Shown: one piece after another, positions 1-64,000 of the stretch | How positions within the stretch are numbered: position 1 is the stretch's first letter | How the letters are laid out: each line of letters begins with the position of its first letter | Notes under the pieces: model-generated | What the model saw: only the letters and a program-made list of their open reading frames with translations | Told to the model about the DNA's origin: nothing | Databases searched by the model: none | Source: Spirochaetia bacterium | Lineage (GTDB): Bacteria > Spirochaetota > Spirochaetia > DSM-16054 > Sediminispirochaetaceae | DNA: 64,000 bases | NCBI GenBank assembly: GCA_034520965.1 | Contig: JAXHMY010000001.1 | Location: 832,001-896,000, forward strand | Direction: 5' to 3' | Program-made: the position numbers and the translations under genes

Positions 1-367
1 CGAGCGTATTCGGGCGGTGGAATGAAAATGCATATACCTGTAGCAATGCTGTGAACGGCTTTCTGATTGGCGCATTAGTCTTCCTGGGCGGCGGCGGATG
101 GAGCGCGAAGCGGCGGTGATTACCTTTTTAAGCTCACGGGAGTACTATGCTGTGTCGTTTTTCCAGTAAGGAATCAATCTAAAAGTTCATCGCCTGCAAT
201 AATTTTTTTTTCACTATTCTTTGCAGCGTTAATATAGTTTTCGATAAACCGAATATCTTGAATATCTTCATATAGCTCTGATTGGCGACAATTATAATTA
301 CCATTTCCATCTGTTCGTGGAAAAGTTCGCCCATAAAAACATATCAAATATGGCAAAGGCCTGAACA

Positions 368-1606
368 GTGCACTATACTTTAGCTATGATCAGTCCTATA
401 ACGACTTGGCGGGCTCGAGTTTCTCTTTTCCTCTTCCTCACGATTGCCCTAGTGCTGTACAACAGCAGTCTGTTTGCCGCGGAGCAGACCGCTGAATTCA
501 GCGACAGAAGACCAATTAGAATTGGAGCAAGCCTCTCGATAACCGGTATTTACAATGAACCGGCCAATATGATCAAGCGGGGCTACGAGCTCTGGGTACA
601 GGAAACCAACCGCAAGGGCGGTCTGTTAGGTCGCCCTCTTGAGCTGCAAATTATAGACGACCGCAGTAAGGTCGAAGAAGCCCAGCGTATTTATCGTTAT
701 TTCATCGAAGAGCAGCAGGTCGACCTGCTGCTGGCGCCCTACGGAACCCCTATAACCCTGGCGGTAAGCGAAATAACCGAAACCGCCGGATATGTACTGG
801 TATCCGCCGGGGCCTCGGGAATTCACATTTGGGAACGGGGTTTCAAATATATCTTCGGAGTCTATGCCACTGCCGACCGCTTCTTTATCGGCTTTTTAGA
901 TTTGATTGCCCGCAACGGCATCGATGAAGTAAGCATCCTGCATGAGAACAACCCCTTCAACATAGACGTGGCAAGGGGGGCTGTTGATTGGGCGGAAAAA
1001 CTGGGGATACGGATAAACCGGAAGATCGAGTTTTCTCCTGAGACATATAAACCAGAAAAAATTCTGCAGCAGGCATCCCTCTCGAATAATGCGGCCCTGA
1101 TTTTATGCACCTATCCGGAGGAAGGCTATGCTCTTCTGCGGGCCCTGCAAGAGCATTCGCAACAACCCGCGGCCGTGTGCATGACGATAGCTCCGGTGCA
1201 CCCCCTATTTGCCAAACGGCTCCAAGGGGCGGCAGAGGGGGTTTTCGGCCCATCCCAATGGGAACCGGAGGAGCGCATCCCCTATCCGGGGACCCGCGAA
1301 TTCATCAGCGCCTTTCGACGCTTTGCCCATATCCCCCCTTCCTACCATGCCGGCGCCGCCTTTGCAGCCGGCCAGGTGCTCGCCCGGGCAATCGAAGCCA
1401 CCGGCAGCCTCGACAATTCCCGCTTACGGGAAGCCATTGCGACAATGGATACGGTCACCATAATTGGGCGCTTCAAGGTCGATACCTCCGGCCGGCAGAT
1501 CGGCCACAATCCGATACTGATTCAGTGGCAGGGGGGCAAGAAAGAGGTTGTCTACCCCACTCAGCTTAAAACCGCCGAACCCCGCTTCAATACCGAGCCC
1601 AGGTAA
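368..1606 (+). CDS. Branched-chain amino acid-type ABC substrate-binding protein (periplasmic binding protein type 1)
   Basis: Signal peptide, IRIGASLSITG and GGLLGRPLEL...DDRS motifs of LivJ/K-like proteins. Confidence 0.85.
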   Translation: MHYTLAMISPITTWRARVSLFLFLTIALVLYNSSLFAAEQTAEFSDRRPIRIGASLSITGIYNEPANMIKRGYELWVQETNRKGGLLGRPLELQIIDDRSKVEEAQRIYRYFIEEQQVDLLLAPYGTPITLAVSEITETAGYVLVSAGASGIHIWERGFKYIFGVYATADRFFIGFLDLIARNGIDEVSILHENNPFNIDVARGAVDWAEKLGIRINRKIEFSPETYKPEKILQQASLSNNAALILCTYPEEGYALLRALQEHSQQPAAVCMTIAPVHPLFAKRLQGAAEGVFGPSQWEPEERIPYPGTREFISAFRRFAHIPPSYHAGAAFAAGQVLARAIEATGSLDNSRLREAIATMDTVTIIGRFKVDTSGRQIGHNPILIQWQGGKKEVVYPTQLKTAEPRFNTEPR

Positions 1607-1611
1607 CCCCC

Positions 1612-3006
1612 ATGCAACTGCGGAACCTGATTCCTAATTCAATTTTTATGTACATTCTTATTCCAGTAGCCGGAGCGGCAGTAGTGAGTGCCCTGCTGTT
1701 CAACCTGCTGTTGACCCCCGTGTTCATCAATCATTTTACCCGCAGGAGCACTGCGGATCTCGAGTTGGCTACCTCCCTGGGGCTCGAACACTGCGAGGAA
1801 AACTTCCTCAACCTCTTATCCCTGCGTTTAAGCGATGACCAGATGATGGTGGAAACTATGTACCAGGAGAGCCTGAGAGGCATTACCCAGATACATAAAC
1901 AGATGGCATCGGTTCATATGCTGGCGGTAAGCAGCAGCGGCAGGGTCGACGCCAGTACTTATCCCGAACTGCCGACGGGGTCAGATTTTAAAGTCCCTGA
2001 TTTTTGGAGTGGAGAAACCCGAGAACTAAGGGTAAAAGGACAAAAGATACTGTACCGCTCGGCCTATTTTCCCTTTTGGCGGGTGCATATTGTTGCCGTC
2101 GTACCCCTCGAGTTTATATCGGCTCCCGTACAGCTGATGCAGCAGGGACTTCTGATAGCCCTGGTTGCAATCAGTTTTATTCTATTACTCACCCTGCTGA
2201 TAACCCTGAACTATGCGGTCAAACGTCCCTTGAACCGAGTAATCACAGCAACCCGGGAAATCAGCCGGGGCGCTTTTCCCTATATTGAATCAGTACGGAA
2301 GGATGAAATCGGCGAGGTCTGCACCGCCATAAACGTGATGTCCCGTCAGTTGAAAGAGAACCATACCGCCCTTGAACGCTCGATAGCCGAGAAGAACGTG
2401 CTGCTTCAGGAAATTCACCACCGGGTGAAAGACAACTTGAATGTGGTGGTGAGCCTGCTGCACCTGCAGTCCGACCAGGTCGAAAACCACCGACAGGCGA
2501 AAGAGGTTTTGAACAGCAGCTGCGACCGAATATACTCAATGGCCCTGGTGCATGAAAAGCTGTACCAATCCGAAAGCTTTTCCCATATTGATCTCGAAGC
2601 CTATATACAATCAATTGCCGATCAGTTGTTCAGTATTTACGGACAAAACAAAGCGATAGATAAAATAATCCGTGGCCGCCACATTTTTATAGATTTGTCG
2701 GTAGCCATGCCCTGCGGTCTGATTCTGAATGAACTTATTACTAATTCACTGCTGCATGCCTTCCCGAATCAAAACTCCGGGAAAATCGAAATAATCGTCG
2801 AGGAACAGGCCGAAGGGAATCTGGTACTAACCTATTCCGATAACGGCATCGGAATTAAGCAGGAACCTGATTTTTCCACACCACAGACAACTCTAGGACT
2901 CAGTTTAATTCATATTTTGGGTCAGCAGTTAGGCGCCAAGGTCGAGCTGAATACCCATCACGGGTACTGGCTGCGGCTAAGGATACCCCGACAGGGGACA
3001 GTATAA
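1612..3006 (+). CDS. HAMP-domain sensor histidine kinase (HisKA_2 type)
   Basis: Two TM segments, HAMP, EIHHRVKDNL H-box, NELITNS, DNGIG, LGLSLI. Confidence 0.9.
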   Translation: MQLRNLIPNSIFMYILIPVAGAAVVSALLFNLLLTPVFINHFTRRSTADLELATSLGLEHCEENFLNLLSLRLSDDQMMVETMYQESLRGITQIHKQMASVHMLAVSSSGRVDASTYPELPTGSDFKVPDFWSGETRELRVKGQKILYRSAYFPFWRVHIVAVVPLEFISAPVQLMQQGLLIALVAISFILLLTLLITLNYAVKRPLNRVITATREISRGAFPYIESVRKDEIGEVCTAINVMSRQLKENHTALERSIAEKNVLLQEIHHRVKDNLNVVVSLLHLQSDQVENHRQAKEVLNSSCDRIYSMALVHEKLYQSESFSHIDLEAYIQSIADQLFSIYGQNKAIDKIIRGRHIFIDLSVAMPCGLILNELITNSLLHAFPNQNSGKIEIIVEEQAEGNLVLTYSDNGIGIKQEPDFSTPQTTLGLSLIHILGQQLGAKVELNTHHGYWLRLRIPRQGTV

Positions 3007-3204
3007 GTAGCCGTTACTGCGCGATTGTGAATCAAAATATCCATATATAATACCAACTTCAAAATCTAAAAATGTATATTCCGGTAAAACCGGACAGCTG
3101 TGATATGACGACAGTGGATTTCCTACGATGGCGGTTCTCAAGGATCTCAAGCAGGGAAAGCCGTGCGGTATCTGATTGATAAACCAACTAACATCCCAGG
3201 CAGA

Positions 3205-3684
3205 TCATGCCTCTGGATCAGTACTGTCGAGAATCTTCATCTCAAAATGCCACCCCTCAAATACCTCAAGCATCATAACAAACTCTTCAATCGTTATACG
3301 CTTTCCATCTATGAAGAAGGCCCGTTCAAAATCGGTGTCAGAATCTTTTTCACTCCAGTCAATTCTTCCACGTAGAAGAAAGTTATCATTGATTTGCCAT
3401 CTTCCGTTCGATTTTTCCAGATGTCTTCTGTTTATGCCTCTTTTAATTTTTTCCTTTAGAAATTGCTCGGCCTTCGCAGTGTCTGCATCAAAATCAGATA
3501 ATACGGTAAATCTGTAAGATAGCGATTCATCATTCTTCACTTCTATAGCCTCAGAAAGAAGACCGCCAGGGCATGGAAATGTCGAAATTCTGAAGAGGTA
3601 TTCATGTTTCCAGCGGTCTTTTATCCGAAAGTCGTATCCTTCATCGAGGGTGCTGTGGATGTAGTGGTCACCTTCTAATCTCAT
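3205..3684 (-). CDS. Hypothetical protein
   Basis: 159 aa ORF with AAGGAG RBS; no recognised motif. Confidence 0.65.
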   Translation of the reverse strand: MRLEGDHYIHSTLDEGYDFRIKDRWKHEYLFRISTFPCPGGLLSEAIEVKNDESLSYRFTVLSDFDADTAKAEQFLKEKIKRGINRRHLEKSNGRWQINDNFLLRGRIDWSEKDSDTDFERAFFIDGKRITIEEFVMMLEVFEGWHFEMKILDSTDPEA

Positions 3685-3857
3685 TTGTTTTTCTCCTTTA
3701 GATATTTTCTACACTCGTTAATTGGGTGCCATCTTCTATTATGGCCCCAATTGTTACTGGAGGTATTTATATCGGCAGTACCGCACCATCTTCTGGTTTC
3801 ATTTTCTTAAGATCCCCGCGCCCCACCGCCGGAGCACAGGACGTGCGGAGGCGGTTC

Positions 3858-6185
3858 TTAGGCTGCCGGATTTACATATAAGTATCTCTGGAACGCAATA
3901 AAGGTCACTTTTATCTCTTCTATTCCGCCAAGCTTCTCTGCCGCATCTGTGATTGAATAGTATTTCAAGGAGAGCAGGTCGGGCAGTTTTTCCTGATCGA
4001 GTTCGTCTACGCCGGATTCGATATATTTGGAGAGAACGAAATCAAGAAAATCCTTCTGATCTTGATTTAACCCGTTAAAAATAAACGGCCTGGCTTGTGC
4101 AACCCGTTCTTCCCGGCTCATGGGTTTTACTGCGAATGAGACATACTCAAGCACATCAAAGATATCGCTGTTTTCTGCGTTTACAAGTTTCTGTAGAATA
4201 GACAACTCATCTTTACCGTACCCCGATTCTTTAAGACTTTCGAGTAATCCCTTTCTTGTAGACGGTACAGACCAGATTTTTCGCAGTTCATCTTCATCCT
4301 TGAAAAAATCAGGCAGCTTGCCAAAGAGGTTTTGCAAGAACTCCTCTGCAGAAATGGGCTTACCGTCGGCACTCCAGAATGAGGTGGCTATCATATGCTG
4401 GATTTCCCGTTCTTTTCCGTCTCTCAGTTTGATTTTCAGCTTTTTCGGACGCTTTGTTTCTTCAGACTCTTCCGGATCACCCGGTTCTTCTTTTACCTCT
4501 GAAGGTTCTTTCGGTTCCGGCAGTGAATAGGGTTCCGGTTCCAGGGGCTCACCGTCCCATTCCGGATCGAGAAAGTGATGGTACGCGCCGACATAGTCGT
4601 ACAGGGTAAAATAGTCTTTGCCTTCAAACAGGCGGGTGCCTCTTCCGATAATCTGTTTGAATTCGATCATGGAGTTTACCGGTCTCAAAAGTACGATGTT
4701 CCTGATGTTCCTTGCGTCAACACCGGTGGAAAGTTTCTGGGATGTCGTCAGTACTGTAGGAATACTTTTTTCATTGTCCTGAAAATCCCGAAGGTGCTGC
4801 TCGCCAAGCTTTCCGTCATTGGCGGTAACCCGGTGACAGTAATTGGGATTATTGCTTTGCTTGTGCTGGTTTATCAAATCACGAATAGCCAGGGCATGTT
4901 CCTGATTGGCACAGAACACGAGTGTTTTTTCTTTTTGGTTTATTTCATCAAGGATAATTTTTACCCGCTTTTCTTCACGTTCTTTTATCTGAATAATTCG
5001 ATTAAAGTCCTCTTCACCATACACCCGGCCTTCTTCAACCTCCCCCTCCACTACCGTATCATCCGGGGTAAAGACGTATTCATCGATGGTCGTCTGTACC
5101 CGTTTTACCTTGAAAGGAGTAAGAAAGCCGTCATTTATCCCCTCTTTTAATGAGTAGATATAGACCGGCTCGCCAAAATAGGCATAGGTGTCAGCGTTAT
5201 TCTTCCGTTTCGGGGTGGCGGTTAAGCCAAGCTGAACAGCAGGAGAGAAATACTCCATGATTCCCCGCCAGTTGCTTTCATCATTTGCTCCGCCCCGATG
5301 ACACTCGTCAATAATGATAAAATCGAAATAGTCGCGCGGATATTCTCCGAAATTGGGAGCCGGGTCTCCATTTTCATCCCTGCCGCTCATGAAGGTTTGA
5401 AATATGGTAAAGAAGATGTTTCCGTTAGTCGGCACGCGCCCTTTTTTTCGAATTGCATCCGGGGCAATACGTACAAGGGCGTCTTCAGGAAAAGCGTTAA
5501 AGGCATTGAAGGCCTGGTTGGCCAGAATATTCCTGTCTGCGAGAAAGAGTATCCGCGGCCGCCTTGATCCGTCTTTTTTCAGATTCCAGCGGGTATGGAA
5601 GAGCTTCCACGCAATCTGAAAGGCGATAAAGGTTTTCCCCGTGCCGGTAGCCAGGGTAAGCAGAATTCTGTTTTTATCTTCTGCAATAGCATCGAGTGCC
5701 CGATGTACCGCTATCTCCTGATAGAAGCGGGGCGGTTGTGTACCGCTTTTGTCTTCAAAGGGTATGCCGTAAAAGGCGTCCCGCCATTTATTTTGCTCCT
5801 CATGCGCCATAGCCCACAGCGCTTTGGGGGTGGGGAATGTATCAGCCGAGCCTTCTTCTCCGGTTTTCATATTTATGCAGTAGATTTCGCGGCCATTGGC
5901 TGCATAGGCAAAATCAAGTTTCAATTTCTCTGCGTATAGTTTGGCCTGGGCAACCCCTTCACCGACTTCGCGCTCTGCGCTTTTGGCTTCTATGACGGCG
6001 AGCTTAACGTTTTTATAGGAGAGGATGTAATCGGCAATAAGAGGTTTACTTCTGATGCCGCCGGTCTGAATTTTACCGTGGGTAATAGTATACTCACGGT
6101 TGATTTTCGATTCGCTGGTACTACCCCAGCCGCACGAAAGCAGATGCGGATCGATCAACTCGGCCCTGGTTTCAGCTTCGTTCAT
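3858..6185 (-). CDS. hsdR: Type I restriction enzyme R subunit (EcoAI/EcoEI-like)
   Basis: NEAETR start, ADY...IEAK nuclease motif, ATGTGKT, DECH, TATP, QIIGRGTR helicase motifs. Confidence 0.95.
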   Translation of the reverse strand: MNEAETRAELIDPHLLSCGWGSTSESKINREYTITHGKIQTGGIRSKPLIADYILSYKNVKLAVIEAKSAEREVGEGVAQAKLYAEKLKLDFAYAANGREIYCINMKTGEEGSADTFPTPKALWAMAHEEQNKWRDAFYGIPFEDKSGTQPPRFYQEIAVHRALDAIAEDKNRILLTLATGTGKTFIAFQIAWKLFHTRWNLKKDGSRRPRILFLADRNILANQAFNAFNAFPEDALVRIAPDAIRKKGRVPTNGNIFFTIFQTFMSGRDENGDPAPNFGEYPRDYFDFIIIDECHRGGANDESNWRGIMEYFSPAVQLGLTATPKRKNNADTYAYFGEPVYIYSLKEGINDGFLTPFKVKRVQTTIDEYVFTPDDTVVEGEVEEGRVYGEEDFNRIIQIKEREEKRVKIILDEINQKEKTLVFCANQEHALAIRDLINQHKQSNNPNYCHRVTANDGKLGEQHLRDFQDNEKSIPTVLTTSQKLSTGVDARNIRNIVLLRPVNSMIEFKQIIGRGTRLFEGKDYFTLYDYVGAYHHFLDPEWDGEPLEPEPYSLPEPKEPSEVKEEPGDPEESEETKRPKKLKIKLRDGKEREIQHMIATSFWSADGKPISAEEFLQNLFGKLPDFFKDEDELRKIWSVPSTRKGLLESLKESGYGKDELSILQKLVNAENSDIFDVLEYVSFAVKPMSREERVAQARPFIFNGLNQDQKDFLDFVLSKYIESGVDELDQEKLPDLLSLKYYSITDAAEKLGGIEEIKVTFIAFQRYLYVNPAA

Positions 6186-6196
6186 TGCCTTGGTCC

Positions 6197-6256
6197 TTTA
6201 CAGGCTCATTTACAGGCTCATTTAGGGTCTCATTTACAGGCTCATTTAGGGGCTCA
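6197..6256. repeat. Five tandem 12-bp units (TTTACAGGCTCA consensus)
   Basis: Directly visible between rhuM and hsdR. Confidence 0.85.
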
Positions 6257-6269
6257 ATTCGAGCAGCTG

Positions 6270-7292
6270 TCATTGTTTATACCTTTTAAGATACTCTTCA
6301 AGTTTCTTAATATCTTCTTTATCGGCCTTCTTAGCTTCTTCTATTTTTCTTTTTTTATCAAACTGCTCATACCGCTCTTCTGCAAGTTTTTTGGCAACTA
6401 CCGCTTTTACCTTTCCGGCATGGGTAAGTAGTTCCTGTTCGTTGAACTCCAGAAAGGCATCCAGTTTATCCGACCACTGCTCCATGGTGACGGTTTTTCG
6501 CTGCCTGGCCTGCAGTTCGGCGTAATCGAGGTACATGGTGACAATCTCGTTGAGGTCTTTTATCTCACCTGCCTTCAGGTAATTCTTGGCAATATCCACA
6601 TCATATTTTCGCACGATGGAACCTCGCCAGGAGGTAAGTCCCATATTGGGAGCCCACTGGTCGCTTCGTAATTCGATGAGCTCGGCGGCGGTTTTGCCGG
6701 TGACAGCCCAGAGCATCTTGTTCTGAACCTTCTTGAAGAAGTTCTGTGCCTGCTGTGAGTTTTTATCGTAATCGATGGCCGTGGCATAAATATCCCGGAT
6801 TTTCTGGTAAAAGCGTTTTTCCGAAGCCCGGATATCCCGAATACGCTCCAACCACTCGTCAAAATAGTCCCACCGGTCGGCCTGTTTCAGGCGTTCATCA
6901 TCCATGGCAAAGCCCTTGATGATGTATTCTTTGAGGATATTGGTTGCCCAGATACGAAACTGGGTGGCCCGTTTGGAGTTGACCCGATATCCGACGGCAA
7001 TGATGGCGTCGAGGTTGTAGTATTTTAACTGCTTTGTCTGGTTTTTTCCCTCTATGGCGCCGTGGGAAGTGGTATGTTCCAAAATGGAACTTACCACTTG
7101 TTCGTCCAACTCACCGCTTTCAAAGATGTTTTTCAGATGCTTGGTAACAGCCGGCCGTTTTACACCAAAAAGCTCCGCCATCTGCGCCTGGGTCAGCCAG
7201 ATGGTTTCGTTCTGGAAAACAGTATCTATTTTGATATTGCCGTCGGTGGTTTTGTAGAGAATGATTTCTGTTTGGTAGGAGGGTTGGGTCAT
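6270..7292 (-). CDS. RhuM-family (virulence RhuM) DNA-binding protein
   Basis: WLTQAQMAELF, YNLDAIIAVGYRVNSKRATQFRIWAT, RIRDIRASE motifs. Confidence 0.9.
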   Translation of the reverse strand: MTQPSYQTEIILYKTTDGNIKIDTVFQNETIWLTQAQMAELFGVKRPAVTKHLKNIFESGELDEQVVSSILEHTTSHGAIEGKNQTKQLKYYNLDAIIAVGYRVNSKRATQFRIWATNILKEYIIKGFAMDDERLKQADRWDYFDEWLERIRDIRASEKRFYQKIRDIYATAIDYDKNSQQAQNFFKKVQNKMLWAVTGKTAAELIELRSDQWAPNMGLTSWRGSIVRKYDVDIAKNYLKAGEIKDLNEIVTMYLDYAELQARQRKTVTMEQWSDKLDAFLEFNEQELLTHAGKVKAVVAKKLAEERYEQFDKKRKIEEAKKADKEDIKKLEEYLKRYKQ

Positions 7293-8542
7293 AATTCCCC
7301 CTCGAAGGCTTTTTTGAGAATGGATTTTTTTAGTTCGTCCAGAGCTGTTATTTTATCATTGTATATTTTTTTTAATTTAGATGTTTCTTTTGAAAAATAA
7401 TATACTTTTTTGATCAATTCATTTTGTGTTTTCTTGCTTGGTAGTTTTAACCTGATTTTTTTCAAAGTTTTTACTGACGATACATTCTTAATAGCTGCTC
7501 CTTGAGAGTGTTTTGCAATTTGATTTAGAAAGTCATTACTTTCCATCCATAGCTTTAAGAAACGAACCGAAAGAACTATTTTTGGGTGTTAATTTAGTAG
7601 AGCTTGATTTATTATACCTTTATGGAAGGTCTCTGGAACAATTGCTGTCCTGCCCATAGTTCCTGAGCAACTCATAATCAAATCGCCAGCTTTTAGCTCA
7701 AAGCGTCTCATCTCATTGTATTTTTTTTCATCAATAAAATATCTAATATTTACAAATTGATCATTTATCGCATGTTGCTGTTCATAAACAGCATAACCGG
7801 AGGATTTGAATATTGTTTTTTTTAAGCTGCCTCCAAACGGACCTCTTACAAACTCACAAACATCCCCCAGCTTCTTCGCCTCCCAATCCTCTCCGGGATT
7901 TTCAAAGATACCGTTCAAATAACTCTCAAACAGCTCCTTGGCATTGTCCAGATTCTTCTCCGCGTTGGCCTTCGCCTTGTCTATGGCTGCAAATGCTTCA
8001 TCGAGAATAGCGACAATGCGTTTTTGTTCAGCGAGTGGGGGAAGGGGAATTTGAATTGCTTTTATCTGATCTCTATTTATTGAATTAAAAACTGCTCCAT
8101 TATTTCCTGTTATTTCATTCTTATGTTTAACAAGAAAGTAAAACAGAAAGAACTTATCTACTGTATTTCTAGCCCTTATTGCTGACAAGCCACGTCCAAT
8201 ACAGATATTTTGTGTAGCAAAATTAACAGGTCCCACAGGTGCTCGAACAGACATCAGTATATCATCTTTTTGTGCTTCTTTTGTTATGTTTGTTGTCCAA
8301 GTATTGGGACTATCAATAAACTTTTCTGTGAATCCTTTTTTCCCTTGATAAAAAGGCAATCCATCTCCATTTTTATTATAAAACTTACTTTTGGGAGATT
8401 GTCCTGATATTACCTCACACACCTCCCCCAGCTTCTTCCACTCCCACCCCTCCGGCAGGGGCTTATTTTTTCCCACCGTCGGTATTTTATCCGCATCCAA
8501 CTGTGTTAATCCGTGGTTTGTATATGCCTCTGTCCTATTCAT
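7289..8542 (-). CDS. hsdS: Type I RM specificity subunit, split by frameshift(s) near 7570-7592
   Basis: LPEGWEWKKLGEV and PLPPLAEQKRIV conserved regions, two TRDs; C-terminus (LKKSILKKAFEGEL) in ORF 7289-7546. Confidence 0.85.
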
Positions 8543-9617
8543 AATCCTGCTCTGTTTTTTTTGCTTCGTACAAACTGAGCCGTTCGCTGACTATCCATTT
8601 TTCCCGATCCAGTTCTTCTTGCAACTCCTGTTCGCTGGGGAGTACGGTTCTGTATTTAGAAGCAAAAAGATGCTTGTTTTCCTGTAGAACAGAATATTTT
8701 ACGATCGTCTCATCCTTGTCCGTGCAGAGGATTATACCTATTGTCGGGTTGTCATCATCACCCCTTTTCAGTTCATCGAACATTCGTACATACATATCCA
8801 TCTGCCCAATATCCTGGTGAGTCAATTTACCCGTTTTTAGATCGATAATCACGAAACACTTGAGGATATAGTTATAGAAAACAAGATCAACATAAAAATG
8901 GGAAGTCTCGCTGCTTATACGGAATTGCCGGGCTATAAAAGAAAATCCTTTGCCAAGTTCAAGGAGGAACTTCTGCATATTCTCTATCAAAGCACTCTCC
9001 AACAATCTCTCTTTGCCGCTCAGGTCCTCCGGAATACCGAGGAATTCCAGCACATAGGGATCTTTGATATGAGATAGTTTCCCGTCGGCTTCTTTGTCCA
9101 CTGTATTTTTACCCGATGATTGATTTGACAGGAGCCTCTCGAAGTAGCGGCTTTTAATATTTCGCTGCAAGGTTCGTACGCTCCAGCTTTCCCGTCGGGA
9201 CTCTGTCAGATAGAATTCCTTTGCCCTTTCATCATTAATCCGCATGATAAGTCTGATATGGGACCAGCTCAATTCTCTACACAGTGTGTAGAATTTTTGA
9301 TTTTCACGAAAAACCAGGTAGAACTGGCGAAAATTCTTCAAATTCGCAATAGAAAACCCCCTACCAATGGTATCGCCAAGGTACTTTGACAGTTCGGTAA
9401 TCAAATACTCCCCATAACCTGCACGACCTTTACCCTGCTGTTCCTGCTCTACAATTCTTTTGCCAATTTCCCAATAGGTCTCGACCATAACAGAGTTGAT
9501 CTTTCTATACGCGCTTTCCCGGGCAACAATCAGCAAGTGCTTAATATCCCGGTAGAACAGATCTTCACTTTCTTTTGTCACCAACTTCTCCCCGAATGAT
9601 TTTCTTTCACATAACAT
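8535..9617 (-). CDS. DUF1016/YhcG PD-(D/E)XK nuclease-domain protein
   Basis: YWEIGKRIVE, LSWSH, KDPYVLEFL, FLLELGKGF, DIGQMDMY, PTIGIILC. Confidence 0.9.
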   Translation of the reverse strand: MLCERKSFGEKLVTKESEDLFYRDIKHLLIVARESAYRKINSVMVETYWEIGKRIVEQEQQGKGRAGYGEYLITELSKYLGDTIGRGFSIANLKNFRQFYLVFRENQKFYTLCRELSWSHIRLIMRINDERAKEFYLTESRRESWSVRTLQRNIKSRYFERLLSNQSSGKNTVDKEADGKLSHIKDPYVLEFLGIPEDLSGKERLLESALIENMQKFLLELGKGFSFIARQFRISSETSHFYVDLVFYNYILKCFVIIDLKTGKLTHQDIGQMDMYVRMFDELKRGDDDNPTIGIILCTDKDETIVKYSVLQENKHLFASKYRTVLPSEQELQEELDREKWIVSERLSLYEAKKTEQDYE

Positions 9618-9720
9618 TATCAGCCCCTCATATTACCAAAAGCCCAATTGTGCTACACAGTGTGTAGCGTTTTCATAGAACTTATGTTAAACTATCGCAT
9701 TTTTTGCGACAGTTCGATTA

Positions 9721-11175
9721 TCATACCAACTCCCGCACCTTCTTCAAAACCTCGGCGCTCTCCTTATCCAGCGCGGCTATCTCATTCAGTATCTCCTGCG
9801 GATCCCGCAATACAGTGTCGTCCTTTTTATTTGGGTTTTTAACCGATAGGTCGAAGGTCTCTTCGTTCACATCATTTATATCGAGGCTCCAGGAATTGTC
9901 CGAGTCGGCCTGTATCTTCTGCAGCTCTACAAACTCGGCAAGATCCTGCTCGTTCAGTGGATTGGTTTTGCCCAGGTTCCGTCCTGGGTTGAGCTGGTAG
10001 TACCATATCTTTTTGGTCGGTTCACCCTTTTCAAAAAAGAGTACCACAGTCTTCACCCCGGCTCCCTGGAACACGCCGCCGGGAAGATCAAGCACGGTAT
10101 GCAGATTACAGCTTTCCAGAAGGGTCTTGCGCAGGGATATGGAGGCGTTGTCGGTGTTGGAAAGGAATGTGTTTTTAATAACCACACCGGCTCTGCCGCC
10201 GGCTTTGAGTCTCTTGATGAAGTGCTGAAGAAAAAGAAAGGCTGTTTCACCTGTTTTTATAGGGAAATTCTGCTGAACCTCCTTGCGCTCTTTCCCACCG
10301 AACGGAGGATTTGCCAGAATTACATTGAAACGGTCTTTTTCCTGTATGTCGCTGATATTCTCCGAGAGGGTATTGGTGTGGATGATATTCGGCGCCTCGA
10401 TACCGTGGAGGATCATATTCATGGTACCGATAATATAGGCCAGTGATTTTTTCTCTTTGCCGTAAAAAGTCTTCTTTTGCAAGGTTTTCATGTTGCCGGT
10501 AGAAAGATTCTTTTCGCTTCTTAAATACTCAAAGGCTTCACAAAGAAAGCCCGCTGACCCGGCCGCACCGTCATAGATGGTTTCTCCGATTTCCGGCTTC
10601 ACCACTTTAACAATGGTTCTTATAAGCGGCCGTGGAGTATAGTATTCTCCGCCGTTGCGGCCGGCGTTCCCCATGTTCTGAATCTTGCCCTCATACAGGT
10701 GGCTCATCTCATGCTTTTCTTTCTGGCTTCTGAATCGCAGTTCGTCAACCAGATTAATAATTTCCCGCAGGTTGTAACCGCTCTGTATCTTGTTTTTTAG
10801 CTCACTGAAAATCTCACCAATCTTGTATTCGATGGTGTCCGGATTATCTGCCTGGGTTTTGAAACTCCGTAAATAGGGAAAAAGTTTCTGGTCGACAAAA
10901 TCCCGCAGATCATCACCGGTCAAAGCCTTATGATGGTCAAGTTTCCCTTCTTTCGTTTTGGGGGCCGCCCATACATTCCATTTGTACTCGTCTGCAATGA
11001 TAGATGAATATGATTTTGATGAAAGCCTGGCCGCAGCTTCCTTGTCCTTCTCAAGGTCATCGAGGTATTTCAGAAAAAGAACCCAGGAGGTCTGTTCCAC
11101 ATAATCCAGCTCACTGGAACATCCGGCATCTTTCCAGAGGGTGTCGTCGATATTCTTAAAGGTCTGTTCAAACAT
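9721..11175 (-). CDS. hsdM: Type I RM N6-adenine methyltransferase subunit
   Basis: GEYYTPR, YDGAAGSAGF (motif I), NPPF (motif IV). Confidence 0.95.
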   Translation of the reverse strand: MFEQTFKNIDDTLWKDAGCSSELDYVEQTSWVLFLKYLDDLEKDKEAAARLSSKSYSSIIADEYKWNVWAAPKTKEGKLDHHKALTGDDLRDFVDQKLFPYLRSFKTQADNPDTIEYKIGEIFSELKNKIQSGYNLREIINLVDELRFRSQKEKHEMSHLYEGKIQNMGNAGRNGGEYYTPRPLIRTIVKVVKPEIGETIYDGAAGSAGFLCEAFEYLRSEKNLSTGNMKTLQKKTFYGKEKKSLAYIIGTMNMILHGIEAPNIIHTNTLSENISDIQEKDRFNVILANPPFGGKERKEVQQNFPIKTGETAFLFLQHFIKRLKAGGRAGVVIKNTFLSNTDNASISLRKTLLESCNLHTVLDLPGGVFQGAGVKTVVLFFEKGEPTKKIWYYQLNPGRNLGKTNPLNEQDLAEFVELQKIQADSDNSWSLDINDVNEETFDLSVKNPNKKDDTVLRDPQEILNEIAALDKESAEVLKKVRELV

Positions 11176-11229
11176 ATTCTTTACTCATTCCTTTCTTTTT
11201 TCTCTGCCATGGACTTGGTGCGGTATTGC

Positions 11230-11322
11230 CTTTAACTTCCCGCGAGTACCCGAAGTTGGCGACCGACGGGAACCAATTTGGGCGAAGGCCGAATGGCCGT
11301 AGTCAGATACTCGCTGTTATCT
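11230..11322 (-). repeat. attC-like site (most distal)
   Basis: CTTTAAC...GCGAGTA/TACTCGC stem...GTTATCT. Confidence 0.85.
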
Positions 11323-11329
11323 GCTGTGC

Positions 11330-11589
11330 CTATTTTTTCCATTCTGCATAATGATCTGTGTATGTATCTAAAACTTTACGAATCATTTGTTGATATGGAA
11401 TATGTGTTTCTTCCGAGATTCGTTTGAAGAAATCAATGCTTTTTTTTGAAAGTGAGATGGTTACCTTCTTTGTCTCTTCTTTTGGTATTAACAACTCTGG
11501 TGGGGGAGTACATTTTCAATCTCGTTAGCTTCTAACAATGCTTCTCGTATGTCTTCCGGTGCCTCTTCATATTTAAAATTTTTCTTCAT
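11330..11589 (-). pseudogene. CopG/BrnA-like antitoxin, frameshifted in a C-run near 11500
   Basis: Hand translation: MKKNFKYEEAPEDI...KVTISLSKKSIDFFK...IPYQQMIRKVLD. Confidence 0.6.
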
Positions 11590-11843
11590 ACCGCTGTTTT
11601 CCTTCACGCCAATATCCGGCGCCAACCAATCTTATAGCATTCTTTCGTATTGTAAACCTTACAGTGACGATTCCAGATTCAATTTTCCCAATACAAAAGA
11701 ACCTATCTTCATCGATACTATGCTTTTTATCTTCTAAAATTATCCTTTTAGAATCTAAAAAAGCAAATTGTGCTTCTTCGAATGAGATATTGTGTTTCTC
11801 TTTGTTAAGTACATTCTTATTCTCATCCCATATAAAGGCTCAT
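11575..11843 (-). pseudogene. BrnT-family toxin, start out of frame by one base
   Basis: Hand translation: FIWDENKNVLNKEKHNISFEEA...DKKHSIDEDRF...RLVGAGYWR; coordinates approximate. Confidence 0.65.
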
Positions 11844-11894
11844 AGACATACACGACCTACTAACGACATTATATACAAGAAAATGGGCATTGCA

Positions 11895-11983
11895 GACAGA
11901 CGTCTGCGAGTACCCGGAGTTGGCGAATGCAGAATGTGCCGAAGGCCAAGGCCGAAGCTCGCCGCATATACGCCCTGTTATCG
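11895..11983 (-). repeat. attC-like site with degenerate crossover core
   Basis: Family body and GTTATCG end present, but CAGAC replaces TAAC. Confidence 0.7.
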
Positions 11984-11996
11984 GAAGTTTGGACGA

Positions 11997-12290
11997 TCAC
12001 GAGACTTTCATCCTTTGGATTCCACTCAATTCATCTCCAATTTTTGACCGCTCTTCTTCAAGATCATAATCATCTTGAAGCCCCAACCAGAATTGTGCAG
12101 AATTGCCAAAAAACTCAGAAAGCCTCAAGGCTGTATCTGCTGTTATTCTGCGTCGGCCTTGTAGTATCTGTGAAATTCGTGTTTGTGGTATTTTTATTTC
12201 TTTTGCTAACCTGTATGCAGTAATACCAAATGGTTCAAGAAATTCTTCCTGTAATATTTCTCCCGGGTGTATATTTCGTAACCTATCCAT
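11997..12290 (-). CDS. higA: HigA-family antitoxin
   Basis: HPGEILQEEFL, ITADTALRL, FWLGLQ. Confidence 0.9.
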   Translation of the reverse strand: MDRLRNIHPGEILQEEFLEPFGITAYRLAKEIKIPQTRISQILQGRRRITADTALRLSEFFGNSAQFWLGLQDDYDLEEERSKIGDELSGIQRMKVS

Positions 12291-12302
12291 AATTATCTCC
12301 TA

Positions 12303-12584
12303 TTAATGGTAATCCACAATTTCTACGTTCAATGCATTTCCATTTTGCCATTGAAAACATATCCTCCATTGTGAATTGATTCTAATGCTGTAAAGCCCTT
12401 CTCTGTCTCCTTTTAAGGATTCCAATCTATTATTGGGAGGAATCCTTAAATCATTAAGATCTTGTGCATTGTTCAACATTCTCAGTTTTTTTCTGGCTGG
12501 ATTTTGAATATCTATTGGTAGCTTCAATGATGTATTTCCATTCCAGATCTTTTCTGTTTCTTTAGATCTGAATCCGATGATCAT
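12303..12584 (-). CDS. higB: HigB (plasmid killer RelE-like) toxin
   Basis: LRIPPNNRLESLKGDREGLYSIRINSQWRICF...EIVDYH. Confidence 0.9.
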   Translation of the reverse strand: MIIGFRSKETEKIWNGNTSLKLPIDIQNPARKKLRMLNNAQDLNDLRIPPNNRLESLKGDREGLYSIRINSQWRICFQWQNGNALNVEIVDYH

Positions 12585-12591
12585 ACTTAGA

Positions 12592-12620
12592 ATACTAACG
12601 GCTTGTGATAGTATTGTCAA
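12592..12620 (-). promoter_or_regulatory. Sigma70-type promoter of higBA cassette
   Basis: TTGACA-N17-TAGTAT, 7 nt before ATG. Confidence 0.65.
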
Positions 12621-12658
12621 GTAATATTATCGTAATCATTGCTTCGTCCGAATTTCCG

Positions 12659-12749
12659 AAGTAACGTTTTGCCGTGTAGCCGAAAGTTGGCGACCAATGA
12701 GAGCCAATTTTGGCGGAGCATAGCGGAGGCCGGGTACTCGTTGTTATGT
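12659..12749 (-). repeat. attC-like site
   Basis: GTAAC...CGGGTACTCG...GTTATGT; vapC stop lies in the core. Confidence 0.85.
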
Positions 12750-13157
12750 GATGTTTGGCTCAACAATCCAGTTTTCAATTTTTATTTCCGGTACCCTTTC
12801 GAATTCCTTTACATTATTTGTAACTATGCAAAGGTCTCTTGAAATACATTGAGCTGCTATCTGTAGATCGTATGGACCTATTGGTGTTCCTTTTTTATTC
12901 AAATGAACCCTAAGAAATCCAAAATTTTCGCAATCCTTTTCTGAAAAAGGAATTATTTCAAAAGGAGTAAGAAACTCCAATAATGTATCTCTATTATTCT
13001 TTGGATAGAAGCTTTTGGCAATTCCATATTCCAGTTCTGCTACAGTAACTGCAGATATGGCAATATTAAAGGTGTCCTTTTCTAAAACTTTTTCAATTAA
13101 AGTAGGATACTTCTTTTTTATTAAGTAGATGCATATGTTGGTATCAAGAAGATACAT
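12744..13157 (-). CDS. vapC: VapC PIN-domain toxin
   Basis: YLLDTNICIY, IGPYDLQIAA, VTNNVKEF. Confidence 0.92.
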   Translation of the reverse strand: MYLLDTNICIYLIKKKYPTLIEKVLEKDTFNIAISAVTVAELEYGIAKSFYPKNNRDTLLEFLTPFEIIPFSEKDCENFGFLRVHLNKKGTPIGPYDLQIAAQCISRDLCIVTNNVKEFERVPEIKIENWIVEPNIT

Positions 13158-13387
13158 TAGAAAAAATCCCTTTCCTGCTGTTCCGGTTGTTCTCTTCCAT
13201 TTTTAAAAACATCATCAGAAAACTTATCCAGACTTTCTTCAAATGTTCTCCACAAGTCGTCTTTTGATGTGAGAATAATTGATTTGCCAACTTTTTGAAT
13301 ATATAGTTCTTTCTCATCAATAAAAAATTCTTTGGGTATACGTATAGCTTGGCTGTTTCCGCTTTTAAATACTTTAACCGTTTGCAT
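13157..13387 (-). CDS. vapB: VapB (AbrB-type) antitoxin
   Basis: KVFKSGNSQAIRIPKEF; GGAGG RBS. Confidence 0.9.
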   Translation of the reverse strand: MQTVKVFKSGNSQAIRIPKEFFIDEKELYIQKVGKSIILTSKDDLWRTFEESLDKFSDDVFKNGREQPEQQERDFF

Positions 13388-13446
13388 ATTGTCCTCCTTC
13401 ATAGAGGTATATACTTGTGTGTATACATTGTCAAGAGCCAAATATC

Positions 13447-13540
13447 ACGTAACGTTCCCGGGGTTTATGACATTTGCCCGCAGGGCAAATGTGCCAAAGG
13501 CCAAGGAGCGGTGCAACGCCGCATATACCCCGTGTTATTC
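13447..13540 (-). repeat. attC-like site (variant stem)
   Basis: ACGTAAC-GTTCC-CGGGGTTTATG...CATATACCCCG-T-GTTATTC. Confidence 0.85.
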
Positions 13541-13554
13541 GCTGTTTTTATTCT

Positions 13555-13836
13555 TTAGTATGCTTTGTCTCTTTGTTCCATGGACGTTATAGAAACTATT
13601 TGTATTGAGTCATCAATGATATAAAAAACTCGATAATCTCCTACCCGATAGCGCCAAGTTTCAGGAGACCAATTTCGAAGTTTTTTAATGTTTTTTCCAT
13701 AATACGGATTAACACGTAATTGGGGATAAACATAATTATGAATTTTCTGATATCTAGAATCAGTTTCCTTAATCCTGAGTCTCTTTAAATCCTTAAGGAA
13801 CTGATCAGTTTCAAAGATTTTAAATAAATCAGGCAA
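13555..13836 (-). CDS. RelE/ParE-family toxin (probable TTG start)
   Basis: IKKL...WRYRVGDYRVFY...RDKAY; overlaps antitoxin stop. Confidence 0.8.
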   Translation of the reverse strand: MPDLFKIFETDQFLKDLKRLRIKETDSRYQKIHNYVYPQLRVNPYYGKNIKKLRNWSPETWRYRVGDYRVFYIIDDSIQIVSITSMEQRDKAY

Positions 13837-14068
13837 ATCGGCCTCTACCTTTTGAGGCATCAATCGCACCTTGTTTTAAGCGATCAACCAATTCTGGGTT
13901 ACCTGAAATGCTTTCCATTTCGAATTCATCAACATAGTCAACTTCATCTATATATCGCTTGGTAGCAGTTTCGATGAAGTTTGAAATAGATCGATTTTCT
14001 GCTGCAGCATGAATCTTCAGAGATTGATATAATGTGTTATCTACCCTTAATGAAATAGTTTTAGACAT
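13829..14068 (-). CDS. Ribbon-helix-helix (CopG-like) antitoxin
   Basis: SKTISLRVD...AENRSISNFIE. Confidence 0.8.
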   Translation of the reverse strand: MSKTISLRVDNTLYQSLKIHAAAENRSISNFIETATKRYIDEVDYVDEFEMESISGNPELVDRLKQGAIDASKGRGRFA

Positions 14069-14147
14069 AGTTAACCTCCGTATACAATGTATTCTTATGT
14101 AATTAATTTAATTCAAAAAAGAAAAAAATGTCAAGAATAAAAATAAC

Positions 14148-14240
14148 GCATAACGTTTCGCGAGTACCCGAAGTTGGCGACCAACGGGAACCAATTTGGG
14201 CGAAGGCCGAATGGCCGGAGCCGGGTACTCGCTGTTATCG
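14148..14240 (-). repeat. attC-like site
   Basis: GCATAAC...GCGAGTACCCG/CGGGTACTCGC...GTTATCG. Confidence 0.9.
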
Positions 14241-14265
14241 GAAGGTTTTGGTGGTTCATTTCAAC

Positions 14266-14664
14266 TTACATAAGCGCTATCTTAATCTTCTTTCCTAAAG
14301 CCTTTGCTACTTTTTCTATTGTTGATAGTTTAATATCCTCCGAATGATTTTCCATCCTCGATATAACACTTTTTGTTGTATTAATTCTATTTGCTAACTC
14401 TTCACCGGATATTCCTTCATTTTTTATTCTTTTATCTACGTAATCATTGAGATTCATGTTTTTTCCTCCTAAAATAGTCTGTCTTATAAGTTTCAGCTTT
14501 TTTTATTTCATTTCGAGATGTCTTTTGTGTTTTCTTAATAATTCCAAGTGTTATTACAATCAGATTATTCTTAACCCAAAAACTGAACAACCTGTAAATG
14601 TTTGTATTAACCTTTATTCTTACTTCCCAAATTCCATCAGTTGATGCCAATTTCTTCTATTATT
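14266..14664 (-). pseudogene. Decayed copy of the Gp49-like toxin / HTH antitoxin cassette
   Basis: Near-identical to 19655-20165 but toxin 5' end lost and antitoxin has an 81-bp in-frame deletion. Confidence 0.85.
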
Positions 14665-14709
14665 GATTTGTTCTTTTCTGTGTGTTCTGTGCATTTCGTG
14701 GTTCTTTCT

Positions 14710-15315
14710 TCACAGCTCATCGGTCTTAAATTCGCTGTAGCCTTCATAGAAATAGCTGACATCGATGCCTTTCATAAACAGGGAGTGGTCATCAATCTGA
14801 TCGGTCAATGCGCTTTTTAACAGTTCTTTGATTTCCACATCTTTGACCGGACTGCGCTCCATGGCAGACAGGTATTCCTCTTTATCGACCTGGTTCCAGT
14901 CGATGACCTTCCGAATCTCTTTTTTCAGGATGAGATCTAACCAGATGCGGGTAGCGCGGCCGTTACCTTCCCGAAAGGGATGGGCAATGTTCATCTCGAC
15001 ATATTTTTCGATTATCTCATCAAAGTTGCTCTGCGGCATGGTCTCGATGTGTTTGAGCGAGTGTTCCAGATACATAATCGGCGCAAAACGGAAATTGCCT
15101 TTGGTGATATTCACGTCACGGATACTGCCGGCAAAATCATAAATCTCACCAAACAGATAGGTATGAATGAAGGCCAGTCCTTTAAAGGTGCCGACATTTA
15201 CTTGTTGAATGTCGCCCGACTCAAACAGTTGCTTGGCTTTTTGTTTGCTGATCTTTTCTTCGGCTTTGGCCAGCTCAATTTGATCGGTGATGCCCAGTTT
15301 GTTTTCCAGAATCAT
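14710..15315 (-). CDS. fic: Fic-family protein adenylyltransferase
   Basis: HPFREGNGR catalytic motif. Confidence 0.92.
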
Positions 15316-15411
15316 ATCTTACCTTTTTTTTTAACTACGGAATACACAGAATACACTAAAAGCTTTTTAATAAAACTCTTCTTCCGTGTTTTCAATGTGT
15401 TCTGTGGTTTA

Positions 15412-15663
15412 CTATTCTTCTTTCTCATGCGTCACCGCCTTTTTTACGGCTCTCTTTTTTGGCCTGTTTTCCAGTGCGGCGATGGTTTCAAGGTAGTCTT
15501 TTTCCACGTTTACCAGCGTTTTTCCTTTGGGAGTCTGAAAGAGCTTGACAATCTGACCCTGGGTCAGGTAGATGGGTTCGTTCTGCAGGATAGTGTCTAC
15601 TTTTATATCACCTTCAGGAGTTGTGTAGACGATTATTTGGTATTGTTTAGACTCTTTCTTCAT
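15412..15663 (-). pseudogene. Truncated RhuM-like protein
   Basis: N-terminus aligns with RhuM at 7292 (IKVDTILQNEPIYLTQGQ vs IKIDTVFQNETIWLTQAQ). Confidence 0.65.
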
Positions 15664-15698
15664 GCTATTTTTCTCCCATCATCTTGGTGCGGTATTGC

Positions 15699-15786
15699 CT
15701 ATAACGTTCCGCGTGTAGCCAAAGTTGGCGCCCAACGGGAGCCTATTTTGGCGGAGCATAGCGGAACCAGCTATTTGCTGTTATCG
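15699..15786 (-). repeat. attC-like site
   Basis: CTATAAC...AAGTTGGCG family body...GTTATCG. Confidence 0.85.
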
Positions 15787-15804
15787 GTAGTATTTTCAAT
15801 TCTG

Positions 15805-16023
15805 TTACGCTTCTTTAATAATATCCTCAAATGAATGGAATTTTACTTTTCCTTTACTTTCAAGGGTTTCATATTTTTTTATCTCTTCCCTGTCAATAAT
15901 ATCTTCATACATATCATTCAACGATGTTTTTATTACAGTTGATTTATCTTTTTCTAAATAGTCAGTCAGAAAGAAAAGCATCTTTTCCTCTTCTTCGGTT
16001 AGTCTTATTGATACAACACTCAT
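15805..16023 (-). CDS. Putative RHH antitoxin
   Basis: SVVSIRLTEEE; coupled to upstream RelE-like toxin. Confidence 0.7.
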   Translation of the reverse strand: MSVVSIRLTEEEEKMLFFLTDYLEKDKSTVIKTSLNDMYEDIIDREEIKKYETLESKGKVKFHSFEDIIKEA

Positions 16024-16280
16024 TTATACACATCCTCCCTCTTGGAGATTTTTACTACGATAATATCATCTTCCTGGAAATAAAATATTGCTCGATATTT
16101 TCCTTTCCTTAATCTAAAATACTCACGTAATTCTGATCCTTGCAATCTTTTAATATCAAATAGGGTCAAATCTTTTGTGAGTTCTAGTGATTGAAAAGCA
16201 TGGTGCATATGCTCAAATATGTGCTTTGGAATCAATCCTCTTTTATATGCTTTTAAAACAGCATTTTCATATTTGATCAT
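16020..16280 (-). CDS. RelE-family toxin
   Basis: DIKRLQG...YFRLRKGKYRAIF...REDVYK. Confidence 0.8.
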   Translation of the reverse strand: MIKYENAVLKAYKRGLIPKHIFEHMHHAFQSLELTKDLTLFDIKRLQGSELREYFRLRKGKYRAIFYFQEDDIIVVKISKREDVYK

Positions 16281-16334
16281 GTAAACATTGTAATACAAAG
16301 TGTGAGTTTTATCAAGAAATCTTGAAAATATTTC

Positions 16335-16427
16335 CGATAACGTTCCGCGGCTATGCGAAGTTGGCGACCAACGGGAGCCAATTTGGGCGGAGGCTGAAGG
16401 GCCGTAGCCGGGTACTCGCTGTTATGT
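16335..16427 (-). repeat. attC-like site
   Basis: CGATAAC...CGGGTACTCGCT GTTATGT. Confidence 0.9.
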
Positions 16428-16441
16428 GATGTATCGTGATA

Positions 16442-16735
16442 CTATGAAGCTTTAACATGTGGGATCTTCTCTAATTCCTGTGCTATATGCTTCTTTTCTT
16501 CGCGTAAATCATACTCATCTTGTATCCCGAGCCAAAAATCCGCTGAATTACCAAAGTACTTGGAAAAGCGTAGGGCCGTATCAGCGGTGATCCTGCGATT
16601 GCCTTTAATAATTTGTGATATCCTCGTTGCCGGGACATTCGTATCCTTTGCCAGCCTGTAAGCTGTTATATTCATTGGTTTAAGAAACTCTTCCAATAAA
16701 ATTTCTCCCGGTGTAATTGTTGGTATCTTTTCCAT
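16442..16735 (-). CDS. higA: HigA-family antitoxin
   Basis: PGEILLEEFL, ITADTALRF, FWLGIQ. Confidence 0.9.
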   Translation of the reverse strand: MEKIPTITPGEILLEEFLKPMNITAYRLAKDTNVPATRISQIIKGNRRITADTALRFSKYFGNSADFWLGIQDEYDLREEKKHIAQELEKIPHVKAS

Positions 16736-16749
16736 GCTTTTACCCTCAG

Positions 16750-17031
16750 TTAATGATAATCTGTAATCTCAACTTCACTTGCAGCTCCATTATTCCAGTT
16801 GAAGCAGATCCTCCATTGATTATTTATTCTAATACTATATTGTCCTTTCCTATTCCCTGCTAATTGCTCCAATCTATTGCCAGGAGGGACCCTCAAATCG
16901 TTTAAATCTTTTGCTCTGTGCAATACAATCAGCTTCCTTAATGCAACTTTTTGCATTTCTTTGGGAAATCTCTTTGAATAGATTTCTTCCCATATTTTTT
17001 CGGTAGCCTTATCTTTGAATGATTCGATCAC
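16750..17031 (-). CDS. higB: HigB toxin (GTG start)
   Basis: LRVPPGNRLEQLAGNRKGQYSIRINNQWRICF...DYH. Confidence 0.9.
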   Translation of the reverse strand: MIESFKDKATEKIWEEIYSKRFPKEMQKVALRKLIVLHRAKDLNDLRVPPGNRLEQLAGNRKGQYSIRINNQWRICFNWNNGAASEVEITDYH

Positions 17032-17096
17032 AACTTATATTAACCTATAACGTTAATAATGTAAAACGTTAATATTTCTTTCTATCTCGATATATA

Positions 17097-17189
17097 ACAT
17101 AACGTCCCGCGAGTACCCGAAGTTGGCGAACAACGGGAGCCAATTTGAGCGGAGGCCGAAGGGCCGTAGCCGGGTACTCGCTGTTAAGC
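17097..17189 (-). repeat. attC-like site
   Basis: ACATAAC GTCCC GCGAGTACCCG...CGGGTACTCGC T GTTAAGC. Confidence 0.92.
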
Positions 17190-17249
17190 GACGGGCCAAG
17201 CTCATCTATATATGTATCTACATTGCCGCACTCTTCATTAAAGACATTA

Positions 17250-18023
17250 TTATTCCTTGATTGCTCTGGTTGCAATAAAAGAGTTAATATACGAATCTAA
17301 CAGATCTCCACCAGAAGAGTCTTCATAGAATCCTTTAATGGTAAATCCAACATCAATCTGACCGCCGATTTGATCCTGTAATGAATGTCCGAATTCTAGT
17401 GTTTCCTTATTCGCAATCCTTAATTCCAGTTGTTCTTTCGGAAGGTGTTCTAAATCAGAATACGGAATCCTATGTCTTACTGTAAGATTTTGATTAACAT
17501 CCCATTCATGCATATCAAAAATATATGTTATTGGGTTTCCAAAGCCTGCTAATAATGGTCCGCCTTTCTTTAGAACTCTATAACACTCTTTCCATACTTT
17601 ATTTACGTCGTCTATGAAGCAATTTGATACTGGATGAAATATCAAATCAAAACTATCATCAGCAAACCTCGATAAATCACGCATATCTCCTTGTTCAATT
17701 GCAATTGACAATCTTTCTCTTGCCGCAACCATCTTGTCTCTTTCGAGTTGATACGGGCTATTGTCAAGCACTGTTACTTCTGCCCCTGTGGCTGCTGCTA
17801 AAACTGGTCCTTGTTGTCCACCACCTGATGCTAAACATAGTATTTTCTTTCCATCAAGTTTTGGAAACCAATCTGAAGGTACAGGTTTGGTTGGTGTAAG
17901 TACGACACTCCATTTCCCCTTTCTGGCTTCCTCTATTTGTTGTGAATTTACAGGTTTGGTCCAAATATTCCCATCTTCGACCTGCTTATTCCACGCCTCA
18001 CGATTGTGATCCAGTATTTCCAT
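17250..18023 (-). CDS. Class I SAM-dependent methyltransferase
   Basis: ILCLASGGGQQG motif I, VLDNS, GDMRDL, FDLIF. Confidence 0.88.
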   Translation of the reverse strand: MEILDHNREAWNKQVEDGNIWTKPVNSQQIEEARKGKWSVVLTPTKPVPSDWFPKLDGKKILCLASGGGQQGPVLAAATGAEVTVLDNSPYQLERDKMVAARERLSIAIEQGDMRDLSRFADDSFDLIFHPVSNCFIDDVNKVWKECYRVLKKGGPLLAGFGNPITYIFDMHEWDVNQNLTVRHRIPYSDLEHLPKEQLELRIANKETLEFGHSLQDQIGGQIDVGFTIKGFYEDSSGGDLLDSYINSFIATRAIKE

Positions 18024-18113
18024 AGATAATATCTCCTCGTTAATTTAAACTAAATGAAAAGAACTGTTCTATAAATTTCGATGTGAAGCCGGACTTATCA
18101 AGTATGGGCTATC

Positions 18114-18203
18114 GCCTAACGTTACAGAAATATACGAAGTCCGGCTACGCCGCATTTGCCGAAGGCCAAGCCCGTAGGGCGCAGCGCATATTTCTTGTTA
18201 TAA
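18114..18203 (-). repeat. attC-like site (variant stem)
   Basis: GCCTAAC-GTTAC-AGAAATAT...ATATTTCT-T-GTTATAA. Confidence 0.85.
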
Positions 18204-18209
18204 GACGTA

Positions 18210-18497
18210 TTACCTTTTTTGAGTGGTTAATGGGTCAGCTACAGTTTCAGAGTTCTCATAGATATTTTCCGGATCAATATCAATACAGTCATATGGATCA
18301 TAATTTCCAGAAAGATCCCAAGCAAGAGTATTATTCAAAACAGTACATTTGTTTTGAAAATCATCGATATTAGATATTCTAGAGAATACGCCTTTTCCTA
18401 GAAGCGGAGATACATCATATTTTTTTATAATCCCGTCGGAAAAGTAAACAAAAACAGTGAAATCTTTTTGAGGAAGTACTTGTACTACATCATGCAT
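18210..18497 (-). CDS. DUF2442-domain protein (putative antitoxin)
   Basis: VFVYFSDG...YDVSPLL...GVF...LAW...DIDPE. Confidence 0.8.
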   Translation of the reverse strand: MHDVVQVLPQKDFTVFVYFSDGIIKKYDVSPLLGKGVFSRISNIDDFQNKCTVLNNTLAWDLSGNYDPYDCIDIDPENIYENSETVADPLTTQKR

Positions 18498-18507
18498 ATT
18501 GATCTCC

Positions 18508-18768
18508 TTACGTTAAGGGCTCCATCCGATGGATTTCTCCATGTTGTTTTGCGGAATTTCAATTTTGTAAAAGCTCATTTTCATGTAATTCACACCATGC
18601 TAAAACTAGTTTTAATTGTCTAGATGGCAAAGAACCCTTGATAACAACTGCATCATTTATTGACACAAGAGCTTTTTCATTGCCCTATTGAGCATGGAAA
18701 TGAGGAGGTGTATGATCATCCCAATACATATAAATTTTTATTCCGAAAAACTCGCATACTAATGGCAT
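18508..18768 (-). pseudogene. DUF4160-domain protein with two in-frame stops
   Basis: MPLVCEFFGIKIYMYWDDHTPPHFHAQ*G...LLQN*NS. Confidence 0.8.
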
Positions 18769-18822
18769 GTAGACTCCTGTTGTCCATATTATACTAGAAA
18801 ATTTCAAAAAAGGTAATATGTC

Positions 18823-18840
18823 GTATAACTCCCATTAAAT
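18823..18840 (-). repeat. Collapsed 18-bp attC / attI-like junction
   Basis: GTATAAC-TCCC-ATTAAAT; no hairpin body. Confidence 0.6.
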
Positions 18841-18957
18841 GTAGTGCCAGGCATTCTTCTCAGCTCTCCCTAAAGTACACGGATGTACTTTAGGGAATTC
18901 CTTTTCAGCATTTTAAAACTATTAAACGAATATTTTCTGCCAAGTGTAATCCGGGCG

Positions 18958-19404
18958 CTAGACATGTTTTGCTACCTCGTTTTCTACATAGTGCTTAAAT
19001 TCTTTGTTCATATTCTGATATCCAACTGCAGTTTTTGTTATCATTTTTTGCATTAAAAGAATGATAGGGCCTTTAAATTTCTCTATCTGCCGAAATCTTG
19101 TAACCTTATCATCAATATATTCTAGTAAAAACTCATGCATTCCGTTATAGACGAATACCAAGAAGCTACCTCCCCATGATATTCTTTTATTTTGCTCTAT
19201 CTCGTAAATTTTAGGTTTAAAAAACATTTCCTTCATGCCGGGAGACACAACTTTTATAATCATTTTATTTCCAACTTTAAATTCACCTTGAACCATTGGT
19301 ATAAATGAATTCCAGTTCTCCCATGATTTAAAATCGATAAGCATATCCCACACTTCTGATATGGAGGCATTAATATTTATCCAAGAATTTAATTCCCTAT
19401 ACAA
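18958..19404 (-). CDS. SRPBCC/START-fold protein
   Basis: IWINASISEVWDMLIDFKSWENWNSFI, GMHEF, QIEKFKG. Confidence 0.85.
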   Translation of the reverse strand: MYRELNSWININASISEVWDMLIDFKSWENWNSFIPMVQGEFKVGNKMIIKVVSPGMKEMFFKPKIYEIEQNKRISWGGSFLVFVYNGMHEFLLEYIDDKVTRFRQIEKFKGPIILLMQKMITKTAVGYQNMNKEFKHYVENEVAKHV

Positions 19405-19536
19405 TTTGTCTTTCTTTAATAAAACCTTGCCTTCTCTATCTACACTTAAATCTATTGTATTAATTATTGGTCATCCCCTTTATCTTTCCTCGTCGAACCA
19501 TGGAGGGTTCAACACTGCAATTCCGTCTAGCATTAC

Positions 19537-19629
19537 ATTTAACGTCTCGCGAGTACGGAAGTTGGCGACCAACGGGAGCCAATTTAGGCGAAGGCGCTTG
19601 TCGCCGGAGCCGGGTACTCGCTGTTATCG
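19537..19629 (-). repeat. attC-like site
   Basis: ATTTAAC...family body...GTTATCG. Confidence 0.9.
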
Positions 19630-19654
19630 GAAGGTTTTGGTGGTTCATTTCAAC

Positions 19655-19927
19655 TTACATAAGCGCTATCTTAATCTTCTTTCCCAAAGCCTTTGCTACT
19701 TTTTCTATTGTTGATAGTTTGATATCCTCCGAATGATTTTCCATCCTCGATATGACACTTTTTGTTGTATTAATCCTATTTGCTAACTCTTCTTGTGTTA
19801 ACCCGTTTCTTTCTCTTGCTTCTTTTAAGAAAATCCCGATTTTATAATCCTCATAACCTTCCCAAAACTCTTCACCGGATATTCCTTCATTTTTTATTCT
19901 TTTATCTACGTAATCATTGAGGTTCAT
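19655..19927 (-). CDS. XRE-type HTH antitoxin
   Basis: LKEARERNGLTQEELA...SVISRMEN. Confidence 0.88.
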   Translation of the reverse strand: MNLNDYVDKRIKNEGISGEEFWEGYEDYKIGIFLKEARERNGLTQEELANRINTTKSVISRMENHSEDIKLSTIEKVAKALGKKIKIALM

Positions 19928-20276
19928 GTTTTTTCCTCCTAAAATAGTCTGTCTTATAAGTTTCAGCTTTCTTAATTTCATTTCGAGATGTCTTTTGTGT
20001 TTTCTTAATAATTCCATGTGTTATTACAATCAGATTATTCTTATCCCAAAAACTGAATAACCTGTAAATGTTTGTTCCAACCTTTATTCTTACTTCCCAA
20101 ATTCCATTAGTTGATGCCAACTTCTTGAAATAAGTTTTTGGTACAAAATCCATTTCTTCTATTATCTTTAATGTCCATGCAATCTTCTTCACTACACCCA
20201 TCTCGAGGCTATCAAGAAATTCCTCAACAGGACATTTTCCTTTATCAGTTGTATAGAAGATCACTTCTCTATGCAT
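19914..20276 (-). CDS. Gp49-like (DUF891) RelE-superfamily toxin
   Basis: GKCPVEEFL, IWEVRI, HGIIKKTQKT. Confidence 0.88.
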   Translation of the reverse strand: MHREVIFYTTDKGKCPVEEFLDSLEMGVVKKIAWTLKIIEEMDFVPKTYFKKLASTNGIWEVRIKVGTNIYRLFSFWDKNNLIVITHGIIKKTQKTSRNEIKKAETYKTDYFRRKKHEPQ

Positions 20277-20283
20277 AAGAGCA

Positions 20284-20303
20284 TGTTAGCATGCGTGCTA
20301 ACA
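20284..20303. promoter_or_regulatory. Palindromic operator overlapping TA promoter
   Basis: TGTTAGCA-N4-TGCTAACA within TTGAAT-N17-TAACAT; same at about 30790-30809. Confidence 0.65.
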
Positions 20304-20346
20304 ATATTCAAGACATTATTTTAAGCTATTTCCTACCAAAACTTTC

Positions 20347-20482
20347 AGATAACGTCCCGCAAGTACCCGAAGTTGTCCGACCACTTGCTCCGCAAGTGGC
20401 TTGCCATAAAATCTGAGATTTTATGGTCGGGCAATTTGGGCGGAGGCGCTTGTCGCCGGAGCCGGGGTACTCGCTGTTATGC
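20347..20482 (-). repeat. Long attC-like site with two extra internal hairpins
   Basis: AGATAAC...CCACTTGC/GCAAGTGG and CCATAAAATC/GATTTTATGG...GTTATGC. Confidence 0.88.
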
Positions 20483-20731
20483 GATGAATTGTGAAGCGTC
20501 AACAGAACTTTCTTTATAAAGAATTTCGGGATCTAAATCTGCTCCATTTGGCCATTCAATTGTATCGAATTTTACTGATACTGCATTAAATATTGAAACA
20601 TCCCGTAATTCCGAAAAGATCCCGAAATCAAGATAGGGGGAAACATCAAAATACCGTTTCTCATCATTCTCAAAGATAAGTAACAATTTGTAATCTGAAA
20701 GAGTTTTTACATCTTTAACACCCAAATACAT
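20477..20731 (-). CDS. DUF2442-domain protein (orphan copy)
   Basis: Near-identical to 28643-28897; IEWPNGADLDPE. Confidence 0.85.
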   Translation of the reverse strand: MYLGVKDVKTLSDYKLLLIFENDEKRYFDVSPYLDFGIFSELRDVSIFNAVSVKFDTIEWPNGADLDPEILYKESSVDASQFIA

Positions 20732-20771
20732 AAAATCCTCCTTCTTTATTTTTTCTACCTTCACCTGACAA

Positions 20772-21587
20772 TTATTGTTTATTTAGGGTTTTCATGTTTT
20801 TCAACAAGAGTATACTGGAAATTAAACAGCCTGCAGCAATCGGAACCCATAGTGTTAATTCTATGATACTTTCTGACGCACCGGTTTTAAAACCCCAAAA
20901 AGTGGTAGCAGATAATGCAGACAAATAAACAAAACTCTTAACATTCCATATCACAGCCACCACATAACCCCATTGCTGGCGTTTCCAAAGCCAGAAAGCT
21001 CCCAAAAGACCAAGTGAAACAGTTAAAGATAAATCCAATGCTGATATTATGTTGGTACTCTTATCCAGGAGAATGAGAAATTCTGGAATTTGCCCGGTAA
21101 AAACATATTTTAGTGATAAAGATACATGAAAAGCACCTAACAAAACGGATACAATTATCATGTATCCGCTTATTATTTTCGTAGGGGTTTTGGAGCTAAA
21201 CTGATCTGTAACAACTTTTAAATTAAGCGAGGATACTCCAAAAATAAGAGTGTAAATTGAAAGAGTGAATAGTGCAACATAAATCAAAAACAGGCTGTTA
21301 AACGCTGCACCAAACAGATAAAAAGCATAGTTATAGAGAGTGTAAAAGAACATACCTAACAAGACCAACTGCGCTCGTTGTGACCCCCTTTTTGAAAGCA
21401 TCAATGATATGGCTAACATAGGTACAGCTAAAAAAAGCGTTACAAAATCATTCCCATACCATCCGGAAGTAACTAAAAAGTTGTCTTGGTAAAGGTCTTT
21501 GATAAAAATACCTCCCATAGATGCTATGGTTGAGAGAATAATGATTATTACAGACAGTCTAATTGATGTTTTTCGAGTTTTAGTCAT
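20772..21587 (-). CDS. Multi-pass membrane protein of unknown function
   Basis: About 8 hydrophobic segments, RBS GGAGG. Confidence 0.8.
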   Translation of the reverse strand: MTKTRKTSIRLSVIIIILSTIASMGGIFIKDLYQDNFLVTSGWYGNDFVTLFLAVPMLAISLMLSKRGSQRAQLVLLGMFFYTLYNYAFYLFGAAFNSLFLIYVALFTLSIYTLIFGVSSLNLKVVTDQFSSKTPTKIISGYMIIVSVLLGAFHVSLSLKYVFTGQIPEFLILLDKSTNIISALDLSLTVSLGLLGAFWLWKRQQWGYVVAVIWNVKSFVYLSALSATTFWGFKTGASESIIELTLWVPIAAGCLISSILLLKNMKTLNKQ

Positions 21588-21597
21588 AAAGATCCTC

Positions 21598-22365
21598 CTA
21601 TGTATTTAGATGAATAATATATACAGAAAATAGACCAAAAATATTTACTATTGAGTGTATAATCATTGGATAATATATACTTTTCGTTTTCTGAAATACT
21701 ATTGCATAAATTAATCCGAAGCCAAGAGTTGTAACTAATAGCAAGAAATCAATATTTGTTATTGCTATTGTTGGGTAGATGGTATAGTGGATGTGAGCCA
21801 ACGAAAATATTATTGCCGCAATTATACCTGCTTTTGTTATTTCAAATCCAAAAATGTCAGTTTTTTGGCTAAATCCTGCAATAAGTAGTAATTTAATCGG
21901 GAATGCTCTAAATAATAATTCTTCTGAAGGACCAGAAAATAGTCTAAATATAAATTCACCAAATAAGTTTCTATTATTTGTCACATCATAGTACACTTGA
22001 GAAATCATTCCCTTGAAAATACCTAAGTATATTATAAGTATATTGATTAAAAGCCAACCAACTGAAATCCACAAAACACTTTTTATACCTTTCTTTTTAT
22101 TGCCTATCTGAAACCCCCAATCTCTCAGAGGAATCTTTTTGCACAAAACTAAAATAATTACAAGTGGAATCAGAGCTTGCACTAAATGATGTATCATTGG
22201 ATAAACAAAAATTCTGTCTGATTCAATAACTGAAAAAAAAGAAGCAAAATTGTTGGCAACAATTTTCCCTAATTGTGGAGAAAGAATCAAAACAATGATA
22301 ACAAATACTAATAGAGACGCTTTTTTTAACGAGTTTATTTCTTTAACAATATTTTTTCCCTGCAT
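21598..22365 (-). CDS. CPBP (CAAX protease/Abi) intramembrane metalloprotease
   Basis: EELLFR, FSLAH, HSIVN motifs. Confidence 0.88.
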   Translation of the reverse strand: MQGKNIVKEINSLKKASLLVFVIIVLILSPQLGKIVANNFASFFSVIESDRIFVYPMIHHLVQALIPLVIILVLCKKIPLRDWGFQIGNKKKGIKSVLWISVGWLLINILIIYLGIFKGMISQVYYDVTNNRNLFGEFIFRLFSGPSEELLFRAFPIKLLLIAGFSQKTDIFGFEITKAGIIAAIIFSLAHIHYTIYPTIAITNIDFLLLVTTLGFGLIYAIVFQKTKSIYYPMIIHSIVNIFGLFSVYIIHLNT

Positions 22366-22399
22366 TTTTTCTTCCCATATATTTCTTGGTCTTTATTTC

Positions 22400-22493
22400 G
22401 CCTAACGTCCCGCAAGTACTCGAAGTTGGCGACCAGCGGAAGCCAATTTGGGCGGAGGCGCTTGTCGCCGCAGCCGGGTACTCGTTGTTATAC
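22400..22493 (-). repeat. attC-like site
   Basis: GCCTAAC...family body...GTTATAC. Confidence 0.9.
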
Positions 22494-22506
22494 GACGTTA
22501 ATTCTG

Positions 22507-23313
22507 TTATTGGTCGTCTATTTCATAAGATTCCTCCAAGAAATTAAGTACTAATTCATTAAATCTTACTGGATTAACCAGATTTGAAGGATCCATTGAA
22601 TCCTCAATCACAAGTAACTCTATTTTTAATGCATCAGAAATCTTCCTATTAATATCTATAAAGGACTTTCCAAATTGATTTCCAACCATCACCAAACTTG
22701 GTTTATCTATTTCTTTCAATAGAATTAGTAAATCGACCTTATTAATTGCTTTTCTCGCTATTATCATTTGGTCTAAATCCACAGTCAAACTTATTTCTTG
22801 AAAATAGGATTTTGCTTCTTGTGCATAATCTGCTTTATACGTTGAAGCCATACCTTTAGCTAACATCTTTTTTCCTAAGACTTTGAATATTCTAAATCCT
22901 AAAATTTGTGAGTATCCCAACATTCTTTCTTTAAATGATTTTAGTTCACCAAAACTATCTGATATTACCAAATTTGCCAGTTTGTTAGGATAGGTAATAG
23001 CAAAATGTTGTGCAATTACACCACCCATACTCACACCAATCAATGTAGCCTTTTCTATAGATAAATACTCCATTAATTCGGTAATCTGATTTGACCAATC
23101 GTATAAGGATAAATCCTTCATCTTGGATGATTTTCCATGTGTTAGTAAATCCAAAGCAATAACATGATATCCGTTTTCACTAAATATCTTTCTCTGATGT
23201 TTCCACATATTAGTATCTGCACCAATACCATGCAATAGAACCAATGTTGAATTTTGAGGATTACCATATGTTTCATAATAGGTTACCAAATTATTCTTAT
23301 GTCTAAATTCCAT
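22507..23313 (-). CDS. Alpha/beta-fold hydrolase
   Basis: VLLHG, HGKS, GVSMGG nucleophile elbow. Confidence 0.88.
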   Translation of the reverse strand: MEFRHKNNLVTYYETYGNPQNSTLVLLHGIGADTNMWKHQRKIFSENGYHVIALDLLTHGKSSKMKDLSLYDWSNQITELMEYLSIEKATLIGVSMGGVIAQHFAITYPNKLANLVISDSFGELKSFKERMLGYSQILGFRIFKVLGKKMLAKGMASTYKADYAQEAKSYFQEISLTVDLDQMIIARKAINKVDLLILLKEIDKPSLVMVGNQFGKSFIDINRKISDALKIELLVIEDSMDPSNLVNPVRFNELVLNFLEESYEIDDQ

Positions 23314-23353
23314 AGTACACCTTCTTTTATAAATCTATAACAGAATAAATATC

Positions 23354-23447
23354 GTATAACGTTCCGCGAGTACCCGAAGTTGGCGACCAAGGGGAGTCAA
23401 TTTGGGCGGAGGCGCTTGTCGCTGTAGCCGGGTACTCGCTGTTATGG
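23354..23447 (-). repeat. attC-like site
   Basis: GTATAAC...family body...GTTATGG. Confidence 0.9.
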
Positions 23448-23460
23448 GAAGTTTCTGCTT

Positions 23461-23868
23461 TCACCGGAATGAGTGCTTTGATATGTATTCTAATGCTGCA
23501 TGTGTCAAGAATCCTGATCTGGTTTCTCCTTCTAAGTTTGCAAAATTGTCTATCTTTGAAAGTAGTTTCTCTGTAATTGTGATATTGATACGCTTTACAT
23601 TCTCAGAAAGTTTATTCATATCAATTTCGCAGAGCATCCATATATAATTCGGATTATTAAAGGTCGTTTTCAATTCTTCTACACGGGAAGGTGGTGGTAC
23701 AATTTCCTCATCCATCAGTAATCCTTCAATATGTGTAAGTATTGCCTCTTCTGCATTTAAAATTGCTTCATCAACTGTTGCACCTGCGGAAAAACAACCC
23801 TGGAGATCTGGGACAGTGACACCATAGTCTGAAGTTTGCTCTTTTTCTATAAAAATTGGGTATCTCAT
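23461..23868 (-). CDS. hicB: HicB antitoxin (RHH C-terminus)
   Basis: YGVTVPDLQGCFSAG, RINIT, TRSGFL. Confidence 0.9.
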   Translation of the reverse strand: MRYPIFIEKEQTSDYGVTVPDLQGCFSAGATVDEAILNAEEAILTHIEGLLMDEEIVPPPSRVEELKTTFNNPNYIWMLCEIDMNKLSENVKRINITITEKLLSKIDNFANLEGETRSGFLTHAALEYISKHSFR

Positions 23869-24062
23869 ATGTACTCCCTCCAATCAATACCAGCTTGTCT
23901 AAAAATACTCTTTGTAGTACCAATTGGTAGGTCTGATTTTGGATGCGGAACAGTAACTTTTCCGGTTTTGGTATTGTGCTTAAACTGATAATGAGAACCA
24001 CGAATATTATGTACAAACCATCCATCCTTCTTTAGGATTTTGATTATTTCTGAGCTTCTCAT
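23865..24062 (-). CDS. hicA: HicA toxin
   Basis: GW...GSHYQFKH...VTVPHP...PIGT. Confidence 0.9.
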   Translation of the reverse strand: MRSSEIIKILKKDGWFVHNIRGSHYQFKHNTKTGKVTVPHPKSDLPIGTTKSIFRQAGIDWREYI

Positions 24063-24107
24063 GTCTAATAATACACACGATGTGTATAAATGTCAATTGA
24101 TTTAGCA

Positions 24108-25804
24108 AAGCAATTCGAAATGTGAGAAAGCATCGAGAGGGAAGTAACTCTAATATCTCTAACTAGACATTTTATCCTTACTATAGTATAGTGTCCGTAT
24201 GGGAGGGGCCGGATACAGCTTTGCTGTACTGTTACAATTTTTAGAGGACTCAATTACGACATTCCCGGATGTACGCAAAGGGAAGAACACCGTATATGAA
24301 GTACGCGATGCGGTACTATCGGCCTTTTCGATGTTCTTCATGCAATGCCCCTCCTTCCTTGCTCATCAGAGAGCGATGGGCATGAGGAAAGGGAAGAACA
24401 ATGCCGAAAGCATATTCGGTGTTCACAAGATTCCAACTGACACCCATATTCGAAATCTGCTCGATCCAATACCGCCGGAGCTACTATTCCCGGTCTTTGA
24501 CAAGGTCTATGAGTTTCTCCTCACTGAAGGGGTTATCAAGGAGATGATTACCCACGATAATTTACTGTTGATTGCCCTTGATGGGACCTGGTTTTTTTCC
24601 TCCGAGCAGCTCTTCTGTCCCTCCTGCCAAACCAAAACACATAAAAGTGGAAGCGTAACCCATTACCACAGTGCCATTACCCCGGTCATTGTCAGACCAG
24701 GGGTAAACTATGTGGTCGGTCTTCCCTCGGAATATATTACCGTCAATGATGGTGCTACGAAACAGGACTGTGAAAACAAGGCGGTGAAACGGTGGATAGA
24801 GACAATTGGGAGAAAGTACCTGTCGGAACAGCACACTGTTGTACTGTTAGGCGATGATCTGTACAGCAGGCAGCCGGTATGTGAGCACACCATGGCCTCC
24901 GGCTGCAGCTTTATCTATGTATGTAAAACAGCATCACACAAGTATTTATACGAGTGGATCGATGAGTTCACCGCCGAGGATCTGCACGAAAGTTACAAAC
25001 GCATATGGGATGGCAAGAGGCGGCTGACCTATCGCTACCGGTACCGCAACGATGTCCCTCTCAAAGACGGTGATGAGTCGCTGAAGGTAAACTGGATGGA
25101 ACTAACCATCCTGAGCGAAGAGGGGCAGCTGATTAAGCACTTCTCCTTTGTTACCGACATTCCCGTAACTGATACAAATATCGAGGATATGATCTCTTAC
25201 GGTTGAAGCCGGTGGAAGATAGAAAACGGAAACAACAACATTCTCAAGACAAAGGGCTACCATCTGGAACATAACTTTGGCCATGGGGATAAGCATTTAT
25301 CGAACTTCCTGATGACCTTGAACCTTCTTTCCTTCCTCTTTCATACCACTGCCGGGTTGTTCGACAGACGATATATACTACTTCGCAAAACCCTGCCGAG
25401 CCGTCAGACATTCTTTCATGATGCTCAGGCGTTAACCAAATATTTCTTCTATGAAAGTTGGGAGCATCTTCTCAAAACGATGATCATTGGCCTGGAACTC
25501 GAAGACCCGGGCGGATGACCGGTCAACCAAATCCACGCTCTTTTTTGATGTAGAAAGCTCTCCTCACCATCATTCACTCTCAATCTCTCCTCTTTCTACC
25601 TAAAGCTGAGCTCACTGAATTATTTCCCTGAATATGAACTGAACAGAGTTTTAAAGATGATGGAATGTGAGCTTTTCACCATTCACACACTGTGTGAGCT
25701 CTTCAATTTTGGTGCAGGGATTAGCCTCTCCCAACCGCTGTAAAGAAATAAGCCTAGCTGTATCACAGCCTTTACCCGAAATTATGTCACTTTTCGCATT
25801 GCTG
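24108..25804 (+). mobile_element. IS element (ISNCY/IS4-superfamily-like)
   Basis: 9-bp target duplication GATTTAGCA (24099-24107, 25805-25813); imperfect terminal IRs AGCAATTCGAAATGTGA / AGCAATGCGAAAAGTGA. Confidence 0.88.
24199..25518 (+). pseudogene. DDE transposase with in-frame TGA at 25204
   Basis: IALDGT, KQDCE, LGDDLY, G*SRWKIEN; frame continues to 25518. Confidence 0.85.
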
Positions 25805-25821
25805 GATTTAGCAGAAATTTC

Positions 25822-25915
25822 CGATAACGTCCCGCGAGTACCCGAAGTTGGCGACAGACGGGAGCCAATTTGGGCGAAGGCGCTTGTCGCCGCAGCCGGG
25901 TACTTGCTGTTATGT
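25822..25915 (-). repeat. attC-like site
   Basis: CGATAAC...family body...GTTATGT. Confidence 0.9.
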
Positions 25916-25935
25916 GAAGAAGCCTTTTCCTCTAA

Positions 25936-26349
25936 TCATTTTAGAACTATTTCTAATTCTTTATTGAATATTTTGGCTATTTTCTCCAGAGTTTTAACAG
26001 TAGGATTGCATCTTCTTGGATTTTCCAGTCTTTGATATGATTGATAAGAGATACCAAGTTCTTTAGCTAATTCTATTTGACTTTTTTTATCTCTTATTTT
26101 TCTTAGTCGAAGTGCTACTTCAATATGTGGTTTGATATAGATCCGGTGATAGTTTTTGCCTTTATATTCTTGTGGATCCTTTATTTCAAAACCTCTTTCA
26201 AAATCAGATTCGATGCTTCCATTCAATGCTTCTTCAGCATTTTTAATTGCTTCTTCCACGGTTCTTCCATAAGTGTTTATATGTTGAAACTGTGGAAAAG
26301 AAACAATAAAATCATCGTCTTCTTTATCAATCAATGCATAGTAATACAT
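25936..26349 (-). CDS. hicB: HicB antitoxin with C-terminal XRE HTH
   Basis: FIVSFP...TYGRTVEEAI; SQIELAKELGISYQSYQRLE. Confidence 0.88.
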   Translation of the reverse strand: MYYYALIDKEDDDFIVSFPQFQHINTYGRTVEEAIKNAEEALNGSIESDFERGFEIKDPQEYKGKNYHRIYIKPHIEVALRLRKIRDKKSQIELAKELGISYQSYQRLENPRRCNPTVKTLEKIAKIFNKELEIVLK

Positions 26350-26406
26350 ATTAGCTCCTATAAAAAGTCAATCACAAGCTTTCCAGAAAGCTCATAATTT
26401 AGCCGG

Positions 26407-27524
26407 CTATCCGGCCTTTGCGGCATCACATGCTGCCGCCTGCATTTTCAAATACTTTTGAGAGTGCTCCATCCTTAGTGGATCGAAGGACTCTCTGTTT
26501 TTTAGCATCATGTAGATAACCGGTACTCAATTTCCGTGCTGTAGCTATTATGCTCTTCCCGCTACCTTTGTGTTTCTTCATATACTCATAGCGGGTCATA
26601 ACTCTGTACCCGCCGGTTTGTTCTTTTATTTCTGACCATTCCCAATACGCATTGCACCATTGCCGTTCTTATTTCCCTTCGGTCCCCGTTTGGTTATATG
26701 CCCGTGATGGGATCATCTCGTTCTGAGTTCTGTACCCACGGTGCCAGGCCCATATGAGCAGCGAACTTCTTCGGGCTCTCATAACGGTCAATATCATCAA
26801 TAAAAGCCCTCAGTGTAGCAGCAGTTATCAACCCAACTCCGGGAATCGTCTGCAACAACTCTACATCTTTGTCCTCAGCAACCATGCTCTCAAGCACCTT
26901 CTCCAGCTTCTTGACCTGTGCACTAAACTGGTCTAAAGTATCGAAGAGCGGCTTGACCGCTTCGGCAGCGCTTCCGTAAACCTTATGGTCCACGAGACCG
27001 GAAAGGATGCGCTGCCTCTCTTTTTTACTCTGCAGCTGTCCTCTCTTCGTCTCGATCCCATAGCCGAGCAGCATACCGTGAATCTGGTTCTTTATTCCAA
27101 CCAACGCTTTCACCGCTATCGACCTCGTTTTCAATACTCTTCGGATATCCTCACTCGTTTGACTGCACAGCCTCGATTCAGGAAGCATATCCTTCTCCAA
27201 AAACTCCGCAAGTGTTCGTGCATCGTGCTTGTCCGTCTTCTTGACCGACTCGTTGACCACCTTGAACTTCAAGGTGTTTACCACCGTCACTTCAATTCCG
27301 GCACTCAGCAGCCGGTTGCGGAAATAACGGGCGTTACCGGTTGACTCAACCGCCGCATGCACCTCATACCCTGCCTCTACGTACTCGCTACATTTACTGA
27401 GGAACTCTTCATATCCGATTTCTTTTGTCGGATAGATTCCCGTTTCCACTGCTTTCCGGTTTTCCGCCAGAAAACAGACAGTGAATTGGCTCTTGTGCAG
27501 ATCCACTCCAATACTCATCTTCAT
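26407..27524 (-). pseudogene. IS110 DEDD recombinase, several frameshifts in the 3' third
   Basis: IGVDLHK, VESTG, KTDKHDA, TIPGVG, GLAP, ITKRGP, ATARKL motifs. Confidence 0.88.
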
Positions 27525-27741
27525 CGCTTCTCTCCTGTTCTGTTCAAAACAGCTCCGGTTTGGTGAATTGATTCCATTCTCCTATTCGGTCTCGTAGACC
27601 ATTGAATGCTTCGGTTACGGCTCTTCATTCTCCTCTGACGGTTGTAGACCAATAAAAATGCCGAACAGTAACCTGCTGTCTCAAACTAAGTTTGCGACAG
27701 TATATCAATCCACAAAGCTTATGAAGACCTTTTTATCATTC
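27525..27741 (-). ncRNA. Candidate IS110 bridge RNA
   Basis: About 215-nt non-coding end with a 5' hairpin and 7-nt matches to the target flank (AGAGGAG) and the donor flank (ATAGGAG). Confidence 0.55.
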
Positions 27742-27926
27742 CTCCTCTCTATTCCGGCTTGTTTGAGAATTCTCTTTGCTAATCCGATTGGAATCTCTTT
27801 CTTCCCGTGAACTGGTATAGGTATAGATCTTCTCCCTTCCTTGATCATTATATGATGGCTACCAGATATTCTATCTAATACCCAGCCATGGTCTTTTAAT
27901 AATTTTATTAAATCTTTTCCTGTCAT
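27705..27926 (-). CDS. hicA: HicA toxin (C-terminus extended into the IS110)
   Basis: GWVLDRISGSHHIM...PVHGKKEIPIG. Confidence 0.88.
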   Translation of the reverse strand: MTGKDLIKLLKDHGWVLDRISGSHHIMIKEGRRSIPIPVHGKKEIPIGLAKRILKQAGIERRNDKKVFISFVD

Positions 27927-28044
27927 TTTAGATAATTATACAACCTTTATGTTGTATAGTCAATTTTATTAATTTTCTTTTCGAAGGTTTTTTGCGGTAG
28001 TAACCAATTTCCTAATCAAAACTCATATTCTTTAAGGCTTTTTC

Positions 28045-28127
28045 ACATAACGGGGCGGCGGGTATCCGCAGTGGCCAGGTAAAGCCGGAGGCTTGTACGG
28101 GCCATTGAGGATACCCGCCAGTTGTCT
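28045..28127 (-). repeat. attC-like site (variant stem)
   Basis: ACATAAC-GGGGC-GGCGGGTATCC...GGATACCCGCC-A-GTTGTCT. Confidence 0.85.
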
Positions 28128-28208
28128 GAAGTTGCGGAGCAACGGAAGACAGCTGGCGGGCTTGCCCGCCGCTCCGTTCTACAAAAGTGCGAAGCAATTT
28201 TGGACAAC
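28121..28208. other. ORF-less structured mini-cassette
   Basis: 88 bp between two repeats; ends GTTGTC/GACAAC complementary; internal GGCGGGC/GCCCGCC hairpin. Confidence 0.7.
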
Positions 28209-28289
28209 GTTCCGCGAATAGACGAAGTTGGCGACCAACGGGAGCCAATTTGGGCAGAGCGAAGCGTAGCCGGGTACTCGCTGTTATAT
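28202..28289 (-). repeat. attC-like site
   Basis: GGACAAC...family body...GTTATAT. Confidence 0.88.
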
Positions 28290-28513
28290 GACGTTTCGGG
28301 GGCGTTCTTAGACATACTATTTTACTTTGTCTCTGGGAAAAATTGATTTTTATTTCCACAGTTTAGACATACCCCCCTATGAACACATAACAGATTACCA
28401 CACCACCTGGATCAATTAGCATCTTTTTATTCTTAGATTTAATTAAAAATGTATTGTATCCAAAAAATGTTATTTCCATTCTTCACTCTTGCCATATATT
28501 TGGGGGCAATTGC
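28290..28513 (-). pseudogene. Chimeric cassette: 5' stub of an MBL-fold-like gene fused to the 3' end of the DUF3795 cassette
   Basis: MEITFFGYNTFLIKSKNKKMLIDPGG from 28479; 28283-28402 identical to 32292-32411. Confidence 0.75.
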
Positions 28514-28648
28514 ACATAACGTCCCGCAAGTACCCGAAGTTGTCCGACCACTTGCTCCGCAAGTGGCTTGCCATAAAATCTGAGATTTTATGGTCGGGCA
28601 ATTTGGGCGGAGGCGCTTGTCGCCGGAGCCGGGTACTCGCTGTTATGC
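28514..28648 (-). repeat. Long attC-like site (copy of 20347-20482)
   Basis: Same two internal hairpins. Confidence 0.88.
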
Positions 28649-28897
28649 GATGAATTGTGAAGCGTCAACAGAACTTTCTTTATAAAGAATTTCGGGATCT
28701 AAATCTGCTCCGTTTGGCCATTCAATTGTATCGAATTTTACTGATACTGCATTAAATATTGAAACATCCCGTAATTCCGAAAAGATACCGAAATCAAGAT
28801 AGGGGGAAACATCAAAATACCGTTTCTCATCATTCTTAAAGATAAGTAACAATTTGTAATCTGAAAGAGGTTTTACATCTTTAACACCCAAATACAT
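28643..28897 (-). CDS. DUF2442-domain protein (putative antitoxin)
   Basis: VKDVKPLSDYKLLLIF...IEWPNGADLDPE. Confidence 0.85.
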   Translation of the reverse strand: MYLGVKDVKPLSDYKLLLIFKNDEKRYFDVSPYLDFGIFSELRDVSIFNAVSVKFDTIEWPNGADLDPEILYKESSVDASQFIA

Positions 28898-28907
28898 AAA
28901 ATCCTCC

Positions 28908-29174
28908 TTATTGTAATGGATCAATTTTGTAGGGTGATTCACCATTTTGGGCTAATTGCCAATCAGCAAGTAGTTCATCTTTATGTAATTCTGCCCAAGC
29001 TTCTATAAGCTTTATTTGTCGTTTCGGTAGATTGCCTTCAGTCATTTCGCAAATGTTAATATCAAAGATTCCTTTGAAATCCTGATAATATGCATGGAAG
29101 TGAGGAGGGTTATGCTCCTTCTTTCCCAGCTACATTCTAATGACAATTCCAAAAAACATTGAAATAGTAGGCAT
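28908..29174 (-). pseudogene. DUF4160-domain protein with one in-frame TAG
   Basis: MPTISMFFGIVIRM*LGKKEHNPPHFHA...WAELHKDELLADW...IDPLQ. Confidence 0.8.
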
Positions 29175-29229
29175 AGCCTATATTATATCATCTCCTTCCA
29201 TTATAGTCTATTTTGCTTCACAATTTGTC

Positions 29230-29323
29230 GCATAACGTCCCCGGGGTATAAGACGTTTGCCCGCAGGGCAAATGTGCTAAAGGCCAAAGAGCGGAGCGAC
29301 GCCGCATATACCCCATGTTAGAC
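29230..29323 (-). repeat. attC-like site (variant stem, related to 13447)
   Basis: GCATAAC...GGGGTATA/TATACCCC...GTTAGAC. Confidence 0.85.
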
Positions 29324-29372
29324 GATGTCACGAACCTTCTTCAAAGCCAAGCAACATGGATGTTGTTTGGCT

Positions 29373-29696
29373 TTATTCTATTAACATTTCTTGCAGCACA
29401 CTTTTGACGAGTTCAATTTCTTTTTTATTTATTTTCCCAATTTTCTTAATCAATCTTTTCCTATCAACCGTCCTCAATTGATCTAAGACTATCCATCCAT
29501 TTTTTTTTTCAAATTGAAGAGGAACACGTGTTGGATATTTATATGATTTCGTTGTCATCGGGGCTATTATGATTGTCTGGATTGATTCATTCATCTCATT
29601 TGGAGAGATTACCAAGCAGGGGCTTGTCTTTTTTATTTCATGGCCAACAGTTGGATCTAAGTTAATTAAATACACTTCATATTGTTGTATTACCAT
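29373..29696 (-). CDS. mazF: PemK/MazF-family toxin
   Basis: LDPTVGHEIKKTSPCLVISP, APMTT, LDQLRTVDRKRL. Confidence 0.9.
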   Translation of the reverse strand: MVIQQYEVYLINLDPTVGHEIKKTSPCLVISPNEMNESIQTIIIAPMTTKSYKYPTRVPLQFEKKNGWIVLDQLRTVDRKRLIKKIGKINKKEIELVKSVLQEMLIE

Positions 29697-29938
29697 TCCC
29701 ATTCAAAATCGTCCTGCTCATTTAGATTGTCCAGAAATAATGAATCATCACCATTCTTGTGCATCTTCATAAACTCTTCGGGCCATCCTTCTCTTGGCTT
29801 TTTCTTTATTGGTCGAATCAGAATTTCCGTATTATGCACTTCCAACTCTACTTTCTCTTCAATGTTTAATTGTTGTAAAATACTCTTTGGAATCCTAATT
29901 CCTTTTGAATTGCCTATAGGAACCACTGAAACTAACAT
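29690..29938 (-). CDS. mazE: AbrB/MazE-family antitoxin
   Basis: IGNSKGIRIPK, PREGW. Confidence 0.88.
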   Translation of the reverse strand: MLVSVVPIGNSKGIRIPKSILQQLNIEEKVELEVHNTEILIRPIKKKPREGWPEEFMKMHKNGDDSLFLDNLNEQDDFEWEW

Positions 29939-30041
29939 ATTACACCTCAACTAATGTAATTATATAGTAGTTACGTAATTTCGTCAATCTTTTGCTTGCT
30001 AAGGATTGCAAGCTTCTTCTTTCTCTTAGGTTCGTGATTTC

Positions 30042-30135
30042 GTCTAACGTCCCGCGAGTAGCCGAAGTTGACGACCAACGGGAGCCAATTTGGGCGAAGG
30101 CGCTTGTCGCCGGAGCCGGGTACTCGCTGTTATCT
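30042..30135 (-). repeat. attC-like site
   Basis: GTCTAAC...family body...GTTATCT. Confidence 0.9.
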
Positions 30136-30160
30136 GGAGGTTTTGGTGGTTCATTTCAAC

Positions 30161-30433
30161 TTACATAAGCGCTATCTTAATCTTCTTTCCTAAAGCCTTT
30201 GCTACTTTTTCTATTGTTGATAGTTTAATATCTTCCGAATGATTTTCCATCCTCGATATGACACTTTTTGTTGTATTAATCCTATTTGCTAACTCTTCTT
30301 GTGTTAACCCACTTCTTTCTCTTGCTTCTTTTAAGAAAATCCCGATTTTGTAATCCTCATAACCTTCCCAAAACTCTTCACCGGATATTCCTTCATTTCT
30401 TATTCTTTTATCTACGTAATCATTGAGGTCCAT
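30161..30433 (-). CDS. XRE-type HTH antitoxin (copy)
   Basis: Near-identical to 19655-19927. Confidence 0.88.
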   Translation of the reverse strand: MDLNDYVDKRIRNEGISGEEFWEGYEDYKIGIFLKEARERSGLTQEELANRINTTKSVISRMENHSEDIKLSTIEKVAKALGKKIKIALM

Positions 30434-30782
30434 GTTTTTTCCTCCTAAAATAGTCTGTCTTATAAGTTTCAGCTTTTTTAATTTCATTTCGAGATGCCTT
30501 TTGTGTTTTCTTAATAATTCCATGTGTTATTACAATCAGATTATTCTTATCCCAAAAACTGAACAACCTGTAAATGTTTGTTCCAACCTTTATTCTTACT
30601 TCCCAAATTCCATCAGTTGATGCCAACTTCTTGAAATAGGTTTTTGGTACAAAATCCATTTCTTCTATTATCTTTAATGTCCATGCAATCTTCTTCACTA
30701 CACCCATCTCAAGGCTATCAAGAAATTCCTCAACAGGACATTTTCCTTTATCAGTTGTGTAGAAGATCACTTCTCTATGCAT
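30420..30782 (-). CDS. Gp49-like RelE-superfamily toxin (copy)
   Basis: Near-identical to 19914-20276. Confidence 0.88.
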   Translation of the reverse strand: MHREVIFYTTDKGKCPVEEFLDSLEMGVVKKIAWTLKIIEEMDFVPKTYFKKLASTDGIWEVRIKVGTNIYRLFSFWDKNNLIVITHGIIKKTQKASRNEIKKAETYKTDYFRRKKHGPQ

Positions 30783-30852
30783 AAGAGAATGTTAGCATGC
30801 GTGCTAACAATATTCAAGACATTATTTTAAGCTATTTCCTACCAAAACTTTC

Positions 30853-30945
30853 AGATAACGGGCGCGGCTATATGAAGTTTTTGCGTAACGCAGTAAAGCA
30901 AAAATTTGGGTGTTGCGAAGCGTAACCATATAGCTGCTGTTAGCG
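30853..30945 (-). repeat. attC-like site (variant stem)
   Basis: AGATAAC-GGGC-GCGGCTATATG...CATATAGCTGC-T-GTTAGCG. Confidence 0.85.
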
Positions 30946-31014
30946 GCAGTTTTTTCTCTTGACCAATATTTTCACATCTTATTCCAAAAATTGATTTTAT
31001 GCAGATAGATAATT

Positions 31015-32151
31015 CTAATACATAGCTTTTAGAATTTCAGGAATGACCCGATAAGGAACTGCTCCAGCACTTGTTTCATCCACACTACCGCAAAGATACA
31101 GGTCGAGTTGTGGACACCAAAATAGCCAGCAGCCGGTTGAACCAGTGTGCCCGATAACTTCTGGTAACTTCTTCATAGAGGTAAAAATCCTAGGTAGCTG
31201 GAAACGCATCAGTCCCAATCCGTATTCAATAGGCCAACCAGGAGAGCGCAATGAAGCACGGTCTAGAGGTAGCCCAAATCGATTCCAATTATTCTGCATA
31301 ATGTTAAATGTGTCTTTCTTATTAAAAACTTGATTCTGTATTAATTTACGCAAAAAAGCAATCATATCGCGTGTAGTGCTGTAAATGCCTCTAAAAGATT
31401 TCATCAGTTTTGGGATTTGAACAATCTGCCCACCAGCGCGCAGTGGTATTGGCAGCTGAGTTAAGACAAGGGGTTGTGAAAACCCAGGGAAATAGGTGTT
31501 TTTAAGTGACAATGGTTTATAGAGCATGTTTTCGTGAACAATGTGCAATGGCGCATTACAAATCGCTTCAATTAGAGCAATAATGAGGATGTAATTTGTA
31601 TCAGAATAACGCACTTTGATCTTTCGACCTGACGGATTTTGTGGCGGGAAATGCGGTTTTAACTTAATACGGACTATTTCCGCAATGTCTATAAAAGAAA
31701 AAGCCATATCACCTTGTGTCAAGATTTGTTCAACGACGCTTTTACCACCCTTTGGAGAATCTTCTAACCAATCGCCCAGACCAGAGGTGTGCGAAAGGAG
31801 GTGTCGGATTGTAATTTTTTTTGAATAGTCGATTCCCTTGTAAGTGTGCAGTCTATGAAAAAGTTCAGATGGCAAGTAGTCTGAAATAGGGTCGTCCAAA
31901 TTTAACTTGCCCTGCTCACTTAATAACATAATAATGGTAGCGTTAAAAATTTTATCTATACTGGCGATGAAGAAGGGAGAATTAGCATTTACTTGCACAT
32001 CATCTTGATTTATTTCTCCTGCTATACCTGTCCATTGAAAAGATCGATCACTGTTCTCCACAGTCAAAATGGCCTGTTTGATATTTTTTTTTAAAACTAG
32101 GTTATTTAGTACCATTTGGAATGAGTTATTATCAATATTCTTCATTGCCAT
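31015..32151 (-). CDS. Serine hydrolase, beta-lactamase/class C-like family
   Basis: SIDK (SxxK), LLSHTSG, YSDTNY, GHTG. Confidence 0.88.
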   Translation of the reverse strand: MAMKNIDNNSFQMVLNNLVLKKNIKQAILTVENSDRSFQWTGIAGEINQDDVQVNANSPFFIASIDKIFNATIIMLLSEQGKLNLDDPISDYLPSELFHRLHTYKGIDYSKKITIRHLLSHTSGLGDWLEDSPKGGKSVVEQILTQGDMAFSFIDIAEIVRIKLKPHFPPQNPSGRKIKVRYSDTNYILIIALIEAICNAPLHIVHENMLYKPLSLKNTYFPGFSQPLVLTQLPIPLRAGGQIVQIPKLMKSFRGIYSTTRDMIAFLRKLIQNQVFNKKDTFNIMQNNWNRFGLPLDRASLRSPGWPIEYGLGLMRFQLPRIFTSMKKLPEVIGHTGSTGCWLFWCPQLDLYLCGSVDETSAGAVPYRVIPEILKAMY

Positions 32152-32210
32152 TTGCTTTACTCCTCAAATATGCTCATATATTTACGTCTCTTACTGGGAA
32201 AATAAATTGC

Positions 32211-32298
32211 CGCTAACGTTCTGCGAGTACCCGAAGTTGGCGAACAACGGGAGCCAATTTGGGCGGAGCGAAGCGTAGCCGGGTACTCGCTGTTATAT
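32211..32298 (-). repeat. attC-like site (first cassette)
   Basis: CGCTAAC...GCGAGTACCCG/CGGGTACTCGC...GTTATAT. Confidence 0.9.
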
Positions 32299-32330
32299 GA
32301 CGTTTCGGGGGCGTTCTTAGACATACTATT

Positions 32331-32744
32331 TTACTTTGTCTCTGGGAAAAATTGATTTTTATTTCCACAGTTTAGACATACCCCCCTATGAACACATAAC
32401 AGATTACCACACTCGTTACATTTCCATTTTTCTTTCTCTATGTTTATAAATTTAGTCAGTCCTATTTCCTTAATTGTTTTAAGATTTATTATCGGGCTTT
32501 CACCATATTTTGTTGTATATCGTTTATCCAGATTTTTAATTCTTCTACAAGGAAATTTACTGCATTCGGTGCACAACCGTTTTTCATCCCCTTTTTTTTC
32601 AGGACATGATTTTATACTACAAACAGTACAATGGTACGGTTTATTACCTATGCTATTACACCCAACACATTTATTTTTTATTCTTTGGAAGCCTAAACAT
32701 AGATCACATATTACTCCACATGGAGCAATACTAGTGTTATTCAT
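32331..32744 (-). CDS. DUF3795-like cysteine-rich protein
   Basis: APCGVICDLC, CVGC, CTECSKFPC, C-terminal CxxC...CxxC. Confidence 0.8.
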   Translation of the reverse strand: MNNTSIAPCGVICDLCLGFQRIKNKCVGCNSIGNKPYHCTVCSIKSCPEKKGDEKRLCTECSKFPCRRIKNLDKRYTTKYGESPIINLKTIKEIGLTKFINIEKEKWKCNECGNLLCVHRGVCLNCGNKNQFFPETK

Positions 32745-32802
32745 ATTTAATAACTCCTGCTTTTTTCATCTTATAAATCATTTCCATAGCCCCCGAAATG
32801 TC

Positions 32803-32848
32803 ATATAACTCCCAATATCTTGTTCTATCTTGCACTTTTTCACAGCTT
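32803..32848 (-). other. attI-like primary recombination site at the 3' end of the recombinase gene
   Basis: First cassette starts G/TTATATG at 32809 with no preceding hairpin; two CAAGATA direct repeats 10 bp apart (32816-32832). Confidence 0.7.
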
Positions 32849-33922
32849 CTATCCTCCCGGGAGGGTGTCAAAGGGGCTGGTGATATTTTGTACGCTGAGA
32901 TTGCTTACGTGGGTGTAGATTTCGGTGGTACGGGAGCTTTTATGGCCCAGGAGCTCCTGGATGTAGCGTAGATCGGTGCCGTTTTCAAGTAGGTGCGTGG
33001 CGAAGGCGTGACGGAGAGAGTGGAAACTGAGTTGTTTGGTGATTTCGGTGCGCGACAGTGCCCGGTCAAAAATCGCCTGGGCGGAACGGACGGACAGGTG
33101 TTTTGAGAGCTGCTGTCCGGGAAAAAGCCAGCTGTGAAGCATAAAGTTGTTCCGGTACTGGGTGTAGAGAGCCTGTAGGCTGCGCGGAAGGATGGTGTAG
33201 CGGTCCTTATTTCCCTTTGCTGCACGGATATGGAGGAGGCCGCGGTCGAAATCAAGGTCGCCGAGCTTAAGACGGACGACCTCGCTCACGCGCACACCTC
33301 CGGAGTAGGCGAGTGAGAGGAGAAAACGGTGTTTGATGTTGGAGAGGATATCGGGATACTTTCTGCTCATCCGGGGGACGGGAATTGAATCCGCCGGATT
33401 GGGATAGCGCTGCGGGTAGTTTATCCTGAAGAAATGGCGCAATGCGCTTACACAGTGCACCGCGCCGCTGCGAGAGAGCCCTATACTGTCGGCCAGGCTT
33501 TCTAGATAAAGAACTATTCGTTCCCGGGTAACCTGAGCGGGAGGGCAGGCGGTACGCTGGAAAAACCTCCGCACCTGGCTTTCATATACCTGCATTGTGC
33601 TTCTGCTGTAGCCGGCCAGCTGGAGCTCCCGCCACATGGCGGCAAGGCCCGGGGTCAAATCGGGTACTTCAGGGGCTTTAGGTGCTACCCTTTGGGTGGG
33701 GGGCGCTGCTTTTTCGGATTCGGGCAGGCTGAACAGCCCTGTGTGGTGCAGTTTTTTCAAAAGGTCGTCAAGGTTGGACTGGCTGTCGGATATGATCCAG
33801 TGTTCATTAGTGGGATCCCATTGCCGCCCGGGAATGCTTCGCAACAGCTTGACCACACCGGGATGATAAGGAGTCTTTATAATTAAGTGTCCCCTGTGGT
33901 CTCCTCGTATCGAGAGCTGCAT
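32849..33922 (-). CDS. Tyrosine recombinase (integron-integrase-like, lacks I2 insertion; N-terminal HARP-like plus SAM-like domains)
   Basis: GVRVSE, KGNKDR, HSLRHAFATHLLE, LLGH, TEIYTHV. Confidence 0.93.
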   Translation of the reverse strand: MQLSIRGDHRGHLIIKTPYHPGVVKLLRSIPGRQWDPTNEHWIISDSQSNLDDLLKKLHHTGLFSLPESEKAAPPTQRVAPKAPEVPDLTPGLAAMWRELQLAGYSRSTMQVYESQVRRFFQRTACPPAQVTRERIVLYLESLADSIGLSRSGAVHCVSALRHFFRINYPQRYPNPADSIPVPRMSRKYPDILSNIKHRFLLSLAYSGGVRVSEVVRLKLGDLDFDRGLLHIRAAKGNKDRYTILPRSLQALYTQYRNNFMLHSWLFPGQQLSKHLSVRSAQAIFDRALSRTEITKQLSFHSLRHAFATHLLENGTDLRYIQELLGHKSSRTTEIYTHVSNLSVQNITSPFDTLPGG

Positions 33923-33945
33923 GTTCCCACCTTTTTGTTTATTCC

Positions 33946-33974
33946 ACTATAATCCCGGCTGTGAGTGGCGTCAA
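33946..33974 (-). promoter_or_regulatory. Putative promoter of the recombinase gene
   Basis: TTGACG-N17-TATAGT followed by AGGTGG RBS. Confidence 0.6.
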
Positions 33975-34013
33975 GCAGAAGGTCTAATGATTATACAGGC
34001 GAACTTTACAGGC

Positions 34014-34412
34014 TTAGTCATGTCCGCCGGGGACTGCCGCGATTGCCTCAATTTCTACCTGGTAGCCAAAATGAAGCTCCCGGGTTGGTACTACCGCTCT
34101 AGCCGGGCGGTGGCTGCCAAAGAACTGGGCATAGACCTCGTTGACTCTGTCCCACAGGGAGATATCTGCTATATACACGGTTGTTTTGAGGACATCCTGC
34201 TTCCTGCAGCCCGCTTCCGAGAGGATGGCTTCGAGATTTGCCAGCACCTGCCTGGTCTGGACTTCGATGCTTCCAACCTCCCCTACTCCCTTATTCGGGT
34301 CTACCGGGAGCTGCCCGGATACAAAAACCAGCCCCATATGCACAACTGCCTGGGCGTAGTGCCCCGCCGGTTTCGGCGCAGCCTGCGATTTAATTTCATC
34401 CATAAAAGACAC
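34014..34412 (-). CDS. ridA: RidA/YjgF family enamine deaminase
   Basis: GHYAQAV, VSGQLP, PARAVV, VEIEAIA. Confidence 0.9.
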   Translation of the reverse strand: MSFMDEIKSQAAPKPAGHYAQAVVHMGLVFVSGQLPVDPNKGVGEVGSIEVQTRQVLANLEAILSEAGCRKQDVLKTTVYIADISLWDRVNEVYAQFFGSHRPARAVVPTRELHFGYQVEIEAIAAVPGGHD

Positions 34413-34545
34413 CTCTCTATGATTATAATTATACTATGTCCGGGCAGGTGAAAGTAAGTACCCATCTGTGTAAAGGAGCAGCACCCCGGAAGCTCCGGCA
34501 AATACAACCATGAGGCTATCACTATCACCGCTAATATAAAAGAGA

Positions 34546-36015
34546 TTACACACCGCCGCCCCTGCCCAGACTGAGCACCATGCTTCCATATGCAGGCAGG
34601 CTGAGCTCCAGGACACTGCCTTTCACTGGAACAAAGGTACCCGGCCGGAACATATCCTCTGCAGCTGAGCTGTGGGATTCAACTGATAGTGAAATTGTGG
34701 TCTGCTCGCCTAAAGAGCTGACAACCACTACAATCCGTTCTTCCTCCGTAACCCGTTCAAAGGCAATTATATGATGATCCAGATACAGGGGCCGATAGCT
34801 ACCACCGCATAGAGCCGTCGATCGGCGGCGCAGCTCCGCCAGTTCTGCAATAAAGGCACTCAACTCGGGCGCCGCATCCGCCGTTTCCCGGCGCCACAAC
34901 ACCTCGGTCCACGCCGGCCGCAGCGCCGCATCCGAATGCTCGCTCCGGCGCCCCTCTATTCCGAACTCACTTCCATAGTAGATAGAAGGAATCCCCGGAA
35001 TGGTAAACAGCAGCGCGTACAGCGGAAAAAGGTGCCGCGGATTATCCAGTTTCGACGCCACCCGGTTCACATCGTGATTATCCGCAAAGTTGTAGAGCAC
35101 CGGTTTGCAGTCGGCCCCGGGTCCACCGCCATTGTCGTTACACGCGCGGCCCCCGCTCCCGTTTGCCTGCCCGAAGTTCCGCTCCAGCGAGTGGGCCAGC
35201 TCGAAGTAGTTCCGATCATTGTGGGCCGACCACAGCGCCTTGTACGTCTCGTAATTCGTCAGGCTGTGCAGCCCCGTCTCAGCGGCAAAGCGGTCATACT
35301 CGCCGTGAATAATCTCGCCCAGCAGGAAAAAGCCCTTGCCCCGGGTAGTAAACTCCCGCAGCTCCCGCAAAAAATCCGGCGGGAGGGCATAGGCCACATC
35401 CAGTCGCAGTCCGTCGATTTCAAAGTCATCAATCATCTGCGCCACCGCCCCAAACAGGTGCTCACGCATCTCACGGTTGTCCAGATTCAGCTCCGGCAGC
35501 TCTTCGTGCCCCTCCCAAGCCCGATAGGTAAACCCGTCGCCGAAGCGGTTGTTCGCCGAAAAATCGACCGCCTTGAACCAGTCGCGGTACGGCGAGGCGG
35601 CACCCCGCTGCCGCAGGTCAAAAAAGGCAAAGTGATCGCGGCTGGTATGGTTAAACACCCCGTCCAGCACCACCCGCAGTCCATTCTCGTGCAGCCGCCG
35701 TACCACGCTGCGCAGGGTATCGTTGTTTCCTAGCCGCCGGTCGACATGATAATGATCCACCGTGTCGTAGCCGTGGGAAGTCGATTCGAACAGCGGACCC
35801 AGATACACCGCATCGCAGCCGAGCCGGCGAATATGCCCGGCGGCCTCAGCGACCGCATCCAGCCGCGGTTCGGCCGGCGAAGCAAAATCGTTCCGCTCCG
35901 GCGCCTCGCAAAACCCGAGGGTATAAATGTGATAAAAGATGCTATGCCGCCACCACTCGCAGCTTTTGCCGCCAGCTGGTTCAGTAATCTCCGTATCTGT
36001 GAATATGGTGTTCAT
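34546..36015 (-). CDS. GH13 alpha-amylase family glycosidase (cyclomaltodextrinase-like)
   Basis: HGYDT, DGVFNH, GLRLDVA, GEIIHG, DNHD, IYYGSE. Confidence 0.9.
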   Translation of the reverse strand: MNTIFTDTEITEPAGGKSCEWWRHSIFYHIYTLGFCEAPERNDFASPAEPRLDAVAEAAGHIRRLGCDAVYLGPLFESTSHGYDTVDHYHVDRRLGNNDTLRSVVRRLHENGLRVVLDGVFNHTSRDHFAFFDLRQRGAASPYRDWFKAVDFSANNRFGDGFTYRAWEGHEELPELNLDNREMREHLFGAVAQMIDDFEIDGLRLDVAYALPPDFLRELREFTTRGKGFFLLGEIIHGEYDRFAAETGLHSLTNYETYKALWSAHNDRNYFELAHSLERNFGQANGSGGRACNDNGGGPGADCKPVLYNFADNHDVNRVASKLDNPRHLFPLYALLFTIPGIPSIYYGSEFGIEGRRSEHSDAALRPAWTEVLWRRETADAAPELSAFIAELAELRRRSTALCGGSYRPLYLDHHIIAFERVTEEERIVVVVSSLGEQTTISLSVESHSSAAEDMFRPGTFVPVKGSVLELSLPAYGSMVLSLGRGGGV

Positions 36016-36044
36016 ATGGTGTGCCTCCCTTGCAAAAAGTTTTG

Positions 36045-36060
36045 TATACCGTTCGGTATA
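36045..36060. promoter_or_regulatory. TetR operator palindrome upstream of amylase
   Basis: TATACCGTTCGGTATA, identical to 36695-36710. Confidence 0.75.
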
Positions 36061-36117
36061 TAGATGTTAAAAAATTTTAGCGCTTCAAACCTTGTGTGCC
36101 GTACTGTCCGCTGCCAC

Positions 36118-36684
36118 TCATGAATATATCCCGTGACTGAACTGGTGCACCACCCGGTAGGGCAAGTCCGCGCTTACCTCAACCCGCCCGTCTAAAATAA
36201 GCCGTACGTAGGTGAGGACAGTCCCGGTAAAGGACAAGGCATACGCTTCCTCCCGGCCGCGCATGTTCCCGTGGTCCTCCACCGCGTAGCGAAACATATA
36301 GTGAAAGTTGTCCGCCACCTCCTCCAGAAACGCCTCCGCCCGACCGGCCGCCTCGCTTTCAGCCGGTGCATTCCGCAAATACAGAAACAGCCGCATAAAC
36401 ACCGGCGACTGCCGGGCATACCGGAAAAAAACACGCGCACTCTCTTCCAGGCACCAGGTCAAATCACCCCCGTAGGTCGAAGGCCCGCGCAGGTCCTTCA
36501 GCAACGGTCCGGCATAGTGTTCAAGTACCGCATCCAGAACCCCCGACTTGCTGCCGAAGTAGTAATACAGGGTCGGTTTGGTCACTCCCCCGGCCTCGCA
36601 CAACTCCTGCACTCCCACCGCATCGTAGCCGCGGGCAGCAAACAAGCCCAGTGCCCCGTCCAGTATTAAGCTCCGTGTTTCCAT
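36118..36684 (-). CDS. TetR/AcrR family regulator
   Basis: LFAARGY...GVTKPTLYYYFGSK. Confidence 0.92.
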   Translation of the reverse strand: METRSLILDGALGLFAARGYDAVGVQELCEAGGVTKPTLYYYFGSKSGVLDAVLEHYAGPLLKDLRGPSTYGGDLTWCLEESARVFFRYARQSPVFMRLFLYLRNAPAESEAAGRAEAFLEEVADNFHYMFRYAVEDHGNMRGREEAYALSFTGTVLTYVRLILDGRVEVSADLPYRVVHQFSHGIYS

Positions 36685-36694
36685 AATCTCATTA

Positions 36695-36710
36695 TATACC
36701 GTTCGGTATA
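36695..36710. promoter_or_regulatory. TetR autoregulatory operator
   Basis: TATACCGTTCGGTATA just upstream of tetR ATG. Confidence 0.75.
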
Positions 36711-36917
36711 TAAACACAAGCGAAACAAGCACTCATAAATGCCCTGGCCACGCGAAGATATTCGCAGTTCCATCGGGACCCAGGCTCACGCCCCCATGAC
36801 CGAAAAGAGCTTCGAGAAGTTTCTGAAAACTCTCGAAGCTTAAGAACGCAGAGCCGGGGGCCGGCGAACATTTTACTTTTCCGGAATGACACCCTTGGTC
36901 AGAATAATACAGGCGGA

Positions 36918-37805
36918 TTAATCGCTGTCCATAGCCGAGGTCATCTCGGCGGCTTTATAGGAACTGCGAACAAAGGGGGCGGAGGCGACAAAGGCAAAGC
37001 CCTTTTGGTAGCCGGTTCGCTGGTACGCCTTAAAGGCGTCCGGGTGGATGTACTCGGCCACCGGGTAGTGACTCTTGCTGGGGGGCAGGTACTGGCCGAT
37101 GGTCAGGAAGTCGCAGTCGACGCTGCGCAGGTCGTCCATAACGGTTTCGATCTCGGAGAGGCTCTCGCCCAGGCCTAGCATGAGGCCCGATTTTGTGTAC
37201 ACCCGGGGGTTGAGCTGTTTGGCCGCCTGTAGGACCTTTAGGGATTGGCGGTAGTCGGCCTGGGGGCGGACCTGGGAATAGAGGCGGGGGATGGTTTCGA
37301 GGTTGTGGTTGAGGATGTCCGGGCCCGAGTCTAAGACCGTTTTTAGGGCGGCACGGTCTCCTTGCAGGTCGGGTATCAGCAACTCGATGGTAGCCTCGGG
37401 TTTTTGTGCGCGGATGGCCTGGACGGTGGCGGCAAAGTGGCCGGCCCCGCCGTCGGGCAGGTCGTCGCGGGTAACGGAGGTGATAACCACATGCACAAGG
37501 CCCAGCTCGACCACCGCCTGGGCTAAGCGGGCGGGCTCGTCGGGCTGTACTTCCTGGGCTTTGCCGATGGGCACATCGCAGAAGCGGCAGTTGCGGGTAC
37601 AGATGTCACCCAGAATCATAAAGGTGGCGGTGCGGCTGCTGAAACACTCCATCCGGTTGGGGCAATTGGCCGCTTCGCAGACGGTGTTGAGGTGCAGCTC
37701 TTTCAACAGGCGTTTGACCGAGTTGAGGTTGCCGCCGCTGCGGATGGGGACCCTCAGCCACTCGGGTTTGGGGGCCGGTCTGGAATTCGGGTTTGGTTTT
37801 ATCAT
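36918..37805 (-). CDS. lipA: Lipoyl synthase
   Basis: CEAANCPNRMEC, CTRNCRFC, VRSSY. Confidence 0.96.
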   Translation of the reverse strand: MIKPNPNSRPAPKPEWLRVPIRSGGNLNSVKRLLKELHLNTVCEAANCPNRMECFSSRTATFMILGDICTRNCRFCDVPIGKAQEVQPDEPARLAQAVVELGLVHVVITSVTRDDLPDGGAGHFAATVQAIRAQKPEATIELLIPDLQGDRAALKTVLDSGPDILNHNLETIPRLYSQVRPQADYRQSLKVLQAAKQLNPRVYTKSGLMLGLGESLSEIETVMDDLRSVDCDFLTIGQYLPPSKSHYPVAEYIHPDAFKAYQRTGYQKGFAFVASAPFVRSSYKAAEMTSAMDSD

Positions 37806-38491
37806 AACAGGAGCTCCTGAAATCCTTTTCCGGCCACATACTCGGTGGTGTCGTAGCCGAATATCTCAGCAAACAGCGGGCCGGCCTGCTGTTTTACCGC
37901 CTCCACCGCTACCTCGCGGGCCAGTTCCTTTGAAATGGAGGTAACCTCCCGGCCGCCTCCCTGGATTCCACACGGGATTATGAGGGAGAAGTATTCCAGG
38001 TCGGTGCTTACATTGAGGGCAAAGCCGTGCATGCTTACCCCCTTATGGATGGAAATGCCGATAGCGGCGATTTTTCGATTTTCCACCCAGACGCCGATGT
38101 AATCGTCCTCGGTGTGGCAGTGGATATTGTAGTGTCGGCCCAAGAGCTGTATGAGGAAGGTTTCGATGTTATGCACAAAGCGCTTTATTTTACGCTGATG
38201 GTGCCGCAGGTTGATGATTGGATAGCCGACCAGCTGCCCTGGCCCGTGGTAGGTGGCCTGGCCGCCCCGGTCGACCCAGGCGGTTTGAACCCCCCGGCTG
38301 CTCAGCACCGCCTCGGAGAAGAGCATGTCCGAGTCCGCGGCCCGTTTTCCCAGGGTCACTACGTGGGGGTGCTCCAATAGCAGAAGTGTATCGGGAATTT
38401 CCTCGCGGCTGCATTTTTCAATAAGTGAGTATTGTAATGTAAGGGCCTCTTGGTAGTCGATTAGGCCGAGGTCAACAATCCGAAGCAGCAT
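37802..38491 (-). CDS. lipB: Octanoyltransferase
   Basis: LEHPHVVTLG, RGGQATYHGPGQLVGY, KIAAIG, HGFALN, PCG. Confidence 0.95.
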   Translation of the reverse strand: MLLRIVDLGLIDYQEALTLQYSLIEKCSREEIPDTLLLLEHPHVVTLGKRAADSDMLFSEAVLSSRGVQTAWVDRGGQATYHGPGQLVGYPIINLRHHQRKIKRFVHNIETFLIQLLGRHYNIHCHTEDDYIGVWVENRKIAAIGISIHKGVSMHGFALNVSTDLEYFSLIIPCGIQGGGREVTSISKELAREVAVEAVKQQAGPLFAEIFGYDTTEYVAGKGFQELLL

Positions 38492-38498
38492 AGTATCA

Positions 38499-38696
38499 CT
38501 ATACTCTGATGCAGGCCACATGGTCAATTTCAGTATTCACAACTACATTCACTTCCTTCTTGATCTTTGGTGGATTTTCTACAAGAAGATCCAGGTCTTG
38601 CGTCGAGACGATTGGTATCTGTGGATTGTGATCATAATGCTCTGCATAAACCCGTAAGATCGATTCGAAGAGTTTTACATTTTTATCTTGTGACAC
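38499..38696 (-). pseudogene. Probable truncated nucleotidyltransferase-like gene
   Basis: 65 aa, TQDLDLLV motif, low GC, coupled to upstream ORF. Confidence 0.35.
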
Positions 38697-39000
38697 GTAA
38701 CAGTTTCCTTAACTCTCTGAGACTGTTTTCGACTTGCTTTTTTCTCTGCACATATTTCCGACGTTCTGCGATATCTTTTTTGTATTCTTCTACTTTCTCA
38801 GAACTCTCTTTCCCTATATAAATATCTTTTACACGATTGTCCGCTTTATCACGATACGAAAGGTAATAATAGCCTTGACTCCCCCTCATCCGCAATTGTA
38901 GAGACCCTTGAGGATATGAGCGAATCTTATCTTCATATTCTTTAAGGAGTGCTTCGAGTCGATTGTACTCTTCCTGTATTACATCAACTATCACACTCAT
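38683..39000 (-). CDS. Small hypothetical protein (GSL...YYYLSYR...YIG family)
   Basis: 105 aa ORF with RBS. Confidence 0.65.
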   Translation of the reverse strand: MSVIVDVIQEEYNRLEALLKEYEDKIRSYPQGSLQLRMRGSQGYYYLSYRDKADNRVKDIYIGKESSEKVEEYKKDIAERRKYVQRKKQVENSLRELRKLLRVTR

Positions 39001-39103
39001 TTGATACCTTCTTTTCTTGCCCTACAACTACTAATATATTTTACTATTGTTGGGCAAACATATCAAGCTAAACGCTATAATGGCAGCATCTGTTGACTGC
39101 TCG

Positions 39104-39850
39104 TCAAATGCGGCCCTTTAGGTAGTCCTGCCGCAGCTCCTCGGAAAATTTCTCGATGGCGTAGCGCAGCATTGTGCGGGGCATGGTGTTATATCGTGGC
39201 CGCAGAAATCCTTCCTCAGCCGCACGATCACGGTTGCCCACCTCACGCAGCATCCAGCCGACGGCCTTGTGGATAAGGTCGTGGGGGTGGTCCAGCAGCA
39301 GATCGGCGATGTTGAAGGTATCCTCGAACTCTCCGGCCCGGATAAAGGCAAAGGTGGTTATAATTGCAATGCGCTGGTGCCAGAGGTTTTCCGACCGGGC
39401 CAGTTTATAGAGGAGCATGCGCTGCTCCGGCTCGGCCAGCATCCAGGGCCCCAGGATGTAGTGAGCGCTGGTATCGACCAGATCCCAGTTGTTTACGTAG
39501 TCCATGTGCTCGATATACAGCCGGCGGAACTCCCGGCGCCGGTCGTCGCTGCAGCTCTTTAGCTTAGAGGCCTCCACCATAATCAGCAGTGCCGTCGAGC
39601 GCTGCTCGTGGATTTCGGAGCGCAGAAGCTGAGCCAGATCGTCGACCGAAATATCCCGGTACTTTTTTGCTATGCGCCGCTGCGCCGGCAGGGAGACTCC
39701 GATAAACGTATCCCCCTCACCGTACTCCCCCGGCCCAGTCTTAAAAAACCCCTGATGATGCCGAGCCTTCTCCGGATTTGCCTCGCGCTCCAGCGCAGCA
39801 CAAATGGCCGCGGCGCAGATAGTGTAACTAATAACACTATTTTGATACAT
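39104..39850 (-). CDS. DNA alkylation repair protein (AlkD-like)
   Basis: FFKTGPGEYGEGD, NNWDLVD, KAVGWMLRE, PRTMLRYAIE. Confidence 0.9.
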   Translation of the reverse strand: MYQNSVISYTICAAAICAALEREANPEKARHHQGFFKTGPGEYGEGDTFIGVSLPAQRRIAKKYRDISVDDLAQLLRSEIHEQRSTALLIMVEASKLKSCSDDRRREFRRLYIEHMDYVNNWDLVDTSAHYILGPWMLAEPEQRMLLYKLARSENLWHQRIAIITTFAFIRAGEFEDTFNIADLLLDHPHDLIHKAVGWMLREVGNRDRAAEEGFLRPRYNTMPRTMLRYAIEKFSEELRQDYLKGRI

Positions 39851-39852
39851 AG

Positions 39853-40287
39853 CTATCGCAAAGCCTTAATTACAAAATCTTCTGGACTACGCTGTATTGT
39901 GATTGATAAGATATAGTAATCGAGTCCGTCTTTTTTCATCCCCATCGTGAAAGACATGGTATCAGACCCATTGTCAATAGTGCCATTCACAGAATCTCCG
40001 CTAATATTGTAATCGATAATGTGTGTGCCATAATAGTCCAGTGGCCCCCAATCATAGCCTGAAGTCTTCATGTCAGACCTCTCATCTGTATCACTATGAA
40101 AATGTTCGTAAAGTTTACTATATTTGCCGGAAGACAAATCGTCATTAAAAGAATCAACTCTATCACTTATTGAAGTTCCAAACCAATTTACAAACATATC
40201 ACATGAACCGATTGAAATAGTTATTAAAACAAGAAACAAGAAATAGACCAGCCTTTCATTCACGAAAGTTTTTTTTTCTGAACTCAT
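39853..40287 (-). CDS. Putative lipoprotein
   Basis: Hydrophobic N-terminus with IGSC lipobox. Confidence 0.65.
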   Translation of the reverse strand: MSSEKKTFVNERLVYFLFLVLITISIGSCDMFVNWFGTSISDRVDSFNDDLSSGKYSKLYEHFHSDTDERSDMKTSGYDWGPLDYYGTHIIDYNISGDSVNGTIDNGSDTMSFTMGMKKDGLDYYILSITIQRSPEDFVIKALR

Positions 40288-40302
40288 TTTGAGCCTCCTA
40301 AA

Positions 40303-41337
40303 CTACATCATATCCGCATCGATTAAATGCGGAATAATAATTTTTTCAAAATTATTTAAAATGCGCTTGTGTATTGCTAAAAAACCTCTTAATTCTTTAC
40401 TCTCTGCCTGATCAATATATGCAGTATTTAAAGAAAGATACATTCTACCCAGAACAAAACGCCGTATAGAAAAAGCCGATTTTGCATAGTAACGAAGGGT
40501 AATGTAAGCATTATGATACTTAAGCTCCAATGGATAAACTATCTCATTATAATATTTTTTCCTGTCATCATTTTCTAGCTTCAATAGTTTTTCTCTTTCA
40601 TCTTCGAGTTCGCTTTTCAAAGTTTCAGTCAAAGGTGCCAGCTTATTTATCTGCTTCACAAAGCCGTTGAAGCGGCGTTCCAGGCCGCGGGCGGAGGCGA
40701 CGGGGTCGTCGATGAAGGCGTCGCGGCGCTCCTGGCGCCAGGTGCTGTAGTCGATTTGGCCGCGCTTTACATCGAACTTTTCGCCGGGCTGTTCGCCGGG
40801 GCGCACTTCTACGCCCTCCTCCGGGCCCAGGGAGACGGTTTTGCCCTCGGCCTCTACATCGACCAGGCCGGATTGTACTACGAACAGGGAGGAGCCGTCC
40901 TCGCCGGCGGCCACGGTAAGCTCGGTGCCGCGGACGCCCGCTGCGGCGCTGGGGGTGGTGATGCGCGGCTCACGGTCGCCGGCAATCCTGTCGAAGCGGT
41001 AGGAGATGCTGCCCAGGGTGCAGCGCAAGACGCTGCGCTCCCTGCCGGAGGAGATCTCCGAGTCGATGGTAAAGATGGTATCCGACTCGACGGTGATGGT
41101 GCCGGAATTGCTCTGCTCCAGCTCGGCAAAACCATCCAGGCCCGTGATAACTGAGTCGCCGCCGCGGAGGTCGTCGCCGATGTAGGCGGGAATTCTATCG
41201 CCCCCCCGGCGGTCGATGTCCACCCGGCCCTCGCGGTAGACCAATTGGGCATCCATGGCAAGGATGGCCCCACTCTGTAACATAAGCATCAAAACAAGGG
41301 CAATGCTGACTCTGAGAATATGTGCTGATGGTTTCAT
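40303..41337 (-). CDS. FecR-domain exported protein
   Basis: Signal peptide, TPSAAAGVRGT, VQSGLVDV. Confidence 0.8.
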   Translation of the reverse strand: MKPSAHILRVSIALVLMLMLQSGAILAMDAQLVYREGRVDIDRRGGDRIPAYIGDDLRGGDSVITGLDGFAELEQSNSGTITVESDTIFTIDSEISSGRERSVLRCTLGSISYRFDRIAGDREPRITTPSAAAGVRGTELTVAAGEDGSSLFVVQSGLVDVEAEGKTVSLGPEEGVEVRPGEQPGEKFDVKRGQIDYSTWRQERRDAFIDDPVASARGLERRFNGFVKQINKLAPLTETLKSELEDEREKLLKLENDDRKKYYNEIVYPLELKYHNAYITLRYYAKSAFSIRRFVLGRMYLSLNTAYIDQAESKELRGFLAIHKRILNNFEKIIIPHLIDADMM

Positions 41338-41795
41338 TGCAGGGGTCCTTTCACGCCGACCACTATCGGGTAGCCCAGTTTTTTTCCAGATAATAATAAG
41401 AGGAAACGTCCGTAGTTCGTAGAAATTTCGGCAAAAGCCGGATTATCCGGCAGGGAGTGCTCGAAGAAGACCCGGACCTGGGCGGTGTCGGCAAAGCGGG
41501 TGTACTGTGCCGGGCCGGCGGGGACGAGGGTGAGGAGCCGGGCGTCGGAGAGGAAGCCGGAGGCGGAGAGGTTTTCCCACATGAGCTGGGCGTCGCGCTC
41601 GGTGGTGAGGATTTCGCCGTCGAAAAGAAAGGGGACGTGAGTGAGGTTGGCGGCCTTTTGGGGGTCGCGTTGGTGCAGTTCGTACAGCAGGTTTTGGACG
41701 CTGCTCTCGCGCTGCGAGACCGGCATGCCGGCGCATCCGGCGAACAGGAGCAGCAGGGCTGCGAACATGGCGGTTCGGGTGAATAGCTTTCGCAT
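41334..41795 (-). CDS. Putative lipoprotein
   Basis: FAGC lipobox. Confidence 0.7.
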   Translation of the reverse strand: MRKLFTRTAMFAALLLLFAGCAGMPVSQRESSVQNLLYELHQRDPQKAANLTHVPFLFDGEILTTERDAQLMWENLSASGFLSDARLLTLVPAGPAQYTRFADTAQVRVFFEHSLPDNPAFAEISTNYGRFLLLLSGKKLGYPIVVGVKGPLQ

Positions 41796-41933
41796 AGTGC
41801 CTCCGGCTTGTGTGTTTTATAGATAGTATAATATCGCAGCTTGCCGTAAAAAGCAAAGACATCTGTAAAAGGGAAGGTGCTTTTCCGAAACGGGGCCAAA
41901 GGGCACCGGAAGGGCGCTGCGTCAACTGACCGG

Positions 41934-44066
41934 TCACTGCTGAAGTGAGTTTTCCCTGCCCGCAACTTCAAAGATAGAGACTTCCTCAGCCTTGCCCTTT
42001 ACCCATTCCTTTCCGACATAGCGAATTTCGTACTGCTCAGGTTTGGAAAGGCAGCCGTGGGTAGCCTCGCTTATGGCAATTCCGATGTTAAGCTTCTTGG
42101 TAAGCGCTTCTACACGGCTGGCCAGGTTCACCGCATCGGAGATAACCGTGCCGTCCATACGCTGGTTCTCGCCCACGGTTCCCAGCATAAGCTCGCCGGT
42201 ATGTAGGCCGACTCCAAAGTTGATCGGCTGGTAACCCACTTTGCTGCGGTCCTGGTTGTACTGTACCAGTTCCTCTCGCAGGTGGATGGCCGCTTCAACT
42301 GCGTCTTCAGCCCGATCGGGAAACAAAGCCATGATGCCGTCGCCCATATATTTGTCCACAAAGCCTCTATGCGCGCGGATGATCGGCCCCATGCGGCTTA
42401 GAAAGGAGTTGATAAAACGAAAGTTTTCTTCCGGGGTGAGCTTTTCCGAGAGGCTGGTAAAATCGCGAATATCCGCAAACAGAACGGTCATCCGGTGGTT
42501 GGCGTGATCGCCCAGTTTTATCTCCATCACATTTTCTTTCTTTAGGAAGCGCAGAAACTCCCGCGGAACAAAACGTTCCATCGATTCGTTTAACTGCAGC
42601 AGGTGAGCGGACATCTGCTCGGATTTTTGAAAGGCTTTGGCAAACTTTTGTGTCATTACCATCGACTGAAACAGGATAAAAATCAGAAGTCCGAAGGGTA
42701 CCAAAAATATTGAGGGAAGCACTAACATTGTTTTAGCTATATCATGGATCACAGTGATAAAGAGCAGAGAGAACCCGATGATAAACAACCAGGCTCCGGG
42801 CCCATGATGCCGAGCAGCCTGGAATAGGATGTAAAATACATACAGGGCTACCGCCACGGTAAACAGCTGAAACAGAGACAGCCACCGCATGTAGAAAGTA
42901 CTGGGGAAAACTACTATCAGCAGCGTGTAAATCAGAGCTACCACCTCGATGAGCCGCTGGGCGTAGGGGTGCACGTGTTCCTTAAACAAACAGTGAATAA
43001 AGCGGAAAAAGAATATCACCCCAAAAGTAAAGGTAATGTATCCGATGCGTGCCAACAAAGGCCAGGGGAGGTCGGGTATAAATTTTAGAATAGCCAACTC
43101 TTCATACACGACAATCCGTGTGGCCAGCACGAAGGTAAACAGGGCAAAGTAGAGGGGCGACCGGTCACTGCGGCGGAAATAGTACAAACCCAGATGGTAG
43201 ATGCCCATGATAATCAGCGCTCCGAACAGAAACATGTCGTACATGAGGCGGTTTTGGCGCAAATCTCTTACCTGATCCGCCGTACCAAGATAGATTGATT
43301 CGTTAATTCCGCTGGAGCGGTCGCGATAACTTGATACCTGTATCAGAAGCTGTATGTCCCGTGTTTCAGGCTGAAAGCTTACTACTTCCGGCCGCCATTC
43401 GGGCCGGGCGATTTCGCGACTTTCTCCGACTGTGCCGGAACTGTAGATTAAGCGGCCATTGATATACAGCCGGGCGGCGGTGCCGATAAAACCGATTTTA
43501 AGCCCTATTTCCTCGGGATGTTTGGCGGGCAGACGGATGTTCAGCCGGTAGGTGCCGTAACCGTAGCCGCTTTTTGGGGCTGCAGGCACAATCGAAGGAC
43601 TTCACCTGCCGGGAACGGGAATAAGCTGGGCCGGTTGTTGGGCGGGCCGTATTTCTTGGGCGGGGCCCTGGGGTCGGGCCGGGGCCGGTTGATCTGCGTC
43701 GGACAGGGCCGGTTCGTTTGAGCCGGCCGGGGACGCTTGATCTGAGCCGGCCGGGCTCGGGGGCTCCAGAAATTCCCGCCACACAAACCGCCACATGCCG
43801 TCGAGCTTTAGAGGGCCCTGCTGCTCGAAGGAGTAATCCGAGAGATCGAGCCGACCGCCCTCTACCAGGGGCTCTGCTACCCGGCCCCCTTCTACCTGGG
43901 GCTCTTCGGCGTTTAAAGGGGGAAGGGTGCCGAGGACAAGCGCACACAAAATACTTATCACGGCAGCACATATAAATAGCGAAGTCCGAGGCTTGTGCCC
44001 AAGGCTCCTGCCCGGCACTGCTGCTAAACGAAATCGGCTTGTGTACCTTGCATTTGAGTTTCTCAC
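41934..44066 (-). CDS. 7TM-DISM adenylate/guanylate cyclase, frameshifted in 43590-43760
   Basis: LDGMWRFVW, 7 TM segments, LFADIRDFT, DKYMGDG, SDAVNLASRVE. Confidence 0.85.
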
Positions 44067-44238
44067 AACAGGGCTTAGTATAACGAGAAAATATTTTTTT
44101 GTCTCAATAAATTGATTTCAGAAAAATCGTGGGTGCGAATTGTAGATTCATCACTTCATTGACCTCGAGCCGCATCAAAGCTATGCTATAATTTATCAGT
44201 TGTTCGGGCTTTAATATCGCTGCAAGAAGGAGTCTTCC

Positions 44239-45234
44239 GTGAAAAAGAAAATAGTTGTTTTTGCCACCAGCTTTCAAGATGAGCTGCTGACCCACCCCGA
44301 GGGGGAAGGCGAGCCGGCGCGGCAGCTGCGGCAGGCTGCCGAAGGCAACTCTTTAGAGTTGGATTTTAGGTGCGACCGTAACCCGGGAACTCCGCCTTCT
44401 GCCGAAGAGCTTAAGGCTGTGGTGGCCCTGATAGCCGACCTCGAAAAGTGGGACCGAAGATTGCTTGAACAGGTGGGCCAAGCAAAGGGCGGCGATTTGG
44501 GTCTGCTGGCCCGATACGGCATCGGGTACAACAGCATTGATATAACTGCCGCCCGCGAAGCGGGGGTTCATGTTACCAACACTCCGGGGGCCAGCTCCCA
44601 GCCTACCGCCGAGTGGGCCGTCTCCACCCTGCTGGATGTAGCCGGTCGCCGAATTCCCCACCACTCGCGAGCCGGTGGCGGACTTACTAAAAGCGGTCCC
44701 TCCCGTCTGGATATAAGCGGAAAAACCCTGGGAATAATCGGAACGGGAAATATCGGCAGACAGGTGGCCGCAATGCTGAGCGGTTTCGGACTCAAGCTGC
44801 TCGCAGCCGACCTGTACCCAAACCATGAATGGGCAAGGGCTCACGGGGTAGAGTACACAGATATAGGAAGCCTGTGCGAACAGGCCGACTTTATTACCCT
44901 CCACGCCTCCGGCGGCAGCCGGCTGATAGAAGCGGCTGAGATTGCCCGCATGCATCCGACCACCGTACTAGTAAACTGTGCCCGGGGAGTACTGGTAGAC
45001 AACCGGGCCGTGTATGAGGCAGTTCGCGACGGACGGATATACGGATACGGTATTGATGAGGTGTGGGAGCATTGGGATATGCCCCTTACCTCCGACCTTA
45101 ATATTACCGCCAGCCCGCATGTGGGCTCGGATACCGATTTAGGAAAACTGCGGATGCAGCAGCTTTCAGCCCAAGCTGTTATCGACTATATCGACGGAAG
45201 AGAACCTCAGTACATCGTCAACAAGGAGAGCTGA
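44239..45234 (+). CDS. D-isomer-specific 2-hydroxyacid dehydrogenase (SerA-like)
   Basis: GIIGTGNIG, NCARG, SPHVG. Confidence 0.88.
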   Translation: MKKKIVVFATSFQDELLTHPEGEGEPARQLRQAAEGNSLELDFRCDRNPGTPPSAEELKAVVALIADLEKWDRRLLEQVGQAKGGDLGLLARYGIGYNSIDITAAREAGVHVTNTPGASSQPTAEWAVSTLLDVAGRRIPHHSRAGGGLTKSGPSRLDISGKTLGIIGTGNIGRQVAAMLSGFGLKLLAADLYPNHEWARAHGVEYTDIGSLCEQADFITLHASGGSRLIEAAEIARMHPTTVLVNCARGVLVDNRAVYEAVRDGRIYGYGIDEVWEHWDMPLTSDLNITASPHVGSDTDLGKLRMQQLSAQAVIDYIDGREPQYIVNKES

Positions 45235-45333
45235 CACATGAGGCGTAGATACGCATTGTCTTTTTGGTTCTAAAGTTGTATTTTTTACCTGTACTTTCTA
45301 CCTGAACTTTGGGGGAAAATATGGGGGGAAAAT

Positions 45334-46074
45334 ATGAATAAAGAAATTGAAACGATTGTAAGCGATCTTAAAGAGAACTTTGTGCCGGTGCTGCAGGAGC
45401 TGTTTGCCGACGACCTGCAGGGGGTAATTATGTATGGTTCGGCCGCCAAAGGAACCTATGTGGCCGGGGTCTCGGATGTAAACCTGCTGCTGCTGACCGG
45501 CGAGACGCATCCCGAAGCAATTATGAAGCTGGGAAACCGGGCTAAAAAAACCATTCACAAACACCGGCTTTCTGTGCAGTTTCTCACTACCAGTGAGTTT
45601 GAAAACTCGGCCGACGTATTTCCGATGGAATACCTGGATATACAAAACTCGCATATCCTTGTGTGGGGTTCCGCGGACCTGGACTCACTCAAAATAGAAT
45701 CAACCTACCTGCGCCATCAGGTAGAAGAACGTCTGCGGGGCAGCGTGCACGCACTTCGGCAGGCACTCTTCGCATCCCAGGGAAAAGCCAAGCTGCTCTC
45801 GGGGGTTCTAAAAGAGTGGTTCGGCTCGCAAACGGCGCTCTTACGGGCGGTATTACGCCTGGCGGAGGTGTCGAGTATTCCGGAGAACTCCCGGGAACTG
45901 GTCGATGCAATTGGTTCGACCTTCGAACTGGACTCGTCTGCTCTTTATCCGCTTGTGCAGCTGCGGGAGGGCGACAAGAGCGGTGACGCGGCCCAAATTG
46001 CAGTGCAGACTCTGCAGTTTCTTACCCAGTTGGTACGAAAGGTCGATGCGATGGAGACAGGGAGCAGCTCGTAA
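45334..46074 (+). CDS. Nucleotidyltransferase-domain protein
   Basis: YGSAA...SDVNLL, DVFPMEY. Confidence 0.8.
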   Translation: MNKEIETIVSDLKENFVPVLQELFADDLQGVIMYGSAAKGTYVAGVSDVNLLLLTGETHPEAIMKLGNRAKKTIHKHRLSVQFLTTSEFENSADVFPMEYLDIQNSHILVWGSADLDSLKIESTYLRHQVEERLRGSVHALRQALFASQGKAKLLSGVLKEWFGSQTALLRAVLRLAEVSSIPENSRELVDAIGSTFELDSSALYPLVQLREGDKSGDAAQIAVQTLQFLTQLVRKVDAMETGSSS

Positions 46075-46880
46075 TGAAAGGGTTTCATAGACAAATTACA
46101 TTCTTAAGCGTGGCGGGAGTCTTGCTGCTGCTCAGCGCACTCCCAGTCCTCTCTGCACAGTCAATTCCCGATTACCGTGGCTTTGTAAACGACTTTGCAG
46201 GGGTGATAGATTCGGACTCCGCCGGTAAAATTGAAGCGGTGGCCCGGAAGGTCCAGGAAACCACCGGCGCGGAGATTGCGGTGGTAACTATCGATACGGT
46301 TGAACCCTATGCCGATGTAGACCAATACTCAATTGAACTGGCAGAGCAGTGGCAAGTTGGCCAGGAAGGCGAGGATAACGGGATTATTTTTCTAATGACC
46401 CTGGAAGAGCGGCAGGTTCGTATGGAAGTGGGCTACGGTCTGGAGGGAGCAATTCCCGACGGGCGGGCCGGCGAGATACTCGATGAGGCGGTACTGCCCT
46501 ATTTGAGCCAAGGAGAGTACGGAAAGGGATTTCTGGCAGGCACGGTTGAGGCGGCCCGGGAGATTGCCGATGAGTACAACGTGGAACTGGGAAGCCTGGA
46601 TGCCCCGCCGATGGCGTCGCAGTCCGGCGGTTCCGCAGGCAGCGACGGCAGCAGCGGCAGCGGAACTCCCGGCAGACTCATATTCTTAGTATTGATCCTC
46701 TTCCTCGGCGGAGGACGGATGTTCCTGCCCATGCTTTTACTAGGCGGGATTACCGGTGGACGCCACTATCGCGGGGGCTTCGGCTCTTCTGGATTCGGCG
46801 GCGGCAGCTTTGGAGGAGGCGGCTTCGGCGGCTTCGGCGGCGGCGGCTTTGGCGGCGGCGGTGCCAGCCGCGGCTTTTAA
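46074..46880 (+). CDS. TPM-domain (YgcG-like) protein
   Basis: VNDFAGVI, EVGYGLEG, Gly-rich C-terminus. Confidence 0.9.
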   Translation: MKGFHRQITFLSVAGVLLLLSALPVLSAQSIPDYRGFVNDFAGVIDSDSAGKIEAVARKVQETTGAEIAVVTIDTVEPYADVDQYSIELAEQWQVGQEGEDNGIIFLMTLEERQVRMEVGYGLEGAIPDGRAGEILDEAVLPYLSQGEYGKGFLAGTVEAAREIADEYNVELGSLDAPPMASQSGGSAGSDGSSGSGTPGRLIFLVLILFLGGGRMFLPMLLLGGITGGRHYRGGFGSSGFGGGSFGGGGFGGFGGGGFGGGGASRGF

Positions 46881-46992
46881 GAGCTTGGCGCCTTCATAAA
46901 ACAAGACGTTTTGCAATCGTCAGTTTTGAAGGCGCCTGTAAAGAGTGCATTTTTAAATAACAAATTTTCGGAACATCAATTCGGAGGAATGA

Positions 46993-47577
46993 ATGAGCGG
47001 TAAAAGCAGAGCGGGCTTTATAATTAGCCTCGCAATAGTGGTAATAATAGTAATCAGCCTGTTTTCCTGGTTTGTGGGTACCCGTAACCAAATGGTGACC
47101 CTGGAAGAGAGAATTGACGCCTCCTGGGCCGAGGTAGATAACCAGCTGCAGCGGCGCAGCGACCTGATACCGAACCTGGTAGAGACGGTAAAGGGTTTTG
47201 CCTCGCAGGAAAGTGAGGTGTTTACCAACATCGCCGACGCGCGGGCCAAGCTGGCGGGTGCCAAAGGGGTGGAAGAGACAGCCGAGGGCTATAACGAGAT
47301 GCAGGGGGCCCTCAGCCGGCTGCTGGTGGTGGTTGAGAACTACCCCGAGCTTAAGTCGAACGAGAACTTTATACGACTGCAGGATGAGCTGGCGGGCACC
47401 GAGAACCGGATTGCCGTGGCCCGTAAACGCTACAATGAGGCGGTGGAGCAGTTTAACCGGCGCATCCGGATGTTTCCCGGCTCGATTATCGCTAATATGT
47501 TGGGAATGGAAAAACAGCCCTACTTTGAGATTGAAGAGAGTGCCCGGGATGTTCCAGAGGTGGATTTTGGCTCATAA
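46993..47577 (+). CDS. lemA: LemA family protein
   Basis: QRRSDLIPNLV, ENYPELKS, ENRIAVAR, FP. Confidence 0.95.
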   Translation: MSGKSRAGFIISLAIVVIIVISLFSWFVGTRNQMVTLEERIDASWAEVDNQLQRRSDLIPNLVETVKGFASQESEVFTNIADARAKLAGAKGVEETAEGYNEMQGALSRLLVVVENYPELKSNENFIRLQDELAGTENRIAVARKRYNEAVEQFNRRIRMFPGSIIANMLGMEKQPYFEIEESARDVPEVDFGS

Positions 47578-47587
47578 GCCCATACTA

Positions 47588-49943
47588 CTAACTTAAATCG
47601 TAGCCCAATGTCCTTATCGAGGATTTTGCCTGCTTAAGCACCGATAAAATCTGTTCGTAGTACTGGCCGGCTTGTTCGCCACCCCTCTCTAAGCCTTCAG
47701 GCCCCTCTGTCCCTTCGGATCTTGCGTCCCCCTCTGCAAAAGAGGCCTGGAGCTCTTCCGTCAGAGAAACCAGCCGCTCATAGTGTTCACGAAAGGTGAT
47801 AAAGTTATCGTAACCGGCCAGATCGGACTTTGAAGCTGCCTCTACCCATTGGCTGAGCCAGGTCTTAGTAAGATCCGGTGCCTGCTCGCTGCGATTCTCA
47901 TCGTTTATCCAATTGAGAATCCGGACTATCCATTCCTGCAGGACCAAGGCACCGATGGTAAATTGGGTTTGGGAGCTTCTTTTTTCGGTGTCGACCCGGG
48001 TTCCTGCAGCTCCAACAGTTGAACCGTCCGCCGCAGAAGCAACTGCATCGCCCGGCTCCTCACCGCCTTCGTCATTCTGTTCCACGATTTTGAACTGACG
48101 AATTTCACCGGCTAATTTAGAGGCATTCTCGGTATTACGAATGACTATATCAGTCATATTGCCCTGGGCAAAGTTCACGCTTTGGGTTTTATCAGTAAGC
48201 TCTTTTAAATGACCCATTGTATCCCGGGAAAAAGTACGCAGCGACTGCAGTGTTTTTGAGATATCCCCCACTCCACTGGTCATTTCATCGGAGCCCGACT
48301 GAATTTCATGGGTTACATTCTGCAGGGTAGATACCGCGTTCAGCATCTCTTCGCTGCCAGAGGAAAGCTCGCCGGCGCTGGCGGCTATCTCGCCAAAAGC
48401 CTCCACAAAACTGCGCACCTCACGATCAACATCTTCAAAAGTTCTGCCTGTTTCGGCACTAATTTCGGTTGCCTGCTGTATACGCCCAACGATCTCTTTC
48501 AACCTCCCGGATATTTGCTTGGCGCTTCCGCTGGTTGAAGTAGACAGGTTACGAATCTCGTCCGCCACCACCGCAAAGCCTCGGCCGGCGTCACCGGCAT
48601 GGGCTGCCTCAATGGCCGCGTTCATCGCCAACAGGTTAGTTTGGGCGGCAACCTTATTTATCACCGTAATCATCTCCTGCATATCCTGAATGCTCACCCC
48701 AATTTCCTGAATGATATCGTTGGTTTGGGAAACCTTTTTTCCACCTTCACCGGTTATTTGGGCCAACTCTTCTCCCGCCTGTTGGCGGTCTTCGGTTATC
48801 CGCGCCACCGACTGAATCGATGAGTTCATCTCTTCTATGGCTGCTGAGGTCTCGGTCACCGAAGAAGATTGGTTTTCAATTTGTGTCCCCACACTTTTAA
48901 TGGTGGCATCAATCTGCTCGGCCGCCGAAGAGGCCTCGTTGATGCGGTTATCCAGGCTGTACATCTGGCTGCGCATTGTTCCAAGTTCCTCGGCCATCTG
49001 ATTGGTAAAAATCAGTGTCCCTTCAACCTGATTAGAGATCTCCTCGCTGTTGTCTTGCGAAAAGTGAACCATCTCCTGAATACCGGCTAACATCTGACGC
49101 AGTTTTTCAATCAGGTTAGCATCAAAATCGTGGGACAAATAATTGAACTCACGAATACTGCTTTTTAGCGCCACCCTGCGGGTAAGATCTCCGGTCCCTA
49201 TTTCTTTGATCACCTGTTCCAGACGTTCAATCGGTCCAGCATAGGCACGCCTCATCAAGATCGCCATTAAAATGGCAATTAAAATAAAAGCAAATCCAAG
49301 AAGTATAGTCAGACGACGAATAAAGACAGTGCTTGCTTGATAGTCTTCCATTACCGCCGACACTCCAATTACCCAATCCCACTCCTCAAAATAAGAATAC
49401 ACCGCCAGCTTGTCCTGCAGCGGGGCGCTTTTTGAACATTCTCCAGGGGTATTCCATGACTGCTGTTTCGCCGCTGTCCAGTTGATGAGCCTCTTCAAGC
49501 ATATCTTTTATAAAGTAGCGACCCGAGTCGTCCTGAGCATCGATAATGCTCTCCCCATCCCGCTCGCGCCCTTCTGAAAGCACATAATTCCCGTATTTAT
49601 CCAAAATGAAAACATAGCCATTTTCCCCTACATTCACCTGCTCCAGATATTCCAACAGATTGGCTTGGTACATCTGGGAGAAATACTCCATACTGCCGTT
49701 TCCGGCCATTGACTTCTTCAGAGCCTCGTAATAATCCTGTTCGACCATCAGCGATATAAGCTCGGACTGCTCCTGCAGATTTTGCTTTACATTTTGATCG
49801 AGCTGATTAGCTATCTGTACATACAGTACAGCTCCGGCGATGATCACGGGTAGAATAAATGCGAATATCGAGACAACCAACAGGTGTATTCGCAGGGGTA
49901 ATCCGGTGTGCTTCATTGTGCATCTCCTTACTAATTTGTTCAT
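47588..49943 (-). CDS. Methyl-accepting chemotaxis protein with Cache domain, frameshift near 49440
   Basis: [31 protein letters not shown]; Cache N-terminus in second ORF. Confidence 0.88.
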
Positions 49944-50152
49944 TAATGTGCTAATTTACTCTATCCCTCAAGTTAAACGAACATATTCTATAATCACATA
50001 AATTAAATAATCAAATTTTATCGATTACGCAAAGATAGTACCACTCAGCCCCTTGAAAGGAATAATTCAGACCAGTATAGTATGAACAGTTTACAGTTAA
50101 AACCCCACTAAGGGGTTATACCACAAGATAATATATATATAAGGAGAGCGAT

Positions 50153-50362
50153 GTGTTAGTACAAGGGCTCACGCTCACAGTTATCGGGATGCTGGTAGTA
50201 TTTAGCATACTAATACTGCTTGTATTCACGATGAAACTGCTTTCGGCAGTAGTGTTTCGGTTCTTCCCAGAACCGGAAGTACCCGTTCAAGCTCAGCAGT
50301 CGGCTGGGAATATAGAAATAGCGGTGGCAATCGCTGCCGCGTATGCCAAGAAGAACCAATAG
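50153..50362 (+). CDS. oadG: Oxaloacetate decarboxylase gamma subunit
   Basis: GMLVVF TM helix, VAIAAA; position in operon. Confidence 0.85.
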   Translation: MLVQGLTLTVIGMLVVFSILILLVFTMKLLSAVVFRFFPEPEVPVQAQQSAGNIEIAVAIAAAYAKKNQ

Positions 50363-50376
50363 GGAGTGTGTATAAG

Positions 50377-52180
50377 ATGAAGAAGCGTGTCGATTTTATG
50401 GTAACCGCCTTCCGGGACGGCTTCCAGTCCGTCTACGGGGCACGGGTTTTTACCAAAGACTTTTTACCGGCGGTTGAGGCTGCCGTGGATGCTGGAATAG
50501 ACCATTTTGAAGCCGGCGGCGGCGCCAGGTTTCAATCGCTCTATTTCTATGCGAATGAAGATGCTTTCGATATGATGGATCAGTTTCGTCAGGCCGCCGG
50601 CCCGAATGTAAATCTACAGACCTTGGCACGTGGTGTAAACGTGGTAGGACTCGATTCACAGCCGCGGGATATAATTGATTTGCATGCCAAGATGTTTGGC
50701 AAGCATGGAATAACTACTATTCGTAACTTCGATGCCCTGAACGATGTAAACAACCTGACCTATTCAGGCGAGAGAATCGTTGCCCACGGCCTGAAGCACG
50801 AAATTGTTATTACCATGATGGAACTGCCCCCCGGGGTAACCGGTGCTCATACGCCGGAGTTTTACATTGGGGTATTAAAACAGATTCTTGATGCAGGTAT
50901 TCACTTTGACTCTATCTGTTTTAAGGATGCCTCCGGAACATCCGTGCCGAGTAAGGTATACGAAACCATCAAACAGGCCCGCCAAATCCTGGGCGAAGAC
51001 CGGAGAATTGTATTCCACACCCATGAAACTGCCGGAACCAGCGTCCTGGCCTACAAGGCCGCCCTGGATGCGGGAGTAGACCAGATAGACCTGTCGATGG
51101 CCCCCTGTTCGGGTGGAACCGCACAGCCCGATGTGGTTACCATGTGGCACGCCCTGCGGGGCACCGAATACGACCTGGGAGTAGATATAACCAAGTTGGA
51201 AAAGGCCGAGGAAGTCTTCAAAGACTGCATGAAAGACTACTTTATGCCGCCTGAAGCCAAAGTCGGTCGAGCCCTTCATCCCCTTCTCACCGATGCCCGG
51301 CGGGGCCCTGACTGCCAACACTCAGATGATGCGCGACAACGGTATTCTTGACAGGTACCATGAAGTTGCAAATGCAATGGGAGAGGTTATTCGACGCGGT
51401 GGATACGGTACATCTGTTACCCCGGTCAGCCAGTTCTACTTTCAGCAGGCCTTCAACAATGTAATGATAGGCCCCTGGAAAAAGATTGCCGACGGTTATG
51501 GAAAAATGGTACTCGGTTATTTTGGAAAAACCCCGGTAGAACCGGACCCGGAAATTGTGAAACTGGCCTCCGAACAGCTCGAACGGGAGCCGACTACCGA
51601 AATGGTTGTTGATATCAATGACCGTGACGAGACCAAGGGGATCGAGGCTGCGCGCAAGATGCTGAAGAAGGACAAGCTGGAAGAGACCGACGAGAACCTC
51701 TTCATTGCGGCCACCTGTAAGGAAAAGGGAATCCAATTCCTGAAGGGCGAGGCCCGCAGCAATGTCCGCAAAATCGACCGCAGCAAGCCTGCTGAAGAAG
51801 AGGGAACCGCTGCCGGTGCTTCCGCCTATACTGTCAAAGTCAACGACAAGCCATATAATGTGAAGTTTGAGGATGGAAAGGCCATCGTCAACGGCGCTAG
51901 CTACACCGTCGATGTACAGGCCGCCGACGACAAAGCAAGCGGCACTCCCTCCGGCGGAAGCGGTGAGACTCACAAGGTCAACGCCCCAATGCCCGGACTG
52001 GTACTGCGCCTTGAGAAAAACGTTGGCGATACTGTTCAGGAAGGTGATTTGATTATGGTGCTTGAAGCGATGAAGATGGAGAACGAAATCCATGCACCTG
52101 CCGCCGGTACGATTAGAGAGATCAGTGTAAAACAGGGTGATCAGCTGAAGGCCGGCGAACTTCTAGCGGTTATTTCGTAA
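50377..52180 (+). CDS. oadA: Oxaloacetate decarboxylase alpha subunit, frameshift near 51265
   Basis: RDGFQS, HTH, PGG, VTPVSQ, EAMKM biotin motif. Confidence 0.9.
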
Positions 52181-52190
52181 GGGGTCGTCT

Positions 52191-53348
52191 ATGAGTTTAG
52201 GTGAAGCATTACATAATTTTTGGTTGTCTACCGGCTTGGTGAATTTTGAGCTGGGTCAGGCAATAATGATCATCGTCGGACTGGTTCTGATCTATTTGGC
52301 AATCGTCAAAAAGTTCGAGCCCCTCCTGCTGCTGCCGATTGGTTTCGGCGGTATTCTGGCAAATATACCCTTGGCGGGTATTGCCGGAGCGGAAGGTTTT
52401 ATCGGCATGATCTACGCTGTTGGAATCGGCACCGGTGTATTTCCGCTGCTGATCTTTATGGGCGTTGGAGCAATGACCGACTTTGGTCCGCTTATTGCCA
52501 ACCCCAAGACTGCCCTGCTGGGGGCGGCGGCACAGTTTGGTATTTTTACCACTCTGTTGGGCTCACTTGCACTCGCAGGATTGCCGGGATTCAATTTCAG
52601 CCTGGCCGATGCGGCTGCAATTGGAATTATCGGTGGAGCCGACGGTCCGACTTCGATCTTTGTGGCCAGTCAGCTCTCGCCGCGGTTGCTGGGAGCTATT
52701 GCCGTGGCGGCCTACTCCTATATGGCGCTGGTGCCGATTATCCAGCCGCCGGTTATGCGCCTCTTCACTACCAAAGCAGAGCGTATGATTAAAATGGAGC
52801 AGTTGCGCCACGTAACCAAAACCGAAAAGATTCTCTTTCCCCTGGCGGTTCTTCTTCTGGCTATACTCCTGCTGCCCTCCGCCACTCCGTTAATTGGAAG
52901 CCTGATGTTTGGTAACCTGGTAAAAGAGTGCGGCGTAACCGAGCGACTGTCTCAGGCGGCCCAGCACGAGATGATGAACATAGTAACCATCTTTCTGGGT
53001 CTTTCCGTGGGTTCCAAGCTGCAGGCCGACAAGTTTCTGAATGTAGAGACCCTTGGTATTCTGATACTCGGTCTGGCTGCGTTCGTAGTGGGAACAGCCA
53101 CCGGCCTTCTACTGGCCAAACTGATGAACAAGCTCTCCAGCAAACACCCGATCAATCCGCTTATCGGTGCGGCTGGTGTTTCGGCGGTTCCGATGGCAGC
53201 GCGTGTTGCCAGCAAGGTAGGAAAAGAAGAGAATCCGCAGAACTACCTGCTAATGCATGCAATGGGCCCGAATGTGGCCGGAGTTATCGGCTCGGCTATT
53301 GCCGCCGGCGTTCTACTGTCTATCGTTCCAATAATGATGGGCGGTTGA
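52191..53348 (+). CDS. oadB: Na+-translocating decarboxylase beta subunit
   Basis: [35 protein letters not shown]. Confidence 0.95.
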
Positions 53349-53385
53349 TCAATCTGCCACTAGCCTACATTCGCTACTATAATAC

Positions 53386-53423
53386 AAAAAAAGAGCTGCC
53401 TTTATTTGGGCAGCTCTTTTTTT
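53386..53423. terminator. Rho-independent (bidirectional-type) terminator
   Basis: A7-GAGCTGCC...GGCAGCTC-T7. Confidence 0.85.
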
Positions 53424-53511
53424 ATGGTAACATTGCCTTTTCTCTCCGAAATATGTACTTTTTTACTGAAACTGATGACTAATTCAGTAGAATAATCCTG
53501 AGGAGAACTTT

Positions 53512-54595
53512 ATGCCCTATAAAATAGCTTTTTTTGATGCAAAGCCTTATGATCAAAAGTTTTTTGACGCAGCGGTCGGGGCCGCAGGGGCCGGCAGCTC
53601 CGCCGGGAGTTCCAGTTCAGCGGAATTCGAATTAAAGTACTTCAACACCCGGCTTAACGCCGACAGTGTTTCTTTAGCTAAGGGCTTCGACAGCGTCTGC
53701 GCCTTTGTCAACGACGATCTCTCGGCGGATGTCATTAGACAACTTAAAGAGATGGGGATCGAAATCGTCGCCCTTCGCAGCGCCGGTTACAATAACGTGG
53801 ACCTCGAAGCGGCTTACGGCAACGTACATATGCTGCGAGTACCAGCCTACTCCCCATATTCGGTGGCCGAACACGCCGTGGCAATGATGCTGTCCCTCAA
53901 CCGGAAGACCCACCGTGCCTATTATCGGACCCGGGACAACAACTTTTCCATAAACGGCTTTCTGGGTTTCGACATGCACGGCAAAACCGTCGGCATAATC
54001 GGTACCGGTCGCATCGGTCTGACCCTTGTAGGGATCTTGCGGGGCTTCGGTATGAAGGTTATTGCCTACGACGCCCCGCCCCAAACCCGGAGTCGAGGAG
54101 CAGTACGGTTTCAGTTATGTGAGTCTGGACGAACTCTACACCCGCTCCGATATTATATCACTACACTGTCCGCTGACCCCCGACACCCATCACATAGTAA
54201 ATGCCGAGTCGATCAAGAAGATGAAAGGCGAGGCAATGATTATCAACACCAGCCGCGGGGCATTAGTAGACACCGGGGCCTTGCTGGATGCTCTGCGAGA
54301 ACAGCGTGTCGGCAGTGCCGGGCTTGATGTGTATGAAGAAGAGGATGATTACTTTTTTGAAGACCTTTCCAACGAGACTATTGAAGACGATAAGCTGGCC
54401 CGTTTGCTCACATACCCGAATGTATTAGTTACCAGCCACCAGGCTTTTTTTACCAAAGAGGCACTTACAAACATTGCGGCTACCACCCTCGATAACTTAC
54501 GGGCCTACTTCAAGGGCGAAGCCCTGGAGAACGAGGTGTGCTACCGATGCAACCAACCGGAGTGCCGTAAAGAACACAACGGCCGCTGTTTCTAA
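53512..54595 (+). CDS. ldhA: D-lactate dehydrogenase, frameshift near 54080
   Basis: RSAGYNNVD, VPAYSPYSVAEH, GTGRIG, INTSRG, LDVYEEE, TSHQAF. Confidence 0.88.
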
Positions 54596-55599
54596 GAGCC
54601 CTCCACGGTGGCTTTATAGCGCTTCAGTAAATCATCGAGCTTGGAGTTCAGATCCTCATTTATGATATCCTCATCAGGATGCTCTTTTAAGCGATGTAGG
54701 GAAGCTTCGATGCCCAGGTGAAACGGAGTGGTGCACCTGAATGCGGGCACCAGCCGTTTTATCTTTGTGTTGTCGAATAAAGCGGTGTGAATCTTGTCGC
54801 CCTTCAAGGGCCCGGTAAACTCCGGGTAACGGTCGCAAATGTAATCGGCGGACATGTGCACAATCTGTGCCGGCCGCCCCAGTTTCATCCCGAGGATGTG
54901 ATGTACCTGGTCCCAGGTAAGCGCCTCGTCGGAGGTAATGTGAAAGGCCTCGCCAAGCGCTGCCGGATTGCCTAACAAGCCTACAAAACCCTTTGCAAAA
55001 TCGCTGTTATGGGTCAGCGTCCAGCGGCTGGTTCCGTCACCCGGCACTATGATAGGTTTTCCATTCAAAATACGATCAACTATAGTGGGGCCGCGATCGA
55101 AGATAGAGGGAATCATTTTCTCGCCATAGGTGTGGGAGGGCCGCACAATGGTAACCGGAAATCCTGACTCCCGCCACGCTTTGGTCAAACGCTCTTCACA
55201 GGCTATTTTGTCGCGGGAATACTGCCAAAAGGGGTTGCCCAGAAGGGTCCCCTCGGTTACATAGGTGCCGGCCGGCGGTTTTGCATAAGCAGAGGCGGAG
55301 CTGATATATACATACTGTGCCACCTTACCGGAAAAAAGATCGATATCCTGAGCCACATGCTCTTCGGTAAAGGCCACCCAGTTAATTACTACATCAAAGC
55401 GATATCCGGCCAGGGCTTTCACCGTCCCCGAGCGGTCACGTATATCTCCTTTGAGCGGGGTCACCCCCTTCGGAAGCTCTTCATTGTGACTGCCGCGGTT
55501 GTACACATATACATCGACTCCACGACTCACCGCCTCTCTGATACAGGCACTGGAAATAGTTCCGGTTCCACCAATAAAAAGTACTTTCATATGACTCAC
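54592..55599 (-). CDS. NAD-dependent epimerase/dehydratase (extended SDR)
   Basis: GGTGTIS, YSRDK, VRPSHTY. Confidence 0.88.
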   Translation of the reverse strand: MSHMKVLFIGGTGTISSACIREAVSRGVDVYVYNRGSHNEELPKGVTPLKGDIRDRSGTVKALAGYRFDVVINWVAFTEEHVAQDIDLFSGKVAQYVYISSASAYAKPPAGTYVTEGTLLGNPFWQYSRDKIACEERLTKAWRESGFPVTIVRPSHTYGEKMIPSIFDRGPTIVDRILNGKPIIVPGDGTSRWTLTHNSDFAKGFVGLLGNPAALGEAFHITSDEALTWDQVHHILGMKLGRPAQIVHMSADYICDRYPEFTGPLKGDKIHTALFDNTKIKRLVPAFRCTTPFHLGIEASLHRLKEHPDEDIINEDLNSKLDDLLKRYKATVEGS

Positions 55600-55666
55600 C
55601 CCTCTAAGACCTTTTTTTTAATCTTACCACGTCTGCGGGTATACTCAAACCGTAGAATTGCTCGTT

Positions 55667-57493
55667 TTATTTCGACTTCATCAACTGTTTTCGATGATAC
55701 ATGCGCTCATCCGCCATGCGTATCAATTCTCGAGGAATCGACTCTACGTCTAACTCCGAGTGGTCGTTCAATTCGCTCAATTCAGAAAACCCTACACTGG
55801 CGGAGACGGGGTAGGTCTCCCCGCCCTCTTCGATTCCCCCTGCAAAGGCTTCTTCGATTTTTGTCCATATTGTTTCAGCACGTGTACGGGTGCAGCCCGG
55901 GAGTATGATTAAAAACTCATCGCCCCCTAAACGTGCCAGTGAATCTGATTCACGAATATGCTGTTTAATTCCGTTTGAAACGGCCTTGATAAGAGTGTCG
56001 CCGACCGCATGACCAAAAGTGTCGTTTACCACCTTAAGCCCATTTACATCGACAAAACCCACCGTAACATTGCTTCCATTAGAAGCACTTTGTGCTATAG
56101 CGCGGTTAAGCACCTCGAGGCCGGATCTTCTCCATCGAGTATTCGTAGAGCCCATCAACCCGGGCCCGATGATTCACTGCTTCCTGCCGTACTTTCTGTT
56201 CGGTTATGTCATCTTTAAACGCAACATAGCTAATCGTATTACCTTGCCGATCTTTCACCGGCGATATGAGTTCCGACTCCCAGTACAGACTGCCGTCTTT
56301 GCGGGAATTGTAAATTTCACCCTTCCACTTTTTCCCGGAGCTAATGGTATTCCACAGGCGGCTATAAAAATCTTTGTCATGATGTCCGGATTTGAGGAGC
56401 GCCGGTGTTCTCCCTATCGCCTCGCTGCTCGAATACCCGGTAAGCCTTTCAAAACTGGGGTTTACATACTCGATCCGCCCTTGGGTATTCGTCATTACTA
56501 CAGTTTCAGGGGACTGTTCTACCGCGGCATACAACTTTCTTAAATCCGTCTTTAGGCTGCTTCGAGTATAGTAGGTAAAAAACAGGGCAGTTGCCGTCAG
56601 AACTATAAGCAGTAAAAAGACAGAAGATTTAATGAAAAACCATCTCTGCTGGGGATACAGAAAAGCGTCCGTTTTAGGATCGGTAATTGATACCAATTTC
56701 CAGCCCATAACTGAAAGGGGCTGCATATACACATTAGAATCTTCCGGCACAATTCCTTCCGAGGAGAGCTGCAAGCCCTCATACTGCCTAGTCTGAGATA
56801 GACGTTCGAGCAGCATTTCTGAGAGGGGATACACCCCTGAGTAAAGCCATTCTTCCCGATTGGTAGCTATTACTACATCGTTTTTGGTAACCAACGCAAA
56901 GGGCAGATTCTGCGCCTGAAGGGTTCGACTTAGCAATAGGCGGGATCCGCCTTTAAGACCAGCACTCCAACTATACCTGTTCCAGAATGAACGGGAGCAC
57001 TAAAATACACCCCTATCTGTCCCGTGGTAACTCCAGAGGCAAAGCCGACATAAGGCGTGCCCTGCATCGCTTCTGTGAAGTAAGGTCGAAACTCATAACT
57101 CTCTCCCACCATCTGGGAAGCTAATTGTCCTGTCCCGATTGAAGCGCGGCAGATGCCGTTGGTGTCAAGCACATACGCAATTTCCGCCTTGGTACTCTTC
57201 TGCGCAATATCCAAAATTTGATTTACAGTAACCATATCACTGGTAAAGGCCTCTGCTATAAACTGCGAATCTGCTAAGCCGGCAAGAAAATCGCTGTATC
57301 TTGTGAAGAACCCCACCTCTAAATCTCGTACGATACTGATTGTTTCGGAACGCTGCCGCTGCACAAGGTTTTCTTGTTTTACTCGATTTATTCCGTTTAT
57401 CTGTAACAGAAGAGACACTGCACCTGCACAGACAAGCAGCAGTGTACCTATAAATAAAGTTCGATGGTTCTTTTTCATTTTTTTAAATTTCAT
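55667..57493 (-). CDS. Cache/PAS diguanylate cyclase, split by frameshifts near 56935 and 56150
   Basis: RPYF Cache motif, PAS, NDTFGH...RLGGDEF. Confidence 0.8.
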
Positions 57494-59629
57494 ATTAGTA
57501 GCTCTATCTCCTCTATAAGCTTTTGTTCCTTGAAGGGTTTGGAGACAAACCCGTCCATTCCAGCTTCACTACACTTGCGACGGTTCTCATCGTCTGCATA
57601 CGCCGTGAGGGCAATTATTTTGCTGTGTGCCCGCTGCTCTGATTCTTCTAACAGACGCACTCTCCGGCACACATCCAAACCGCTGAGTTTAGGCATACTC
57701 ACATCCATCAGTACCAGATCGAAGTATTCTGCCTGCAAAAGCTTCCACGCCTGCTCACCATCTGCGGCCGGAGTAGTGCTCCACCCCTTGCTGCGCAAAA
57801 ACTGCTCCAGATACAAGCGGTTAATACCTTCATCCTCGGCAACGAGAATTTTCAGCTTCCGGTCTAATACCGTACGGTTTTTTACAGAAGACTCTTCATG
57901 TGCAACAGGTAGTGGAGAGGTCTTCTCCACGGCCTCAACCGGAAGGGTTACAGTAAAGGTGGTCCCCCGCCCAACTTGACTCTCAAGCTCGATATTCCCA
58001 TGCAGTAGACTAACTATAGATTTTACGATGGATAAGCCCAGGCCTAGGCCCGACTCAAGATTACCAAGCACTGAATGCATATTCCCATCCACTTGCGTAA
58101 ATGGAGTAAAGACAAGTTCCCGTTTATCTTCAGGTATCCCGCTTCCGGTGTCTTCTACCACAATATACAGTAGCGAGTCGCGAACGGCTAAGCGCACTTC
58201 AACCCATCCGTCAGAGGTGTTTTTAATTCCATTTTCGGACAGATTCAGCACTATCTGTACCAGCCGCTCCCTGTCCGCACGCAGCAGTACCTGATTATCG
58301 ATAATCTCAAACCGAAAGTCCAGTCCCTTATCGGCTGCCGATGTACGCAGGAGCGGTTCTATCCAACTGCCAATTTGTTGCAGGTAAAATTCAGTCGGGT
58401 ACAGCGAAAAACTTCCGGATTCCAGACGGTTTACATCAATTAAATCTGATAACACCCGATGCAGCTGGTTAGAAGAACTGTAGAGCATTTCGAGCATCTT
58501 CTCCTGCTCCGTATCCAGCGGGGTAGTATCCAGGAGTCGAGTCATCCCGATAATACCGTGGAGAGGAGTTCGCAGCTCGTGGCTCACACCGGCTAAAAAC
58601 CGGTCTTTTGCCTCATTTGCACGAGTTAAATTTTCAAGGGCACTGCTCAATTCGGCAGTTTTTTGGTTTACCCGGCGGCGCAAAGAATAGGTCCAGAAAA
58701 AGAACCCCGTAAGTAAAAGCGAAAACAGTAAAAATATTCCCAAAACAACCCTTAGCCAGGGACTTGAGAGCAGGGAGAGAGTGGAAAAGCCCTGGTACAG
58801 TATAGACCCCGAACCAGCGCTCGAATATCTGGTCGTACTCCCCTGAGCTTTTTAGCAAAGATAGGCCTTCATTCATGGTTGCCAGCAACGCGGCATTACC
58901 CTCCTGAACCGCAATACTATACTTCTGCTGAAACAGAGGCTGGGTAATTAGCCGTACACCCCGAATTTCCTGCTGCTGCAGTTGCCGCACCCCCTGCAAC
59001 ATTGAAAGCACCGCACAGTCGGCACGTCCCGATTCCAAGGCCGGCAACAGAGCTTCCCAACTGTCAACTGTGAGAATCTCAGCTCCTATTTCCTGATTAA
59101 GCAGATAATCGTGTCCCACATCCTGCGCCTGCACAAGTATGCGCTTACCTTGAATATCTTCAATAGAAGCAATGGGGGATCCTTCACGCACAAACACTCC
59201 GTAGGACGAGATAAAATGGGGAATTGTAAAGTCCGCCACCTTGTCCCGTTCGGCGGTTTTATACATACCGGCCAGTAAATCTATTTCACCCTGCTCAAGC
59301 TCTTGCCGAACAGTCTCCCATGGCCCCAGGCTTATCTCGATATCCAAATTCATAAGCTCGGCAATACGTCGTAAAATCTCTATATTAAAACCATCCGGCT
59401 CGCCTTGCTCATTGACAAACTCAAAGGGTGGATACCCCCAATCGCCACGGGCCCGCAGGGTTGTTTCTGAGCCGGAACCCAGCTTTTGCGTCTCCAATAA
59501 GGGAACAAATGCGTCCGGTTGCGGTTTCTGCCGAGTGAGCGGCAGCAGAAGCAACAGAGCCGACAACGAAATTACGGCCAGTAGGACCGATAGAAGTACA
59601 CGAGAAGGCTTCACAAATATTCTCTCCAT
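57490..59629 (-). CDS. Hybrid sensor kinase with periplasmic binding domain, frameshift near 58745
   Basis: YPPFEF PBP, SHELRTPL, GLGLSIV, receiver LMDVSMP. Confidence 0.85.
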
Positions 59630-59700
59630 AGCTGCAGATCTTTACTAAATCTTAAAACAATCTGGTCTAAAACGCCATAGGGGTATAGTAAGGATTTATG

Positions 59701-59740
59701 AAAGAAAAAGCCGCCGCTTCGGTGTCCCGAAACGGCGGCT
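59701..59740 (-). terminator. Rho-independent terminator of pckG
   Basis: AGCCGCCG...CGGCGGCT followed by U-tract on minus strand. Confidence 0.75.
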
Positions 59741-59760
59741 ATAATGTATAGAAAAGGGTT

Positions 59761-61665
59761 TTAGCCTTTGAAGTCTCCCGGTTTAATTACGTTTCCGTAT
59801 TTTGCCTGGGCGGCTTTGATTTTTTCGATGGCAGCGTCCCATTTTGCAATAAGGGATTTGGGTGTATCAGTGTCCATCTTGTGGTAGAACTCTTTGGTTC
59901 TTTCAAGTTTCTCGATCCACTTGTCACAGCGGAAGCTGAACTGATGTGTATAGGTAGCTTTGTCGTATTCGGCCTTCATGTACTTCTTGTACAGCTTGGA
60001 GATATCTTCGTAGGTCGGAATTATTCCGGTGGGAGTTTCGTAGCCGCCGAGCTCGCCATGTACCCGTTTCTCTGCCCAGTGGAGCCATACCTTTTTGGCA
60101 GTTTTTGGGTTGATGAACTTGCCGTCCTCGCCCTTCAGGAAGTAGTTGGTAGAATAGACCTTAGGAACATCTTTCATGCCCTTCACAAAGTCAATGTTGT
60201 TCATGGTGTACTCACCCAGGGGGTAGGAGACGAAGTCAAGGTTAGCCATGGGGCTGGCCTTTCGGACACCCTCGGCACCCAGGGTTGCTGAAGTGGTTTC
60301 AGACTCGAGGGTTGAGGCCTTTAGTACAATACCCTCTTCCCAGTTGTGGGATTCTTCGACCGGAACAGTGGTGTCGCTGTCGCGTCCGCCGTACAGCACG
60401 CCCTGCACCTGTACACCCTTCTTATCCTCAAAGCCGTCTTTGTCAAAATTATCCAGGTAGTCGAGGCGCATGGTGTAGCGGGAGTTACTGTGGGCAATGC
60501 CTATTTCCTGTCCTTTGGAGTCTTTCTTGCCTTCGTACCAACCGGGTCCGGAGTGGTTGTCACCCTCTTTGGGGGTATCCATGCCCATGGCGATCCAGTA
60601 GGGGTTGTTGTCGGGCCCGCGGAGCACGTTGGAGAAAATAAGCTCCTGAGGTATTAACAGGTTCTTGAAAATAAGCGGATCATCTTCGGCGTTTACCTCT
60701 TTGATAATACCGAAAATGCCCTGCTCGACGTTTACCGCACGAAACTGTCCGTCGATGTTGCGGAAATAGGCAATGTCGTCGCCGACAACCTCTTCTCCCG
60801 GGATCATGGCAGTTGAAGTTTTACCGCATGCGGAGGGGAACGCGCCGGCGAAATAGGTTTTACGGTCTACATCGTTGTCGGCAGCGGCCATCAGAAACAT
60901 GTGCTCACAGAGCCAGCCTTCCTGACCCGACTGGTTAATTGCCAGACGCATGGAGTGCTTTTTCAGTCCCACGGAGTTACCGGCGTACTGGGCGTTCATG
61001 GAATATACAATATTGTTCTGAGTATCCATATAAATACGGCGCTTATCCAGGTTTACCGAACAACCGCGTTCGTCAAGCTGACCGGCGGAGTGGATAAAGC
61101 GGTAAATATCATCTTTCTCTACCTGAGTCTTCATTTCTTTGAAGTGCTCATACGCATTGCGGTAGAGGATCTGCTCGGAGTGGAGTACGTACCAGGAATC
61201 GGTAAACTGAATACAGGGGCGGGTAAATTCGGAGAAGGTAGGGCCTTCTGCGAAGAACTTTACTACCGCGTCTTTGCCGTCCATAATGTTCTTTGCAATA
61301 CCCTGGATCTCGGCCAGTCCTTCTTCATACTCAACACTGTTGAGCGACTTCATCCGTTCCAGGTTTTCCTTGTATACCATGAACTTGGTATTCACCTTAT
61401 CACGGGCCTGGTCTCCGTATCCATCCCAGTGGATAGTTTGCCCGTCTTTTGCCAGCTTGTGCTCTTCGCCCTTTTCAATAGCCATCTTACGTACATAGTT
61501 TTCGTCGGCTTCACTGTCGTCGCATACATAGATGGATGCGGGGTTACAATGCTGAGCGAAATACCCTACGTGGTCGTAGACCTTCTGGTTTTCGAGTGCC
61601 ATGAGCTTTTTGTAGCTCTCTTCACTCATCTTAGATTTTAAGACATCATCGTATTTCAGGTCCAT
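59761..61665 (-). CDS. pckG: Phosphoenolpyruvate carboxykinase (GTP)
   Basis: WLCEHM, AFPSACGKT, VGDDIA, HSNSR. Confidence 0.93.
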   Translation of the reverse strand: MDLKYDDVLKSKMSEESYKKLMALENQKVYDHVGYFAQHCNPASIYVCDDSEADENYVRKMAIEKGEEHKLAKDGQTIHWDGYGDQARDKVNTKFMVYKENLERMKSLNSVEYEEGLAEIQGIAKNIMDGKDAVVKFFAEGPTFSEFTRPCIQFTDSWYVLHSEQILYRNAYEHFKEMKTQVEKDDIYRFIHSAGQLDERGCSVNLDKRRIYMDTQNNIVYSMNAQYAGNSVGLKKHSMRLAINQSGQEGWLCEHMFLMAAADNDVDRKTYFAGAFPSACGKTSTAMIPGEEVVGDDIAYFRNIDGQFRAVNVEQGIFGIIKEVNAEDDPLIFKNLLIPQELIFSNVLRGPDNNPYWIAMGMDTPKEGDNHSGPGWYEGKKDSKGQEIGIAHSNSRYTMRLDYLDNFDKDGFEDKKGVQVQGVLYGGRDSDTTVPVEESHNWEEGIVLKASTLESETTSATLGAEGVRKASPMANLDFVSYPLGEYTMNNIDFVKGMKDVPKVYSTNYFLKGEDGKFINPKTAKKVWLHWAEKRVHGELGGYETPTGIIPTYEDISKLYKKYMKAEYDKATYTHQFSFRCDKWIEKLERTKEFYHKMDTDTPKSLIAKWDAAIEKIKAAQAKYGNVIKPGDFKG

Positions 61666-61804
61666 ACACCTCTCCTTATTATTTTATCGATGTTCAAATA
61701 TTGGTTTGGGACTATCTTATCTTCTATGAAGCTTTTATTGCAACACCTTGCAGCCTCTTATAAGGCTATTGACTAGCAAAAATTTCAGTTTTAAGCTGTT
61801 TGTT

Positions 61805-62746
61805 ATGAATATTGCAGTGTGGCTTGAAAGCCCGTATTCCAGTTGCTGGACTATTACACCGACACAAATTGAATATATGAAAAGCCGTATTCCCGGTGCA
61901 CAGGTGCAGTATGCCCGCTCGCCGGAGGAATTTGTCGAGCTTTTACCGAAGGCAGAAACCGCAGTCAGCTGGTTTTTCGAACAGAAGTGGCTCGATCGCG
62001 CCCCGCTGCTGCGCTACCTGGTCACGCCGGCCGCCGGTTTCGACTACTTTTCGGTTGAGCTGCCGCCGCAGGTACAGCTGAAAAACTCCCGCTTTCAGGG
62101 AAAAATTATCAGTGAATCGGTGATGGGAATGCTGCTGTCCCAGAGCCGGCGTATCGCCGAAAGTACCGAACGAATGCGTCGCGAAGAGTGGCCGCGAGTA
62201 GAAATTACCAACCGCATGCGGCGGCTGAGCGGCTCGCACGTGGTAATTCTGGGTTTTGGTAATATCGGACACTGGATAGCCCGCCGGGCAAAGCTGTTTG
62301 GTTGCAAGCTTACCGGTATTAAACGAAACAGCGATACGCCCGCCCCCGATTTTTTCACTCATGAAGACCGGATCGAACCGGTTGCCCGCTTAGAGAGCAT
62401 TCTGTCCACCGCCGACCACCTGGTACTTGCCCTGCCCCGCAGCCCGCAGACCGACCACATAATCGGCCGCCGTGAACTGAAGAAGCTGCCGAGAGGGGCG
62501 GCACTGTATAATGTCGGACGGGGGAATGCTATTGACGAGGCAGCTCTGGCCGATGCACTGGGCGCAGGCTGGATAGATGCGGCCTACTTAGATGTGTTTG
62601 AAACGGAGCCCCTGCCCCAAAGCTCGCCCCTGCGCCGGTTTTCCAATTGCTACTTAATGCCCCACTCCAGCGCCGCAGCTCCTGACTACTTGGACCTGTT
62701 TATCGACGAGTTCTCGGCGCGCTACCGGCGCTGGCACGCCGGTTAA
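61805..62746 (+). CDS. D-2-hydroxyacid dehydrogenase
   Basis: GFGNIG, NVGRG, LDVFETEPLP, MPH. Confidence 0.88.
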   Translation: MNIAVWLESPYSSCWTITPTQIEYMKSRIPGAQVQYARSPEEFVELLPKAETAVSWFFEQKWLDRAPLLRYLVTPAAGFDYFSVELPPQVQLKNSRFQGKIISESVMGMLLSQSRRIAESTERMRREEWPRVEITNRMRRLSGSHVVILGFGNIGHWIARRAKLFGCKLTGIKRNSDTPAPDFFTHEDRIEPVARLESILSTADHLVLALPRSPQTDHIIGRRELKKLPRGAALYNVGRGNAIDEAALADALGAGWIDAAYLDVFETEPLPQSSPLRRFSNCYLMPHSSAAAPDYLDLFIDEFSARYRRWHAG

Positions 62747-62793
62747 TATAGGGCTTTGCCCGGAGGGCTTTTACACTGGGCCAGTGATAAAAT

Positions 62794-64000
62794 TTATGAG
62801 GATAACTGAGTAAGCTGGGTGTTCGAGCGGGTAAGTTTGTGTGCCAGCAGCTTAGACAGAAATATACCGTAGTGGGGATAGTTTTTCATTGCCTGCACAA
62901 AGGACTTGCGAGAGACCCGCACCAGCTTGCCGGTTTTATCGGCGGTGACGCTGGCGCTGCGACGGTTGTTGAGCAGGAAGGACATTTCCCCCATAAAGAC
63001 ATCCGCCGGAGAAAGCTCGCCGACTATTTTTCCGCTGTGGGTAACGGTAAAATGACCGCTGGAGATATAGTAGAGAAAATCACCCTTCTCACCCTCGCGA
63101 AAGACCACATCCCCCGACTTGGTAAACAGTACCTCCTCATCGGCAAAGCCTTCGGGAGTACCACGCTCGGAATACTCGGGATGCTGAAAGTTAAGCTGAA
63201 CTTCGTTGCCAGTTTCGTTATACTGAATCTCCGCACCGGAGTACTCAGCCATTTTTATTCCCCGCCCGTGGGGACGCATTTGATCCTGCTGTTCAATCTG
63301 ACCGCGCACCTTCTGTACATTAAAGCCCTTGCCCTGATCACGGATAATAAAGGCGGAGGAGTCACGACGGCTCTCCCACTCAAAATGCACCCGCTTGGCG
63401 GCAACCTCCGGATTAGAACAGCGCTCGAGAATAATATCCACCACGCTTTTGCCCTTTGAAAGCTCGGCATTTTTCTCGTCGTAGGTGATCCCGCAGTTTC
63501 CGTGCTCGATAGCATTGATCATCAGTTCGGCGAGGGCCATTTGCAGATCGAACTTATGTTCCCGAGGCCAGATAGCCCTGCTGCATGAGGCTGGTTACCG
63601 CAATACCGGCATAAATTGGAACGGCCAAAGGGTCGTTGTCAATTTCAAAAGAACCGGAGGAATGGCTTGAGAGGTGGGTGGCCAGCTCTCGCTGGAAAAT
63701 AAGCTGCCGGTTTTCAAGGATGATTGAGACCGATTTTGACAAGTGACTGACAATTCTTGATTTATCCAGCATTACCAATAAATTGAGTTCACCAAACTCG
63801 GTTATAATGGAGCGTTCATCCTGAGTCTGGCTGTCGTACACTCCGATCATGCCGAAACTGTGGAGCCAGGCATCTTTTTGCACAGCCTCTACAGTTTCGC
63901 GGTAGTTGATGAGGGGGTCATTGCAGTTAATGAGCACTACTTCGGGCAGTTCAAAATTGAGCGACTCCAGGGCCCGCTCCTGATTGGCTACCATCTTTAC
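62794..64000 (-). CDS. HATPase_c plus cyclic-nucleotide-binding protein (5' end outside window, frameshift near 63555)
   Basis: ELMINAIEHGN, DQGKGF, HGRGI, GEMSFL...RSASV. Confidence 0.8.

Follow-up and report, generated by a model that had tools for sequence, protein, structure and literature searches.

The question raised by this locus is whether the hairpins that end its gene cassettes are ordinary attC sites, or follow a different structural code that is read by a recombinase without I2. The window (the whole 64,000-nucleotide stretch analysed) contains 21 attC-like sites between positions 11230 and 32298 (Table 1). Sequence comparisons lead us to give a probability of about 70% to the reading that cassettes recombine at these sites within a sedentary integron, from a lineage that is sister to the classical integrons.

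Table 1. Components of the cassette array, from the attI end to the distal end.
Feature	Coordinates	Strand	Remarks
Tyrosine recombinase, 357 aa	32849..33922	-	reads towards array; HARP-like N-terminal, SAM_4 core-binding and I2-less catalytic domains; in-frame loss of 12 residues near residue 192
Putative attI	32799..32830	-	GTT crossover core at 32809-32807 (- strand); 7/8 nt complementary to far end of first cassette
attC 1, bulge-type, 5/1, 11/11 pairs	32211..32298	-	closes DUF3795 cassette 32331-32744
attC, 4/1 variant, unrelated stem	30853..30945	-	closes beta-lactamase-fold (serine hydrolase family) cassette 31015-32151
attC of Gp49/HTH toxin-antitoxin cassette	30042..30135	-	second cassette copy at 19537-20354
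attC, CGGGGT-type stem	29230..29323	-	MazEF-like cassette
attC, long three-hairpin type	28514..28648	-	DUF2442-type cassette, copy at 20347
attC, mismatched arms	28202..28289	-	closes truncated copy of first cassette
attC, unrelated stem, 11/11 pairs, GTTG core	28045..28127	-	missed by family (bulge-type) model
attC	25822..25915	-	HicAB-like cassette, interrupted by IS110-family transposase (26694-27524)
attC, 11/11	23354..23447	-	HicAB cassette; then transposase-like ORF 24199-25206 (+), without Pfam match
attC	22400..22493	-	alpha/beta hydrolase cassette
attC, long type	20347..20482	-	DUF2442 gene and two membrane-protein genes
attC	19537..19629	-	copy of Gp49/HTH cassette
attI-like junction inside array	18819..18835	-	9 nt after core identical to putative attI; without hairpin
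attC, unrelated A/T-rich stem	18114..18203	-	DUF2442 cassette
attC, 11/11	17097..17189	-	methyltransferase cassette
attC, mismatched arms	16335..16427	-	HigBA cassette
attC, degenerate	15699..15786	-	DUF6290 antitoxin-type cassette
attC, 11/11	14148..14240	-	partial Gp49/HTH copy, Fic gene, RhuM-like fragment
attC, CGGGGT-type stem	13447..13540	-	ParE/RHH cassette
attC, 6/1 register, degenerate	12659..12749	-	VapBC cassette
attC, degenerate, mismatched arms, GAC core	11895..11983	-	HigBA cassette; missed by family (bulge-type) model
attC, last of array	11230..11322	-	then type I restriction-modification operon on - strand

The original prediction described a TAAC-N5-stem...stem-N1-GTT geometry, and this is borne out: 19 of the 21 sites have the 5/1 register, the exceptions being 30857 (4/1) and 12663 (6/1), and AAC and GTT cores are both present in 20, with GAC replacing AAC at 11899 (a 5/1 site). 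At this register, Watson-Crick pairs form at 157 of 210 stem positions, with at least 8/10 paired in 14 sites, versus 25–69 of 210 pairs, and no more than one site each, at nine alternative left gaps; the arms are degenerate or mismatched in six sites, all with fewer than 8/10 pairs. The four unrelated stems offered as examples pair as described (13451, 10/11; 18118, 10/11; 28049, 11/11; and 30857, 10/11 at 4/1). The spacer, claimed to be GTCCC in most sites, keeps its length but has that sequence in only seven of the 19 5/1 sites and is GTTCC in five. Similarly, the apex branches as proposed, with two or more hairpins in 20 of the 21 sites (R box and stem forced in folding) and an AAGTTG/CAATTT pair in 14, but the GGCG..CGCC hairpin is present in only six.

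The + strand of the window is the integron 'bottom' strand, in whose predicted fold the 5/1 gap becomes one G·T wobble and a 4-nt one-sided bulge; beyond the bulge is an unbroken 10–11-bp stem without an extrahelical base, and the second (L) box is still present, although degenerate. Read in this way, the site code is R''-N4-L'' / L'-N8-R', compared with N5 / N5-6 in classical sites. The proposed folding of both strands had a mixed outcome, with the R box closing on the bottom strand of 14 window sites and the top strand of one, but with free-fold energies at z ≤ -2 in only 12 of the 21 bottom strands. Among 103 family sites folded in silico it closes on the bottom strand of 50 and the top strand of one. 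In both sets the asymmetry depends partly on the energy model, which permits G·T pairs and disallows A·C. The bottom strand is the predicted folded substrate.

The predicted covariation is real, although within the window it amounts to about five stem types; judged by sequence comparison, the strong evidence is that from other genomes rather than from the window alone, with two-sided compensatory changes at all 11 stem pairs (score 0.67, versus 0.15 when shuffled and 0.07–0.13 when slid). The bulge geometry is found again behind homologues, on their downstream side, across many bacterial phyla and in Archaea, some of the arrays being on plasmids, and the same pairing of site and enzyme found across phyla upholds the suggested tie to an I2-less recombinase. 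Downstream of 79 homologues, 280 kb of sequence holds 68 hairpins with an offset of -4, versus five in 556 kb upstream. When 86 sites were chosen by R-box letters alone, 46 paired at 1/5 and 17 at 1/4, and none reached 6/7 on the classical template.

The expected departure from classical attC is evident both in the classical spacer and extrahelical-base template, which gives 1–3 of 7 pairs for all 21 window sites, and in a classical-attC proxy model (24 sites beside I2-positive integrases, seven of them class 1), which finds none of the 21 (best 7.7–10.8 bits unfiltered, versus 33–88 for true sites). A new bulge-type model, as had been called for, was built from other genomes and finds 19 of them. 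Rfam covariance models have no match over the window or over sites in nine related loci, and Flavo-1 is ruled out as the identity of the sites, its sole match, in L073, being a different element. Among Spirochaetota genomes that have bulge-type sites, 22 were sampled, and nine of these have no family match at E ≤ 1e-70; the family-size search also picked up other recombinases, which makes its count unusable.

The window recombinase is co-oriented with the cassettes and is flanked by attI with the array and by a RidA-family gene, with no adjacent IS91 transposase; a candidate sigma-70-type promoter (33974–33946) upstream is a consensus match only. The catalytic R, K, HxxR, H and Y are all present in the family alignment, and both inserted segments of I2 are absent in an alignment with IntI1, the distance from the KGxKxR to the HxLRH motif being 59 residues here and 58–63 in the family, versus 100 in classical enzymes. 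Its TIGR02249 score is 155 bits, against a cut-off of 265. The 12 residues missing from the enzyme are kept by all 13 homologues shown beside it, and a contig from a probable source sample spans the deletion; this copy may be inactive. The genome carries two Xer genes of its own on contig C8, and the array enzyme groups with IntI against Xer (SH-aLRT 99.8, fast IQ-TREE), the I2-less group being sister to IntI. Of three rows that are IS91-type or array-less, two fall in the clade of the window enzyme. FastTree places L089 with the I2-positive clade (support 87), whereas fast IQ-TREE does not; since both trees carry SH-type support only, any order of events read from them is tentative.

The N-terminal domain has a beta-beta-alpha-beta-beta-alpha topology in the predicted model, and its best PDB profile match is entry 4o66 (E 0.0022). 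Of 60 members, 19 match the HARP domain (SMARCAL1) profile of Pfam, PF07443, with a best E of 5e-4 and a sub-threshold score in the row shown. Foldseek with an intact homologue gives 2A3V as the top match; searches with the full-length model were filled by recombinase domains and are uninformative on this domain, and the ESM Atlas returns for residues 1–70 only unnamed clusters at 0.89, a lead at best. The HARP-like domain is not a substitute for I2, because I2-positive Treponema-type IntIs carry it and because the I2-less, HARP-less and divergently oriented enzyme of locus L135 has the same bulge-type sites.

The cassettes are discrete units that run between successive G|TT cores and all point one way, and matches between duplicated cassettes in the window end at AAC. 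Their two ends are complementary, both in the window (111 of 168 nt; permutation mean 79.9, maximum 99, 20,000 permutations) and in relatives (306 of 424; mean 253, maximum 286, 10,000 permutations), which shows that they were circular when inserted. An attI with a 5-nt spacer adjoins the recombinase gene, the first cassette being inserted at its G|TT, and attI matches its own first cassette at 9/10 or more in 23 of 32 loci (shuffled mean 1.9). Contigs of other strains have loose ends and joints at site borders, which are no proof of shuffling because of their short sides and repeat similarity.

We propose that the bottom strand folds with an R box of at most 10 bp, the G·T wobble, a 3–4-nt bulge on the 5' arm, the stem with its degenerate L box, and then the branched apex. 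The adjacent I2-less recombinase would cut this strand at AAC and, in one strand exchange, join it to an attI in double-stranded form, with resolution by replication as with IntI; a single exchange is suggested because attI and attC have only the GTT core in common, with unrelated spacers (A versus C before GTT). The bulge would absorb the surplus of the 8-nt L'-R' spacer, placing two protomers about as far apart as on attI, and would deform the overlap region, marking the cut arm and blocking a second exchange, the job done in IntI by I2 and the extrahelical bases. Weighing against this sedentary-integron reading are the 12-residue deletion in the window enzyme, the six degenerate sites, the tolerance of IntI1 for missing extrahelical bases at some sites, a possible trans-acting IntI, the array-less IS91-linked clade members, the site nested in L135, the Spirochaetota genomes with sites but no family match, and the energy-model dependence of the fold asymmetry.

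A separate classical integron is present on contig C3 of the same genome, its array having been picked up by the model after a strict template scan of the genome had missed it. Its I2-positive IntI is frameshifted but could once have acted in trans, and the window sites would then be ordinary substrates in a CALIN-like array, with the I2-less recombinase a bystander. The R boxes are alike in both site types, some IntI1 substrates can do without their extrahelical bases (PMC5027507), and one classical site is nested inside a bulge-type site in the array of L135. We nonetheless regard this as very improbable: in most loci the I2-less gene is followed by attI after about 75–150 nt, the arrays are downstream of these genes and not upstream, neither the C3 array nor any of 11 classical loci has a site found by the bulge-type model, the classical model finds none in 25 I2-less loci, and a TIGR02249 match over the cut-off is missing from all ten other array-bearing genomes tested (drafts). 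The two arrays of this genome mix no site types and have no cassette in common. It is also improbable that the enzyme moves cassettes as Xer does, by two exchanges at double-stranded (or fully paired, CTX-like) sites, with the hairpin serving, for example, transcript structure. The R box, with its fixed consensus, is about 10–11 bp long, the length of an Xer arm; the enzyme lacks I2, as do Xer and the IS91-linked recombinases, and direct proof that I2 causes single-strand recombination is missing even for IntI (PMC7790495). However, stem sequence varies freely with pairing kept, each cassette shows covariation between its ends, for which a core site in double-stranded form would have no need, the unrelated attI and attC spacers should hinder a second exchange, and predicted folding favours the non-coding strand.

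A closer variant, which we consider possible but doubtful, keeps the single-strand integron and makes the bulge a mere spacer, leaving strand choice to the G·T wobble, to GNA mini-loops or to the HARP-like domain. A after AAC accompanies C before GTT in 90 of the 103 family sites, GNA loops number 52 on the bottom strand and three on the top, and bulge length varies (1/5, 1/4, 3/6); several unpaired features jointly set strand choice in IntI sites (PMC5027507). Against this, the extra nucleotides of the hairpin fall on one and the same arm in every case, with enrichment at offsets -4 and -3 and barely any at +3/+4, and the L135 enzyme dispenses with the HARP-like domain. Wobble and GNA mini-loops also favour the bottom strand; strand choice, originally proposed to be set by the bulge, probably depends on these two and the side of the bulge acting jointly.

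On balance we favour the existence of a second, widespread integron class, sister to IntI, that would dispense with I2 when recombining folded single-stranded DNA, its cue being a one-sided bulge rather than extrahelical bases; present in Bacillota, Bacteroidota, Spirochaetota and Archaea, it would have been missed by classical attC and IntI models and run parallel to classical integrons in the same cell without cassette exchange. The field has held that in integron integrases I2 and single-strand recombination never occur one without the other, the innovation having been made possible by I2, direct proof being admittedly missing (PMC7790495). If the second class is real, single-strand cassette capture would predate, or be independent of, I2. 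A family that naturally lacks I2 but has folded sites of its own makes the role of the insertion directly testable. The integron census would change, since lineages reported as integron-free carry these arrays and a large cassette pool would thus be unseen by standard tools. This genome, in which the two kinds coexist unmixed, serves as an internal control and points to a second structure-specific recombination system, possibly orthogonal to IntI1.

In the literature searched we found no published description of a bulge-type integron system, and note that a tree of 21 non-IntI recombinases near attC (PMC4889954) could bear on its novelty. The DUF1874 motif, proposed as a possible unusual attC, is likewise branched, covarying and in consecutive intergenic regions, but window sites have no Rfam match to it and its description as drawn on here reports no integrase (PMC5737381). 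I2-less IntI relatives are already known as an 'integron-like' sequence group that includes IS91/IS3-linked recombinases, given without cassette arrays, attI or site structure in the accounts cited (10.1101/542381, PMC8138268); the two IS91-type loci compared have neither sites nor the HARP-like domain. The reverse-oriented spirochaetal integrons of the Treponema denticola type also have an integrase co-oriented with the cassettes (PMC3607928, PMC9668308), and seven of 25 spirochaetal IntI loci searched (L094–L100) have the same HARP-like N-terminal domain, but their enzymes keep I2 and their sites are classical (L124 has five at 7/7 and none of the bulge type). With classical integrons (IntI1, VchIntIA; PDB 2A3V) the window system has in common co-oriented cassettes rich in toxin-antitoxin pairs, the AAC/GTT core with crossover at G|TT, an attI with a 5-nt spacer adjoining the recombinase, and a bottom-strand bias in the predicted fold. 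It differs from them in lacking I2 and the extrahelical base in L, in its N4-5 / N8 spacers and longer R-box complementarity, and in its hosts: Cury 2016 reported no complete integron in Firmicutes (PMC4889954), and the bulge type occurs in Bacillota, Bacteroidota and Archaea.

The 21 attC-like folded repeats at cassette junctions in the window (11230..32298) share an unusual geometry, with spacers of five nucleotides after AAC and one before GTT on the + strand in 19 of them (5/1), and 4/1 and 6/1 in one each. The conservation of this spacing, as originally predicted, is borne out: 157 of 210 stem positions pair at 5/1 vs 25–69 at nine other offsets, and the four unrelated stems named in the prediction are all present. 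Branching of the apex into two or more hairpins was likewise recovered in 20 of the 21 sites (with the fold constrained), but the second of the named hairpins is found in only six. Six sites have fewer than 8 of 10 stem pairs and several of these six combine arms of two stem types, probably reflecting decay or recombination between repeats.

The array lies in a region of reduced GC content relative to its surroundings (0.32–0.45 across 11230–32800), and its short genes, which include many toxin-antitoxin pairs, are on the − strand; the + strand is therefore the bottom strand. Comparing the 8 nt following GTT with the 8 nt preceding the next AAC in the 21 cassettes, including two that are badly registered, gives 111 matches among 168 positions (20,000 permutations: mean 79.9, maximum 99), whereas the two ends of a single site match at only 70. 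Position 8 matches in 0 of 21, so that the bottom strand of an excised circle would have an additional G·T there. An 824-nt duplicated cassette loses identity just past AAC where its neighbors differ, and the copies of a DUF2442 cassette start just past AAC. Judged from these sequence boundaries, the sites are cassette junctions. The main features are listed in the table.

Location of the recombinase, its putative attI and the classical integron sites of the same genome (G000; the window is C1:832001-896000, and C1, C2, C3, C8 and C9 are contigs)
Feature	Location	Strand	Size or content	Remarks
Tyrosine recombinase	32849-33922	−	357 aa	Reads toward array
Putative attI	32799-32809			40 nt beyond recombinase stop codon; partner end of first cassette
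Classical integron	G000:C3:40625-81000 (L162-L164)		21 attC, ~135 nt each	IntI divergent from array
Four further classical sites, other contigs	C8:1329-2819, C9:286322, C2:425968

The array has several other features. A hairpin-free, attI-like junction is present mid-array at 18819–18960, perhaps a second-platform remnant or a secondary insertion site, and a gene-free 83-nt cassette (28123–28206), itself a hairpin, sits between two sites. Directly behind the last core begins a type I restriction-modification operon (3774–11231; hsdM, YhcG/DUF1016, hsdS, RhuM-family, hsdR) bordered by a 15-bp inverted repeat. The leader of the operon recurs at 15685 ahead of a RhuM-like fragment, and the operon is a possible 7.5-kb cassette whose own site has decayed. 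The VapBC cassettes at 12744–13441 and at 5234–5883 of L135, an array from a second spirochaete family, are closely related, hinting at a shared cassette pool.

Among 103 sites of the family, 90 have A right after AAC and C right before GTT on the gene strand, which oppose each other as an A·C mismatch in the top strand and as a G·T wobble in the bottom strand. The 5/1 spacing thus consists of one wobble pair and, in the 5' arm of the bottom strand, a one-sided bulge of 4 nt. When both strands are folded using DNA energies, the R box of 14 of the 21 window sites closes in the bottom strand, vs one in the top; across the family, with end bases set to consensus, it is closed in 50/103 and 1/103, respectively. 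GNA mini-loops show the same bias (20 bottom vs 5 top in the window, 52 vs 3 in the family). The one-sided bulge may set strand choice, as suggested, and the wobble and GNA mini-loops also favor the bottom strand. A conserved C lies 16 nt ahead of GTT in the 1/5 and 1/4 site classes alike, and 13 nt ahead in 59% of 27 attI sequences; if this C is matched to that of the R'' consensus, a degenerate L box results. Given that L box, the site spacers are L'-N8-R' and R''-N4(5)-L'', with N5 in attI, and the bulge could absorb the surplus.

The window recombinase falls short of the integron-integrase cut-off, and neither segment of I2, the IntI-specific insertion, is present in it. In a fast-search tree of 44 rows picked from 109, with Xer as outgroup, the I2-positive IntIs group together (SH-aLRT 100), and a second clade (92.5) unites the I2-less enzymes of arrays with two rows that are IS91-type or array-less; the two clades are joined at 99.8. 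Some relatives are named 'site-specific tyrosine recombinase/integron integrase' in RefSeq, so a link to integrons may already have been noticed by annotators. The nearest named relative among the matches listed belongs to an uncultured Sediminispirochaeta, which makes the host a spirochaete. Over its N-terminal 65 residues the enzyme resembles the HARP domain of SMARCAL1, a domain that binds DNA junctions, and 2–4 copies are present in 36 of the top 150 representatives; we considered this domain as an I2 substitute and rejected it. The gene has a 12-residue in-frame deletion at 33339–33346, at an 8-nt overlap, which a contig of a probable source sample bridges unchanged; contigs of other strains, from another study, have 36 more bases there. 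The platform may be inactive now, in line with its degenerate sites and inserted transposases.

A scan of genome contigs yielded 79 loci, from the best 80 of 566 confirmed, in Spirochaetota, Bacteroidota, Ignavibacteriota, Bacillota, WOR-3, Atribacteria and several archaeal groups. In these loci, the 280 kb downstream of the recombinase contain 68 hairpins at gene-strand offset −4, vs 5 in 556 kb upstream; at offset −3 the counts are 39 and 3. Many contigs stop just behind the gene, leaving many loci uninformative. Choosing sites on R-box letters alone avoids stem selection, although the letter pattern derives from a stem-selected set; of 86 such sites in 27 loci, 46 pair at 1/5 and 17 at 1/4, and none reaches 6/7 on the classical template of spacer plus extrahelical base. 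Two-sided changes occur at 11 of 11 stem pairs (32 sites, 22 loci; score 0.67 vs 0.15 shuffled), and since these rows were selected for pairing the evidence is the variety of pair types and not the 94.6% paired. A GTT motif behind the gene matches the locus's own first cassette at 9/10 or better in 23 of 32 loci (1.9 with shuffled cassettes). A bulge-type model built from other genomes, with the window excluded, recovers 19 of the 21 window sites, all on the − strand.

Variants are seen in several relatives. L157 (G226:C2:375500–395400), from another Spirochaetota family, has at least 15 sites of 171–178 nt (3/6 sub-type, ~1 kb spacing) behind a family enzyme. On plasmids of Chryseobacterium (L119), Fulvitalea (L120) and Rufibacter (L123) short genes with variant sites (2/5, 3/6) are lined up behind family enzymes, and each L119 site is followed by a perfect 140-nt hairpin. 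In the attI regions of L018, L025, L043, L045 and L047, just behind the recombinase, the L box is preceded by an additional inverted repeat, a possible accessory binding site, and the bulge-type array of L030 contains the 5' part of a group II intron (13754–14010).

Could the window sites be ordinary attC sites? Their score on the classical template is 1–3 of 7, vs 7 for sites adjacent to I2-positive integrases of spirochaetes. A covariance model of 24 classical sites, a stand-in for IntegronFinder's own, finds sites at 33–88 bits in five further classical loci and recovers 0 of 21 in the window; unfiltered, it places four window sites at 7.7–10.8 bits. It finds none in 25 I2-less loci (394 kb), nor does the bulge-type model in 11 classical loci. 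This dissociation, the downstream enrichment and the 86-site set agree with the predicted association of 5/1-type geometry with I2-less recombinases. Counting against a strict separation of site types, a classical attC is nested in the apex of a bulge-type site at L135 7187–7446, in an array whose enzyme is divergently oriented and has neither I2 nor the HARP-like domain.

The classical integron on contig C3 serves as an internal control. Its IntI is I2-positive and frameshifted within the I2 region. On the classical template, 17 of the C3 sites score 7/7 and four score 6/7; the bulge template gives them 2–3 of 9. Because a member of this repeat family is among the sites that trained the classical model, the independent test here is the template score. 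The bulge model, even unfiltered, finds no site in the C3 array, and blastn detects no cassette common to the two arrays. In ten other array-bearing draft genomes there are no matches to the integron-integrase profile TIGR02249 over cut-off. Among 100 sampled Spirochaetota genomes (38 candidates scored in each), bulge-type sites occur in 13 of 28 with the enzyme family vs 9 of 72 without, with related genomes not independent.

Most likely, the family enzyme would bind R and L on the folded bottom strand and cut at AAC, followed by single-strand exchange with attI that replication would complete; a second exchange would be prevented by the bulge in the overlap region. How the cassettes are organized and how the sites fold can be read from the sequences; we infer the enzyme activity, single-strand use and role of the bulge. 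A literature search, with most subscription journals outside its coverage, returned no published description of such arrays. PMC4889954 classes recombinases near attC without an IntI domain as 'not IntI' and reports no complete integrons in Firmicutes. On sequence grounds, the array is a real and well-supported variant of the integron, which would work like one, that departs from integrons in two defining respects, an integrase without I2 and sites without the classical attC pattern, and these two departures match each other.

What the first reader, a model, noticed from the sequence alone, without database searches (positions are those of the whole stretch)
26355..27750. IS110 inserted at a Shine-Dalgarno, with a candidate bridge RNA whose guides match target and donor
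Seen (minus strand): the left junction is gaatagagAGGAG-gaatga and the right is tttttatAGGAG-ctaatATG. Deleting the element restores hicA ...QAGIERS* followed by the hicB ATG. The 215-nt non-coding end has a hairpin (CTGTCGCAAAC/GTTTGAGACAG) and two similar modules GGTCTAC..ACC..AGGAGAATG. One module carries AGAGGAG (27630-27636, equal to the target flank) and the next carries ATAGGAG (27579-27585, equal to the donor flank). The circle junction would create TTGACT-N17-TAAAAA. Known: IS110 elements use bridge RNAs with target and donor loops and form junction promoters. Inference: this element is programmed to hit ribosome-binding sites, and its outward -35 may help keep hicB expressed. I could not identify the right-hand guides.
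Basis: partly seen in the sequence, partly recalled or inferred. Interest (0 to 1): 0.7.

Follow-up and report, generated by a model that had tools for sequence, protein, structure and literature searches.

The report
Jumping gene aimed at gene starts
This mobile element sits between the ribosome-binding site and the start codon of a host gene, as do most of its relatives, and its predicted guide RNA matches both signals, so it likely aims at gene starts and leaves a replacement ribosome-binding site behind; mycobacterial elements were already known to choose such sites.

Summary
Confirmed and extended. A 1,387-nt IS110-superfamily element (26355-27741, minus strand) splits the hicA-hicB junction at AGGAG; a public contig holds the empty site. 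In relatives, 97 of 105 distinct insertion sites of elements with a CAT-starting guide strand have ATG 4-8 nt after GGAG (12-13% of such motifs in this genome). The 3' loop strands covary with the left target and donor. The missing right guides are the 5' loop strands: 27651-27660 is complementary to AG-spacer-ATG, 27604-27608 to the donor. A nested subclade changed both target guides together with its target. End geometry and guide order are IS1111-like, yet the RNA lies upstream of the gene. Not supported: the outward -35 cannot give hicB a transcript with its Shine-Dalgarno; read-through from the hicA promoter is more likely. This genome's second copy lies antisense inside a coding region. 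Transposase frameshifts here are likely assembly errors. IS900/IS901 choose similar sites, and this scan found the same habit before on other DNA. No RNA or activity data. New variant of a known kind.

The parts
26355..27741 (-). IS110-superfamily element, 1,387 nt, counting one copy of the shared AGGAG at its right end
   Evidence: second copy in the genome diverges at the same points; empty-site joint 26354 to 27742 in run X2
27742..27748 (-). left target AGAGGAG (host Shine-Dalgarno inside the last hicA codons)
   Evidence: sequence; same 7-mer left of copy 2
26347..26354 (-). right target: 5-nt spacer plus hicB start codon
   Evidence: sequence
26355..26361 (-). left donor ATAGGAG at the element's right end; replaces the Shine-Dalgarno 5 nt before the hicB ATG
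   Evidence: sequence; same end found in 145 of 163 loci by a pattern built on it
27737..27741 (-). right donor GAATG (start of the left end)
   Evidence: covaries with 27604-27608 in relatives
27726..27736 (-). left sub-terminal inverted repeat (8 bp perfect, 27729-27736); holds the -10-like half TAAAAA (27730-27735) of the junction promoter
26360..26371 (-). right sub-terminal inverted repeat (26360-26369) overlapping the -35-like half TTGACT (26366-26371)
27676..27700 (-). 5' hairpin of the predicted bridge RNA
   Evidence: fold of the window strand, z = -3.65 for 27525-27720
27651..27660 (-). predicted right target guide CATTTTTATT (complement of core AG, A-rich spacer and ATG)
   Evidence: starts with CAT in start-codon-flanked members, changed in retargeted members; ATG-anchored covariation
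27630..27636 (-). predicted left target guide AGAGGAG
   Evidence: positions -5 to -7 covary with left flanks, p = 0.0002
27601..27608 (-). predicted right donor guide; CATTC (27604-27608) is complementary to the donor GAATG
   Evidence: 68 of 76 distinct left ends match exactly
27579..27585 (-). predicted left donor guide ATAGGAG
   Evidence: 61 of 65 match their own right end exactly, including two ATGGGAG pairs
26407..27524 (-). DEDD recombinase gene (D8, E60, D98, D101, S267); frameshifted in this assembly, 370 aa in close relatives
   Evidence: Pfam PF01548 + PF02371, NF033542
27705..27926 (-). hicA toxin gene, now ending inside the element (73 aa)
   Evidence: Pfam HicA_toxin
25936..26349 (-). 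hicB-like antitoxin gene with HTH domain
   Evidence: Pfam HicB_lk_antitox + HTH_3
27935..27963 (-). promoter-like site of hicAB (11 of 12 consensus), likely source of read-through across the element
   Evidence: consensus match only

Best explanation
This is an IS110-superfamily element whose left end is predicted to make a two-loop bridge RNA that likely steers insertion into translation starts. In the target loop the 3' strand copies the Shine-Dalgarno (NNAGGAG) and would pair with the bottom strand; the 5' strand (CAT-T-rich-NNT) would pair with the top strand over the spacer and the ATG, tolerating mismatches and a slip of 1-2 nt. The donor loop reads the element's own junction in the same way. 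Because the right end finishes in ATAGGAG, each insertion rebuilds a Shine-Dalgarno at the original distance from the host start codon and places the element in the host gene's direction. The host gene would then stay translatable on read-through transcripts, and that read-through would also supply recombinase and RNA for excision. Shown: the insertion pattern, the empty site, the covariation, the fold support. Inferred: RNA expression, base-pairing, circle formation, continued hicB expression. Loss of gene-breaking insertions probably sharpens the pattern.
For: 97 of 105 distinct sites of CAT-guide elements have ATG 4-8 nt after GGAG; 50 of 52 copies in six multicopy genomes against 47 of 508 RGGAG motifs in their flanks; 47 of 52 open an ORF of 60 aa or more. 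Left guide positions -5, -6, -7 match in 0.95, 0.96, 0.82 against 0.77, 0.70, 0.34 in permutations (63 guide classes, 110 sites; p = 0.0002). Right guide: positions 2 and 3 before the ATG covary with the target (p = 0.0003 each; 49 classes, 96 sites). CAT is not held by an RNA stem: no compensatory change, two of the four pairs broken in 20 and 37 of 57 rows; both guides are unpaired in the consensus fold. A nested group lost CAT and has CACGGAG-type left guides; its right strands fit their own non-ATG flanks better than the mean CAT guide in 6 of 6 cases, and CAT guides fit their own flanks better than retargeted guides in 102 of 105. Spacers of 5-6 nt in 32 of 44 insertions against 20.8 expected from the hosts' own spacing (p = 0.0004). 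Donor guides covary (68 of 76; 16 of 24 where the donor is not GAATG). Read-through is required and enough for IS621 excision (PMC13626964, passages).
Against: No RNA, circle or transposition data for this clade. The commonest spacer is 6 nt (51 of 97), while unbroken pairing from the core predicts 5 nt; core-anchored right-guide positions do not covary (p = 0.06-0.6). The window site matches only 5 of 8 right positions. Eight of 105 sites miss (three have ATG at 9 nt). The genome's second copy lies antisense in a coding region. The spacing shift comes mainly from two of five hosts. The 8 non-CAT sites include one noisy copy and come from about two lineages, so the Fisher value overstates. Host base composition could add to the right-guide covariation. 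Two non-CAT elements fit their right flank poorly (L007 0.31, L147 0.50).
Confidence: 0.78

Rival explanations
1. Only the Shine-Dalgarno half is read by the RNA. The link to start codons comes from a liking for AT-rich DNA plus loss of insertions that break genes; CAT is kept for a structural or protein-binding reason.
For: Spacers of 5-9 nt are all used and core-anchored positions do not covary; spacing in two of five hosts equals the host's own; half-match insertion is reported for IS621 (10.64898/2026.08.31.748434, abstract); copy 2 is not at a gene start.
Against: CAT changes exactly where the target changes while its possible RNA partner stays AATG; ATG-anchored covariation; spacing is shorter than the hosts' overall; selection would have to remove nearly all insertions at the 87-91% of motifs without an ATG.
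Confidence: 0.17
2. The element keeps hicB expressed through its outward -35, forming a hybrid promoter with the flank.
For: TTGACT faces outward at the right end.
Against: It ends 11 nt before the element end; a -10 at 17 nt spacing overlaps the hicB ATG, so the transcript would lack the Shine-Dalgarno and the start codon. The scan lists no such promoter, but a strong one upstream of hicA and no sense-strand terminator in the element.
Confidence: 0.04
3. The matches are chance or merely reflect an element-derived AGGAG at both ends.
For: AGGAG is shared by both junctions, and my junction patterns asked for a GGAG-like word.
Against: Boundaries in six multicopy genomes were seen by divergence alone; the empty site holds one AGGAG; covariation lies outside the shared letters.
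Confidence: 0.01

Closest known systems
IS621 / ISCro4 bridge recombinases (Durrant 2024 PMC11208160: abstract, parts 1-2 of 14, passages, supplement search; Hiraizumi 2024 PMC11208158: passages)
   Same: DEDD + Tnp recombinase, RNA in the left end with a 5' hairpin and two guide loops, promoter formed across the circle junction, core reads CT on the opposite strand.
   Different: Guide order relative to the gene is reversed; 8-10 bp sub-terminal repeats instead of 2-3 bp; target is a translation start, not a REP; only the C-terminal half aligns well (84.6 bits).
IS1111 group: ISEc11, ISKpn4, ISPa11, IS5075 (Siddiquee 2024 PMC11187229: parts 2-3 of 9, passages, supplement search)
   Same: Top-strand match lies 5' of the bottom-strand match; sub-terminal inverted repeats with 7-nt left and 3-nt right extensions (69 of 77 end pairs; IS5075 control shows the same).
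   Different: RNA is upstream of the gene (that paper names ISMtsp17 as such an exception); repeats are shorter when counted perfect; SN in place of the SG/TG motif; 370 aa; only 80 bits to IS5075.
IS900 / IS901 of Mycobacterium avium (seen only through passages and reference titles in PMC2942039 and PMC8141618; Doran 1997 and Inglis 2003 not read)
   Same: IS110-family elements that insert between Shine-Dalgarno and start codon.
   Different: IS900 has a host-expression-dependent ORF on the strand opposite its transposase, so its transposase runs against the host gene (inferred); here the recombinase runs with the host gene and the element supplies the replacement Shine-Dalgarno. Sequence kinship to IS900 was not tested.

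Membership tests
IS110 superfamily (bridge recombinases) | PF01548 DEDD domain plus PF02371 domain with catalytic serine | tested here: met
   D8, E60, D98, D101, S267 invariant in 28 relatives
IS110 superfamily (bridge recombinases) | non-coding end folding into two internal loops whose strands covary with target and donor | tested here: met
IS110 superfamily (bridge recombinases) | RNA is expressed and bound by the recombinase | not testable with these tools
   only contigs available; run X12 is a guessed RNA run and holds a diverged relative
IS110 superfamily (bridge recombinases) | circular intermediate with junction promoter | tested here: inconclusive
   geometry fits (17 nt), -10 is weak; no right-to-left joint in four runs of contigs
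IS110 group (IS621 type) | RNA in the left end | tested here: met
   217-nt left end, 52-nt right end
IS110 group (IS621 type) | bottom-strand guide 5' of top-strand guide; no long sub-terminal repeats | tested here: not met
   order reversed; perfect repeats of 6-13 bp, mostly 8-10
IS1111 group | sub-terminal repeats with 7-nt left and 3-nt right extensions | tested here: met
   69 of 77 distinct end pairs
IS1111 group | repeats usually 11-13 bp, near perfect | tested here: inconclusive
   perfect length 8 in the window, 10 most common, longer with mismatches
IS1111 group | top-strand match 5' of bottom-strand match | tested here: met
   definition
IS1111 group | long non-coding region downstream of the gene | tested here: not met
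   RNA is upstream
IS1111 group | GL-P----S(t)G motif and full-length kinship to IS1111 | tested here: not met
   GLxPWVQNSN; profile scores 80 bits for IS5075 and 85 for IS621; outgroups on long branches in a quick tree, so placement is open
IS900-like start-site elements | insertion between Shine-Dalgarno and start codon | tested here: met
IS900-like start-site elements | transposase opposite to the host gene, with a host-dependent antisense ORF | tested here: not met
   recombinase and host gene share a strand in the ATG-flanked sites
IS900-like start-site elements | sequence kinship to IS900 | not tested

The most novel reading that the evidence does not exclude
A widespread clade of RNA-guided elements has a guide that encodes a functional signal, the translation start (Shine-Dalgarno, A/T spacer, ATG), reads it with a sliding register, and pairs this with a donor end that is itself a Shine-Dalgarno. 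Insertion is then nearly silent for the host gene, feeds the element with host read-through, and regenerates the target so that elements and mini-elements stack at gene starts. It also forms a third architecture: IS1111-type ends and guide order with an upstream RNA.
Probability: 0.55. Interest if true: 0.7.

Novelty: new variant of a known kind. Interest (0 to 1): 0.52.

Why it matters
It gives a readable RNA-level cause for a target habit known since IS900, and shows how a selfish element can insert at hundreds of sites per genome while likely sparing the genes it hits. For genome editing it points to a bridge RNA that tolerates a 1-2 nt slip on one arm, and to a natural tool for placing DNA in front of start codons. 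A cultured carrier exists (Thiospirochaeta perfilievii plasmid pSpe), so the test is direct. The general mechanism is known and the scan has met this clade's habit before, which limits the score.

Tried and rejected
Rfam: nothing above gathering score in 25000-29000. Single-strand MFE fold pairs CAUU(U) with (G)AAUG and buries part of the guides; the alignment does not support that helix. Handshake dinucleotides: no clear covariation with target or donor. Left guide positions -8 and -9: no covariation. Core-anchored right guide: none. Outward hybrid promoter for hicB: rejected on geometry. RNA evidence: run X12 is only guessed to be RNA and holds a relative with 46 differences; not used. No circle joint seen in four runs of contigs; contigs cannot show absence. 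Placement in the IS110 or IS1111 group by protein: unresolved (quick tree only). Literature: searches found no paper on bridge-RNA targeting of ribosome-binding sites; term searches in PMC11208160, 10.1101/2025.05.14.653916 and 10.1101/2025.10.25.684509 found no Shine-Dalgarno or ribosome mention. A relative of this recombinase is an unnamed row in Supplementary Table 1 of PMC11208160. Two files of that supplement were cut and one was unreadable, most subscription papers and ISfinder/TnPedia were not searchable, so prior description cannot be excluded.

Full report
Observation. The element spans 26355-27741 on the minus strand between hicA and hicB (Pfam). A contig of run X2 joins 26354 to 27742 with five letters fitting both sides, which is the empty site. 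The recombinase ORF stops at 276 aa here, but relatives at 93-94% identity have 370 aa, and the five extra bases are missing from near-identical contigs in runs X1 and X2. The genome's second copy is full of indels. I read these breaks as likely assembly errors. The same runs shorten the target strand to the usual 9 nt and restore the inner hairpin.

Data set. I gathered 166 loci (the metagenome scan kept 80 of 212 hits) and dropped three duplicates or fragments, leaving 163. Left junctions were found in 141, right junctions in 145, target loops in 126 plus 14 by a looser pattern. The patterns ask for GGAG-like words, so GGAG itself is not evidence; boundaries in six multicopy genomes were first seen by divergence alone.

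Where it inserts. Of 129 distinct right flanks, 105 belong to elements whose 5' target strand starts with CAT: 97 have ATG 4-8 nt after GGAG (5 nt: 21, 6: 51, 7: 13, 8: 11, 4: 1). Of 16 without a parsed loop 15 have it; of 8 non-CAT sites none. Background: 1,109 of 8,393 AGGAG and 79 of 639 AGAGGAG in this genome; 47 of 508 RGGAG in the flanks of the multicopy hosts, against 50 of 52 insertions, 47 of which open an ORF of 60 aa or more. Record titles name spirochaetes, Thermodesulfobacteriota and a few others. Against a strict rule: this genome's second copy sits at AGAGGAG but antisense inside a PAS-domain coding region.

Left guides. Guide positions -5, -6, -7 match the flank in 0.95, 0.96, 0.82 of cases against 0.77, 0.70, 0.34 after permutation among 63 guide classes; -8 and -9 do not. 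The classes are related, so the p-values overstate. The donor guide matches the right end in 61 of 65.

Right guides. The 5' strand of the donor loop is the reverse complement of the first five donor bases in 68 of 76 distinct ends, including 16 of 24 whose donor is not GAATG (the pattern constrained some letters). The 5' strand of the target loop reads as the complement of core, A-rich spacer and ATG. Four results favour a real guide. (a) CAT has no compensatory partner in the RNA and both strands are unpaired in the consensus fold, while the scaffold helices covary. (b) A group nested in the clade changed both strands together with its target, a CACGGAG/CACAGAG-type repeat. (c) Bases 2 and 3 before the ATG covary with the guide. 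(d) Insertion spacers are shorter than the hosts' own: 32 of 44 at 5-6 nt against 20.8 expected; five of five copies of the main G240 element at 5 nt; 12 of 15 at 6 nt in G401. Against: unbroken pairing predicts 5 nt but 6 nt is commonest, core-anchored positions do not covary, two of five hosts show no shift, and the retargeted sites come from about two lineages.

Architecture. The top-strand match lies 5' of the bottom-strand match, the order reported for IS1111 elements (PMC11187229), and 69 of 77 end pairs show sub-terminal repeats with 7- and 3-nt extensions, as does IS5075. But the RNA is upstream of the gene and the serine motif reads SN. By protein the clade is one group (support 97 in a quick tree) far from both IS5075 and IS621. 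It works like a bridge-RNA element; it passes neither group's full test.

Effect at hicAB. The right end rebuilds ATAGGAG 5 nt before the hicB ATG. The outward -35 cannot give a transcript that includes this site. A promoter-like site upstream of hicA matches 11 of 12 and no sense-strand terminator was found in the element, so read-through is the likely source of hicB mRNA; this is inferred. For IS621, read-through is needed for excision (PMC13626964, passages), which would reward sense-strand insertion at gene starts. Since the site is rebuilt it can be hit again: 4 of 95 left junctions follow a mini-element with the same left-end pattern.

What is known. Insertion between Shine-Dalgarno and start codon is cited for IS900 and IS901 (passage in PMC2942039; title in PMC8141618; originals not read). 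Nine paper searches found no account of a bridge RNA that encodes this target (see Tried and rejected); cut or unreadable supplements may bear on that. Nine earlier notes of this scan hold the same words, eight were shown; none turned up for the IS1111-type reading.

Verdict. Real, well supported by comparison, untested at the bench. New variant of a known kind; interest 0.52.

Noticed in passing
window 18000-33922: The hicAB cassette lies in an integron-like array: seven copies of a roughly 110-nt repeat, several toxin-antitoxin pairs and a 357-aa tyrosine recombinase at 32849-33922 that scores below the integron-integrase cut-off.
   Followed up: partly
L001:4152-5578 (G000:C1 about 48150-49577): Second copy of the element, antisense inside a PAS-domain sensor gene; the assembly there has many indels.
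   Followed up: yes
L005, L042, L043, L049 (upstream of the left junction): Mini-elements of 108-165 nt with the same left-end pattern and a rebuilt Shine-Dalgarno lie directly upstream; the full element sits at their right end. By eye also L019, L048, L051, L066.
   Followed up: partly
L145, L147, L150, L151, L154, L159, L162, L164, L166: Nested subgroup naturally retargeted to a CACGGAG/CACAGAG-type repeat; its right ends are longer (about 140-170 nt by the offset).
   Followed up: partly
L009, L013, L017, L020, L023, L026 (G289): A distant relative (36% identity) also sits at AAAGGAG before ATG in 6 of 6 copies, with T-rich spacers and an A-rich 5' guide strand and a 3-nt longer donor arm.
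   Followed up: partly
L024, L104, L140-L142, L074: Extra hairpins inserted into the guide loops of some members (seen).
   Followed up: no
window 24199-25518: A 335-aa ORF with a downstream piece, without Pfam or NCBIfam hit, that looks like another transposase by recall; it interrupts the array on the plus strand.
   Followed up: no
window 19558-19857 / 30064-30363 and 20343-20746 / 28510-28912: Cassette-sized duplications at 97-98% identity within the array.
   Followed up: no
L168, L169, L170; L002 about 3830-3930: Three other IS110-type recombinase genes or pieces and a 96-nt fragment of this element elsewhere in the genome.
   Followed up: no
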